Positions 1 through 35,163 of a stretch of 35,163 nucleotides of DNA are shown piece after piece. Both the position numbers and the translations under genes were made by a program. Origin of the DNA: a virus (taxonomy: Duplodnaviria; Caudoviricetes); IMG/VR virus record IMGVR_UViG_3300014208_001455, positions 1 to 35,163 of that record, one strand, 5' to 3'. Numbering within the stretch: position 1 is the stretch's first letter; the number at the start of each line of letters is the position of its first letter. The notes beneath the pieces were generated by a model. It was given only the letters and a program-made list of their open reading frames with translations. It did no database searches and was not told the origin of the DNA.

Positions 1-846
1 ATGCCATCAAGCAACCCCACGACAGCGATCACTCCGGCTAATCTGCGCACGATCGACAAGTACACCCAAGAAGAAAAAGAGATTATCCGTAACCAGATCG
101 CCAAAGGGTGCACGGATACCGAGGTCGGATACTTCCTAACGGTCTGTAAGAGCGTAGGACTCTCCCCATTTTCCAAACAGATCTATTGCATCAAACGGGG
201 AGCTGGAGCGACTATCCAGGTTTCCATCGACGGCTTTCGCGCAATCGCCGCGCGAACCAAACAGCTCGCAGGCATTGACCAGGCCATCTACGACACAGAA
301 TCGGCACCGAACCCAAACAAAGCCTCTGTGACCGTCTGGCGCCTCACGCAGGGTCAACGCTACGCCTACACAGGCGTCGCTCGCTGGGAGGAGTACAAGC
401 AGGATGCCGGACCCATGTGGAAACGGATGCCGTACCTCATGCTTGCCAAGTGTGCCGAGTCCCTCGCTTTGCGCAAGGCATTCCCGAACGAGCTCTCTGA
501 TCTTTATACGCACGAGGAGATGGGGCAGGCAGATAACGCGGAAGAGCCACGGATCATCCAGAAAACAGAGATCGCCACTCCAAAGCCAGGACCGGTCCAG
601 GTCACCACGGTCGACGAGACGCCAGCAGAAGCACGTCGTATCGAAGAGGACGCGAAACAGAGGATCGAGATCGTTCGCCTCACGCAATCCCTCGGGTTCC
701 TTCCAAAATCAGTAGAAGAGTGGAATGTCACTATCAAGACCCTGACGAACTACGACCTTGTATCAGAGCAGTATCCGGCAATCATTGAGCGCCTTTCTCG
801 CCTCGTGGCGAACAAGGCCGGAAAGGAGAGCGTATGCAACGCGTAA
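1..846 (+). CDS. bet: Phage ssDNA-annealing recombinase, Bet/RecT family
   Basis: Motifs GLSPFSKQIY, IQVSIDGFRAIA, WKRMPYLMLAKCAESLALRKAFP, LYTHEEM. Confidence 0.92.
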   Translation: MPSSNPTTAITPANLRTIDKYTQEEKEIIRNQIAKGCTDTEVGYFLTVCKSVGLSPFSKQIYCIKRGAGATIQVSIDGFRAIAARTKQLAGIDQAIYDTESAPNPNKASVTVWRLTQGQRYAYTGVARWEEYKQDAGPMWKRMPYLMLAKCAESLALRKAFPNELSDLYTHEEMGQADNAEEPRIIQKTEIATPKPGPVQVTTVDETPAEARRIEEDAKQRIEIVRLTQSLGFLPKSVEEWNVTIKTLTNYDLVSEQYPAIIERLSRLVANKAGKESVCNA

Positions 847-1415
847 TTCAAATGCGAGACGCCAAGGGCCGATACGGGGAGACCGTGAACGTCGTAAAGA
901 CCATCGTGGTCACGGTATTCCTCACCCTCGTCGCCCTCGGCACCATCCGTTCCATCGTCATCGCGCGCTCGCTGAATAAACAGGTCCAGGTTCCGCAGGT
1001 TGCCGCCGCTACGATCGAAGCTCCCCGGACGTGGGTCGGCCGCACGCTCACAGACGCGGAATACTACGCCATCGCCAGTTCGGACTCATACGGATTGCAT
1101 GGCGACGCCTACACGGTCGTCAAAGGCTCTGTGACGAAATACAGCCGCATCGACTCCTGCCACAACAAGAACGACAAAGGGGAGTGCATCACGGCATCAG
1201 GAAAGCCGGTCAAGCACGGGATCACGGTCGCTTGCCCACACAAGATCAAGCTCGGCACCAAGGTCGCCATCAACGGGAAGATCTACACCTGCGAGGATCG
1301 TACAGCTCGTTGGGTGCAAGCCAAATTCGGGGATACGTTCGACATCTTCGACGATAGCCATTCCGCGGCCGTGAAGTGGGGACGTCAGAATCTCAAAGTC
1401 GCCATCATGAACTAA
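834..1415 (+). CDS. Membrane-anchored 3D-domain (MltA-like) protein
   Basis: N-terminal hydrophobic helix; ITASGKPV..GITVACP..I.LGTKV.I.G..Y.CEDR..FDIF..A..WG pattern. Confidence 0.75.
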   Translation: MQRVIQMRDAKGRYGETVNVVKTIVVTVFLTLVALGTIRSIVIARSLNKQVQVPQVAAATIEAPRTWVGRTLTDAEYYAIASSDSYGLHGDAYTVVKGSVTKYSRIDSCHNKNDKGECITASGKPVKHGITVACPHKIKLGTKVAINGKIYTCEDRTARWVQAKFGDTFDIFDDSHSAAVKWGRQNLKVAIMN

Positions 1416-1425
1416 CCTCGCTCCT

Positions 1426-1602
1426 ATGAACCAAGACCCAGCTCAACGCCAAGCTCTCCGCACGCTATTCGCCAAACATTCGTACCTCAAAGGTTTCCTA
1501 GCCGCGCAGGATGAAACGATGGACAACGCGCAACAGAAGCGGGCGCAGATCGAGCGAGAGCTCAGGGCGGTAGAACGAGAAATCGAATCGGCGAAGCATT
1601 AA
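1426..1602 (+). CDS. Small coiled-coil hypothetical protein (58 aa, MNQDPAQRQALRTLF...)
   Basis: Hand-translated; below ORF-track cutoff; ctATG context, fills gap. Confidence 0.6.
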   Translation: MNQDPAQRQALRTLFAKHSYLKGFLAAQDETMDNAQQKRAQIERELRAVEREIESAKH

Positions 1603-1661
1603 GTCACAAAATCTCCCCTCCTACGCCCTCCAGGCATCTGGGAGGGGAGTGCGGGCACCTT

Positions 1662-2357
1662 ATGCAATCATCATCTAAAAAATCAACGCAATTCGGTGGC
1701 TTCTGGATGATTCCAAAAGCCACGAAGGGTCTCTCACTCGGAGCTCGGTTCGTGTTTGGCATGCTTGTCACGCGTGCGAACGGGGAAAATGAGTGCTGGC
1801 CTGGTCAGATCGCTATCGCTGAAGAAATGGGCGTCAACGTGCGCACCGTTCAACGTATCCTCGACGAGCTTGTTCTCATCGGGATGATTCAGGTTGTCCG
1901 AACCGGAAAGTGCAAGACGAACATGTACCGAATCGTGGGAAATTACTTCGCCACTCAGCCGGTTGAGAAAGTGTCCACAGAGAGTGATACGACAAATTGT
2001 CGCATCACTCCAGAAGAGGAAAAAGAGGCGAGTGATACGACACCGGTGTCGTCCACTGATACGACACCCATGTCGCATCCATATATGAATAAGAACAGTA
2101 CAAAAAGAACAGTATCCCCCTTACCCCCACAAGTGGGGGGATTGGCCAGATCAAAAAAACTGAACCCGAGGGCCATGGGCACAAACCCAAGAGCGCTCAA
2201 TCCGAACTACAAGCCCGCGCAAGCAAAGAAAAAACCTTACATCGACGGGGATCCTGCCTTCCATGACGATGCCACGGACTCATGGCGGGTCAAGATTCAC
2301 ACGGGGGAGTGGAAAGAATACGCCGGCAACGTCAAGGAAAAACTGGAGTGGAGATGA
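1662..2357 (+). CDS. Phage replication initiator with N-terminal winged HTH
   Basis: CWPGQIAIAEEMGVNVRTVQRILDELVLIGMI HTH, NMYRI motif, internal iteron-like repeats, position after recombinase. Confidence 0.75.
   Translation: MQSSSKKSTQFGGFWMIPKATKGLSLGARFVFGMLVTRANGENECWPGQIAIAEEMGVNVRTVQRILDELVLIGMIQVVRTGKCKTNMYRIVGNYFATQPVEKVSTESDTTNCRITPEEEKEASDTTPVSSTDTTPMSHPYMNKNSTKRTVSPLPPQVGGLARSKKLNPRAMGTNPRALNPNYKPAQAKKKPYIDGDPAFHDDATDSWRVKIHTGEWKEYAGNVKEKLEWR
1982..2114. repeat. Putative phage origin: three GATACGACA-N3/4-TGTCG dyad repeats plus AT-rich tract
   Basis: Repeats at 1982-2010, 2030-2057, 2057-2079; AAGAACAGTA twice in following A-rich stretch. Confidence 0.7.
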
Positions 2358-2542
2358 GGTATATGAGTCAGTACACGGCAGACATGCGCGAGAAGGTGAT
2401 CCGAGCCATCCGAGCCGCACTCGCCTCAAATCCTCACTTCCTGGAGACGGGCGTCGCGGCGAAGATCATGGCGAAATACCTCATCACGCCAGACGAGATC
2501 ACGAAGGAACCACCTGGAGCGCTCGCCCTCTTTCCGCCCTGA
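2354..2542 (+). CDS. Hypothetical protein
   Basis: ATGA overlap with initiator stop codon. Confidence 0.6.
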   Translation: MRYMSQYTADMREKVIRAIRAALASNPHFLETGVAAKIMAKYLITPDEITKEPPGALALFPP

Positions 2543-2990
2543 TACACCGAACGGTGTTGCGCACTAGCCTGCGCACAGTACGGATCACGACGCGACTCTC
2601 TGGATGGATCGAAAGATGGGCGGGGGAGGAAGACAGCCGTCAACCTCGCCTCTCCCACCTATCCCAAGCGCCCTGCGAAGGCGAAGTCCGAGCAATCGGC
2701 TAGCCCAGCGGATCAAGAGCGATGGGATGGGTGGGGGAAAGCCCGAGACGGCTCTCGCTGGTGAGGCGGCATGGCGGCGGTACCACAAGCATGGGCGCCG
2801 TCACCTGCCTCGCCAGCGGGAATGAGCACACTCGCACCTCATTTCGTACGCTCACAACACGAACAGGGCGAAAGGCAAGACGGGAACTCTTGCCGTTCGC
2901 CTCCGGTCTGAGAGCCAACCATTGCGCAAGCGGTGGAAGGACGACAAGCCTCTCAGGTCGAAGGCGGAAATAACCGCGCTCATTCGTTTC
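2543..2990 (+). ncRNA. Candidate large structured ncRNA of unknown class
   Basis: Multiple 8-17 bp helices with G-U pairs on + strand, GCAA tetraloops, no credible ORF. Confidence 0.55.
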
Positions 2991-2994
2991 TTTT

Positions 2995-3219
2995 ATGCCG
3001 AAGTTTCACGTCCATGCTCGTGTTTCTTGGCTCTGCCGACCTAAAGAAGGCAAGCCGTTTGTTTGCAAAGGGGAGATCGTTAAAATTAAGCCCGTCCTAT
3101 TTGGCGGTAAGCTCAAAGCCGTGGGTGCGTTGGTCAAGGTGTCGTCCAAGGCATACCTCCAGACCCACAAACGAAAAACAGCACTCATCCGTACCAGTAG
3201 ATTGACGCTTGTCGCTTAG
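2995..3219 (+). CDS. Hypothetical basic protein
   Basis: ttATG start, tandem arrangement with next ORFs. Confidence 0.55.
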   Translation: MPKFHVHARVSWLCRPKEGKPFVCKGEIVKIKPVLFGGKLKAVGALVKVSSKAYLQTHKRKTALIRTSRLTLVA

Positions 3220-3225
3220 GCGATC

Positions 3226-3588
3226 ATGTCAGCGTCGAAGGAGCTCGGCCGTGTGCTTGCGGTCATAGTCGTCGGGGAGCGGCGAGCACTCCTAGCTTTT
3301 CGACGCCGTGGCGTGCCCGTCGACTTCAATGCAGACGGATTCGAGGAGTGGGCCGGCGCGGTTGGTTGGACGGTCCAGATCGCCGGCCAGAGGGATGAGG
3401 AGCTCCTGCGCAACCTGAGCGACGCGTACGAGAAGTACGTCGAGTATCAGAAGCAGGAATGCTACCTCATGGCGGACGAGTGGCTTACCAAAGCCGATCG
3501 TCTCGTCAAAGCTCTCATGATGAATTCAGTGACATCATCGGAGAATACGGGCTCTATACAGGAGCTCAACAAATCAAAACAAAAATAG
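3226..3588 (+). CDS. Hypothetical protein
   Basis: 120-aa ORF closely following the previous gene. Confidence 0.6.
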   Translation: MSASKELGRVLAVIVVGERRALLAFRRRGVPVDFNADGFEEWAGAVGWTVQIAGQRDEELLRNLSDAYEKYVEYQKQECYLMADEWLTKADRLVKALMMNSVTSSENTGSIQELNKSKQK

Positions 3589-3610
3589 CATTAATTTATC
3601 AATCAAACGT

Positions 3611-3823
3611 ATGCCAGAACAACTTGAAATCAACGCAGGTAGAATCGTCGAGGAGCCAATCCGCAAACTCCTACGCAAAATTAATCAAGCGGTGGAATTG
3701 GCCGCTGAAATTTGGCCAGAGCCACCACAAGCGGCAGGAATGCCGGATCCGTGGACCATGAATCTATCCGAAATCGTAAACGCACGGATCACGCTCAAGC
3801 GGTATCAGCCGCGGAAGCAATAG
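3611..3823 (+). CDS. Hypothetical protein
   Basis: gtATG start after AT-rich spacer. Confidence 0.6.
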   Translation: MPEQLEINAGRIVEEPIRKLLRKINQAVELAAEIWPEPPQAAGMPDPWTMNLSEIVNARITLKRYQPRKQ

Positions 3824-4195
3824 CAGTAGGGCGACGCAAGTCGCTGTGAGGTGGTGATGTCGGACTGTGAGCCGAAGGGTATGGGTGAAAAACCCATTAG
3901 GGCTTCTAAGAACCCCCAGAAACGAGTGGGCCGCCAAACTGGAACTTGGATATATTTCCAAACGAATCGCGACTCGCTACAAGTCAAACCTTGTTCATCA
4001 CCTCTTCACAGCGACCTACGTCGCAATCACGTGCAGAACAGCGTAGGGAAGCGGTCGCCCCGAATGCGTGGGCTAAGGCCTAAACCAGCCTACAAATACC
4101 GTGTCTCCTGTGTGGTGCAAATCCACTACTGCACAACCTACAAACCAAGGGAGGGGGCAATCTGTCCCCACCCTTCGCGGATCAAGGAGGTCACC
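3824..4195 (+). ncRNA. Candidate structured RNA or regulatory leader
   Basis: Long-range helix 3840-3857 with ~3994-4015, GCGAC-GCAA-GTCGC, ATGGGT-GAAAA-ACCCAT and other hairpins. Confidence 0.45.
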
Positions 4196-4390
4196 ATGTA
4201 CATGTTCTTGCAGACGGGGGTCAAGGTTAAGCTCCTCAATGTGGTGTTTTGCCGCGAGACGTACGACGGTATCTGTATGCTCGCGCCGCTCAACCCCAAC
4301 TTCACCTTCGAGACGGAACGTCACGGCACTGTGAAGCTGTACCAGCTCTCGCTTCGCTGGACGGACTTGCTCGACATCAACCCGCACTAG
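4196..4390 (+). CDS. Hypothetical protein (64 aa)
   Basis: Strong SD AAGGAGGT before ATG 4196; upstream extension in ORF track unlikely. Confidence 0.6.
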   Translation: MYMFLQTGVKVKLLNVVFCRETYDGICMLAPLNPNFTFETERHGTVKLYQLSLRWTDLLDINPH

Positions 4391-4399
4391 GAGGACGGC

Positions 4400-4633
4400 A
4401 TGATCACGCTTCGCACGAAGAAGGGAATCCTCACATTCCCGCTGGACAAGGACGGGGTCGCGATTCTGCGGCTCCTCAAGCACCACGCTCCGTTCCTGGA
4501 GCTCGTGGGCAAGGCGGACACCAACACCATCCGCCTCGTTTACCTGGGCGAGATCGAGCTCCCCCACGGGGAAGCTCCTGCGCCTCCCAACGCGGATCGC
4601 GCACAGCTCGCCAAGCTCGGCGGGACGTCGTAA
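4400..4633 (+). CDS. Hypothetical protein (77 aa)
   Basis: SD AGGAGG before ATG. Confidence 0.6.
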   Translation: MITLRTKKGILTFPLDKDGVAILRLLKHHAPFLELVGKADTNTIRLVYLGEIELPHGEAPAPPNADRAQLAKLGGTS

Positions 4634-4728
4634 CCACCGCCCTCTACCATAAGGGCGAAACGGAAGGCACGGGTGACCGCGTAAAAGGTTTGGCCATTCC
4701 TTCTCAAAATGGCCACCTTCTCTCACTT

Positions 4729-5028
4729 ATGAACATCAAAATCTATACAGCGCCAGGATGTAAGCATTGCCACGAGCTCCGCTTGTTTCTCAAGAGCCGA
4801 GGACTGCGCTTTTTCGAGCTCAGCACGAATCAACTCAAAAACGCCAAGGAGGCGGTCAGAATATCCGGACAGATGGGCGTGCCCGTGATCGACATCAACG
4901 GGCAGATTATCGTGGGATGGAATCAGGCGGTTTTGGACAAGGCGATCAGCTTGGGGAGGCACCCGATCATGAACGGTGCGCTGGATGAATTGGCGGATAA
5001 GGAATTCGGAGATGGAAAGAATTCGTAA
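4729..5028 (+). CDS. Glutaredoxin/NrdH-like redoxin
   Basis: IKIYTAPGCKHC (CxxC), SGQMGVPVIDING..IVGW. Confidence 0.9.
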   Translation: MNIKIYTAPGCKHCHELRLFLKSRGLRFFELSTNQLKNAKEAVRISGQMGVPVIDINGQIIVGWNQAVLDKAISLGRHPIMNGALDELADKEFGDGKNS

Positions 5029-5466
5029 ATGGCTATGAAAGTCCTTTTTCTTGACATTGATGGCGTCGTGAATTGTAAAACAACGACACAGCGCCATCGT
5101 GGATATATCGGCATTGATCCCTACATGGCGTTTCTGGTGGGGAGAATTGTCGAAGCAACTGATGCAAAGGTCGTCCTCTCTTCAAGCTGGCGATATTTCG
5201 AGGATGGCCGTGCAGAGGTAGAGCGGCAGGTGGTGAAATGCATCGATGTGACGCCAAATCTTCCGATTTCTGGCGGAGTCGAAGCGTGCGAACGCGGGAA
5301 TGAGATTCAAGCGTGGCTCACAGAACATCCAGAGGTCGAACGCTACGCAATCCTCGACGATGACAGCGACTTTCTGCCAGATCAGCCGCTTTTCAAGACC
5401 TCCTGGGAGACGGGGCTGACGGAGGAGATTGCGGGAAGGGTTATTCAATTTCTAAACGTAAAATAG
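5029..5466 (+). CDS. HAD-superfamily phosphatase resembling the HAD domain of Swiss-Army-Knife RNA-repair proteins
   Basis: VLFLDIDGVVN, VVLSSSWR, RGNEIQAWL, YAILDDD motifs. Confidence 0.8.
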   Translation: MAMKVLFLDIDGVVNCKTTTQRHRGYIGIDPYMAFLVGRIVEATDAKVVLSSSWRYFEDGRAEVERQVVKCIDVTPNLPISGGVEACERGNEIQAWLTEHPEVERYAILDDDSDFLPDQPLFKTSWETGLTEEIAGRVIQFLNVK

Positions 5467-5468
5467 CT

Positions 5469-5630
5469 ATGTGGTTCAAATATGTGTTGATTGTATTTTG
5501 GATAATCGGTGCGATCGGCACCATCAGCATGATAGGCGATGAGCGCAAGCCAATAACAAAGGGAATGGCTATCGCTACGGTAGCGGTGACCGTTGCTATG
5601 ATTTTTGGAATCATCAATTACTGGAAATAA
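5469..5630 (+). CDS. Small two-TM membrane protein (53 aa, MWFKYVLIVFWII...)
   Basis: Hand-translated; fills the gap between neighbours; two hydrophobic helices. Confidence 0.65.
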   Translation: MWFKYVLIVFWIIGAIGTISMIGDERKPITKGMAIATVAVTVAMIFGIINYWK

Positions 5631-5631
5631 T

Positions 5632-5889
5632 ATGCCCATGATTTACATGCCGAGCACCACGGCCAACCTCAAAGAGATGGTGACGCAAGAGGATAGTGTC
5701 CTTGCCGCATTTATGAAGCGCGTGTGGCAGGCGCGCATCTTTGGGCAAAAAGCGTCTATGCTCCCCGCGAAGATGCGCACGAAGGCGATAAACGGGCAGG
5801 TACGGCTCGATGTGGCAGAGGCGCCGGAACCGACGGCGGAGGACGTGGCGAAATTCAGGGAGGAGCTTAAGAAGATGGGGGAGAAATGA
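5632..5889 (+). CDS. Hypothetical protein
   Basis: tATG start 1 nt after previous stop. Confidence 0.6.
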   Translation: MPMIYMPSTTANLKEMVTQEDSVLAAFMKRVWQARIFGQKASMLPAKMRTKAINGQVRLDVAEAPEPTAEDVAKFREELKKMGEK

Positions 5890-5890
5890 T

Positions 5891-7138
5891 ATGCAACAAG
5901 TTATCTCAACCGAAAAAATCCCTATTAAGGTCTGGCTTGATGAAGCAGAACCAGGCGCGATGGACCAAATAAAGCACATCGCGAATCTTCCATTCGCTTT
6001 CCACCACGTCGCCATCATGCCCGACACACATCAGGGCTATGGGATGCCGATCGGTGGTATCCTTGCGACGGAAGGCGTTGTAATTCCGAATGCTGTCGGT
6101 GTTGATATTGGATGTGGAATGTGCGCGGTCAAGACAAACATCACCGACATCACAAAGGATAAGGTCAAGGCGATTCTAGGATGCATCCGTGCGCTCGTAC
6201 CCGTTGGCTTTGAGCATCACAAAGAAAAGCAGGACGAGATGCTCATGCCAAGGGCTGATACTGTAAGTGGACTCAATAATGCAACGCCAGACATAACAAG
6301 GTATCCAGTGATCCATAATGAATATAATTCAGCTCTCAAACAGCTCGGCACGCTTGGCGGTGGTAATCATTTCATCGAATTGCAAAAAGGGAGTGACGGT
6401 TTCGTATGGATCATGATCCATTCTGGCTCGCGTAACCTTGGAAAGAAGGTCGCGGATCATTACAACAAGCTCGCCGTTGAGCTGAACGAACAATGGCATA
6501 CCTCTGTACCGAAGTCATGGGAATTGGCGTTTTTACCGCTTGATAGCGAAGAAGGCGTCGCGTACATGCGTGAGATGCAATACTGCGTAGACTTCGCGCT
6601 TGCCAACCGCAAGCTCATGATGGAACGGTGCAAGCAAGCGATAAGAGAGGTAATCCCGTTGCATCCGTCTATATCCAATCCAGGTGGATTAAGCACATCA
6701 GATCTTCGTGAAACATCTTTTGACCCGATGATTAACATTGCCCACAACTATGCACGTTTGGAAAACCATTTTGGAAAGAATGTTCTGGTGCATCGAAAAG
6801 GGGCTACATCGGCTAGACAGGGGGAGACGGGACTTATTCCGGGGTCCATGGGGTCGAAGTCATTTGTGGTGGTGGGTAAGGGTAATCCTGAATCCTTTAC
6901 GTCTTGCTCTCATGGCGCTGGGAGACGCCTTGGTCGCAAAGATGCGTGTAGAAAACTCAACCTTGAGGAACAGAAAGCTTTGATGGACGCACAGGGCATT
7001 ATTCATGGTATGCGTAATCAAGACGATCTGGAAGAGGCTCCGGGAGCGTATAAACCGATTGAGGAGGTAATGGCGTTTCAAAAGGACTTGGTGGACATCG
7101 TCGTCGAATTATCGCCGCTTGGCGTTGTGAAAGGATGA
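5891..7138 (+). CDS. rtcB: RtcB-family RNA ligase
   Basis: MPDTHQGYGMPIGG, GVDIGCG, LGTLGGGNHF, HSGSR, HNY, HRKGA, IPGSMG, SCSHGAGR, EAPGAYK. Confidence 0.96.
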   Translation: MQQVISTEKIPIKVWLDEAEPGAMDQIKHIANLPFAFHHVAIMPDTHQGYGMPIGGILATEGVVIPNAVGVDIGCGMCAVKTNITDITKDKVKAILGCIRALVPVGFEHHKEKQDEMLMPRADTVSGLNNATPDITRYPVIHNEYNSALKQLGTLGGGNHFIELQKGSDGFVWIMIHSGSRNLGKKVADHYNKLAVELNEQWHTSVPKSWELAFLPLDSEEGVAYMREMQYCVDFALANRKLMMERCKQAIREVIPLHPSISNPGGLSTSDLRETSFDPMINIAHNYARLENHFGKNVLVHRKGATSARQGETGLIPGSMGSKSFVVVGKGNPESFTSCSHGAGRRLGRKDACRKLNLEEQKALMDAQGIIHGMRNQDDLEEAPGAYKPIEEVMAFQKDLVDIVVELSPLGVVKG

Positions 7139-7185
7139 TATGACCACTCTAACCGTAGGAGGGCTGATTGAAAAACGATTTTGAT

Positions 7186-7623
7186 ATGGCCCGCCCAAAG
7201 AATTCCTCAAAATATAAGCCGGAGATGGACTCCATCGCCGAGGAGTTTCTTGCGTCTGGATACAGCTTGGAGGCTCTGTGCGGCCATTTATTGATCGACC
7301 GCGATACGTTGTACGAATGGACAAAAAAGGACGGAGAATACTACAAGGGGAGTTTTTCCGAAGCCGTAAAAAGGGGACTCGATCGTGGACGTTATTTTTG
7401 GGAGCGAATCGGCATCGAAATGTCGACCATGAACAGCCGCAAGCGCCCAGGCAATTTCGTGACGTGGATCTTCAACATGAAGAACCGATACGGCTGGACG
7501 GATGCCATCAAGGTGAAGGAAGAGGTGACGGTCACGAACTTTGCGGATTACGTCAACCAAGCCTATGCCGAAGCCGCAAAAGAAAATCACAAACATCGAG
7601 CGCCTCCAAAAAAGTCCCGTTGA
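7186..7623 (+). CDS. terS: Terminase small subunit
   Basis: RP..Y start, HTH-like GYSLEALC..IDRDTLYEW, FSEAVK, WIFNMKNRYGW; directly before TerL. Confidence 0.78.
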   Translation: MARPKNSSKYKPEMDSIAEEFLASGYSLEALCGHLLIDRDTLYEWTKKDGEYYKGSFSEAVKRGLDRGRYFWERIGIEMSTMNSRKRPGNFVTWIFNMKNRYGWTDAIKVKEEVTVTNFADYVNQAYAEAAKENHKHRAPPKKSR

Positions 7624-8944
7624 GTTTTTTCGGATGTGCTGGCCTGACATCTTTGTCTACGACAAGCTGGAGGAGATTTGCGACTCGATCGTCCATAACC
7701 GCCGCACGACTATCCGATCCGGTCACGGCGTCGGGAAGTCCTGGCTCATGGCTCGGGTCGCTATTTGGTTTCTCTCGGTCCATCGACCTGGAATCGTCCT
7801 CACCACAGCCCCCACAGGGCGTCAGGTGGAGAAAGTCCTCTGGGGAGAGATTCACAGCGCATACAACGCTTCGCGCGTGCCCTTGGGCGGTACGCTATTA
7901 CAGATCACGTGGAAGATTGACGAGAGCAACTACGCCCTGGGCTTTTCAACCGAGGAGAGCGTCAATCAGCGCGAGTTTGGATCCGCGAAGATGCAGGGGT
8001 TCCACTCCCCAAACCTCCTCATCGTCCTAGATGAAGGTGCTGGCATCGCTCCCGAGACGTGGATCGGCGCCACGTCGCTCCTCACGGGCGAAAACAACAA
8101 GCTCGTGGACATCGGCAACCCTTCCAGCCCCACAGGACCGTTTTATGAGACGTTCAAGAGTCCGATATACAACAAGATCCACATCTCCTGCTTTGACCAT
8201 CCAAACGTGAAGCTAGGGCGTGTGGTAGTGCCTGGCGCTGTGACACGCGAGTGGATCGAGGAGCGAAAGGCAGAGTGGGGAGAGAATAGCCCACTCTATC
8301 AAGCCAAGGTGCTCGGTAACTTCCCAACGGAGGGCACGGATACTCTGATCCCTCTCACCTGGGTCGAACGCGCTGTCGAGAATCCAAACGTGAAGGAGGA
8401 GGGTGCGAAGAGCATTGGCTGTGACGTGGCCCGCTTTGGCGATGACCTCACCACGATCTACAAGTGCACGGGTAGCTGGTTCGACCTCGTGGAAGCCGCG
8501 GGCAAGCAGGACACCACAGAGACCGCCGGAAAGCTCCAGAAAGCGGCAAAAGATTTTGAAACGGAATTTGTGGCCGTGGATGACACGGGCGTCGGTGGAG
8601 GCGTCACGGATATTTGCCGGTCAAACGGAACGTCAGTCATACCTGTCAACTTTGGATGCGCGGCAAACGATCCTGAGAAGTTTTTTAACCTCAAGGCAGA
8701 AATCTACTGGGGATTGCGCGAGGCGTTCGAGAAAGAGAATGAAATCCGTATCCCGAACAATCCGCATCTCATTGGCCAGCTCGCGAGCATCAAGTTTTCC
8801 ATCACTGCCAAGGGACAGATCAAGATCGAGAGCAAGGACGAGATGAAAAAGCGCGGACTCAAGTCACCGGACCATGCGGATGGTCTCGCGATCTGTTTTT
8901 ACGCCAAGCGCGCGAACTGGATACCGGAAATGCTGTGGATATAA
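7565..8944 (+). CDS. terL: Terminase large subunit (start uncertain)
   Basis: Walker A SGHGVGKS, Walker B LIVLDEG, GNP, nuclease GCDVARFGDD and SPDHAD. Confidence 0.93.
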   Translation: MPKPQKKITNIERLQKSPVEFFRMCWPDIFVYDKLEEICDSIVHNRRTTIRSGHGVGKSWLMARVAIWFLSVHRPGIVLTTAPTGRQVEKVLWGEIHSAYNASRVPLGGTLLQITWKIDESNYALGFSTEESVNQREFGSAKMQGFHSPNLLIVLDEGAGIAPETWIGATSLLTGENNKLVDIGNPSSPTGPFYETFKSPIYNKIHISCFDHPNVKLGRVVVPGAVTREWIEERKAEWGENSPLYQAKVLGNFPTEGTDTLIPLTWVERAVENPNVKEEGAKSIGCDVARFGDDLTTIYKCTGSWFDLVEAAGKQDTTETAGKLQKAAKDFETEFVAVDDTGVGGGVTDICRSNGTSVIPVNFGCAANDPEKFFNLKAEIYWGLREAFEKENEIRIPNNPHLIGQLASIKFSITAKGQIKIESKDEMKKRGLKSPDHADGLAICFYAKRANWIPEMLWI

Positions 8945-8983
8945 AGCCCGATCACGCATCGGGTTTTGTCATGCTGGGGGAGT

Positions 8984-11071
8984 ATGAGTCTTCTATCCCG
9001 CATTCGACATGCCTTTGGTGCGCTGACGAAATCCGCGCCGACAAACGTTTTCAACTCCATTTTCGACAGTACATCAAACCCATCGGCAGATATCGAGGGG
9101 TGGCAATACAAGGCTTCGAAACTTCTCGGGGAGGAGATCGGCGCCATGGCTTTACGTTTGTATCGAGTGGCACGCGACGGATCCTGGGATGAGGTGACTG
9201 GCGAAAGTGACATTTTGTCGCTCTTGGAATCGCCGAATGCGGACATGACGCGCTCTGAGCTTTTTGAGGCGACATCCATGCATTTGGACTTCTACGGGAA
9301 TGCGTACTGGTTCCTGGAGGGCGTGAAGGATGAGCGTGGAAAGCCAAAAGCGATTTACTTGCTCAACCCGAAGCATGTACGCGTCGAGAAGACAGGATCA
9401 TTCCCGCAGAAGGTAAAGCAATACACGTATTCACTGGGTGGCAAGGAATACAAATTTGAGCCATTCCAGATCCTCCAATTCCGTGAGACAAACCCATCCG
9501 ACTCCCTCATCGGCATGGGTCCGATTCAGGCTGTGGCAGACACGGTGGAGCTTGATCAGGAGGCACGGACCTGGAACAAATCATTTTTCAAAAACAGCGC
9601 ACGTCCTGACCTCGTACTCAAGTCGAATTTCCGTACGCGTGAGCAGATGGAACCCATGCGCGCGCAATTCGAGGACAAGTACCGCGGATCCAAAAACGCT
9701 CATCGCGTCGCTGTGCTTCCTGAAGGCGTCGTGCCGGAAAAAATGAGCTGGAGTCAGAAAGAGATGGATTTTGTCGAGCAACTCCGCTGGACGCGCGACG
9801 ACATCCTATCCGGCTTGCGTACGCCGCACGTTGTCCTTGGCCTTGGTGCTGGGGAGAACCTGAACCGCGCAACTGCTGAGGCCACCAATTACATCTATGC
9901 CCTGCGCACGGTGTGCCCGCGCATGAAGCGGATCGTGCTTTTTTTGAACACACGCCTTTTGTCGCGCTTCGATGGCGACCTCGTCCTGGATTTTGATAAC
10001 CCTGTTCCACAGAACGAGGAGCTGGAGATGAAGAAGCGCCAGGCCGCGCTCGGCAATCAGCCGTACATGACCGTCAACGAGGTGCGCGACACGCTTGGCC
10101 TTCAGCCGATCGACGGCGGAGACAAGATCGCCACGGTGACGAATTTCGGCGCAGGAGGAACGGCGCCGGCAAAGCGACTCCAGATCAAGACCATGCCAAC
10201 ACGCATCCGAACATTCCACAAGAAGGAAGGCGCGAAGGAAGAGGAGGCAGATCTTCTCGCTGGGAAGATCGCCGACAAGCTCAAGATGGCGATGGAGGCG
10301 AGCACGCAAAAGGCAGACGACGGGGAGGAAGGATGGAATGCGTTTGTCGCGCGAGTGACGCCATTCGAAACGAAAGCCAAGGAAGCGATGGCTGACTACG
10401 GATTCGCCATGGGTGATCGAGCTGTTGCGGCGCTGGAGAAGCAGACCAAGGCCATCAATGCCGACGACCTGATCAACTTCGAAGATGAGATCACTTTCAT
10501 CATCGACGCCATGGCGCCGGTCATGCGCGAGCTTGCCGAGGCTGAGGGCACAACCGTGGCCGAGATCGTGGGAGGTGCCTTTGATGCGCAGAGCGACCGC
10601 CTGGAGAAGGCTGTGAACGACGCCATCGAACTCATGGCCCAAAACTACAATCAAACCACCGTAGAGGCCTTAAAACGCGAGATTTTGGAGGGTGAAGAGG
10701 CGGGGGAGGGGATTGATCAGCTCAAGAAGCGCATCCAGGACATCGCCGAGTTTTCGAGCACGGTCCGAGCCGACATGGTGGCGCGCACAGAGTCCTATCG
10801 GATCGCGAACATCGCTGGGCGTGAGGCATACCTTCAGACCGGCATCAAGGAAATGGTCTGGTACACAGCACTCGATGAAAAGGTGTGCGAGTTTTGCGCT
10901 CCCCAACACGGGAAGGTCGTAGCGACTGATGCGAACTTTTTCACCAAGGGCGACGTGATCACGGGAAGCAATGGCGAAACCATGACCGTCGAATACTCCG
11001 ACATTTACGGCGGAGCGTTGCACGTGAATTGCCGCTGTCAGGTACGGCCCAATGTGAACTTTGGGGACTGA
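8984..11071 (+). CDS. HK97-type portal protein fused to Mu-F/SPP1 gp7-like head morphogenesis domain
   Basis: Portal motifs LLESPN, YGNAYW, FFKNSARP, MTVNEVR; C-terminal ARTES, WYTALDEKVCEFC, HVNCRC. Confidence 0.9.
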   Translation: MSLLSRIRHAFGALTKSAPTNVFNSIFDSTSNPSADIEGWQYKASKLLGEEIGAMALRLYRVARDGSWDEVTGESDILSLLESPNADMTRSELFEATSMHLDFYGNAYWFLEGVKDERGKPKAIYLLNPKHVRVEKTGSFPQKVKQYTYSLGGKEYKFEPFQILQFRETNPSDSLIGMGPIQAVADTVELDQEARTWNKSFFKNSARPDLVLKSNFRTREQMEPMRAQFEDKYRGSKNAHRVAVLPEGVVPEKMSWSQKEMDFVEQLRWTRDDILSGLRTPHVVLGLGAGENLNRATAEATNYIYALRTVCPRMKRIVLFLNTRLLSRFDGDLVLDFDNPVPQNEELEMKKRQAALGNQPYMTVNEVRDTLGLQPIDGGDKIATVTNFGAGGTAPAKRLQIKTMPTRIRTFHKKEGAKEEEADLLAGKIADKLKMAMEASTQKADDGEEGWNAFVARVTPFETKAKEAMADYGFAMGDRAVAALEKQTKAINADDLINFEDEITFIIDAMAPVMRELAEAEGTTVAEIVGGAFDAQSDRLEKAVNDAIELMAQNYNQTTVEALKREILEGEEAGEGIDQLKKRIQDIAEFSSTVRADMVARTESYRIANIAGREAYLQTGIKEMVWYTALDEKVCEFCAPQHGKVVATDANFFTKGDVITGSNGETMTVEYSDIYGGALHVNCRCQVRPNVNFGD

Positions 11072-11136
11072 GTGTGGATAAAACACACGAATCGTTCGCG
11101 CAAATCTTTATCTTGAAAGCATAACCCTTCGCATCT

Positions 11137-12291
11137 ATGACCGAAATCATCAAGCACTTGCAATGCAAAGCATTCGTCGAAAAAGCGAATGGACTCCTCA
11201 CTGTCGTCGCGAGCGATGAAACCGTGGATCGTTCTGGCGAGAGCATTCCGATCTCCTCGTGGGATCTGACCAATTTTCAGAAGTCACCGCGCTTGCTCAT
11301 CGACCACGACTATTCCGTGAAGAGCATCGTGGGCGTTGCCGATAACATCCGCACGCAAGACGGCAAGCTCATGTTCGAGCCGCGCTTTCATGAAATCACG
11401 GATGCCGCGCGCGAATGCAAGGCGCTTGTGGAGCAAGGTTTTCTCGACACCGTATCCGTTGGGTTCATCAGCCGCATGAAGGACGGAAAAGTGACGAACG
11501 AGCTCCTGGAGGTCTCCTTCGTGGCCGTACCATGCAACCCGAATGCTCGGACCATGGCTTTGGAGGAAGAGCTGGCCGTGAAGAGCTTCATGAAAGACGC
11601 CGGCGTGGAAGAGGTGAAGCCGGAAGAGAAACCGGTCGAGGAACCGTCAAAACCCGAGGAAAAGCCCGAAAATGCAGGGGAAGAGCCGGTAGGGGAGGGG
11701 AGTGGGGAGGAGCCACAGGAGGCTGTGGAAAAGGGGCTCGTGTATGACACCTTGGAAGCCGCAAGCGAGATCCGAAGTCAGAAGTACAGCATCATGGATC
11801 CGATCGTGTACGCCTTCTGGGACTTCGTAGACGCCTTCATGTTGGACTCCACACCTATCGAGTCACTGAGCGCCCTCTGCGAGGACTATAAGGCCACCAT
11901 GACCCAACTCATGACGGCAGGAGTGCAAATGGAAAAGCAGGAGAAGCCACTCGTCAAAGCCATGGCTGTCTGGTCCATGAAGACGTACCAGGAAATGACC
12001 AAATCCGGACGAGTGTTGTCAGACGCTAACCGTACGATCATTCAAAACGCCATCGCTCAAATGAATGAAGCGAACAGTGCTTTGCAGACGTTGCTCGATG
12101 CAACCGATCCGCAGGGTACTGAGGAGAAGGCCCAGGATGGCAAGGGCGCTCCAAAACAAAGGTCGAGTGGTGCAGGGTTCGATGACGAAGCCCAACTCAA
12201 ATCATGGCTTCTCATGCGTCGAGCTTTGCGCGCCGTGAATTCGGCAACGTCAGAGGTTTTGGCTAAATCAAAGATTACTCTTAAAAAATAA
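11137..12291 (+). CDS. HK97 prohead protease with long acidic/helical C-terminal extension
   Basis: DRSGE, LLIDH, VSVGF, LLEVSFVAVPCNPNA. Confidence 0.9.
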   Translation: MTEIIKHLQCKAFVEKANGLLTVVASDETVDRSGESIPISSWDLTNFQKSPRLLIDHDYSVKSIVGVADNIRTQDGKLMFEPRFHEITDAARECKALVEQGFLDTVSVGFISRMKDGKVTNELLEVSFVAVPCNPNARTMALEEELAVKSFMKDAGVEEVKPEEKPVEEPSKPEEKPENAGEEPVGEGSGEEPQEAVEKGLVYDTLEAASEIRSQKYSIMDPIVYAFWDFVDAFMLDSTPIESLSALCEDYKATMTQLMTAGVQMEKQEKPLVKAMAVWSMKTYQEMTKSGRVLSDANRTIIQNAIAQMNEANSALQTLLDATDPQGTEEKAQDGKGAPKQRSSGAGFDDEAQLKSWLLMRRALRAVNSATSEVLAKSKITLKK

Positions 12292-12293
12292 GT

Positions 12294-13469
12294 ATGTTGG
12301 ATCTCGAATTGTTCAAGAAAGAAATGTCGGCAGAAATCAAGAGCCACCTCGATACGGCTCTGGAAAGCCGATTGAAGTCAGTCATCGGTGAAGAGCGCTC
12401 ATCCATCGTCCGCGAAATCGTGGAAGATATGCGCGTCGAGCGTGCTGTGCTCGGTCATGACCGAACCGGCCTCTCAGAAGGACAGAAGACAGAATTTGTG
12501 AAATTCGTGAAGAGCATCCCAGCACAAACCAAGGCCAACGAGGCAATGGTTGGTGATCAGGATTCTCGTGGTGGGTATTTGATCGCGCCGGAAGTGGCAA
12601 ACGCCATCCTCCGCATCGCGGCTTCCGTGGGCATCGCCATGAGCCAATGCGCACGCTGGGACATGAAGGGCGACGAGCTCGATGTGCCTGCATACGCTGG
12701 TTCCATCTTGGAAGGCGAATGGTTGGGCTTTGACGCGGTTGGTTCCGTCACGGGTGTTACATTCAAGGCCGCGAAACTCTTGGCAAAGAGCTGGCAACTC
12801 GCGTTCGTTGTCGGCAAGGATCTCTTGTCCGAAGCGACGCCACAGGTTGCAGACTTCCTCTTGGCATTGGCTGGCGAAGCATGGGCGAATGCGCTCGATA
12901 AACAGGTGTTCATCGGTACAGGCGCACCATTCACCGGTGTTTTGACGGATGCGAACGTGGGCACGCTCACCCTCGCCACTGGCAAGGATACGTTTGCCGA
13001 GTATGACGTGATCGACGACTCCTCGGATGCCATCGCTTCCGTGGAAGAATCCGTGCTCGATGGTGCGGCCTTCTACTTCTCCCGCACGGTGTGGGCGAAA
13101 TTGCGTGTTCAGCAAGATTCGGCTGGTAACTACCTCCTCCCACAAGCTGGCGCTCTCTTGAGTGCAAACTTCAAGAACGGCGGACCGAAGCCTGCTGGTG
13201 AAATTTTGGGCTTCCCTGTCTATACCTGCCGCCACTTGCCAGCGAACAGCGCCACGGCTGTGTCAACCAAATTCGGCGTGTTCGGTAGCTTGAAATGTGT
13301 CGGTCTTGGTCTGAAATCTGAGATGGACATGGCTGTCTATGCGAGCGGTACATTCGGCGGCAAAGAAGTCGCCCTGTCTCGTCAGCTCGGCATGGTGTAC
13401 GGCTCTCGCGCCGCTGTGTCGTTGACATTGCCGGCAGGATTGGTCGCCATCAAGACCGCCGCCTCCTAA
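12294..13469 (+). CDS. Major capsid protein, HK97 fold
   Basis: GGYLIAPEV, IGTG, GEILGFPV, FGSLK; position after protease. Confidence 0.9.
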   Translation: MLDLELFKKEMSAEIKSHLDTALESRLKSVIGEERSSIVREIVEDMRVERAVLGHDRTGLSEGQKTEFVKFVKSIPAQTKANEAMVGDQDSRGGYLIAPEVANAILRIAASVGIAMSQCARWDMKGDELDVPAYAGSILEGEWLGFDAVGSVTGVTFKAAKLLAKSWQLAFVVGKDLLSEATPQVADFLLALAGEAWANALDKQVFIGTGAPFTGVLTDANVGTLTLATGKDTFAEYDVIDDSSDAIASVEESVLDGAAFYFSRTVWAKLRVQQDSAGNYLLPQAGALLSANFKNGGPKPAGEILGFPVYTCRHLPANSATAVSTKFGVFGSLKCVGLGLKSEMDMAVYASGTFGGKEVALSRQLGMVYGSRAAVSLTLPAGLVAIKTAAS

Positions 13470-13474
13470 TCAGT

Positions 13475-13798
13475 ATGATCACGCGCTCATACAAGGTCTT
13501 GAGACCTATCGCGTACAACGGCAGGCATGAGATCGGGGAGATTGTCGAGATGCCGCCGGAAGATGCTGAGAACATCGGGGCTGAGTATCTGGTGCCCGTA
13601 ACCGCCACAATCAAAATGACGGTAGAGCACACAGAAGCGGGCGCCGATGCAAAGGCGAACGAAGCCACGACCAAGCCGAAAGGCAAGGGGAAGGGCAAAG
13701 GAAAGAAAACCGAGGAATCCGAGGAGGCGGGCGCCGATGCAAAGGCGAACGAAGCCGAAGAGTCCAAGGAAGAAACTAAATCATCCGATAAAGAATAA
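13475..13798 (+). CDS. Hypothetical head-associated protein with charged repetitive tail
   Basis: ORF directly after capsid; EAGADAKANEA twice. Confidence 0.7.
   Translation: MITRSYKVLRPIAYNGRHEIGEIVEMPPEDAENIGAEYLVPVTATIKMTVEHTEAGADAKANEATTKPKGKGKGKGKKTEESEEAGADAKANEAEESKEETKSSDKE
13637..13756 (+). repeat. Exact 30-bp direct repeat, 90-bp period
   Basis: GCGGGCGCCGATGCAAAGGCGAACGAAGCC at 13637-13666 and 13727-13756. Confidence 0.9.
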
Positions 13799-13803
13799 AT
13801 GCT

Positions 13804-14217
13804 ATGACTGTTGCAGAAAATGTAAAGCCGCTCGCTTCGATCGTTCCGCAGACTATCGCTTCGGCGACGACCACTGCGGGCGCCGCGGTCGATACCATGG
13901 GGTACGACAACGTAGAATGGGTGATCGCCGTTGGCGACCTCGATCTCGTTGGCGGCGACGAAACGCACACGATCAAAATTCAGGAGTCCGTCGATGCGGC
14001 ATTCAGTTCACCCGTTGACATCACTGGCGCGACTGTTGCTATGACGGCAGATAGCACCGTGAAAACGATCAAGGTGCTCGGCCTTGGAACCGGATCCCGT
14101 CTGCGCTATCAGCGTGCCTACGTCACGACTGTCGGCGCGACTGTGTCCTGTCCGATCTGCGTCCTCGCCGCCCTTGGTGGAGCGAAGATGAACCCGTGCA
14201 ATACTCCTGACGCCTAG
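13804..14217 (+). CDS. Hypothetical virion protein (possible decoration protein)
   Basis: Beta-rich 137-aa ORF in head module. Confidence 0.6.
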   Translation: MTVAENVKPLASIVPQTIASATTTAGAAVDTMGYDNVEWVIAVGDLDLVGGDETHTIKIQESVDAAFSSPVDITGATVAMTADSTVKTIKVLGLGTGSRLRYQRAYVTTVGATVSCPICVLAALGGAKMNPCNTPDA

Positions 14218-14223
14218 GCGTTG

Positions 14224-14258
14224 GAGGCTCTGCCCTGATTGGCGTCAGGGCAGTCCTC
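14224..14258 (+). terminator. Intergenic stem-loop after head genes (no clear U-tract)
   Basis: CTGCCCTGA-ttggcg-TCAGGGCAG with GAGG/CCTC extension. Confidence 0.45.
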
Positions 14259-14271
14259 TACTGCTTATCCT

Positions 14272-14895
14272 ATGGCCGCAACTATCCATCCCCGCGCTCT
14301 CACGACCCTTGCACGCGTAAAAGCTCGCCTGGGTATTTCGGTTTCTACGCTCGACGATCTCCTCACCGAGATGATCAGCGCCGCCACGGACTTGATAGAG
14401 TCTTATTGTGATCGGAAATTCAAGTCCGATACATACACAAGCGAGGTCTATGGCCTCGATGTCGAGGACGGACACTTTGTGGCATTGAAGCAGGCTCCTG
14501 TGACCGCGCTCACGACCGCCCAATACCGCGCAGGTACGCCGGACGTACCCGCATGGACTTCTTACCTCGCGAGCGAATTCGAGCTCGTAGGGGACGGCAG
14601 GGCGGGTCTGGTGCGAATCTATGGAGGCGTGCCAACTGGGACGAATAACGTTCGATTTACCTACACAGCCGGATACCTGATTGATTTCACGAACGAGGGC
14701 GATATCACAAAGCACACGCTTCCATTTGATGTCAGCGATCTTTGCGAACGCATCGTGATCCGCCTATTCAAACGCCGAGAAGACGTGGGAAAGACGACGG
14801 TGAGCGCTGGGGAGGCGAGTGTCAGCTATCGAGCTTCATTCGATGAAGAGGACAAGATGACTCTCGAACGCTATCGACGCGTTGTCCTCGTCTGA
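14272..14895 (+). CDS. Head-tail connector/adaptor (gp6-like)
   Basis: LTTLARVKARLGI..DDLL..ISAAT..IESYC, YTAGY, LERYRR. Confidence 0.82.
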   Translation: MAATIHPRALTTLARVKARLGISVSTLDDLLTEMISAATDLIESYCDRKFKSDTYTSEVYGLDVEDGHFVALKQAPVTALTTAQYRAGTPDVPAWTSYLASEFELVGDGRAGLVRIYGGVPTGTNNVRFTYTAGYLIDFTNEGDITKHTLPFDVSDLCERIVIRLFKRREDVGKTTVSAGEASVSYRASFDEEDKMTLERYRRVVLV

Positions 14896-14896
14896 T

Positions 14897-15286
14897 ATGG
14901 CTACCTACGCGATCAAAATCGAGAATCTGGATGCCTTGCGGAACGCCATGAGGCAATTCCCCGAGATCGCGGCAAAACACCTTCAGACAGCAGTCGAGGA
15001 GGGCGTCGCGATTATTCATGAACGCTCCGCGCGCTCCGTGGGGATTGTGCCGGTCAAAACTGGCAACCTTTCAAACTCGTTCAGCACGGGCATCGCCATC
15101 GGTCGGCTGTACGGGCGCATCGGTCCAACCGCGCACTATGCCCGCTACGTGAACGACGGTACGAAGAAGATGCGCGCGCGACGGTACATGGAAAAACTGG
15201 AAGCCGTAACAACTCCAAAGATCAACGAGCGCTTTGTGAAGGCGCTTGACCGAGTGGCTGACGAAATTGCTAATCGATCATCTTGA
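14897..15286 (+). CDS. HK97 gp10-like tail completion protein
   Basis: VPVKTGNL.NS, YARYVNDGT motifs. Confidence 0.75.
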   Translation: MATYAIKIENLDALRNAMRQFPEIAAKHLQTAVEEGVAIIHERSARSVGIVPVKTGNLSNSFSTGIAIGRLYGRIGPTAHYARYVNDGTKKMRARRYMEKLEAVTTPKINERFVKALDRVADEIANRSS

Positions 15287-15287
15287 T

Positions 15288-15734
15288 ATGTCTTTTGTCT
15301 CAATACGCACGAAACTCTTGGCCATCCTGAACGCCCGTAAAACGGCCACAGTGTTGGGCGAGGTCTTTGATGGGGAGCAGGACCAACAACGACTCGACAT
15401 CAGCGCCTATCCCGTTGCAGAGCTCCGCCGTAGCGCGAGCGAAGCCGACTACTTCACCGCCGGAGGGCTGGGCGAGGATCTGAACACGTACGTCTTTGAC
15501 ATCTGGCTCTATTCCGAGCTTGAGAACGTGGGCACGAGCGTGGCAGAGAAGGCGCTGGACGTGGTGCTTGATGACCTGATCTACCAATTCGCGCATGATC
15601 GTACGCTCACGGGCACAGCAGACGGGGGAGTGAGGCCGACGGTCACAAAAGGAGGATTCGTAGAGTGGCGTGGAAAATTGCATGCCGTGGCTGTTCTCAC
15701 GGTCCGCTGTCTGAAAATTCAAGACAACGCATAG
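15288..15734 (+). CDS. Putative tail terminator
   Basis: Size, YP motif and position before tail tube. Confidence 0.55.
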   Translation: MSFVSIRTKLLAILNARKTATVLGEVFDGEQDQQRLDISAYPVAELRRSASEADYFTAGGLGEDLNTYVFDIWLYSELENVGTSVAEKALDVVLDDLIYQFAHDRTLTGTADGGVRPTVTKGGFVEWRGKLHAVAVLTVRCLKIQDNA

Positions 15735-15785
15735 GGCTGTGGATTATTGAGGTGTGTGGATTGAGGCGTTCGTTATGCTCAAAGC

Positions 15786-15989
15786 ATGATGAACGCCTCT
15801 TTGAATAAATCTATGTCCAAGAAAGACGTGCAGACCAAAGCCGAAACGGCGGCGGATGCTTCTACGTGTGCGCAAAGCGAGTGGTACTTCAGTGCCTCAG
15901 ACGGTCGGCCGCCGGTCACGATCATCTCCGCAACCTTTGAGGAAGCGGTCGAGCAGTATAACGAGCGATTTAACCTTAAAGAATCATAA
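15786..15989 (+). CDS. Hypothetical protein (start 15786 or 15813)
   Basis: ORF immediately upstream of tail tube. Confidence 0.55.
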   Translation: MMNASLNKSMSKKDVQTKAETAADASTCAQSEWYFSASDGRPPVTIISATFEEAVEQYNERFNLKES

Positions 15990-15999
15990 TTTTTGACCT

Positions 16000-16977
16000 A
16001 TGGCGAAATTCACTGGTGCGAGGATTGATCTCGGAGTCGGCAAGGAGTCGGTACGTGGCACGGGCGTTGCCCCTACGTATTGGCTTCGTCCGAGCGAGGT
16101 CAGCGTTGACGAGAAGGTTATGCGGTCCATGGATGAATCCACCCGTAACCTGATCGAGGATTCGGTTGACTCTCAGGTGGTGGGGAAGCTCGCCGATGGC
16201 GAATTTACGCTCCCGATCCGCGACTCATCCATCGGCCTCTTGCTTTTGAACATCTTCGGGACTGATACGCCGGCCGCCAAATCCGCACCGAAAGCCACGT
16301 TATATGTCCATTCCGTCACGGTGGCGCAGTCGAACCAGCATGCCGAGATCACGATGCTCCTGAAAGAGGCGAATGCAGATAAGGACTACGCCCTCTCGAT
16401 GCTCACGGGCATGGAGCTTTCGATCGAGCTTGGTAAGCACGCCACGGCAAAGTTTGGGTTCCGCTCCAAGACGGGCGCTGTGCAAGCACGTACGGCCACG
16501 TATACGGCGGAGAACATCTTCTTGCCCAATCATGGCGTGGTGAAGTTTGCGTCAGCCCTATCAGGCTTAACAGCCGCATCAGGCATCAAGGTGCGATCCG
16601 TGAATCTGAAGATCGACAAGAAGATCGAGGACGACCGCGCGCTTGGATCGGTTGATCCGGAAGACATCCTCAACACCACATTCAGCGTCACGGGGGAGAT
16701 TGAGCTCGTCTACGATGCAACGACGTACGTCACGAGCTTGCTCGCGAACACCGCACAAGCCTTGCGCATCGACCTCCAGAACACGGCCGTGACCATCGGT
16801 ACGTCCGCGAATCCTGGACTCCAGATCAACCTCGCGAAGGTCCTCCTCGAAGAAGTGTCCCGCGGTTTCGGCAAGGGAGACATCGTGACGCAGACGCTCT
16901 CGTTCAAGGCGTTCTACAGTGACACCGACTCTTCCATGATCGGCGCCGTTCTTACCAACCTCGTAGCCTCCTACTAA
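16000..16977 (+). CDS. Major tail tube protein
   Basis: LGVGKES.RGT N-terminus, beta-rich 325 aa, VTGEIEL, position. Confidence 0.75.
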   Translation: MAKFTGARIDLGVGKESVRGTGVAPTYWLRPSEVSVDEKVMRSMDESTRNLIEDSVDSQVVGKLADGEFTLPIRDSSIGLLLLNIFGTDTPAAKSAPKATLYVHSVTVAQSNQHAEITMLLKEANADKDYALSMLTGMELSIELGKHATAKFGFRSKTGAVQARTATYTAENIFLPNHGVVKFASALSGLTAASGIKVRSVNLKIDKKIEDDRALGSVDPEDILNTTFSVTGEIELVYDATTYVTSLLANTAQALRIDLQNTAVTIGTSANPGLQINLAKVLLEEVSRGFGKGDIVTQTLSFKAFYSDTDSSMIGAVLTNLVASY

Positions 16978-16981
16978 ACAT

Positions 16982-17332
16982 ATGCCCGCACCATACATTT
17001 CGAGCGCTTTGGAAATCGGTGGCGTGATTCATTCATCTGCCGCATGGCTCAAGTCGCTCTCAGGTCGAATTGATCAAAGCGCGCCAAGCGATGATTATTT
17101 TCTTTTGCTCATTGATGACAGCGTAGAGCCGGAAAATGGCGCTGTGACGCGCATCGCTGGTTCCTCGAAATTCGTACACGTGCAGGGCTCGGATACGCTG
17201 ATCGATCTGCCGATTCCAGCGAAAGAGATCCATGGTGATACTGGACTGGTTTGGATGTTGTCAACGACAGAGTTTGAGCTCACGAAAGCCGGAGCCTATG
17301 CGGCTGTAACGGCGACGTGCGAGAACGGCTAG
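16982..17332 (+). CDS. Hypothetical protein
   Basis: tATG start, in operon. Confidence 0.65.
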   Translation: MPAPYISSALEIGGVIHSSAAWLKSLSGRIDQSAPSDDYFLLLIDDSVEPENGAVTRIAGSSKFVHVQGSDTLIDLPIPAKEIHGDTGLVWMLSTTEFELTKAGAYAAVTATCENG

Positions 17333-17341
17333 AACACCAAT

Positions 17342-19384
17342 ATGCAAAGCAAAAATTACGCAGGCCCACCATTTCGTGACGCGCAGTTTGCGCGGAATGC
17401 CAATATCGCCCAGAACAAAATCACGGCGAATACAGACGCAAAGATCATGGTCTGTGGGGATTCGATTACCGCACAAGGTGCGACTTCTACTGATGAACGC
17501 GCGGCGGGTTATCGCTACTGGCTACAGAAATTACTTCGTCTTCATCGTGGAAATATCACATGGCTCGGGACAAAGGACATCGGCCCGCAAGTATCAACGG
17601 GGCCATACGCCACGCCCGGCAATGTCATGATGTGGTCGTGGAGATGCGCCGCTCTTGGTGGATACACCATTCAGCAAATTGACACGCTCGCTACTGAGGC
17701 AGAGGCCGCGCAAGGAGCCGCTGACGTGTACACATTGCTTGCGGGAACCAACAACTACGGATCCGATACGGCCGCGCAGGCGGTGGCCAGAATCGTGACA
17801 TTTATTCAGAATCGCATTGCCGCGAATCCTGATTGTGTTGTGCTCGTTGGCACGCTGTTGCCGGCAGGCCCTCCCGTATCCGGATACGCGACAAAACAGA
17901 CGTATCTTGACGCGTTCAATGCCGCGTTACCGGCCGCGCTTGCTCCATACCCGCAGGCACGCATCGTGCCCGTTGGTACGATCATGACGAAGGCGCATCT
18001 GATTGATGGCATCCATCCAAACATTCAAGGAGAGGGCATCATCGGCAAAGCGTTCGCAGACGCCATCCTGAACGTGATTGGCATCTCTGGGGCACCCTTT
18101 CCACGTCCGCTCACGCGTCGCGTACCCGTTAGCCGACTGTCTGTCAGTGGAACTCAGCAGGCCTATTTTTACGACGCGACAAATGCCTCCGGTCTTTTTC
18201 CAACGGCTGGAGAATCGTGGTATGCCCTCATTAAAATCAGACCTTCGGATTTATCCGTTAGCGGTCGACTTATTTTCGGATTTGGAGGTTCAACAACAGG
18301 CATTTTGCTCATGAGCACTACGGCATCTGGCGGTCCGGATGCACGATCATTGCAGGTCTATCATTACGTTGGCCCTACTGCGTATTCAGGACTCAGTGAA
18401 GCGTTGCGCGTGGATCGCGTGCACGCCATTGGCTTGGCCTATGATGCGGACTTGGGAGAAATGACCGTCTACTGTTTGCGCGAAGGTGACGATGGGAAAC
18501 CGGTGACATTCTGCGTCGCGCAAGGAACGGGCGTGCCCGAGCTAGAACCCGGATTCACCTACATGTCCGTCGGCTATCTTTACGGAGTCTCTGGCGTTCC
18601 AGGAACGCGTGGAGATTTTGTCTTCGGCCGAGGCGTTAAGATCACACCTGATGAGATGGAAGCCTATTACATGGAGGGCGCAATTCCGCAGAGTGCAACA
18701 GCATACTATCCATTAAACGAGGGCACGGGCACTTCCCTGAATCCATCTCCGTCTTTTGCCGGACTCCTTCCGGTTGGCGTCACAACCGCCGCGTGGACAA
18801 CCGCGGGCGTTCCTGTCGAGCCTTGGGATCGTGAAGAAGAGGAACGCAAAAAGGTTTTAGCTGACGCATGGGAGGATTTGCGTTTCCCTGCATCGCAGGC
18901 CATGGTCAACCCTGTTACAGCAAAACCGGATCAGGGAGTATTTACGGATGGCATCGAGACGCTTTTATTTGACCCGGATGCGGATGAGAGCGTATTCATC
19001 CATGTCCAGATGCCGCATGCGTGGAAGCTCGGATCGAGCATCGTGCCGCACGTACACTGGTCACCGATGACCACGCATACGGGCGTCGTTCGTTGGGGTT
19101 TGGAATACACGGTCGCATTGAAAGATGGGACATTCGGGGCGTCGACGACGATCTATATCGAGGATGCCGGGGATGGCGTTGCTCTCAAGCATCAAACAGC
19201 GAATTTCGCGGCAATCGTGATGTCGGCCTATGCGGGACTGTCGGTGATGCTGATGTGTCGTCTTTTCCGTGATGCCGATCACGTCAATGACACGTTTACC
19301 GGCGAGGCCGCCTTGCTGGAATTCGACATCCACTACGTGCGCGATGACAACGGTTCGCAATCTGCCACAGCGAAATACGCATAG
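17342..19384 (+). CDS. Multidomain protein: SGNH/GDSL esterase, LamG-like domain, C-terminal beta domain
   Basis: GDSIT, GTNN, DGIHP catalytic blocks; YYPLNEGTG LamG-type motif. Confidence 0.8.
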   Translation: MQSKNYAGPPFRDAQFARNANIAQNKITANTDAKIMVCGDSITAQGATSTDERAAGYRYWLQKLLRLHRGNITWLGTKDIGPQVSTGPYATPGNVMMWSWRCAALGGYTIQQIDTLATEAEAAQGAADVYTLLAGTNNYGSDTAAQAVARIVTFIQNRIAANPDCVVLVGTLLPAGPPVSGYATKQTYLDAFNAALPAALAPYPQARIVPVGTIMTKAHLIDGIHPNIQGEGIIGKAFADAILNVIGISGAPFPRPLTRRVPVSRLSVSGTQQAYFYDATNASGLFPTAGESWYALIKIRPSDLSVSGRLIFGFGGSTTGILLMSTTASGGPDARSLQVYHYVGPTAYSGLSEALRVDRVHAIGLAYDADLGEMTVYCLREGDDGKPVTFCVAQGTGVPELEPGFTYMSVGYLYGVSGVPGTRGDFVFGRGVKITPDEMEAYYMEGAIPQSATAYYPLNEGTGTSLNPSPSFAGLLPVGVTTAAWTTAGVPVEPWDREEEERKKVLADAWEDLRFPASQAMVNPVTAKPDQGVFTDGIETLLFDPDADESVFIHVQMPHAWKLGSSIVPHVHWSPMTTHTGVVRWGLEYTVALKDGTFGASTTIYIEDAGDGVALKHQTANFAAIVMSAYAGLSVMLMCRLFRDADHVNDTFTGEAALLEFDIHYVRDDNGSQSATAKYA

Positions 19385-19407
19385 CCGCCTCTCAGCGATT
19401 TACCGAT

Positions 19408-19677
19408 ATGCCTGACCACTCTCTCACGCTAACCGCCGGTCGCATGTTTATTCCGGTGAGCACGGTCCTTTCGATTATCTTGAGCACGGCTGGCCTCGTC
19501 TGGTACATCGCCGGAGTCAAAGAGGATCTGGGTGATAAGATTGCGGCGCTCTCGGCAAAAATTGATGTGCACACAGCGCTCTCGGTTGGTGAAGAGAAGA
19601 AGATCGGTAACCTATCGATTTGCTGTGAAACACTCACGTCACGGGTGGTGAAACTCGAAACAAAGATCGAACGCTAA
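19408..19677 (+). CDS. Single-TM coiled-coil protein, holin-like or lysis accessory
   Basis: N-terminal TM, C-terminal RVVKLETK, position. Confidence 0.55.
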   Translation: MPDHSLTLTAGRMFIPVSTVLSIILSTAGLVWYIAGVKEDLGDKIAALSAKIDVHTALSVGEEKKIGNLSICCETLTSRVVKLETKIER

Positions 19678-19694
19678 CTCATTCATTTCATTCT

Positions 19695-19916
19695 ATGGAA
19701 CAAAAATACTGGCTCGATTCGTCCACGGTGCGTGCATCACTTTTGCAGATGCTCCCCGTCATGGTGCTCGTGCTCAAAATGTTCGGCATCGAGATTGGGG
19801 ATGGGGAGACGCAATCCATCGTCGAGGGCATCACAGCTATCGTGTCACTCGTAGGCGTCGTGTACGCCATCGTGGGACGCGCAAAGGCGGATAAGCCGCT
19901 CACATTCACAAAATAA
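19695..19916 (+). CDS. Putative holin
   Basis: 73 aa, two TM helices, K.W..S.T start, basic C-terminus. Confidence 0.7.
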   Translation: MEQKYWLDSSTVRASLLQMLPVMVLVLKMFGIEIGDGETQSIVEGITAIVSLVGVVYAIVGRAKADKPLTFTK

Positions 19917-19920
19917 CCCT

Positions 19921-20988
19921 ATGAGCACCACAGACGACAAATACGAGCCAAAGACAGGGCTCCGGCCTGATCCTCTCGATGAGAGAGACTTCTTGTATGA
20001 GGACGTCATGGGTGCTGATGCGGGTGATCTTGATTGGGAGAAGGGGTTCAACGTCTACGAAGAGCTTGGCCTGCCATACCCGCACCAAGATCAGGGGAGA
20101 AGCTATTCCTGCGTGGCGCAGTCCACGGCAGAGCATACGCGCGTGTGGTGGAAGAAGCTGACAGGGGAGGATATTGAATTCTCGCCTCGCTTTATTTACC
20201 CGCAAATCGCCCTCGGCTATGCAGGTGGGGCGTATTTGCGCGACGGCGTGCATCTTGTGGCATCGAAGGGCGTATGCGATGAGGGGGAGCTTCCGTCGTA
20301 CGAGAATGGCCAGCCACCGTCCGAGGATTTTATGTTCAACGCCGCGGCGATCACGCCGGACATCCTGGCGAAGGCACTTCCGCACGATCGCTTCAACTTT
20401 CGCGTGATTCTAGGAGGTACGGATGACATTTCGCTCTTTGCGCACGCGATACGATTCAACTGTGGCGTCGTAGGTGGATTCAAGGGCACGAATATCGGAT
20501 GGTGCAGGTCTGAGGTGCGCGCACCACAAGCAGGGGAGGACATATGGGGGCACGCGGTACTGCTTTGCGCGTATGGGATGCACGAGGGGAAGCGATGCAT
20601 GTTCACGCGCAACTCATGGGGAGGGCGTTACACGATCCAGGAGGGGCGCTGGAAGGGATTGCAGGCCATCCCGGAGGAATACTTCACCGCAGGCGTACAG
20701 ACAGCCGTGGGCGAGGCAAAAGGCGTGTACGTGTTTAATTCTTGGGTGCTCGTGCCAGACTCAAAGCTGACACCGGCTCAAAAAACTATGGACTTCTTGA
20801 AAAAGAATGAGGGCAAGCTCGTGCAGGACTCGCAGGGGAGCGGCGCTTTCGGCATCGTGAAGGGTGGAAAGATCCTCGTGGCGAGCAAGGAGCGCGTGGC
20901 GGAGCTTCTCGCGACGTACATCGTGCGAAAAGAGGGCGTGGGCGTGGCACGAGAGATGTGGGCAGACGCGCCGAAGGAGGATTTTTGA
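19921..20988 (+). CDS. Papain-family (C1) cysteine peptidase in endolysin position
   Basis: DQGRSYSCVAQ (Cys), FSPRFIY, GHAV (His), RNSWG (Asn). Confidence 0.88.
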   Translation: MSTTDDKYEPKTGLRPDPLDERDFLYEDVMGADAGDLDWEKGFNVYEELGLPYPHQDQGRSYSCVAQSTAEHTRVWWKKLTGEDIEFSPRFIYPQIALGYAGGAYLRDGVHLVASKGVCDEGELPSYENGQPPSEDFMFNAAAITPDILAKALPHDRFNFRVILGGTDDISLFAHAIRFNCGVVGGFKGTNIGWCRSEVRAPQAGEDIWGHAVLLCAYGMHEGKRCMFTRNSWGGRYTIQEGRWKGLQAIPEEYFTAGVQTAVGEAKGVYVFNSWVLVPDSKLTPAQKTMDFLKKNEGKLVQDSQGSGAFGIVKGGKILVASKERVAELLATYIVRKEGVGVAREMWADAPKEDF

Positions 20989-20994
20989 CCTCGT

Positions 20995-21081
20995 ATGATC
21001 AAAGAGCTGGGATGCGCGGCGTGGATTTTTGTCCTCATCTTCGTGCTGAGCATGTTCGTGGCTGTGAAGTGGGTGAAATGA
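20995..21081 (+). CDS. 28-aa hydrophobic peptide MIKELGCAAWIFVLIFVLSMFVAVKWVK
   Basis: Hand-translated; gtATG just after protease stop; one TM with basic end. Confidence 0.5.
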   Translation: MIKELGCAAWIFVLIFVLSMFVAVKWVK

Positions 21082-21084
21082 AAA

Positions 21085-21112
21085 GGGATGGGATGGGATG
21101 GGATGGGATGGG
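21085..21112 (+). repeat. (GGGAT)5GGG pentanucleotide repeat
   Basis: Directly visible. Confidence 0.95.
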
Positions 21113-21136
21113 CTTGACGGGTTCGAAACGATGCTC

Positions 21137-21165
21137 TTGCATCGAATGGCTGTTTGTTTTATCAT
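21137..21165 (+). promoter_or_regulatory. Sigma70-type promoter
   Basis: TTGCAT-N17-TATCAT. Confidence 0.55.
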
Positions 21166-21171
21166 GTTATC

Positions 21172-21362
21172 GACTTTCACAATTCATTCTCTCGTTTAGA
21201 GCCGAGAGAGGCAACGTTCATCACAGACACTCCAAGTGATGACCATCGAAGGGAGCTACCCTGCTGAACCCCAAAGGTTTGTCAGGTGCTCTAACACTGC
21301 TGACTACCAAGAAAGAAATTTCTAAGTAGTAGGCGGGGTAGTTGCCTTCGGTGGTTTTGTTT
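21172..21362 (+). ncRNA. Candidate structured sRNA or attenuator leader
   Basis: Long stem 21242-21264 with 21333-21355 followed by T-rich tract; two hairpins with complementary loops. Confidence 0.5.
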
Positions 21363-21475
21363 GTCGCAAGAGGCTGGCGACGCTGGTGCTACCAGCCCGC
21401 TGGCTCGACCAGTCCTGGACTATGGGACTCCATATGGCATTTAGCTAGTGGATGATCAGAGTCGGCGACAAACAT

Positions 21476-21637
21476 ATGGCCAAAAGCCTAGTGTTCCGGT
21501 GGTCTTACAAACATCACATCACGAAGCAAATCGTGAGAGCGCGTAAACGTCCGTTTCCGATGTGGCTCGACGATGCAACGGGTGAGGTGCGGAGGATCGT
21601 AAGGGATACGAAAACAACGCCTATTAGGGCGCTGTAA
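21476..21637 (+). CDS. Small basic hypothetical protein (53 aa)
   Basis: atATG start downstream of structured leader. Confidence 0.5.
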   Translation: MAKSLVFRWSYKHHITKQIVRARKRPFPMWLDDATGEVRRIVRDTKTTPIRAL

Positions 21638-21841
21638 TCATCGAAGCTACTAATTCCCGAGTGGAAGCACTCTGGGCAAGACACGCGATTCTTACAAGGA
21701 GGCGCGTGTTTTTGGTTCGTGCCGTGCTACTTACCATTTCAACACAGATCACGTCAACTGTCAGAGTATAGCACAGGCGTCCATGACGGTCTGTGGATAC
21801 CCTCGACTCAACACGTCCAGCACGCGCTACAATGTCCCCAT

Positions 21842-22186
21842 ATGGAACGAGAAACAAAGACGGTGAAGTGCCCGAGTGGCAAGGAGGCTGTGCTCAAAGC
21901 GTATCTGACGGCAGGAGAGCGGAGACAGCTTCGTAACACATTCGCGGAGGCGATTCGTCTCCCCATGACGCGCGGGGAGGATGTACGGGTTGAGAACCTG
22001 GGCGAGGCGATGAATCACGGAGAGGATGTGCTGATCCGTATGGCTGTGACTTCGTACGACGGAAACGCGGACCAGATCGTCGAGCGTCTGCTCGATGGCA
22101 ATCCGAAGGATGGAACGGACGGCGACTACGAATTCATCGTCGAAGAAGCTGGGAAGCTGAACAGCGTTTTTACGCAAGCGAAGTAG
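21842..22186 (+). CDS. Tail assembly chaperone (G-like)
   Basis: Size, upstream of tape measure, overlapped by a -1 frame ORF. Confidence 0.65.
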   Translation: MERETKTVKCPSGKEAVLKAYLTAGERRQLRNTFAEAIRLPMTRGEDVRVENLGEAMNHGEDVLIRMAVTSYDGNADQIVERLLDGNPKDGTDGDYEFIVEEAGKLNSVFTQAK

Positions 22187-22371
22187 CGCAGTCGTGGCAA
22201 CGTTGCTTCGCTGGTCGAGGACAGCCCGATGAGGAGATGATCATCGCCATGGTCTGTCGCGAGATGAAGTGGACGCTCGATCAATATGAAAAACAGCCGG
22301 CACAGTTCATTGACACTGTGACGGCTATGATTTTCGAGGAATGGAAGGCAAAAGACAGGGCGACAAAATGA
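22171..22371 (+). CDS. Tail assembly chaperone C-terminal (T-like) frame, probably reached by -1 frameshift
   Basis: Open -1 frame after GTTTTT (22166-22171) encoding ..CREMKWTLDQYEKQPAQFID.. Confidence 0.6.
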   Translation, partial: YASEVAQSWQRCFAGRGQPDEEMIIAMVCREMKWTLDQYEKQPAQFIDTVTAMIFEEWKAKDRATK

Positions 22372-22557
22372 TTACCGTGTCTTTTTTGTTACGTGGCAAT
22401 GGCGCGCGAAATACTTTACGCCCCATTTTTTGCAGTTTGTACGACAGACGTGGCATCCATAGCGATCCGTGTTGCCTGGGTGGGCATAAGCCACGCCGGA
22501 AGAGAGCGGGGAGAGAATGAGAGCCATTGCGAAAGCAAGTATGAGAAAAATGCGCAT
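22372..22557 (-). CDS. Small secreted His/Cys peptide (YHYH-domain-like), moron
   Basis: Signal peptide ending AYA, HPGNTDRYGCH..HCH. Confidence 0.7.
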   Translation of the reverse strand: MRIFLILAFAMALILSPLSSGVAYAHPGNTDRYGCHVCRTNCKKWGVKYFARHCHVTKKTR

Positions 22558-22563
22558 ACCTAT

Positions 22564-23130
22564 TTATTTGACGATTGCTTGTTTGACTTCTCCTGCACCT
22601 TGTTGCGCAGTGGACCCTTCCATTTTTGCCGTGAAGCTGAATTGATTGATACCCGCGTCGCCATGTTTGGATATTGGACAGGTATTGATGTCAAAATAAA
22701 CGCTTTTTCCGATCACTGTACTGATTGGAGATTCTTTTGAGCTGAATTCCTCGGTCCAGATGTCACGTCCTTCTTTGCTCGTCAGCGTGATCGAGACGGT
22801 TCCCATGAACGCCTTTTCGTCGGTGTTGCGAATATCAAAGAAATACCGGCATTTGCCGTTCACCTCTTTGACGCTTTGGCTTGTGACGGTGAGATGAAGA
22901 TCTTGTTTTTCAACGGGAGCAACCTGGGAGGATTCGTTCGTTGCCGTATTGGTGTGTGACGATTCTTTTGGCATTGTGGCACCAAAAATAACCAGCGACC
23001 CAAAAAGGATGGCTCCAAGCACCATTCCTGCCTTCCCGCGGTTTGGCAACTTAAAAAGGTTCGGCTTGATCAGTCCGGCGATCAGGGCCGCGATGCTGGC
23101 GTAGACAAGGAAATAGGCGATGTATTGCAT
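22564..23130 (-). CDS. Membrane protein with two N-terminal TMs and extracytoplasmic beta domain, moron
   Basis: Start MQYIAY; own minus-strand promoter TTGACT-N17-CACACT (23178-23150). Confidence 0.75.
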   Translation of the reverse strand: MQYIAYFLVYASIAALIAGLIKPNLFKLPNRGKAGMVLGAILFGSLVIFGATMPKESSHTNTATNESSQVAPVEKQDLHLTVTSQSVKEVNGKCRYFFDIRNTDEKAFMGTVSITLTSKEGRDIWTEEFSSKESPISTVIGKSVYFDINTCPISKHGDAGINQFSFTAKMEGSTAQQGAGEVKQAIVK

Positions 23131-23205
23131 ATGGCTTTGTTGATGTGCGAGTGTGGAATAAACCACGGAAAAAGTCAAGCCCTATGATACGCTCGGAGTA
23201 TCAAT

Positions 23206-24726
23206 ATGGCCAATACAACGCTTTCCATTCTTGTTCAAGCAAAAGACGACGCATCCAAGGCACTCACGCGCGTCAATCAGAGCCTTGGCGGGCTTAAGGA
23301 GTTTGCGAAGAAGAGCGCCATCGCTCTCGGAGCCGTTGGAGCTTCCGCCGGCGCGCTTGGTATCGCCGCTCTCAAATCTGCCGGTGAGTATGAGCAGAGC
23401 CGTGTCGCCTTTGAGACGATGCTGGGGAGCGCTGAGAAGGCCACGAAATTTCTCAAAGAAATGACAGCTTTTGCCGCCAAAACGCCATTCGAGCTCAAAG
23501 ATTTGGAGCAAGCATCGAAACAGCTCCTTGCTTACGGAAGCACGCAAGACAACGTGCTCACACAGCTCAAGTCACTCGGGGACGTTGCGGCAGGCGTTGG
23601 AATGGATAAGCTCCCCCAGCTCATCACGGCATTCGGGCAGGTTCAATCCAAGACGCGCCTCATGGGTGAGGAGCTTTTGCAATTCACTGAGGCAGGTGTG
23701 CCAATGCTCGGGACGCTCGCAAAACAGTTCGGCGTCACAGAGGCGGAGATTTCGAAGATGGTGAGCAAGGGGCAGGTTGGATTCAAAGATGTGGAGATCG
23801 CCATGGCGTCGCTTTCGGGGGAGGGCGGTAAGTTTCAGGATCTCATGTCGCGACAGAGCGATACGCTCGTCGGAAAGATCAGTAATTTGCAAGACGCGTG
23901 GAATATGTTTTTGCGCGGTGCGGGCGCACAGTTTATTGAATGGGCCAAGCAGGGCGTGGACCTGTTGATCTGGTTTGTGAACGAGGGGATCCCCCTATTT
24001 CTTGGCAAGATCCAAGGATTGCAAAAAGGATTCGGTGATCTTGTCGCAGAGTTCGAGAAAAAGACGGGGATCATCACACAGCTCAAGGACGCATTCGGGA
24101 GTGTTTGGAAAACGGTACAGGATGAGCTCATGCCATCACTTCAACGTCTCGATAAGGCCATGAGGCCGTTGTATCCGTTTCTTGAGGCATTGGCTGGATT
24201 GATCGCTCAGGTTCTTGTATTGGCCCTCAAGGCGTTCATCGAAGCGCTCGTATTTTTGATCAATCTCGTCGTGCAAATTATCAGTAAGCTGACGGAGTGG
24301 ACGGCAATCATCATGGAGCAGGTGGGTCCAGCGATCGACTTCATGCGTAGTGCTATTGAGACGCTGTCTGGACCAATCCAGCGGGTGATTGACGGGTTCA
24401 ACCGTGTCGCAACTGCCGCGCGTGAAGCATTCGCGGCGGCTTCCCGTGTCGCCGGAAATGTAATAAGCGCCGTAACCAATCCGATGTCATCACTTACGCA
24501 TCAGGCCGCTGGCGGCATCATTTCTTCGCCTCGGCGTGTTCTTGTTGGAGAGGAGGGGCCAGAGGCGATAATTCCGCTCAATCGTCTCGGGATGGGCAGT
24601 GGAGGTGCAGGCGTGAACGTCAACATCTCCGGCGGATCATTTATCGGCACCAACTCTCGCGATGTAGCGCGGATGCTTGGCGATATGATAATCAAGGAGC
24701 TTCAGATGAGTCACAGGCTTGGATAA
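23206..24726 (+). CDS. Tape measure protein (506 aa)
   Basis: FAAKTPFEL, LGDVAAG, AFGQVQSK..LMGEELLQFTEAGVP; C-terminal VGEEGPEAIIPL. Confidence 0.92.
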   Translation: MANTTLSILVQAKDDASKALTRVNQSLGGLKEFAKKSAIALGAVGASAGALGIAALKSAGEYEQSRVAFETMLGSAEKATKFLKEMTAFAAKTPFELKDLEQASKQLLAYGSTQDNVLTQLKSLGDVAAGVGMDKLPQLITAFGQVQSKTRLMGEELLQFTEAGVPMLGTLAKQFGVTEAEISKMVSKGQVGFKDVEIAMASLSGEGGKFQDLMSRQSDTLVGKISNLQDAWNMFLRGAGAQFIEWAKQGVDLLIWFVNEGIPLFLGKIQGLQKGFGDLVAEFEKKTGIITQLKDAFGSVWKTVQDELMPSLQRLDKAMRPLYPFLEALAGLIAQVLVLALKAFIEALVFLINLVVQIISKLTEWTAIIMEQVGPAIDFMRSAIETLSGPIQRVIDGFNRVATAAREAFAAASRVAGNVISAVTNPMSSLTHQAAGGIISSPRRVLVGEEGPEAIIPLNRLGMGSGGAGVNVNISGGSFIGTNSRDVARMLGDMIIKELQMSHRLG

Positions 24727-25390
24727 CGATGTCAACGAATTCACGTGGGTCGGGAGCATGATCGATTCCCTTGGCTTTGTATACCTTTTTCGCAATCATC
24801 AGCTCCTCGTTGGCTATCTTGAGAAAAAGATCACGAAACTCTGTCTTTGCTATTCCTGAATTTTGAAATGCCATTTGAAGTAACGTGTTCGTGCTTGGGT
24901 AGCTTAGCCGATCCTTCGTTGTTTCTTTCAACTCTTCCAGTGTGTCGGTTTTGAATTGGTCATTGACGACAATTTTCCAATACAGATGACGAAAAAGAAG
25001 GATCAACGCTTCTGTGTAATGCTTCCCCTCTGCGCCGAGCTGACATGCCATCAATTCGTAAACCAAACAAAAGCGGCTGGCCGAATTATTCGCATCTTGT
25101 GAGGCGTCACGTATCTCCTGATTAAGAGCACGCCACGCGTCGTCACGTTTTTCGTGTTTCCACAGCTCCACAGCCGTGTGTATATTCCCCATTCCATCGG
25201 TTGCATAGGTCGATATTTGTTTGAGGAATGGTAGCGCTTCCGTCTTTACCCATTCGCCTTTGAAAACACTGATGGTTTTACCGCAGATTTTGCACGCTTG
25301 CTTTCTGGTTGGGATGGGAGCCGGATTGTTGCAGTATGGACACACGGGATCCCGTCTTCCTTTGAACGCCTTGAAAAGAGCTGAGAACAT
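24692..25390 (-). CDS. Hypothetical protein with N-terminal Zn ribbon, moron
   Basis: Start MFSALFK; CPYC..CKIC; TATACT -10 8 nt upstream; lower GC. Confidence 0.7.
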   Translation of the reverse strand: MFSALFKAFKGRRDPVCPYCNNPAPIPTRKQACKICGKTISVFKGEWVKTEALPFLKQISTYATDGMGNIHTAVELWKHEKRDDAWRALNQEIRDASQDANNSASRFCLVYELMACQLGAEGKHYTEALILLFRHLYWKIVVNDQFKTDTLEELKETTKDRLSYPSTNTLLQMAFQNSGIAKTEFRDLFLKIANEELMIAKKVYKAKGIDHAPDPREFVDIVIQACDSSEAP

Positions 25391-25468
25391 ACGTCCGTAG
25401 TATAGCGTCCCGCTGATTGGTGTGTACATCCGCCATCTTTCCGAGGCGGTTTTCGATATGCTTCCCTC

Positions 25469-27457
25469 ATGGCCCTCATCGTCACCATCAACGGCACCGA
25501 CCGTTCGGCGTTCATCGACTGGGAGTCGCTCAACGTCCAGCAAATCGCCACCTCTGAGGTCGATTCCGCCCAGTTCAAGGTCAAGACATACGGAGTAAAG
25601 AAGCTCGCGCTCACCGTCGGCGACGAGGTTCTTGTGTATGACGGCGCCACGGCGATCTTCGGCGGCACCATCGTCCGCGTGGCAAACGAGGTCCTGGCCG
25701 GCAACCTCACCACCGTCTCCGTCGAGTGCGTATCCCACGAGCGCACTCTGGACCGATACCTCGTGGCGCGCGAGATCCAAAACAAAAATGGGTTCTACGT
25801 CATCAACACTATCATCACGGAATTCGTGAACCGTACCAAGAAAGTCATCGCCTCTGGGGAGAGTACGGAGACCTGGACGACCGAGGATGGGACCGTGGCC
25901 GCGAATACGACCGCGGGGGAGTTCATCCTCGAAAGTCAGTCGCGCAAATTCACGGCCACAGCAGGCGCCACGGCCACCGCGCGCTTTCCCTTGACGCTCG
26001 ACCTCACCATCTTCGATAACGGCCTGGCGAGCACCACAGATGACCTGGTGACGTTCTGGTATCACGTCGACACCGTGTCCCGTTTCGCGAGCCTACGCCT
26101 ACGCCTGACGAACGACGCTCCTGGTACATACACCAACTATTTCGAGACGACGATCGTTGCGACGCCACGCCAAGGATGGAATCAGGCAGTCGTGGCAAAA
26201 TCAGCCTTCACCTCCACGGGTAGCCCCGTCTGGTCCGCTGTCACCGCGGGTCAATGTCAGATCACGGCAGGCGCTAGTGGCACGCTCAACGTCTCCATCG
26301 ACGACATCCGCCTCGTGAAAGTGTCCGAGGCCTTCACTCAGCAAAACGTTACAAGCGCCACGGCAGTGCTGGGGAGCGTCAAATTCAATTATGAGCAAGT
26401 ATCTCAAGCCCTCAAGCAGATCGCTGAGGCGCTGGGTTTTGAGTGGTACATCACGCCCTCCCGCGACATCTTCTTCTATCTTCCCTCGACCATCGTGGCA
26501 CCATTCGCCCTGACAGACACAAGCGGGAATTTCGTGTGGGACAGCTTGCGCGTGGAGAGCGACGTCACGAACATCAAGAATCAGGTCTTTGTACGTGGCG
26601 GGGAGTATGACGGCTCAACGATCACGGAGAGCATGGTGGCAGATGGTAGCCAGCTCCACTTCAAGACGCCGTACAAGATGAAGAACGTGAGTGTGAAGGT
26701 TGCTGGCGCAAGCAAGACCGTGGGCGTTGATAACCTGGACGATCCAACATCATACGATTGTCTCTACAATTTCAATGAAAAAACCCTAAAGTTTCGAAGC
26801 GACAATAAGCCGGCCGCAACCAAGATCGTCGCCATCACCGGCAATCCGAAGATCCCAGTCATTGTAAAAAAGAGTGACGCATCCAGCATCGCCACGCATG
26901 GAATTTATGAGTACGTGATCGTCGACAAATCCATCACAACGCTCCAGGGCGGCCGTGATCGCGCGAGCGCCGAGCTGAAGACGTACCGCGACAGTTTGGT
27001 CGAGGGAGGATTCAAAACGTACGTGGCGGGACTCAGAGCCGGACAGACCATCTCCGTCAACGTGGCCGCGCGCAGTATTGCGGACAGCTATCGCATCAGG
27101 TCCGTCACATTCCGCGCCAAAACACCCACGGAATTCGAGTACGAGGCCGCGATCGTGAGCACGCGCACGTTTGGCATCATCGACTACCTCCTTGGCCTCC
27201 TTCGCAAGGAGAAAAAACAGATCGACCTCAATGATAACGAGGTGAGCGATCTTGTGCAGGACATAACGGAAATGCTGACGATCACAGATGTGTGGCTCGC
27301 GGGGAGCCGGAACGATCAGACGGAGACCATCACGTCGTCAGAGGTTTTGAGCAGTCAGCTCGATCACGGAACGATCTTTGTGTTTGGTCCATACACCCCC
27401 ACGGGCTTTGTGGATAATAAGCGGGTGTTCATTTTCGACGGAAGTATATTGGGATAG
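25469..27457 (+). CDS. Tail tip/baseplate hub-like protein
   Basis: After tape measure; ALKQIAEALGFEWYI, NQVFVRGG, GLRAGQTISV motifs. Confidence 0.7.
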   Translation: MALIVTINGTDRSAFIDWESLNVQQIATSEVDSAQFKVKTYGVKKLALTVGDEVLVYDGATAIFGGTIVRVANEVLAGNLTTVSVECVSHERTLDRYLVAREIQNKNGFYVINTIITEFVNRTKKVIASGESTETWTTEDGTVAANTTAGEFILESQSRKFTATAGATATARFPLTLDLTIFDNGLASTTDDLVTFWYHVDTVSRFASLRLRLTNDAPGTYTNYFETTIVATPRQGWNQAVVAKSAFTSTGSPVWSAVTAGQCQITAGASGTLNVSIDDIRLVKVSEAFTQQNVTSATAVLGSVKFNYEQVSQALKQIAEALGFEWYITPSRDIFFYLPSTIVAPFALTDTSGNFVWDSLRVESDVTNIKNQVFVRGGEYDGSTITESMVADGSQLHFKTPYKMKNVSVKVAGASKTVGVDNLDDPTSYDCLYNFNEKTLKFRSDNKPAATKIVAITGNPKIPVIVKKSDASSIATHGIYEYVIVDKSITTLQGGRDRASAELKTYRDSLVEGGFKTYVAGLRAGQTISVNVAARSIADSYRIRSVTFRAKTPTEFEYEAAIVSTRTFGIIDYLLGLLRKEKKQIDLNDNEVSDLVQDITEMLTITDVWLAGSRNDQTETITSSEVLSSQLDHGTIFVFGPYTPTGFVDNKRVFIFDGSILG

Positions 27458-27501
27458 AAGACCAAATTTAACTCTTCATTATTCATTTTTTTCATCAGTG
27501 T

Positions 27502-28167
27502 ATGTCTTATCCTCGCAAGACGGTTGCGGCTATCGTCGGGACAGCCCTCGCGGGCATTGCCACCGTGGTTATCACGGTCGCAACGATCGCCACGCTCAAC
27601 GTGACGAATCTCACATCTGTAAACACGACATCGACCCGGGCCGTGATTGGCACGCTTACGGTCACGTCGACGGCTACGATGCCGGGAGCTCTCACCAATT
27701 CGTACTCGCTGTTCACGACCGGCAATTTATTGGCCACGTCCACGTTTTCCGCGCAGGCGGCCAATGTCACGACGACGCTCGCCGTGGGCGGCGCATCGAC
27801 GATGACGGGTGCAGTGGCGGCAAACGGCGGTCTTACGTTCACACAGGCTACGGGAACAACATCCTTCACCATCCCAGCCGCCGGGTCGCCTCTCAAGGGC
27901 TTGTACCGCACGACGAGCGCGATTGATGTGCAGTCAATGGCCATCGGATCCGTGACGTCATCCGCAGTCGCCCTGACCGGTTCCGTGGGAGACCATTGTA
28001 CGGCGGAGGCTATTTCCGGCGATTACCGATCGCCGACTTCCACCGGTTTAGTGCAATGCAAGATGACGGGTACGAATACGGCAACCTTGTATTTCTCGAA
28101 CGTCTCAAGCACGGCGGCCTTCGACGCCGGCATGTCCACATTCTCATTGTTGAATTTCGTATTCTAA
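27502..28167 (+). CDS. Thr/Ser-rich hypothetical protein with N-terminal hydrophobic segment
   Basis: gtATG start; TST/ATST-rich. Confidence 0.7.
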   Translation: MSYPRKTVAAIVGTALAGIATVVITVATIATLNVTNLTSVNTTSTRAVIGTLTVTSTATMPGALTNSYSLFTTGNLLATSTFSAQAANVTTTLAVGGASTMTGAVAANGGLTFTQATGTTSFTIPAAGSPLKGLYRTTSAIDVQSMAIGSVTSSAVALTGSVGDHCTAEAISGDYRSPTSTGLVQCKMTGTNTATLYFSNVSSTAAFDAGMSTFSLLNFVF

Positions 28168-28171
28168 AATC

Positions 28172-28633
28172 ATGCCTGAGCACATCCACGATCACCTGAC
28201 CCTCAAGGGCAGGGTGCGCCTTGCCGTCTGGAATCCAGATGGGAGTCTTGCGTCTGAGCAAATCGTGGACAACCTCGTGGTCACGGCTGGGCGCGCTCTC
28301 TTGGCGCAGGCGTTCGCGAATCCGAGTATCGACGTCCGCGTGTCTCATGTAGAGCTCGGCACAGGCACGACAGCGCCGGCAAACGGTGACACGGTACTCG
28401 AAACGCCAAGCTATCGAAACGCCATTGCGAGCGCGCTCAACGTGAGCAATGTGGCGACGCTGACGGGATTCTTCTCGGCGACGGAATGTAATGGCACCTA
28501 TCGAGAAGCCGGGCTATTTATCAACGGCACGGGGTCACTTGGTACCGGCACGCTACTCAGTCGCGTGGCGATCAATATCACGAAGAGCGCCATCCAGACG
28601 CTGACGATCGAATGGGCGATAACACTTTCCTAG
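28172..28633 (+). CDS. Tail-associated structural protein (paralog A)
   Basis: NLVVTAG, LGTGTTAP..DT.L, EAGLF motifs. Confidence 0.7.
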   Translation: MPEHIHDHLTLKGRVRLAVWNPDGSLASEQIVDNLVVTAGRALLAQAFANPSIDVRVSHVELGTGTTAPANGDTVLETPSYRNAIASALNVSNVATLTGFFSATECNGTYREAGLFINGTGSLGTGTLLSRVAINITKSAIQTLTIEWAITLS

Positions 28634-28634
28634 T

Positions 28635-29870
28635 ATGTCCTACACTCCCGGAGTCGCTGGTAATCAGCTCACAGCGGCCAACGCCAACAAAAACTGGTTC
28701 GGTCCGACGCAGACCTACGGAGAGACGATCGCCGTGGGCCACATTCTGTATCTCAAGGCGGCGGATGGAAAACATTGGAAGGCATCGGCGGCCACGCAGG
28801 CGCATGTCGATGCGCTCAGCGCCGCGGCGAACGTAGCCGGCTCCGCAAACGATGTTGTGAGTGTCATTCCTCCTGGAATGGTTATTGAGGGGCTATCTTC
28901 GCTTACGGCCGGATCCATCTATTATCTCCAAGATACGGCCGGGACGATCGGAACCACACCGGGCACCATTTCTGTCGAGGTCGGCGTAGCGCTCTCCACG
29001 ACATCGCTTTTGTTCATGCCGAGGGTTCCTCAGAAGATGGTGGATATTCAGGCGTTTACTGGCGACGGCACATGGACGAAACCAACCGGGGCAAAACTCG
29101 TTGAAGTATTTTTATTTGGCGCGGGTGGTGGCGGAGGCGGAGGAAACGCGGCAAGTGCTGGCACAGGCGGGGGAGGAGGCGCGTGTAACCACGTCATTCG
29201 TCCGGCGGATTTGTATTCTGCCACGGTCGCAATCACGATCGGAACCGGAGGCTCTGGCGGAGGCAATGACACAAACGGTTCTGCTGGTGGCACGTCAACA
29301 TTTGGCGCTTATTTTTCGGCATATGGAGGTGGCGGAGGATCGAAAGGAATCAACGCCGGACGTGCAGGCGGAGGAGGCGGCGGTACGTTGGGCGCTGGAG
29401 CGACATCCGCGGGCACTACCTGCACCGGAGGAAGTCCGGCCTATACAGCGGCGGTTGATGGAGCAGGCGGAGGAGGCGGAGGCGGGGAACAAGATGGAAA
29501 AAAAGCCGAGTATGGTGGAGCGGGCGGAGGCGGTCATGACGCCGGTCTCTGGGCCTACAATGGAGGATCTCCTATTTTTGGCGGAGGCGGGGGAGGTTGT
29601 GGATCGTCTGGTGCAAACGGCGCGGCGAATGGAGGCGGGGGAGGCGGAGGTGCGGCTGGTGGGACGGCTGAAGTGGCCGGAACTGCTGGTGCGAATGGCG
29701 GAGGCGGAGGCGGGGGAGGCGGGGGAAATAATGGCGGAGCAGGAGCCGGCGGTAATGCAGGCGCAGGAGGAGCATACGGTGGAGGTGGCGGCGGCGGAGG
29801 AAAAGGAACAAGCGCAGGCGCAGGCGGGAATGGCGGGAATGGCGGATGTGTCGTGATAACCCATTTTTGA
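28635..29870 (+). CDS. Tail fibre-like protein with glycine-rich C-terminal domain
   Basis: VGVALSTTSL; FTGDGTWTKPTG.K.VEV...GAGGGGG ... GG.GGNGGCVVI. Confidence 0.78.
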   Translation: MSYTPGVAGNQLTAANANKNWFGPTQTYGETIAVGHILYLKAADGKHWKASAATQAHVDALSAAANVAGSANDVVSVIPPGMVIEGLSSLTAGSIYYLQDTAGTIGTTPGTISVEVGVALSTTSLLFMPRVPQKMVDIQAFTGDGTWTKPTGAKLVEVFLFGAGGGGGGGNAASAGTGGGGGACNHVIRPADLYSATVAITIGTGGSGGGNDTNGSAGGTSTFGAYFSAYGGGGGSKGINAGRAGGGGGGTLGAGATSAGTTCTGGSPAYTAAVDGAGGGGGGGEQDGKKAEYGGAGGGGHDAGLWAYNGGSPIFGGGGGGCGSSGANGAANGGGGGGGAAGGTAEVAGTAGANGGGGGGGGGGNNGGAGAGGNAGAGGAYGGGGGGGGKGTSAGAGGNGGNGGCVVITHF

Positions 29871-29871
29871 T

Positions 29872-30420
29872 ATGCCCTCTATCAAAGAACAGGTCGGCAT
29901 CAAAGGTCACTACCGTCTCACTGAGTGCGATCCTTTGCGCGCACCCGAGCTGTACGAGAAAATCGTACGACTGATTGAGCGTGGGGAGCAGGTCGCGCGC
30001 GAGCTATTGGACGAATATCACGCCAAGGCGCTCGTTGCGGTCCATGAGTTTGATAACCTCATCCCAACCGTAGGACAGAGCGTGATCGCTCAACGCCTCG
30101 CGAATGTCACCACGTACACCGGTATCGTGAATTACGCCGCGGTTGGATCGAATACGACCACACCGAACATTTCAGACACGCAACTCGGCACAGAAACGTA
30201 CCGGCAGACACTCACGTCGCAGACGTATCTCGATAACATCGCCTACCTCTCGTGTTTCATCGTAGCGGGGAGCGCTACGGGCACGCACAAAGAGGCTGGG
30301 CTATTTATTGATGGGGGTGCAGGAGCAAATACAGGTCAACTGTTGTCCCATGTTGCTATCGACATCACAAAGGGGGCGTCAAATTCTTTGACATTGGACA
30401 TCGCCTTGACTGTTTCATGA
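29872..30420 (+). CDS. Tail-associated structural protein (paralog B)
   Basis: Clear similarity to 28172-28633. Confidence 0.7.
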   Translation: MPSIKEQVGIKGHYRLTECDPLRAPELYEKIVRLIERGEQVARELLDEYHAKALVAVHEFDNLIPTVGQSVIAQRLANVTTYTGIVNYAAVGSNTTTPNISDTQLGTETYRQTLTSQTYLDNIAYLSCFIVAGSATGTHKEAGLFIDGGAGANTGQLLSHVAIDITKGASNSLTLDIALTVS

Positions 30421-30465
30421 GATGGGGTTGTTCTGCCCTGGCAGAGGGGATAGGCTGTACGGACT

Positions 30466-30645
30466 ATGCCAAAACACGCTCTCAAAAAGGACGGTGTGAC
30501 GATCGTTCAAATCGTTGCAACACACGATAAAGTATTTGGACTCGGAGACGATCAGCTTGTCTATGAATGGAATCCATCATTTTGTGCTTTCTTACTTATT
30601 GAGCTCAGTGAAGAAGAGAAACGCAATCAGGAGGTGTATCTCTGA
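30466..30645 (+). CDS. Small hypothetical protein (59 aa, MPKHALKKDG...)
   Basis: Hand-translated; preceded by TTGTTC-N17-TAGGCT. Confidence 0.5.
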   Translation: MPKHALKKDGVTIVQIVATHDKVFGLGDDQLVYEWNPSFCAFLLIELSEEEKRNQEVYL

Positions 30646-30726
30646 GCACGCTGTCGAGTCGTAGCTGGGTACTTGACAACAGGGCCGACAAGTGGTTGGC
30701 TCTATCATGAAAACCAAAGATCAATC

Positions 30727-30771
30727 GCTTGTGGCCGCAAGGCCGCCCATTCATGGGGTTCTTAGACGAGC
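30727..30771 (+). ncRNA. Candidate C4-like antisense RNA core
   Basis: GCTTGT[GGCC-GCAA-GGCC]G[CCCA-TTCA-TGGG]GTTCTTAG-ACGAGC three-way junction. Confidence 0.45.
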
Positions 30772-30805
30772 AATTTCTGGGCTAGAAAATAGCCACATTT
30801 CGGCG

Positions 30806-30874
30806 TATAATATAAAAGCCGTCGACAGAAACCGCGTAGCCTAAGAACCGCGCGGGAGTATGTCGGCGGTTTTT
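30806..30874 (+). promoter_or_regulatory. Integrase -10 box and leader hairpin (attenuator-like)
   Basis: TATAAT 30806-30811; AAAAGCCGTCGACA/TGTCGGCGGTTTTT stem with CTAAGAAC loop. Confidence 0.55.
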
Positions 30875-30882
30875 GAATACTT

Positions 30883-32019
30883 ATGAGCACGAATAATTCG
30901 GAACATTTTCAGGCATTCCTCCGATGGCTCGGATGCCAGCATTCCGTGGCCACGGTTGCCAGTTATCGCAATGCGCTTGCGTCACTCATGAAATATCTCG
31001 ATGAGATTGATCGTGAACTTTTGGAGTGTAGTCTGGACGATTTTTCGAAATACATCATCTGGCTTGAAAACAAGGGCCTAAGATCCGGCACGCGCGGGCT
31101 GTACGTGACGTCCTTGAAAACGATGTGGTCATGGCTTCGCAAGCAGGGGATGGTCACGCTCGATGAGAGTATGATCCCAACGCCGAGGGTGGCGAGTGAC
31201 AGACGCTCGTATCCATTTTTGGAGCCGCACGAGTTTACGGCGCTTCTTGGGGCATTCGATGAGTTTTATCCCAAGGAACTGCGCAACAAGACGATTATTG
31301 CCTTCTTGTACGCAACAGGCGTGCGGCTTGGTGAACTTTTGAGTTTGAACGTCGATGATCTCAATCTTGAGCGCATGGTTGCGGTTGTGCGAACTTTCAA
31401 ACGCCACGATCACAAGCGTGAGATTTATTGGGATGAGGAGACCAATCGGCTTTTGGGGAAATGGTTGGAGACCCGTGCGCATGTTCTCCGGACACAGGGG
31501 AGCGGCTGTGAGGCTCTATGGGTCAGCATGGACACGTCACGCCCTCCCGCGCGCCTTGAGCGCCATTGCGTGCAAAAGCTCTTTCGTGCGCTTCGTAAAC
31601 AGCTCGGCATGGATAAGCCTCTCTCACCTCATTCCTGTCGCCACGGCTTCGGCTATCGTGGCGTGCGCAACGATGTGAACCTTCGATATTTGCAGGTTGC
31701 CATGGGGCACGCGAATCTCAAGAATACGATGGTGTACATGGGGTACAAAGAGAAAGAGGTCGAGGACGAGTGCCGTGCGAAGCTCCTGCCGGAAGTCGGA
31801 ACGCTATTGACGGAGTGTCGGGAGAAGAATACTATGTTTATGTATGCCAGTACCAGAAAAAATCGCTCGAAATTCGAGCATAGTCCGCCAATTCGAAAGA
31901 GGCCTTTCTTACAGAGAAATAGCCAAGATTCAGGGCCTTCACGTAAAAACCGTTTGGGACATTATTCAACGAGACCAAGAACGGAAGAAGAAAAAAGCGT
32001 TGTAATGACGGGAGTTTGA
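30883..32019 (+). CDS. int: Tyrosine recombinase/integrase (XerC/D-like)
   Basis: SAM-like N-terminus, LYATGVRLGEL, PHSCRH, MGHANLKNTMVY. Confidence 0.93.
   Translation: MSTNNSEHFQAFLRWLGCQHSVATVASYRNALASLMKYLDEIDRELLECSLDDFSKYIIWLENKGLRSGTRGLYVTSLKTMWSWLRKQGMVTLDESMIPTPRVASDRRSYPFLEPHEFTALLGAFDEFYPKELRNKTIIAFLYATGVRLGELLSLNVDDLNLERMVAVVRTFKRHDHKREIYWDEETNRLLGKWLETRAHVLRTQGSGCEALWVSMDTSRPPARLERHCVQKLFRALRKQLGMDKPLSPHSCRHGFGYRGVRNDVNLRYLQVAMGHANLKNTMVYMGYKEKEVEDECRAKLLPEVGTLLTECREKNTMFMYASTRKNRSKFEHSPPIRKRPFLQRNSQDSGPSRKNRLGHYSTRPRTEEEKSVVMTGV
31807..31835 (+). promoter_or_regulatory. Sigma70-type promoter inside integrase 3' end
   Basis: TTGACG-N17-TACTAT, 8 nt before ATG 31844. Confidence 0.6.
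31844..32005 (+). CDS. Small HTH DNA-binding protein (53 aa) nested in +1 frame of integrase
   Basis: MPVPEKIARNSSIVRQFERGLSYREIAKIQGLHVKTVWDIIQRDQERKKKKAL; classic HTH pattern. Confidence 0.75.
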   Translation: MPVPEKIARNSSIVRQFERGLSYREIAKIQGLHVKTVWDIIQRDQERKKKKAL

Positions 32020-32031
32020 AGGTGTCGGGAG

Positions 32032-32077
32032 TTATCCACAGGCTATCATTGACGGCGTCGGGAGATAGGAGTATAGT
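32032..32077 (+). promoter_or_regulatory. Perfect DnaA box and sigma70 promoter
   Basis: TTATCCACA 32032-32040; TTGACG-N17-TATAGT 32049-32077. Confidence 0.65.
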
Positions 32078-32083
32078 GGTAAT

Positions 32084-32180
32084 TGTAGATTGATTCCACG
32101 CTCCTGAACGCAAGTGAGGTCACGAAGAGTGCCCGCCGGGTAGCACAGTGGAGCAAACGCTAAGCGATCAAATCAACAAA
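32084..32180 (+). ncRNA. Candidate small RNA (~95 nt) of unknown class
   Basis: Between a good promoter and a terminator; ends pair (GATTGAT/ATCAAATC), GCTCC/GGAGC; no credible ORF. Confidence 0.4.
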
Positions 32181-32210
32181 AAAAGAACAGACCATATGGT
32201 CTGTTCTTTT
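32181..32210. terminator. Bidirectional intrinsic terminator-like perfect palindrome
   Basis: AAAAGAACAGACCATATGGTCTGTTCTTTT. Confidence 0.7.
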
Positions 32211-32307
32211 GTAGAAAAAAGTTGTCGGTTGTGGATATGTATTTCGATGTTAATGTGCTATACTTTTTTCGTTACTCATTTGGTCTTTAACATTCGTCAA
32301 TTATTTT

Positions 32308-35163
32308 ATGAATTTTATTCATCGCTCTGTACGTATGACGCACCCATTTTTGTGGGAAAAAGGCGCAGTTTTCAGTCTTGTGTTCGTTTTTGTATTCGCA
32401 CTCTTTTTGTCTCAGGCGCCTTCTGCTTCTGCGACGACGTGCGTGTTTGCGTCAGCAGGGGATAGTGATTATAACAATGCGGCAAATTGGTTGACGTGCG
32501 ATGGAGCGATTCCGGATAACGCGGATACGGCCCAAATCCCCGCGGCTACAACCACGAACCTCACGGCCGCCATTGCCGCGGCGGCTGGACCGTTATCTTT
32601 GGAAGTCGCGGGAACTTTTAATACGGGAAACTTTGACTTCGAAACCAAAGCCGTCAATCCAACGGGCATTTCCGTCTCATCTGGCGGTACGATTGCCTTA
32701 GGTACTGCTTCTGTTACAACCACGGGAAATTTCACGGTTGTAGCTGGAGGGACCATTACGCAGAGCGCGGCCGGCGTGCTCGCTGTTGGTGGAAATCTCA
32801 CGGTTGGTGCAAGTACGCACACGCTCGCGGGCGAAGTGAGGCTATTGGGAGGCTATGGGTATCGCACGGTGGTGGGTGGTGTCTTTAACAAGCTCCAGTA
32901 CGCAGGCGGTGCCACAGATGTGCTTGATTTTACTGCCTCTACGACGATCATGGGGCATGCGAGCACAACTGCTTTGGGTAATATCCAGTATTCTGGTCCG
33001 AATGGAGGTAGTCTGTCCTTCTATGATGTTACGGAATTCGTGGGAGGGTCTGTCTCTTCATCAAACGGTGGTTCTCTGGCATTTGTTGGCGCAGTAACTT
33101 CTACGGCAACGATTAATGCTGGGAGCGGTACGTCAACATTTTCATCGACACTGACCAATAACGCCACCGTGACATCGACGAGTGGTACCTTGGCATTTAG
33201 CGGCGCTATCACAAACACCGCAACGCATAATATCGGTACTGCGTCAGGCAAGATTACGTTTGCAAGCACCTTTACCAATGCGGGTACGTTTGACCTTGGG
33301 CCAAGTGCTTTGGCAACGTCAACCGGGCATTTAGTGAATTCAGGTACCTTGAATCTTAATGGGAGTAGTTTGTTTACGCTGGCAGGTAACTACACAAATA
33401 CAGGGACACAAACAGCAAATGGTGGAACCGTACGTTTTGCTGGAGGTTCTGCGCAAATTCTTACCGCGCCAGCAACGAGCGGTAACTTTTATTCGATTGA
33501 GGTGTTCAAATCAGCAAATGGCCTGACGCTCGCTTCGGCTGTGACGTCTACAGGCAATTTTACGCTCACGGCAGGGACCTTTACTCCAGCAACCTATATT
33601 TATAGCGTTCAGGGTAATTGGTCGCATACCGCAGGAACCTTTACGCCAAGCACAGGCACGATTCGTTTTAATGGTGCGAACGCGCAAACTGTGACAGCCG
33701 CCGCGACAAATGGAGACTTTGGCAACATCCAGATTAATAAGAGTGCGGAAAGTCTCACGTTAGGTAGTGCTGTTACATCTACGCTTCTCACAACGCTGAC
33801 CGCTGGCAACCTGAACCTCGGCTCTTACACATTAGCTTTGACGGACGCTGGTACCGCAACAACGCCGTTTGTTGTGACATCTGGCGTGTTGGTGCCTGCG
33901 ACGGGCAAGGTGGTCTATGATACGGATGCCGCAACAAGCATCGCGGCAGTGTCCTATTATGAACTCGCCGTGCGAGGGGCGCAGACCTTTACGATTACCG
34001 CGAGCACCACGGCCATGGCAACGACCACGGTTGCTACAGGAGCAACGCTGGCCATGGGCGCACAGACGTTTTACGCAAATGGAGACATTGTGAATGATGG
34101 GACGATCACGCAAACCACGGGTGTTTTCCATCATTTGACAGACTACGTTCGCTTTACGGATAGCGCGAGCGCAGAGATCACGACACTTGCCGCTGGTGGC
34201 TCGCTGTATGTGACATTACGTGATCAGAATCGCAATCTTTTGAGCGCCACAGCTGAAACAGTTACGGTGCGCATTTCTGTGGGGCTTGATTCAGAAAATG
34301 TCACGTTGACAGAAACTGGACTCAGTACAGGCATTTTCCGCAATGCAACAGCGTTGACACTGACACAAATCGGCTCGGCAGTTCCAGGTAACGGCACGGT
34401 TGAGGTTGTGAGTACTGGTACGGGCACCGCGAGCTATGTGGATGCACAAGAGGCCGCGGATACGAGCTCTGGAACCGTGAGTATGACCGTGACAACCGTC
34501 ACGGGTGGTGGCGCGACCACTGCGCCTGGATCATCTGGTGGCGGCGGCGGGACAACGACAGTCACACCGGTATTTGTGGCACCTCCAGCCGTATCTACGG
34601 TTCCAGTATCTGTCGCTAACCCTTCCCCGGTAGCTGTGTCTGTCGCAACCCCATGGTCACTTACGGGCACTCCTGGACCTGCGACAGTCGCATTGGTCAA
34701 TGCGGATTATCGTGCATTCGGTGTGATGGCTGATGCGGTGAGCGCGGCAAAGATGGCCTTGTTTATCGAACAGGGTATTTCCTCCGCAACCGTGAAATTA
34801 GGATCTGGCGAACGTCGAGCATTGGTACGCGATGCTTTGGACACGATGCAACGAGCCTCGATCCCATTGGATGATCTCGAGCGTTTGGCAACAGGTGCAA
34901 TCCCCATGACGCGCAACTTGGCTTCAGAACGCGCCCGTGTGAATTGGGCCTTGCCAACCTTCCGTAGCATCTACGGCCATGCCCCGGTGTTCTCCAATCC
35001 AGAAGAGAACCTCGCATGGAACACCTTGATGTATCGCATTCGCTTTACGCGTGACCTCGTCAAAGAAAGAAAAGGTATCCAAGAGTTCCGACGCATTTTC
35101 AAGCGCGATCCTTCCACGCCAGCCACATGGGCAGTCGTGCGGGTGCTGGGATACGTCAAATAA
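32308..35163 (+). CDS. Large secreted Thr/Ser/Gly-rich surface protein, beta-helix-like repeats (host gene; start may be 32335)
   Basis: Signal peptide ending ASA; repeats GT.RF.G..AQ..TA.AT.G.F..I...KSA..LTL.SAVTST; charged C-terminal domain. Confidence 0.85.
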   Translation: MNFIHRSVRMTHPFLWEKGAVFSLVFVFVFALFLSQAPSASATTCVFASAGDSDYNNAANWLTCDGAIPDNADTAQIPAATTTNLTAAIAAAAGPLSLEVAGTFNTGNFDFETKAVNPTGISVSSGGTIALGTASVTTTGNFTVVAGGTITQSAAGVLAVGGNLTVGASTHTLAGEVRLLGGYGYRTVVGGVFNKLQYAGGATDVLDFTASTTIMGHASTTALGNIQYSGPNGGSLSFYDVTEFVGGSVSSSNGGSLAFVGAVTSTATINAGSGTSTFSSTLTNNATVTSTSGTLAFSGAITNTATHNIGTASGKITFASTFTNAGTFDLGPSALATSTGHLVNSGTLNLNGSSLFTLAGNYTNTGTQTANGGTVRFAGGSAQILTAPATSGNFYSIEVFKSANGLTLASAVTSTGNFTLTAGTFTPATYIYSVQGNWSHTAGTFTPSTGTIRFNGANAQTVTAAATNGDFGNIQINKSAESLTLGSAVTSTLLTTLTAGNLNLGSYTLALTDAGTATTPFVVTSGVLVPATGKVVYDTDAATSIAAVSYYELAVRGAQTFTITASTTAMATTTVATGATLAMGAQTFYANGDIVNDGTITQTTGVFHHLTDYVRFTDSASAEITTLAAGGSLYVTLRDQNRNLLSATAETVTVRISVGLDSENVTLTETGLSTGIFRNATALTLTQIGSAVPGNGTVEVVSTGTGTASYVDAQEAADTSSGTVSMTVTTVTGGGATTAPGSSGGGGGTTTVTPVFVAPPAVSTVPVSVANPSPVAVSVATPWSLTGTPGPATVALVNADYRAFGVMADAVSAAKMALFIEQGISSATVKLGSGERRALVRDALDTMQRASIPLDDLERLATGAIPMTRNLASERARVNWALPTFRSIYGHAPVFSNPEENLAWNTLMYRIRFTRDLVKERKGIQEFRRIFKRDPSTPATWAVVRVLGYVK

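Follow-up and report, generated by a model that had tools for sequence, protein, structure and literature searches.

GOLLD and ROOL are prophage-encoded RNAs, often found near tRNA islands, and they are described, together with OLE, as having a covariation-supported structure with multiple pseudoknots and as assembling into RNA-only oligomers; GOLLD often exceeds 800 nt, and the covariance models of all three belong to Rfam (PMC12286853). The bacterial Y RNAs (YrlA) lie within about 4 kb of a Ro60/TROVE gene and carry tRNA-like T and D stem-loops (PMC4201824). The parts of phage RNA repair named in PMC7824862 are RtcB, RlaP, phosphoesterases and TROVE proteins with a tRNA-like partner.

The current study concerns a stretch of 35,163 nucleotides (the window), which corresponds to G000:C6:15988-51150 of a 1.23-Mb, 97% complete genome whose relatives measure 0.7-1.6 Mb. 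The ribosomal protein uL30 was not found in this genome and is present in 13 of 14 control genomes; from the genome sizes and the missing uL30, the host is probably a member of the CPR (Patescibacteria). To our knowledge, prophages are rare in such small-genome (CPR-type) bacteria, and little has been described of the non-coding RNAs that they carry. An earlier reading of the letters alone (the original prediction) had proposed a densely structured non-coding segment at 2543-2990. This stretch is like GOLLD and ROOL (PMC12286853) in being a large and highly structured non-coding part of a prophage with a tRNA-like element nearby. Unlike them, it has no match to their Rfam models at E<=10, is shorter (370-450 nt), has a single representative and abuts a start codon; and whereas pseudoknots and kissing loops are part of the description of GOLLD and ROOL, the stretch is known from the predicted secondary structure of one sequence.

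A prophage with RNA-repair genes

The window is a siphovirus-type prophage, the recognised genes of which all lie on the + strand. Besides glutaredoxin, terminase, portal, capsid and tail genes, it contains the following features:

1-846, + strand: Bet/RecT
1662-2357, + strand: replication initiator (O-like; PF13730, PHROG replication initiation families)
2995-3219, + strand: 74-aa basic protein of an unnamed family, with a predicted SH3/Tudor/KOW-type beta barrel
3824-4195, + strand: second structured non-coding RNA candidate (z -4.97), ~830 nt downstream of the first
5029-5466, + strand: HAD_SAK_2 phosphatase of the Swiss Army Knife RNA repair type (PF18143, E 2e-27)
5810-7138, + strand: RtcB RNA ligase (PF01139, E 4e-111; phrog_1075), the true start of which is probably at about 5891
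30883-32019, + strand: integrase

The HAD_SAK_2 and RtcB genes (5029-7138) stand directly before terminase in this small prophage of a probable CPR host. By eye, the genes for host ribosomal proteins stop a few hundred bases short of the window, and a comparison of C6:15201-16000 with the contig beyond 40000 revealed no att repeat of at least 12 nt. A strong hairpin lies at 1611-1640, just upstream of the start codon of the initiator (z -5.7 for its folding window), and the tail gene block encodes a GDSL lipase-domain protein and a weak papain-like match (17342-19384 and 19921-20988).

Fold, coding status and strand of the stretch

The stretch 2543-2990 folds at -209 kcal/mol, with a z of -6.91 on the + strand that none of 100 dinucleotide shuffles equalled, against -3.48 for the minus strand in the same shuffle folding. 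It is also the lowest of 76 non-overlapping 450-nt tiles, which covered the window up to its last ~670 nt (z -6.5 with a fixed standard deviation; runner-up -3.4), and the dense structure that had been foreseen is thus confirmed. The second-lowest tile, 30443-30892 (z -3.4), is non-coding and lies before the integrase gene. The signal is confined to 2626-2994, so the extent first given stands for three domains and falls away for the 5' spacer, which is at shuffle level. None of the seven alternative ORFs overlapping the stretch occurs in a collection of 15 billion proteins, in which both flanking ORFs (2363-2542 and 2995-3219) are present, in agreement with the non-coding status originally proposed. 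One DNA run, probably the source data, showed no variant across the stretch, and no RNA run containing it was found. We conclude that this non-coding stretch of 370-450 nt has a predicted fold which is very much stabler than chance and that the structure is real; as an RNA it is a candidate new one with a single representative. Its parts are as follows:

2543-2625, + strand: 5' spacer after the stop of ORF 2363-2542, with hairpins 2544-2557 and 2558-2575 (z +0.6); it may or may not be part of the RNA
2626-2750, + strand: arm A (z -4.1), with pair probabilities mostly 0.9-1.0
2751-2821, + strand: arm B (z -5.7), a 17-bp helix 2753-2769/2805-2821 (3 G-U) enclosing an 8-bp helix 2772-2779/2796-2803
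2820-2985, + strand: 3' multibranch domain of three arms with an 8-bp closing helix 2820-2827/2978-2985 (z -4.6 for 2820-2994)
2986-2994, + strand: U-rich tract separating the closing helix from the start codon (G, then 7 T in 8 nt), unpaired with P 0.96-1.0; a candidate 3' end or termination tract

Arm A consists of a small hairpin (2626-2647) that has an internal loop of the 2x2 AA/AA type, a 16-bp helix 2651-2666/2723-2738 (2 G-U) carrying an interrupted stem with a GCAA tetraloop on 2688-2691/2696-2699, and a final hairpin at 2740-2753. The 3' domain contains the helices 2874-2880/2888-2894 and 2904-2914/2950-2960, and one of its arms has an AA/AA loop and a GCAA tetraloop on 2919-2925/2930-2936. 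The 16-bp helix of arm A, both helices of arm B, the closing helix and both tetraloops were found where the original prediction had placed them. Of the two further arms that it had drawn within the 3' domain (2867-2880/2888-2901 and 2899-2914/2950-2965), the cores are present, but the full forms are mutually exclusive because they share 2896-2902. This segment has competing partners, pairing with 2962-2968 in the full-length RNA (P 0.95) and with 2866-2872 in shorter transcripts (P 0.88-0.99). A second rivalry concerns the closing helix, which reaches P 0.96-0.99 once the transcript extends to 2986, the U-rich tract staying unpaired, and whose 5' side (2819-2826) pairs with 2838-2845 at some shorter transcript lengths (P 0.69-0.71). 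The switch suggested at the 5' end, between 2616-2630 and 2645-2663, is transient at best: a helix 2615-2629/2649-2663 is possible on paper and has P 0.42 with the transcript end at 2665, but P <=0.07 thereafter and 0 once 2730 is transcribed.

The ensemble contains no confident helix between the three domains, and arms A and B are long, near-perfect hairpins, in a part of the window where other hairpin-rich windows occur at 1576-1725, 3451-3600 and 3676-3825. The stretch could therefore be a cluster of unrelated elements, with arms A and B as RNase III-type processing stems or mRNA-stabilising stems beside a separate 3' element of 170 nt. However, the three domains abut without spacers and are jointly the sole strong outlier among the 76 tiles, and we regard such a cluster as rather unlikely.

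The imperfections of the helices had been described as mostly G-U on the + strand. This is true of the two long helices, in which all four interruptions are G-U, but not overall, as a strand-neutral count over 10 helices gives 8 G-U, 3 A-C and 8 other interruptions. The G-U lean supports selection on the + strand, from a small sample. Folding of the stretch as single-stranded DNA is asymmetric in the same direction (z -4.8 on the + strand vs -3.3 on the - strand), and the G-U lean and strand bias therefore favour the + strand more than they prove an RNA.

Relation to described RNA families and search for homologs

Nothing in the whole window reaches an Rfam gathering score. The region 2300-3300 gave four weak matches at E<=10, with no GOLLD, ROOL, OLE, YrlA, ribozyme or intron family among them, and the best resemblance, to c-di-GMP-I-GGC (RF03167) at 2905-2954, has 16.8 bits (E 0.47), below the threshold of 59. 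Like that riboswitch, the weak match surrounds a GNRA-capped hairpin upstream of a gene; we reject the c-di-GMP-I assignment on this score and because the second stem of the two-stem aptamer is missing. The original prediction could match the stretch to no named class, and this agrees with the Rfam result: a strongly folded non-coding element of the + strand, surrounded by prophage genes, belongs to no Rfam family at threshold. A SAH reading was rejected as well. A copy of RNase P RNA or tmRNA was likewise rejected, as the matches to RF00010 and RF00023 over threshold are confined to other contigs (C3, C4) and are the host's own. The host RNase P RNA match (G000:C3:30320-30827) spans 508 nt against a model of 367 positions, which indicates large insertions.

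Hammerhead, group I and group II intron models have no match at E<=10, and the hammerhead motif CUGANGA and the group II intron motif GUGYG are both absent from 2543-2994. These results make it very improbable that the stretch is a ribozyme which cleaves or splices itself and has its ends joined by the RtcB of the phage, a reading that draws on the presence of RtcB and the HAD phosphatase 2-3 kb downstream and on the ability of RtcB to join 2',3'-cyclic phosphate ends (PMC7824862).

The resemblance to YrlA (PMC4201824) lies in an RNA-repair neighbourhood with RtcB, in three copies of GNCGAAN0-1G and in a Ro60 gene beside the corresponding position of another locus (L155, below). With 35 occurrences of this motif on the + strand of the window, three copies in the stretch mean little. 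Unlike the setting of YrlA, the 97% complete genome has no match to PF05731 (TROVE/Ro60), and 2543-2994 contains neither a T-loop motif nor T- and D-like arms. As the genome has no TROVE gene, the reading as a Y RNA fails the adjacency set out in that source, and it was rejected, YrlA having no Rfam match in the stretch either.

No homolog of the RNA was found by blastn of 50,697 phage records, in 72,556 plasmids, in 400 class genomes (0/400), in seven class-level Bet regions or in a phage with a 51% identical portal; of 100 related genomes, 18 gave merely matches of 18-40 nt (E 0.006-0.08). Single-sequence structure models (R3 and R2) each matched 0 of 120 relatives. Structure models applied to 95 sources (1.22 Mb) returned as best non-self matches L077 (E 0.011) and L047 (E 0.06), both within long open frames, and nhmmer over 92 loci returned as its best L033 (E 0.03-0.06), inside a 220-aa ORF. 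Three exact patterns had 2, 16 and 0 matches in viral contigs, none of which extends. Relatives of Bet are 40-53% identical over the alignment, the closest at only about 46%, and the replication initiator has one weak relative besides itself. By these sequence comparisons, the phage is one without a close relative in the collections, for which the searches are weak at reaching remote homologs, and the blank does not make the RNA unique. With no homolog to align and test for covariation, the possibly new phage ncRNA of the original prediction stays a candidate. No description of the RNA or of its gene link was found in the literature searched, and motif collections outside Rfam (e.g. the supplements of ncRNA screens) could hold a match.

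The downstream gene and a proposed leader function

The ORF at 2995-3219 starts on the base directly after the U-rich tract, and no Shine-Dalgarno sequence precedes it. A search of 1.84 billion representatives returned 19 further proteins of its family at E<=0.001, of which 11 relatives of 74-83 aa were aligned and eight longer ones excluded; several of the contigs that encode relatives are 19-45 kb long. Short members match no Pfam family at cut-off, and one member has a sub-threshold match to Phage_ProQ_C_like (E 0.04). The AF2 model of the 74-aa protein is a small beta barrel (pLDDT 89.5), for which Foldseek found nothing in the PDB at E<=0.001 and one unnamed viral protein; the Atlas holds unnamed clusters of 73-75 aa at 0.92-0.93. 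A wide structure search (VIA) returned Tudor, chromo, CAP-Gly and KOW domains, including those of NusG and Spt5, at Z 6-7.8 and none at 8 or above, values which denote a common fold and establish no function. From the modelled fold, the protein is a candidate RNA-binding partner, and RNA binding is plausible. It is like the T4 GoF family of LSm-like proteins, which are early proteins of phages, small beta barrels for which an action on RNA has been proposed; no sequence link to GoF emerged, and the abstract of PMC12152347 mentions no linked structured RNA.

A back-translated family pattern gave 46 matches, of which 43 were dropped as non-members, leaving the window's own contig (L154) and two outside loci, L155 and L177. 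Two weakly scoring candidates, L149 and L159, were rejected as a frame that continues past the end of a resolvase-like gene. A search for more loci of the 74-aa family found none in 400 phylum genomes or in another 300 genomes from the class to which G825 belongs, and nothing credible in the phage records. In all three loci, a structured non-coding stretch lies directly upstream of the family gene (300-390 nt in the outside loci, n=2), and RNA-repair-type genes flank that gene: HAD_SAK_2 and RtcB here, Ro60 (vWA) and RlaP in L155, and a calcineurin-like phosphoesterase in L177. The stretch was originally described by its position after the replication genes, but the comparison of the loci ties this slot instead to the downstream 74-aa gene and the RNA-repair genes.

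In L177, which lies in a prophage that has a 3D-like gene in common with the phage of the window (37% identity), the calcineurin-like phosphoesterase gene is followed by a gap of 297 nt (3135-3432, - strand) and then by the family gene. The gap is rod-like, with a z of -6.7 (200 shuffles) or -9.4 (20 shuffles) and little strand bias (-6.7 vs -5.6), and it is the most structured of nine gaps of at least 200 nt in the prophage region, two others of which reach z -3. It has a terminator-like hairpin followed by 7 U, the 5' arm of which is captured by an upstream complement at equilibrium in a terminator/antiterminator layout, and an embedded promoter-like hexamer pair with 19-nt spacing; the element has no match in Rfam. 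In L155 the order is Ro60 (vWA), a 390-nt gap (736-1126, - strand; z -3.0), the 74-aa family gene and RlaP. This gap contains a tRNA-like element and a multibranch element, with no U-tract after the closing helix. The tRNA-like RNA, with an extra hairpin in the D-loop, an expanded anticodon loop, the normal D-then-T order and no Rfam match, is possibly an unrecognised partner RNA of Ro60. The three upstream RNAs show no detectable homology to one another: the comparison of the first RNA with L177 was matched in score by 32 of 200 shuffles, and those with the parts of L155 by 94 and 108 of 200, and the structure models found nothing credible in either locus.

The loci also bear on a reading at the DNA level, in which the stretch would be a replication element downstream of the initiator gene, namely a single-strand origin or a hairpin signal on the leading or lagging strand. 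The stretch follows the initiator gene by 190 nt and has the above-mentioned asymmetry as single-stranded DNA, but its z as RNA is the stronger. Moreover, the structured slot stays with the downstream gene from locus to locus, and neither in L177 nor in L155 is there an initiator gene next to it. Lambdoid origins lie inside the initiator gene, at internal repeats, and the initiator gene of the window has its own direct and inverted repeats at about 1982-2064, with a self-complementary match at 1982-2010 and a minus-strand z of -7.1 at 1951-2100; these are likely to be the origin iterons. We therefore give little credence to a replication element.

We propose, with a probability of roughly 35%, that 2626-2994 is a three-domain RNA, as predicted by folding, which serves as a cis-acting leader or attenuator of the gene at 2995. 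This proposal draws on the fold and its strand bias, on the lack of any called gene over the stretch and on the U-tract that ends on the base before the ATG. It draws further on the competition between a closing helix that dominates once the transcript is complete to 2986 and its rival, on the structured gap upstream of the same gene in L177 and L155, with a terminator-like site in L177, on the RNA-repair-type genes of all three loci and on a barrel resembling Tudor and KOW domains, those of NusG and Spt5 included. Alternative folding would decide between a stop at the U-tract before the start codon and read-through into the SH3-barrel gene and the RNA-repair cassette, steps that we infer from equilibrium folding of one sequence. 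The closing helix, directly before the U-tract, would act as a long-range terminator stem, and capture of its 5' arm by 2838-2845 would permit read-through. The choice would extend to the second RNA and the repair enzymes as well as to the SH3 gene, and it may be under feedback from the basic SH3/KOW-like protein through binding to the leader. Termination would in itself yield a discrete RNA, 370-450 nt in length. The predicted layout recalls attenuator leaders and phage antitermination RNAs such as put of HK022 in its structured leader, its competing helices and its U-tract before a phage gene cassette, with a KOW-like basic protein beside them; unlike put, the stretch is five times larger, has no canonical short terminator hairpin and does not match in sequence.

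Several observations argue against a leader. A canonical scan of 1400-5200 called neither a terminator on the + strand nor a promoter, the U-tract at 2986-2994 not being called either, and the 64 nt before the ATG fold weakly alone (-14.7). A terminator with a 150-nt loop is unusual, and 370 nt exceeds what an attenuator needs. The independent loci number only two, of which L155 lacks the U-tract and L177 has a rod with little strand bias, and the three upstream RNAs have no detectable homology, although a common partner or mechanism usually leaves a common motif. The structural matches of the 74-aa protein, finally, lie below Z 8.

In the second structured RNA, a multiloop closed by a long helix 3840-3859/3996-4015 is followed by a tRNA-like domain (about 4033-4137) that contains a T-loop-like motif at 4114. 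ARAGORN called 0 tRNA genes in the window, this tRNA-like part included, and Rfam gave nothing above threshold (poplar-1 at E 1.9). Since the ORFs between the two RNAs include real genes, the two are not one uninterrupted RNA; one of these ORFs, 3226-3588, has a relative that is 71% identical. A 14-bp complement, 2978-2991/3918-3931, is longer than in any of 83 control segments (83/83), but it does not form in the joint fold of 2540-4200, where the local closing helix wins. By eye, a 7-nt loop-loop complement joins 2850-2856 and 3866-3872. The coding regions 3395-3507 and 3691-3812, between the two RNAs, also fold strongly on the + strand (z -6.9 and -5.7 in 150-nt windows). Homology of the second RNA to the L155 element was not accepted, the similarity being weak (3/200 shuffles, in one of 24 comparisons).

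It is possible, and nearly as likely as the leader, that the stretch is a phage ncRNA which stands alone and acts in trans, of a class that is undescribed but similar in kind to GOLLD or ROOL. The two readings are not exclusive, since a terminated leader is a discrete RNA. Such an RNA would be cut out of, or terminated from, the operon transcript, might form an RNP with the SH3 barrel and could be a scaffold or nuclease decoy in an RNA-repair island shared with the second RNA. It is favoured by the presence of three domains, each stable independently, which include GNRA loops and two internal loops of the AA/AA type, by the second RNA with its tRNA-like part next to RtcB and the HAD phosphatase, by the unusually long 14-bp complement and by the tRNA-like element after the Ro60 gene in the L155 slot. 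Against it, no search returned a homolog, whereas the named large classes are widespread, no promoter was found, the 14-bp link is absent from the joint fold, and near-perfect helices of such length are a mark of processing stems or young elements more than of RNAs that are old and compact. Precedents are GOLLD and ROOL in prophages (PMC12286853) and RtcB, RlaP and TROVE with a tRNA-like partner in phage RNA repair (PMC7824862).

Beyond the proposed leader, the loci could be brought together in an undescribed phage RNP module, a suggestion that we consider unlikely. In it, the 74-aa SH3/Tudor barrel would bind the large RNA upstream, and the RNA slot would be swapped between phages while the protein is kept. 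Together with RtcB, the HAD phosphatase, RlaP or Ro60, the module would shield or repair RNA during infection, and the first RNA may dock on the second through 2978-2991/3918-3931.

No catalogued family fits the RNA, which is unclassified and newly tied to a testable protein partner. In the prophage, an unnamed gene for a predicted SH3 barrel lies between two structured, unclassified RNAs, beside RNA-repair enzymes. Orphan large phage RNAs are mostly without such a protein handle. If the link between gene and RNA is true, the 74-aa protein would provide one, both for finding more such RNAs and for a direct binding test, and the locus would represent either a new class of large RNA or a novel means by which a phage gates a counter-defence cassette.

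Follow-up and report, generated by a model that had tools for sequence, protein, structure and literature searches.

Organization of the locus

The window (the whole 35,163-nt stretch of DNA analysed here) carries a prophage of a family found in CPR (ultra-small) bacteria. Its relevant features are listed below; a +36 site is a DnaA-box-like 9-mer that starts 36 bp before the start of a -10-like hexamer.

3226..3588, plus strand: c17, an early orphan gene encoding 120 aa; its co-occurrence with +36 sites and its adjacency to one in relatives make it a candidate late co-activator
8934..8975, plus strand: +36 site (TGTGGATAT ... CATGCT) before the portal gene (ATG at 8984); the box overlaps the end of terL
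11073..11114, plus strand: +36 site (TGTGGATAA ... TATCTT) before the protease-capsid unit (ATG at 11137)
15738..15779, plus strand: +36 site (TGTGGATTA ... TATGCT) before a 67-aa gene and the tail tube gene
21792..21833, plus strand: +36 site (TGTGGATAC ... TACAAT) before the gene of a 114-aa putative tail chaperone (ATG at 21842)
23152..23193, plus strand: +36 site (TGTGGAATA ... TACGCT) before the tape measure gene
25421..25462, plus strand: +36 site (TGTGTACAT ... TATGCT) before the gene of a 662-aa tail protein
27409..27450, plus strand: +36 site (TGTGGATAA ... TATATT) within the end of a tail gene, before the unit containing the fibre genes (ATG at 27502)
30883..32019, plus strand: tyrosine integrase gene (PF00589), at the right end of the prophage
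32032..32077, plus strand: host-type promoter-like site (TTATCCACA, TTGACG, 17 bp, TATAGT), assigned by sequence
32144..32151, plus strand: probable att core CACAGTGG, within a duplicate of the 3' end of rpsI

The left copy of this 3' end is found outside the window, some 570 bp ahead of it (G000:C6:15417). All seven 9-mer/hexamer pairs of the preliminary description were found in the window at the positions given there, each with a start-to-start distance of 36 bp and each at the head of a structural module. The gaps between hexamer and ATG were 8, 22, 6, 8, 12, 6 and 51 nt in site order; thus, four sites (8, 6, 8 and 6 nt) indeed have an ATG 6-8 nt past the hexamer. The module names stood for the portal, protease, capsid, tail tube and tape measure genes, which, like one tail protein gene, had Pfam or PHROG matches. 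The 'chaperone' (21842-22186) and the first 'fibre unit' gene (27502-28167) had no match in either, and their names are positional.

Significance of the 36-bp spacing

With one post-hoc pattern, seven matches were obtained at a spacing of 36 bp and only 0-2 at each of the other 29 spacings between 25 and 54 bp, and in 300 dinucleotide shuffles the maximum over all 30 spacings was two. The enrichment over shuffled controls on which the proposed layout depended was therefore evident, and a chance origin of the array is ruled out by the shuffles together with the counts at other spacings. A scoring matrix trained on 49 sites from relatives only, with our own window excluded, placed the seven sites among the top eight of the window (15-27 bits); the eighth match is within a gene on the minus strand (28140). 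The same matrix gave a mean of 0.16 and a maximum of two matches on 200 shuffles, and 0-1 matches when the spacing was shifted by 1-3 bp. It should be noted that TGTGGAT occurs nine times on the plus strand of the window, and that four of these occurrences (15755, 29598, 32230 and 34437) have no credible +36 hexamer.

Conservation in related prophages

Eleven related prophages keep the layout at the heads of their structural modules, in each case without a -35. Across eight elements, the spacing was 36 at all 23 portal, protease and tail-unit heads, and all 43 filtered sites head a late-region ORF, including those at non-homologous junctions. The portal-head site is the same in 8/8 elements, the protease-capsid junction is occupied in 8/8, and the tail-tube junction has a site in all seven elements that cover it. 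As a counterpart of the 21792 site, relatives carry a site ahead of their own pre-tape-measure gene; the sites at 23152 and 25421 are lineage-specific and lie downstream of a minus-strand insert. Spacer sequences vary both between junctions and between deep lineages. The lack of a good -35 was also upheld, a TTG start at a 16-18 spacer being found in none of the 56 clade sites. On the basis of these sequence comparisons, the seven elements are conserved promoter-like sites without a -35 that are likely to serve as sigma70 late promoters heading the virion modules of this prophage family.

At the same junctions, the sister phages L157 and L169 carry -10 sites that are accompanied by no box, and c17 was not detected in these phages; thus, junction promoters can exist without either. 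A motif-only scan of viral contigs with one strict pattern returned 62 loci, 61 of them new. Among the latter, several same-strand sites were seen only in L243, which is on the same contig as L014; two others have one site per strand and 58 have a single site. Thus, the scan revealed no unrelated phage with such an array.

In 42 of 59 sites a G stands three bases ahead of the hexamer, resembling an extended -10, and box-free extended -10 sites occur in sister phages. Both observations would suit a model in which DnaA, which is often a repressor (PMC8203912), keeps weak extended -10 late promoters of the lysogen repressed until phage replication titrates or displaces it. We regard this model as highly improbable: the sites mostly have CG and not the TG needed by a full extended -10 (23 versus 13 of 56), the box is located upstream of the -35 region and not over the start, and single-base precision of spacing is needless for steric repression.

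Box sequence, host DnaA and host promoters

The 9-mer differs from the consensus TTATNCACA by at most one base in 48 of 56 clade sites and in five of the seven window sites; the box at 11073 is perfect, whereas those at 23152 and 25421 have two mismatches. Fifteen of the 56 boxes are perfect; the other 41 depart from the consensus always in the last three bases. The central base is that of highest affinity in 54 of 56 boxes, according to the consensus and base affinity order in PMC2533591. The box is an asymmetric 9-mer with no dyad, and boxes are single at nearly all sites. The host DnaA aligns to 1J1V, and its basic-loop Arg, PRQ and RDHT..H residues are invariant in all 21 aligned relatives. 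It is the only protein in the genome that matches PF08299 (DnaA domain IV, Bac_DnaA_C), and the phage loci yielded no domain-IV homologue (best E 0.41); a free-standing domain IV activator encoded by the phage was therefore rejected.

In the host chromosome, the exact +36 layout was seen at 1 of 307 sites, and the matrix gave 10 matches at 36 versus 2-14 at other spacings. Perfect boxes were intergenic in 17 of 23 cases versus a background of 25%, and no intergenic enrichment was observed for the last-three-base variants of the phage type. In 251 genomes of the host class (Patescibacteria), boxes preceded TTGA..-10 promoters 190 and 194 times in the two orientations versus 2 and 2 in reversed controls, with box-to-promoter peaks at 37-39 and 40-42 and a second peak one turn further; eight of 68 perfect-box rows had a distance of 36. 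A strict box-plus-(-35) pattern had no match in the own genome and was found in 1/6 and 0/6 in its family. Since the host showed neither the exact layout beyond that single site nor an excess with the matrix, and the class peak lies at 37-39, the possibility that the layout is simply the generic host promoter was rejected, and the exact spacing is phage-specific.

The phage and host-class promoters nevertheless share the same 9-mer on the same side at nearly the same distance. The host-class sites have perfect boxes in both orientations, a broad spacing and usually TTGAC, whereas in the phage sites the box is always in the same orientation, the distance is exactly 36 bp, there is no -35 and the 3' end is relaxed. 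The prophage itself offers the same contrast, in that the host-type site at 32032..32077 has an offset of 40, the host-class peak for its orientation, unlike the late sites. Because host-class chromosomes commonly show a looser layout of box plus -35, the idea of the layout appears to have been borrowed from the host, and the phage form is likely to be a derived, -35-less version of the host-class promoter with a box upstream of the -35.

It was previously proposed that the structural genes are switched on by host DnaA. The array is real, the box fits DnaA and the relevant DnaA residues are kept; DnaA alone, however, explains poorly the departures in the last three bases (41/56) and the silence of the promoters in the lysogen. 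If host DnaA alone activated by contacting RNA polymerase, timing would depend on how much DnaA-ATP is present or on the copy number of the phage, and c17 would be a bystander passed on with the clade. This would agree with the host-class promoters, where boxes stand at nearly the same place (including the eight rows at 36) without a phage protein, and with descriptions of DnaA as activating by stabilising polymerase, as at nrdAB, and possibly contacting RpoB, as in its stimulation of lambda (PMC8203912). The co-occurrence of c17 with the motif within one clade (see below) also suits it. On the other hand, seven such promoters should leak in the lysogen, and no cI-like or other repressor gene was recognised in the prophage at the sequence level. 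The boxes are single and mostly imperfect, whereas stable DnaA binding in B. subtilis is reported to involve box clusters (PMC2533591), which nearly all the clade sites lack; c17, moreover, was kept while nearly all other early genes were swapped. We therefore consider activation by DnaA alone unlikely.

c17 as a candidate co-activator

The preliminary description noted no obvious late activator in the window. On the basis of current results this should be revised, as c17 (3226-3588) is a candidate that tracks the motif and adjoins the first +36 promoter in eight relatives, where its stop codon lies within an extra +36 box. In our own prophage no box follows c17, and in L159 the box there has no +36 hexamer. 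At least two sites are present in every one of the 11 c17-positive loci, and of the 70 loci without c17, 69 have fewer than two; c17 was detected in all 11 motif-bearing phages and not in the 70 other phage loci, although some absences may reflect truncation because the 81 loci reach no further than 8-10 kb ahead of the capsid gene and c17 sits 6.4-9.1 kb upstream. The loci that bear motif and c17 group as a single clade (support 83/80), and thus their co-occurrence is effectively one event. Besides the replication initiator, c17 was the only early gene detected alike in our own prophage, the L005 group and L139; almost every other early gene had been exchanged. The match in L139 is a weak one, with E values of 0.014 and 0.0078.

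Searches with c17 gave no match in Pfam, PHROG or the PDB sequences and no usable one in the atlas, and no homologues were identified in 400 other genomes of the phylum. L289 and L290 are truncated remnants. A first structure model was poor (pLDDT 57) and had no viral fold match; a second, of homologue P0121 (pLDDT 78), had no PDB match at E<=0.001. The predicted fold comprises a beta-hairpin, a helix and a helical hairpin. A C-terminal motif resembling QL[S/V/A]LF, close to the sliding-clamp consensus QL[SD]LF (PMC12867686), is present in eight of 38 homologues, P0149 carrying QLSLF, and absent from our own c17 and from homologues with known +36 loci.

A phage activator, either c17 or another diverged early protein, might also bind the TGTGGAY core by itself, as Mu C does, in which case the likeness to a DnaA box would be ancestral or would let host DnaA compete. 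The core is indeed kept while the last three bases vary, the phage box variants lack intergenic enrichment in the host, c17 adjoins the first +36 promoter as classic late activators do, and a conserved basic RRRRG stretch follows its predicted beta-hairpin. Yet neither a helix-turn-helix nor a known DNA-binding fold is predicted for c17, our own c17 has a net charge of -1, the asymmetric single 9-mer equals the DnaA box and is perfect in 15 of 56 sites, and a perfect box at offset 41 was seen in the sister phage L035, in which c17 was not detected. Such a mechanism appears somewhat unlikely.

Proposed mechanism and implications

The reading we favour, at a little under an even chance, is that host DnaA bound near -44 and c17 as co-activator together drive the conserved -35-less sigma70 late promoters. 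c17 would be made early after induction. DnaA would bind the box, whose predicted centre is at about -44 if the start site is normal, and c17 would stabilise it on single imperfect boxes or bridge it to the polymerase. RNA polymerase could then fire without a -35, with transcription starting about 6-7 nt after the hexamer, so that several transcripts would be nearly leaderless. The requirement for c17 would keep the late sites silent in the lysogen. The layout may have arisen from the box-(-35) promoters of the host class by loss of the -35 and a shift of 1-3 bp. The most speculative step is a link to replication, through the nucleotide state of DnaA or, in homologues with the clamp motif, through the sliding clamp. 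More tentatively, the c17 family might represent new phage co-activators, clamp-binding in some members, that make -44-bound DnaA replace -35 recognition at every virion module, in an architecture repurposed from Patescibacteria chromosomes.

If true, this would be a phage late switch built on DnaA that couples virion production to host replication status, and a new co-activator family with precise geometry; it would also suggest that DnaA acts broadly in Patescibacteria as a promoter-proximal factor. In the open-licence literature we found no report of either a DnaA-based phage late switch or such a broad role, and supplementary files or closed-access papers may contain descriptions of CPR promoter motifs. 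A 2021 review lists as open the question of how DnaA activates rather than represses (PMC8203912), and this question becomes directly testable with dozens of natural promoters that each have a single box at an invariant spacing.

Comparison with known systems

E. coli nrdAB and DnaA-stimulated lambda likewise have DnaA boxes in the promoter region. They are single loci with several boxes each, and the boxes of lambda pR lie downstream of the start, whereas here a regulon of 5-7 members combines single boxes, one fixed spacing, no -35 and virion genes.

The late and middle promoters of Mu, activated by C and Mor, have a -10 but lack a typical -35, and their activator site is centred at -43.5 (PMC2582627); they thus resemble the present system, with its several -35-less, probable late promoters and a putative activator site at a fixed position near -43. 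MuC also uses clamp motifs of the QL[SD]LF type (PMC12867686), which the eight c17 homologues mentioned above resemble. In contrast, Mu has a dyad of 16 bp that is recognised by a helix-turn-helix protein of the phage, whereas here the site is the asymmetric DnaA box; no Mor/C-family match was found by sequence for c17 and the scanned window proteins, or by fold for c17. RinA of Gram-positive temperate phages (cf. PMC3152322) is similar to c17 in being the product of a small gene that ends the early region beside the first late promoter. RinA differs in controlling one promoter upstream of terS, and c17 has no family match.

In T4 middle transcription (MotA/AsiA), a phage co-activator frees the polymerase from -35 recognition. 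T4 late transcription is coupled to the sliding clamp by gp33/gp55 (PMC12867686). No homology was found between c17 and the T4 factors. T4 middle and late transcription share with our model a phage-made co-activator and many small promoters; the DNA-binder and the co-activator of T4 are both encoded by the phage, whereas in our model the DNA-binder would be the host DnaA.

The prophage and its setting

The window corresponds to G000:C6:15988-51150 of a host genome of 1.23 Mb (97% complete). Most of a siphovirus-like prophage falls inside it, with genes for RecT, a replication initiator, terminase, portal, protease, HK97 capsid, tail tube, tape measure, fibres and a tyrosine integrase. The left end of the element lies directly after host rpsI; at its right end the rpsI 3' end occurs a second time, CACAGTGG being common to both copies. 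A strong host-type promoter 3' of the integrase gene (32032-32165; promoter elements at 32032-32077, offset 40) is directed at the attachment site; once the element is excised, the early genes would lie in front of this promoter, beyond a terminator-like hairpin at the left end. Since no repressor was recognised in the element, integration itself may separate this promoter from the early genes. Other features observed in the window were:

4729-7138, glutaredoxin, HAD_SAK_2 and RtcB (RNA repair-type) genes between early and packaging genes; methyltransferases at this place in relatives
17342-19384, 680-aa protein with a GDSL-lipase domain, in the tail/lysis region
about 21086-21112, GGGAT tandem run
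21090-21450, extended region with hairpin-like segments and no clear gene, followed by a 61-aa ORF at 21452

Relatives L216-L225 (genomes G301, G303 and G305) are integrated at other sites, with 5-10 kb of cargo separating the tail genes from the integrase; in those of G301 and G303 the two ends share a short GCGTCGCACAA segment.

A conserved array of late sites

The preliminary description reported a DnaA-box-like 9-mer starting 36 bp before a -10-like hexamer (+36 site) at the heads of virion modules. All seven pairs were present at the following positions (starts of 9-mer and hexamer):

8934 and 8970
11073 and 11109
15738 and 15774
21792 and 21828
23152 and 23188
25421 and 25457
27409 and 27445

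With a pattern picked after the sites had been seen, the 36-bp spacing rose above controls, giving 7 matches vs 0-2 at 29 other spacings and at most 2 at any spacing in 300 shuffles of the window. In a non-circular test, a matrix trained on 49 sites of other phages placed all seven within the window's top eight (shuffle mean 0.16). The late-site array is a real, unusually well-conserved feature.

A capsid alignment of 120 proteins led to 204 loci from three collections, in which the +36 peak was seen at capsid identities of at least 63%, and in L159. Two or more sites were present in 12 of the 81 non-identical loci that extend at least 8 kb upstream of the capsid gene. Of the 12, 11 belong to a single clade comprising four deep lineages (support 83/80); the twelfth, L133, is distant, with two matches and a poorly aligned row. 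Offset 36 was found at all 23 portal, protease and tail-unit heads of eight elements, a gene-anchored count whose start codons derive partly from the site scan, and all 43 filtered sites of these elements head a late-region ORF. Lineage-specific sites precede the tape measure and a tail protein (this prophage), terS (L139), and a nuclease unit and a unit adjoining putative lysis genes (L005 group). Such repeated gain at identical spacing argues for functional constraint.

The consensus was TGTGGAY(A/T)n-N27-TAYRCT with a G three bases 5' of the hexamer, box positions 1-4 and 6 being preset by the search pattern. The reported lack of a -35 extends to the relatives, as a TTG -35 occurred in none of 56 unique sites (counted after removal of three in-gene window matches). 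Outgroup phages mostly have no internal promoters at the late junctions; a few have extended -10 sites without a box, or boxes of the host type. In sister phages L157, L169 and L035 the same junctions carry TGC-extended -10 sites that are near-perfect but have no +36 box, and c17 (a 120-aa orphan early gene, 3226-3588, plus strand) was undetected in these phages. Minus-strand TATACT -10 sites diverge from two late sites of this prophage (21762-21800 and 25400-25429), at 30 and 25 bp from their boxes; because the boxes are shared, a single bound protein could toggle between the late unit and an inserted gene on the minus strand.

Comparison with host promoters

The layout had been thought phage-specific unless it was the generic host promoter, which in this form it is not: a +36 hexamer followed 1 of 307 host TGTGGAT words. 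A host promoter in exact +36 form was ruled out (0 of 23 perfect host boxes), and the other-phage matrix gave no excess at spacing 36 on the host chromosome. Perfect host boxes were mostly intergenic (17 of 23 vs 25% background) and often close to TTGACA. Across 251 genomes of the class, perfect boxes stood ahead of TTGA-N18-20-TAYRMT in 190 cases with the phage orientation and in 194 with the opposite one (reversed-pattern control, 2 and 2). Among 150 listed matches of each orientation, offsets peaked at 37-39 (70 matches; another 9 lay at 36) and at 40-42 (56 matches), respectively, and peaked again roughly one turn away on the far side; one genome supplied 11 of the 29 phage-orientation matches at offset 37 among those listed. 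When the -35 was not required, 68 hand-picked perfect-box matches peaked at 38-39. The strict box-plus-(-35) pattern had no match in this genome and almost none in its family. By this comparison, the late sites seem to derive from a host-lineage architecture, with a rigid spacing and no -35. Many host-class promoters with box and -35 (for example, G022:C4:76490-76532 and G210:C23:38-83) contain in their spacer the direct repeat TTCGG-N6-TTCGG, presumably the Parcubacteria LexA box, which would suggest DnaA/LexA co-regulation of these promoters.

Box recognition and the candidate partner

Over the 56 sites, the DnaA box was perfect in 15, with one mismatch in 33 and two in 8, all within the last three bases. 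The central base was the highest-affinity one in 54 sites, by the affinity order in PMC2533591; the base-reading residues named there are kept in host DnaA, which is the genome's sole domain-IV protein. Judged by sequence, the late sites would belong to the DnaA regulon. A search of the phage loci found no DnaA-domain-IV copy. Reading of the box by a phage protein alone is rather unlikely. In two host genomes of the same family, domain-IV matches separate from dnaA were observed (G695:C71:6416-6727 and G696:C18:4729-5001). Activation by DnaA alone is doubtful: relaxed box variants do not exceed the background level in intergenic DNA of the host, the boxes occur singly, and a lysogen would have to keep the promoters off, yet no repressor was recognised. 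Repression combined with titration seems very improbable.

ORF clustering of 12 clade loci gave just two early genes in common with this prophage, the replication initiator and c17. The c17 profile matched every clade locus reaching far enough upstream (weakly in L139, E 0.014 and 0.0078, with four invariant residues retained) and no outgroup locus. At least two sites were present in 11 of 11 c17-positive loci and missing from 69 of 70 c17-negative ones. In eight relatives the end of the c17 gene falls within a CGTGGATAA box. This box is part of an additional +36 site, absent from this prophage, at the head of the first late unit. Homologue searches for c17 gave 32 and 9 matches, a small family for which family and sequence searches returned no name, and its predicted fold (beta-hairpin, helix and long helical hairpin, without helix-turn-helix) had no match in a fold search. 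As the co-occurrence concerns one clade and a 10-kb flank limit, it nominates c17 as candidate co-activator, short of proof. We tentatively favour a mechanism in which host DnaA would occupy the box at about -44, phage-made c17 would act as co-activator and sigma70 would contact the -10 only.

Relation to known systems

No report of DnaA-box late promoters, or of DnaA boxes in Patescibacteria promoters, was found in the openly licensed literature. Under the proposed mechanism, the late sites would add a variant to the late promoters of phages that depend on an activator, with a named candidate co-activator and, plausibly, a host-initiator twist. Although not a member of the Mu C family, the system would work like Mu C-type activation, as described in PMC2582627. 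According to PMC12867686, late transcription by MuC needs a clamp motif. The c17 of this prophage has no such motif, but the QL[S/V/A]LF-like C-terminal ends of 8 of 38 c17 homologues resemble it.

Follow-up and report, generated by a model that had tools for sequence, protein, structure and literature searches.

A candidate RNA key-and-lock ahead of the integrase gene in a Patescibacteria prophage

Ahead of the integrase gene of a prophage from the Patescibacteria (ultra-small, CPR bacteria, which also host the homologous phages) lies what the sequence pattern indicates to be a real and uncatalogued RNA key-and-lock—a small multi-stem RNA with a short open strand complementary to the loop of a hairpin in the integrase leader. 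Pairing of this junction strand with the integrase leader is strongly supported by covariation, and the predicted pairing of two segments of the small RNA with that leader, on the plus strand, is supported. Because the key changes in step with the leader loop, the RNA likely controls the integrase.

The DNA analyzed here, called the window, is a stretch of 35,163 nucleotides that spans almost the entire prophage according to PHROG and Pfam annotation. Its genes all lie on the plus strand in the order RecT, replication initiator, a glutaredoxin-HAD-RtcB cassette, terminase, head and tail genes, and integrase. The features discussed are collected in Table 1.

Table 1. Features of the window, by position.
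Feature	Position	Strand	Basis or remark
Structured RNA, about 360 nt, holding the distal site	3831..4190	+	z -3.79
Distal 12-nt complement with adjoining CAGAAA (3917-3922)	3905..3922	+	Lineage-specific, function doubtful
Two orphan genes downstream of the structured RNA	4196-4390, 4400-4633	+	ORFs
Predicted small-RNA promoter, TTGACA -35	30674..30709	+	Sequence; missed by the consensus scan
Three-way-junction small RNA core: P1, P2 (GCAA loop), P3, open junction strand	30727..30771	+	Folding
Seed (key, site a') GGTTCTTAG	30757..30765	+	Co-varies with the leader loop, 20/20 seed types
3' tail (site b'): TTTCTG plus GGGC	30772..30783	+	Predicted partner: leader internal loop and 5' arm
Predicted internal promoter, TAGAAA-17-TATAAT	30783..30811	+	10/12 consensus matches
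Integrase leader hairpin: outer stem, GAAA/GAGTA internal loop, inner stem, apical loop, T5	30815..30874	+	Covariation, folding
Target loop (lock, site a) CTAAGAACC	30841..30849	+	42 nt before integrase ATG
Tyrosine integrase, 378 aa	30883..32019	+	Pfam PF00589 and PF02899; PHROG 1
Promoter just inside attR, TTGACG-17-TATAGT	32049..32077	+	Consensus scan
attR, diverged copy of the rpsI 3' end (QWSKR-stop)	32095..32163	+	Alignment to attL

The two-part RNA module and its covariation

An earlier note on this DNA had proposed that the core of the small RNA is a three-way junction at 30727-30771 that leaves GTTCTTAG unpaired, and folding bears this out (-17.3 kcal/mol). By itself the junction fold is modest, with z -1.85 on the plus strand and -0.20 on the minus strand, and the three-stem shape was seen by eye in about 16 of 22 representatives, about six being reduced to two stems or a single hairpin. 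The seed 9-mer occurs three times in the 1.23-Mb genome when both strands are counted—all three within this prophage. Rfam returned no match on the window (E<=1) or on 30600-30950 (E<=10), and six weak matches among 20 homologous stretches, none of them C4-type. Assignment to the C4 type is not supported by this check, which was negative for C4 and c4-2 on both window and homologues; as no Rfam family matches, we regard the small RNA as C4/CI-like in design and not as a catalogued member.

The partner of the seed lies at the apex of the leader hairpin, where CTAAGAACC (30841-30849) is indeed, as had been claimed, the exact complement of GGTTCTTAG (30757-30765). The hairpin fold is strong on the plus strand (z -4.15, against -1.91 on the minus strand). 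Its stem covaries, with 14 of 16 pairs changed on both sides among 17 sequences (0 of 500 shuffles) and 91% of the cells pairing, and this covariation includes G-U pairs, which fixes the plus strand. The internal loop, in which GAAA (30828-30831) faces GAGTA (30856-30860), is one we take to be loop-E-like; its GAAA side is invariant among homologues. The tail motif TTTCTG (30774-30779) is the antiparallel complement of CAGAAA (30826-30831), as first described, but only the GAAA of that hexamer is open, the CA being paired at the top of the outer stem in the predicted fold. Likewise, the description of the hairpin as terminator-like holds for the presence of a T-run, but this run is only five long and is not called by the terminator scan.

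The leaders of homologues are likewise predicted to fold shut unaided (-18 to -38 kcal/mol), with site a 26-42 nt ahead of the integrase ATG and the end of the hairpin 1-13 nt short of that codon, a few base pairs extending into it. T-runs of at least five are found in 8 of 18 leaders by a rough count; since they are inconsistent and the closed leader abuts the start codon, occlusion of the start appears more general than termination. An 8-codon upstream ORF (30860-30886) starts in the 3' arm of the leader and has a stop that overlaps the integrase ATG; it was set aside as a conserved feature, being not evident by eye in most homologues.

The promoters given here are consensus matches with predicted starts. 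For the small RNA, the -10 element is uncertain, either TTGGCT at 17 nt or TATCAT at 24 nt; of 18 representatives, 16 have TTGAC at 45-135 nt ahead of the seed, compared with 1.5 (maximum 6) in shuffles. The predicted start of the internal promoter, at about 30817, is the first base of the leader hairpin. Among the 18 representatives, -10-like hexamers are commoner in the interval from seed to leader than in base-shuffled controls (0 of 2000), and strong ones number 12 against 5.5 expected.

Homologous modules were collected by several routes. With the integrase as query, 61 genomes yielded six close loci, and the two-part module is carried by all five of those with upstream DNA; the leader pattern added further loci from the family, from metagenomes, and from GTDB. 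An RNA-blind integrase profile gave 28 viral loci—among the best 15 of these, 11 keep a seed-loop match of at least 7 nt, one has a mismatch (L244 in G555), two are without the module (L234, L236), and for the last the DNA ahead of the gene is missing. By eye, no module was seen at four weak viral loci (L248, L250, L251, L256) or at thirteen weaker family loci (L008-L020; 24-29% identity), the latter probably being host XerC/D. A single-protein search of viral contigs gave no match, and a leader-pattern scan of the same contigs gave 119 stretches with the outer stem in none; a second such scan gave 35 stretches, of which one was borderline and was discarded. In 401 phylum-wide genomes the leader pattern met only the genome of this prophage and one chance match. 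The pattern undercounts, as the integrase-based search gave far more diverse modules. The modules of G555 and G551 (L244, L243) are near-identical; they differ at a single seed base, which abolishes the G555 match and is either a natural mutation or an assembly error. In G549, an apparent second target was rejected, having no clean loop fold; a further stretch there (L317, G549:29330-29420) has no Rfam match, and by eye we take it to resemble glycine-riboswitch motifs.

The strongest evidence for the module is that seed and loop change together. A cognate seed-loop match of 7-10 nt is found in 32 of 35 modules. With one representative per seed (n=20), a match of at least 7 nt is present in 20/20 cognate pairs compared with 13/380 non-cognate ones; this matrix excludes G555, L234, and L236, with which the cognate count becomes 20/23. 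None of 100000 permutations reached the observed sum of 155 (permuted maximum 122), in an analysis for which the site a search window was picked after the data had been seen and two apexes were re-centred by motif. Near relatives differ by compensatory changes at single seed positions (ATTGCAA, ATTGCAG, ATTACAG), and in elements with 98.7% identical integrases three of seven seed positions differ, all of them compensated. The seeds are scattered over a tree with integrases down to about 25% identity, so these cases are largely independent.

The second contact is weaker. Pairing of the tail with its own leader 5' arm beats non-cognate pairing (1 of 100000 permutations, 17 representatives), in a test partly confounded by G+C content; against shuffles of its own arm, z is below 0 in 22 of 22 modules and below -1.65 in 11 of 22. 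At this locus the tail site is weak (z -1.2; six contiguous pairs, rank 8 of 22). The tail-arm pairing reaches bases of the outer stem in 21 of 22 modules, the tested window having included that arm. Of the three sites for which the earlier note called for a co-variation check, the two integrase-leader sites hold—site a strongly and the tail less so—and the distal site does not.

Possible modes of action on the leader

Our preferred reading, held with moderate confidence and drawn from the arrangement of the complementary segments, is that the small RNA would pair at two points with the closed leader, open it, and switch the integrase on. The seed would kiss the leader loop first; then, most plausibly during transcription of the leader, the tail would pair with the 5' arm and at the GAAA internal loop and would free the leader 3' arm, which holds the start region and the T-run. 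The small RNA and the leader would come from separate promoters and act in trans, and read-through from the upstream promoter could give the same effect in cis. With no lambda-type repressor found and with integration separating the early genes from a promoter, the choice of lysogeny or lysis would fall to the level of integrase. Tail and 3' arm compete for the same partner, the 5' arm; such an anatomy is that of activation, and it somewhat favors the opening of a closed leader over repression. Trans activation of a closed phage leader has a precedent in IsrK (PMC4825925, in part).

By rough energies that ignore kissing-loop geometry, 20 of 22 modules would sooner bind through the loop only than open fully, and in 10 of 22 the complete opening is uphill, so that a finished hairpin would probably stay shut. 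Other considerations also count against opening. BPs-type integrases may excise unaided (PMC3694055, in part), and by analogy a constitutive activator of such an integrase would destabilise the lysogen unless an excisionase is needed; the level of an integrase of that kind would have to be kept down during lysogeny (PMC3694055, in part). C4 and CI repress, which by the same kind of comparison would suggest repression here. Finally, the tail is weak at this locus, L234 and L236 lack the module, and the seed of G555 is mismatched.

The opposite sign, as for C4 and CI, is possible though somewhat unlikely in our estimate, which also takes in a hybrid with opening in cis and blocking by free RNA. 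Here the free RNA would clamp the leader, or block the cis copy on a read-through transcript, and the integrase would be silent during lysogeny; excision would follow if the RNA were lost. Loop-only binding, which leaves the hairpin intact, is favorable in 22 of 22 modules, and the promoter is present in both states and would give a continuous supply of RNA. The integrase enters its SAM-like domain at once at the N-terminus, with no arm-binding domain matched by Pfam, which would also suit a clamp. In addition, c4 blocks translation (PMC12197685, in part) and CI causes termination (PMC4825925, in part). However, the leader is predicted to be closed already by default, the tail competes with the leader 3' arm, and no activating partner of at least 7 nt for the loop is seen downstream near the integrase start; we also infer that an incoming phage with a repressed integrase would stay circular and lytic.

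In a purely cis arrangement, junction and hairpin would form a single leader transcript with a long-range kissing or antiterminator fold and no free RNA. The two parts are always 63-144 nt apart on the same strand, at this locus no clear terminator separates them, and a single transcript is predicted to accommodate both folds. We nevertheless judge this arrangement unlikely: an internal promoter is enriched between the parts, with a start that here would fall exactly at the hairpin, and the fast turnover of the seed beside a near-fixed integrase fits specificity between phages better than an intramolecular helix. That the matches are inverted DNA sites for a protein (an integrase arm or an operator), or chance, is very improbable—short inverted repeats are common near integrase genes and the junction fold alone is weak, but seeds differ between the 98.7%-identical integrases, both halves lie in predicted single-stranded loops of strand-specific folds, and chance is excluded by the permutation test.

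Prophage layout, lysogeny, and known systems

The left attachment site, attL, is the 3' end of rpsI (C6:15364-15436), about 550 nt left of the window, and its alignment to attR scores 66.5 against a shuffle maximum of 38. Integration at rpsI is common to G509, G032, G006, G021, and G523. A second clade with the same RNA module (L005, L006, L007, L297) has an att site that differs from rpsI; by eye, we take it to resemble dif and to adjoin an ftsQ-like gene. Directly upstream of the RNA module, G032 has by eye a reverse-transcriptase-like ORF (L002:2674-3753), possibly part of a diversity-generating retroelement, and L003 has an IS256-like transposase. In the whole genome G000, ARAGORN finds 46 tRNA genes and no tmRNA.

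A search with PF01381 (HTH_3), which covers the HTH_3 fold only, gave no match in five phage records, four of them at least 90% complete, or inside four prophages (controls positive, 14/14). PHROGs gave no repressor among 114 selected ORFs of three complete phages, and no excisionase was identified. In the complete phages, the RNA module, the integrase, a gap, and then recombination and replication genes follow each other on one strand. A TTGAC-17-TAnnnT promoter lies between the integrase and attR in 10/10 integrated elements examined; its direction is outward from the prophage, and only excision would bring the early genes in front of it. A terminator follows attL in 4/4. Pairing across attP, of sequence left of attR with the attL terminator region, lies about 4 sd beyond shuffles in G509 and about 3 sd in G466, is weak in G469, and was not seen at this locus; it is possibly an antiterminator that exists only in the excised circle.

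As no HTH_3 repressor was matched and a promoter lies inside attR, control of the integrase may be the lysis-lysogeny switch. The RNA-based lysogeny circuit suggested in the earlier note is plausible from this prophage layout; the arm that was to reach the small genes is not upheld. More tentatively, lysogeny here could run without a repressor protein: integration would sever the early operon from its promoter, a fast-evolving RNA key-lock would set the integrase, and the seed would define immunity or quorum groups. If so, this would be an RNA-addressed recombination switch, and integration alone may silence the prophage by severing the promoter.

C4 is a three-stem junction with two segments, a' and b'; C4 and P4 CI RNAs are processed from a longer precursor, with a role for RNase P, and P4 is not known to have a classical repressor. 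With c4 of P1/P7 (RF01695; c4-2), the RNA described here shares its form as a small multi-stem RNA upstream of its target on the same strand, the three-stem junction (in the about 16 of 22 representatives given above), and two antisense segments that co-vary with the downstream target, site b more weakly. The exposed segments of c4 differ between related phages, which underlies heteroimmunity, and are likewise variable here (PMC12197685, in part). The target of c4 is the icd-ant ribosome-binding site, whereas here it is the leader of a tyrosine integrase; c4 blocks, whereas this RNA is predicted to open its leader, and the hosts are Patescibacteria. An upstream site of the a1/b1 or seqA type, with a complement of at least 6 nt to the 7-nt seed core, was found between promoter and seed in 0 of 20 modules (mean complement length 3.7 for cognate and 3.9 for non-cognate pairs). 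The c4-a1b1 motif is listed without an Rfam accession in the table of PMC2864571 (in part).

P4 CI has in common with this module a control by RNA only and a target downstream within the same leader (PMC4825925, in part). However, CI controls a replication operon and not an integrase, and here there is no seqA-like site and a second promoter separates RNA and target. Small junction RNAs with short variable segments are described for both c4 and CI (PMC12197685, PMC2864571, PMC5737381; each in part). The Gifsy-1 RNA IsrK is likewise a short phage RNA that activates a closed downstream leader in trans (PMC4825925, in part); it differs in its target (orf45-anrP) and its fold, and the module here has no Rfam match, a kissing loop, and a fast-changing seed. 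In integration-dependent immunity of the BPs type, as would be the case here, recombination sets the state and the level of integrase is decisive (PMC3694055, in part). BPs has attP inside the repressor gene and relies on integrase proteolysis (same source, in part), compared with a severed promoter and RNA control here; these elements have their att site beyond the integrase on its downstream side, in the 3' end of rpsI or at a dif-like sequence, not in a repressor gene, and PF01381 has no match.

We found no description of this RNA in the literature covered, although related motifs may be described in the PMC5737381 supplement and in the motif text (S1.DOC) of PMC2864571, which lie outside that coverage; nor did we find the choice or maintenance of lysogeny by CPR phages addressed. 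The module would carry RNA control in the manner of C4/CI over to an integrase, and also into another phylum, perhaps with its sign reversed. In addition, the roughly 20 natural key-lock pairs are largely orthogonal in sequence (13/380 cross-matches) and offer a compact, testable candidate switch—they could become small RNA switches for synthetic biology.

The distal site at 3905 and its cassette

The third site named in the earlier note is a genuine match: 30755-30766 is the exact 12-nt complement of 3905-3916. Such a match is unusual, being expected about 0.0008 times under a Markov model or about 0.006 times when judged by one match in 2.6 Mb of other loci. The same RNA could act through this site on the genes at 4196-4633 as well, as a lineage-specific second target compatible with the other readings, and the rarity of the match, a net binding of about -9 kcal/mol, and the adjoining CAGAAA would fit such a role; on balance we find it doubtful. 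For all 12 nt to pair, the small RNA must give up two P3 pairs and one P1 pair (5.7 kcal/mol). The distal site, at a distance of 280 nt from the first ATG, is itself mostly predicted paired (5.1 kcal/mol to open). The CAGAAA at 3917-3922 sits 3' of the main match, which reverses the order of the two segments in the leader, and a G/C run makes up part of the match.

Comparison with relatives also counts against this role. In the three closest prophages (G509, G466, G469), with head and terminase genes 50-68% identical to those of this prophage, the cassette is absent and no 7-nt target is present in that region; by eye, methyltransferase-like genes replace the structured RNA, the orphan genes, and the RtcB cassette. 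A count over 15 phages and prophages, of which several are incomplete, gives 25 distal cognate 7-mers (one of them a self-match of the leader, another a duplicate) compared with 29.5 expected from non-cognate seeds, and so no excess. A further copy of the seed at an early gene is likewise not established, with 2 copies near starts where 1.4 are expected and a total of 41 compared with 28. On these comparisons, the 3905 site is outside the conserved circuit, and neither a three-site circuit nor the co-regulation of the genes at 4196-4633 that had been proposed is supported.

Against Rfam, the best match of the structured RNA is poplar-1 (E 0.74), far under the cut-off; its sole homologue candidate proved coding and was rejected, and no homologue was found. 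The orphan gene of 77 aa has one other homologue, and that of 64 aa has none. Within the RNA, a stem of about 20 bp closes a multibranch domain, followed by a T-arm/acceptor-like domain at 4041-4135; the latter was rejected as a tRNA, as ARAGORN at low stringency calls it tRNA-like along with 40 other sites. The cassette at 3831-7138 holds this RNA, the two orphan genes, glutaredoxin, HAD_SAK_2, and RtcB, and could serve in RNA repair, bringing along the RNA that it acts on. From 3851 to 4390, a frame of 179 codons without a stop crosses the structured RNA in frame with the 64-aa gene, which we take to recall the read-through frame of P4.
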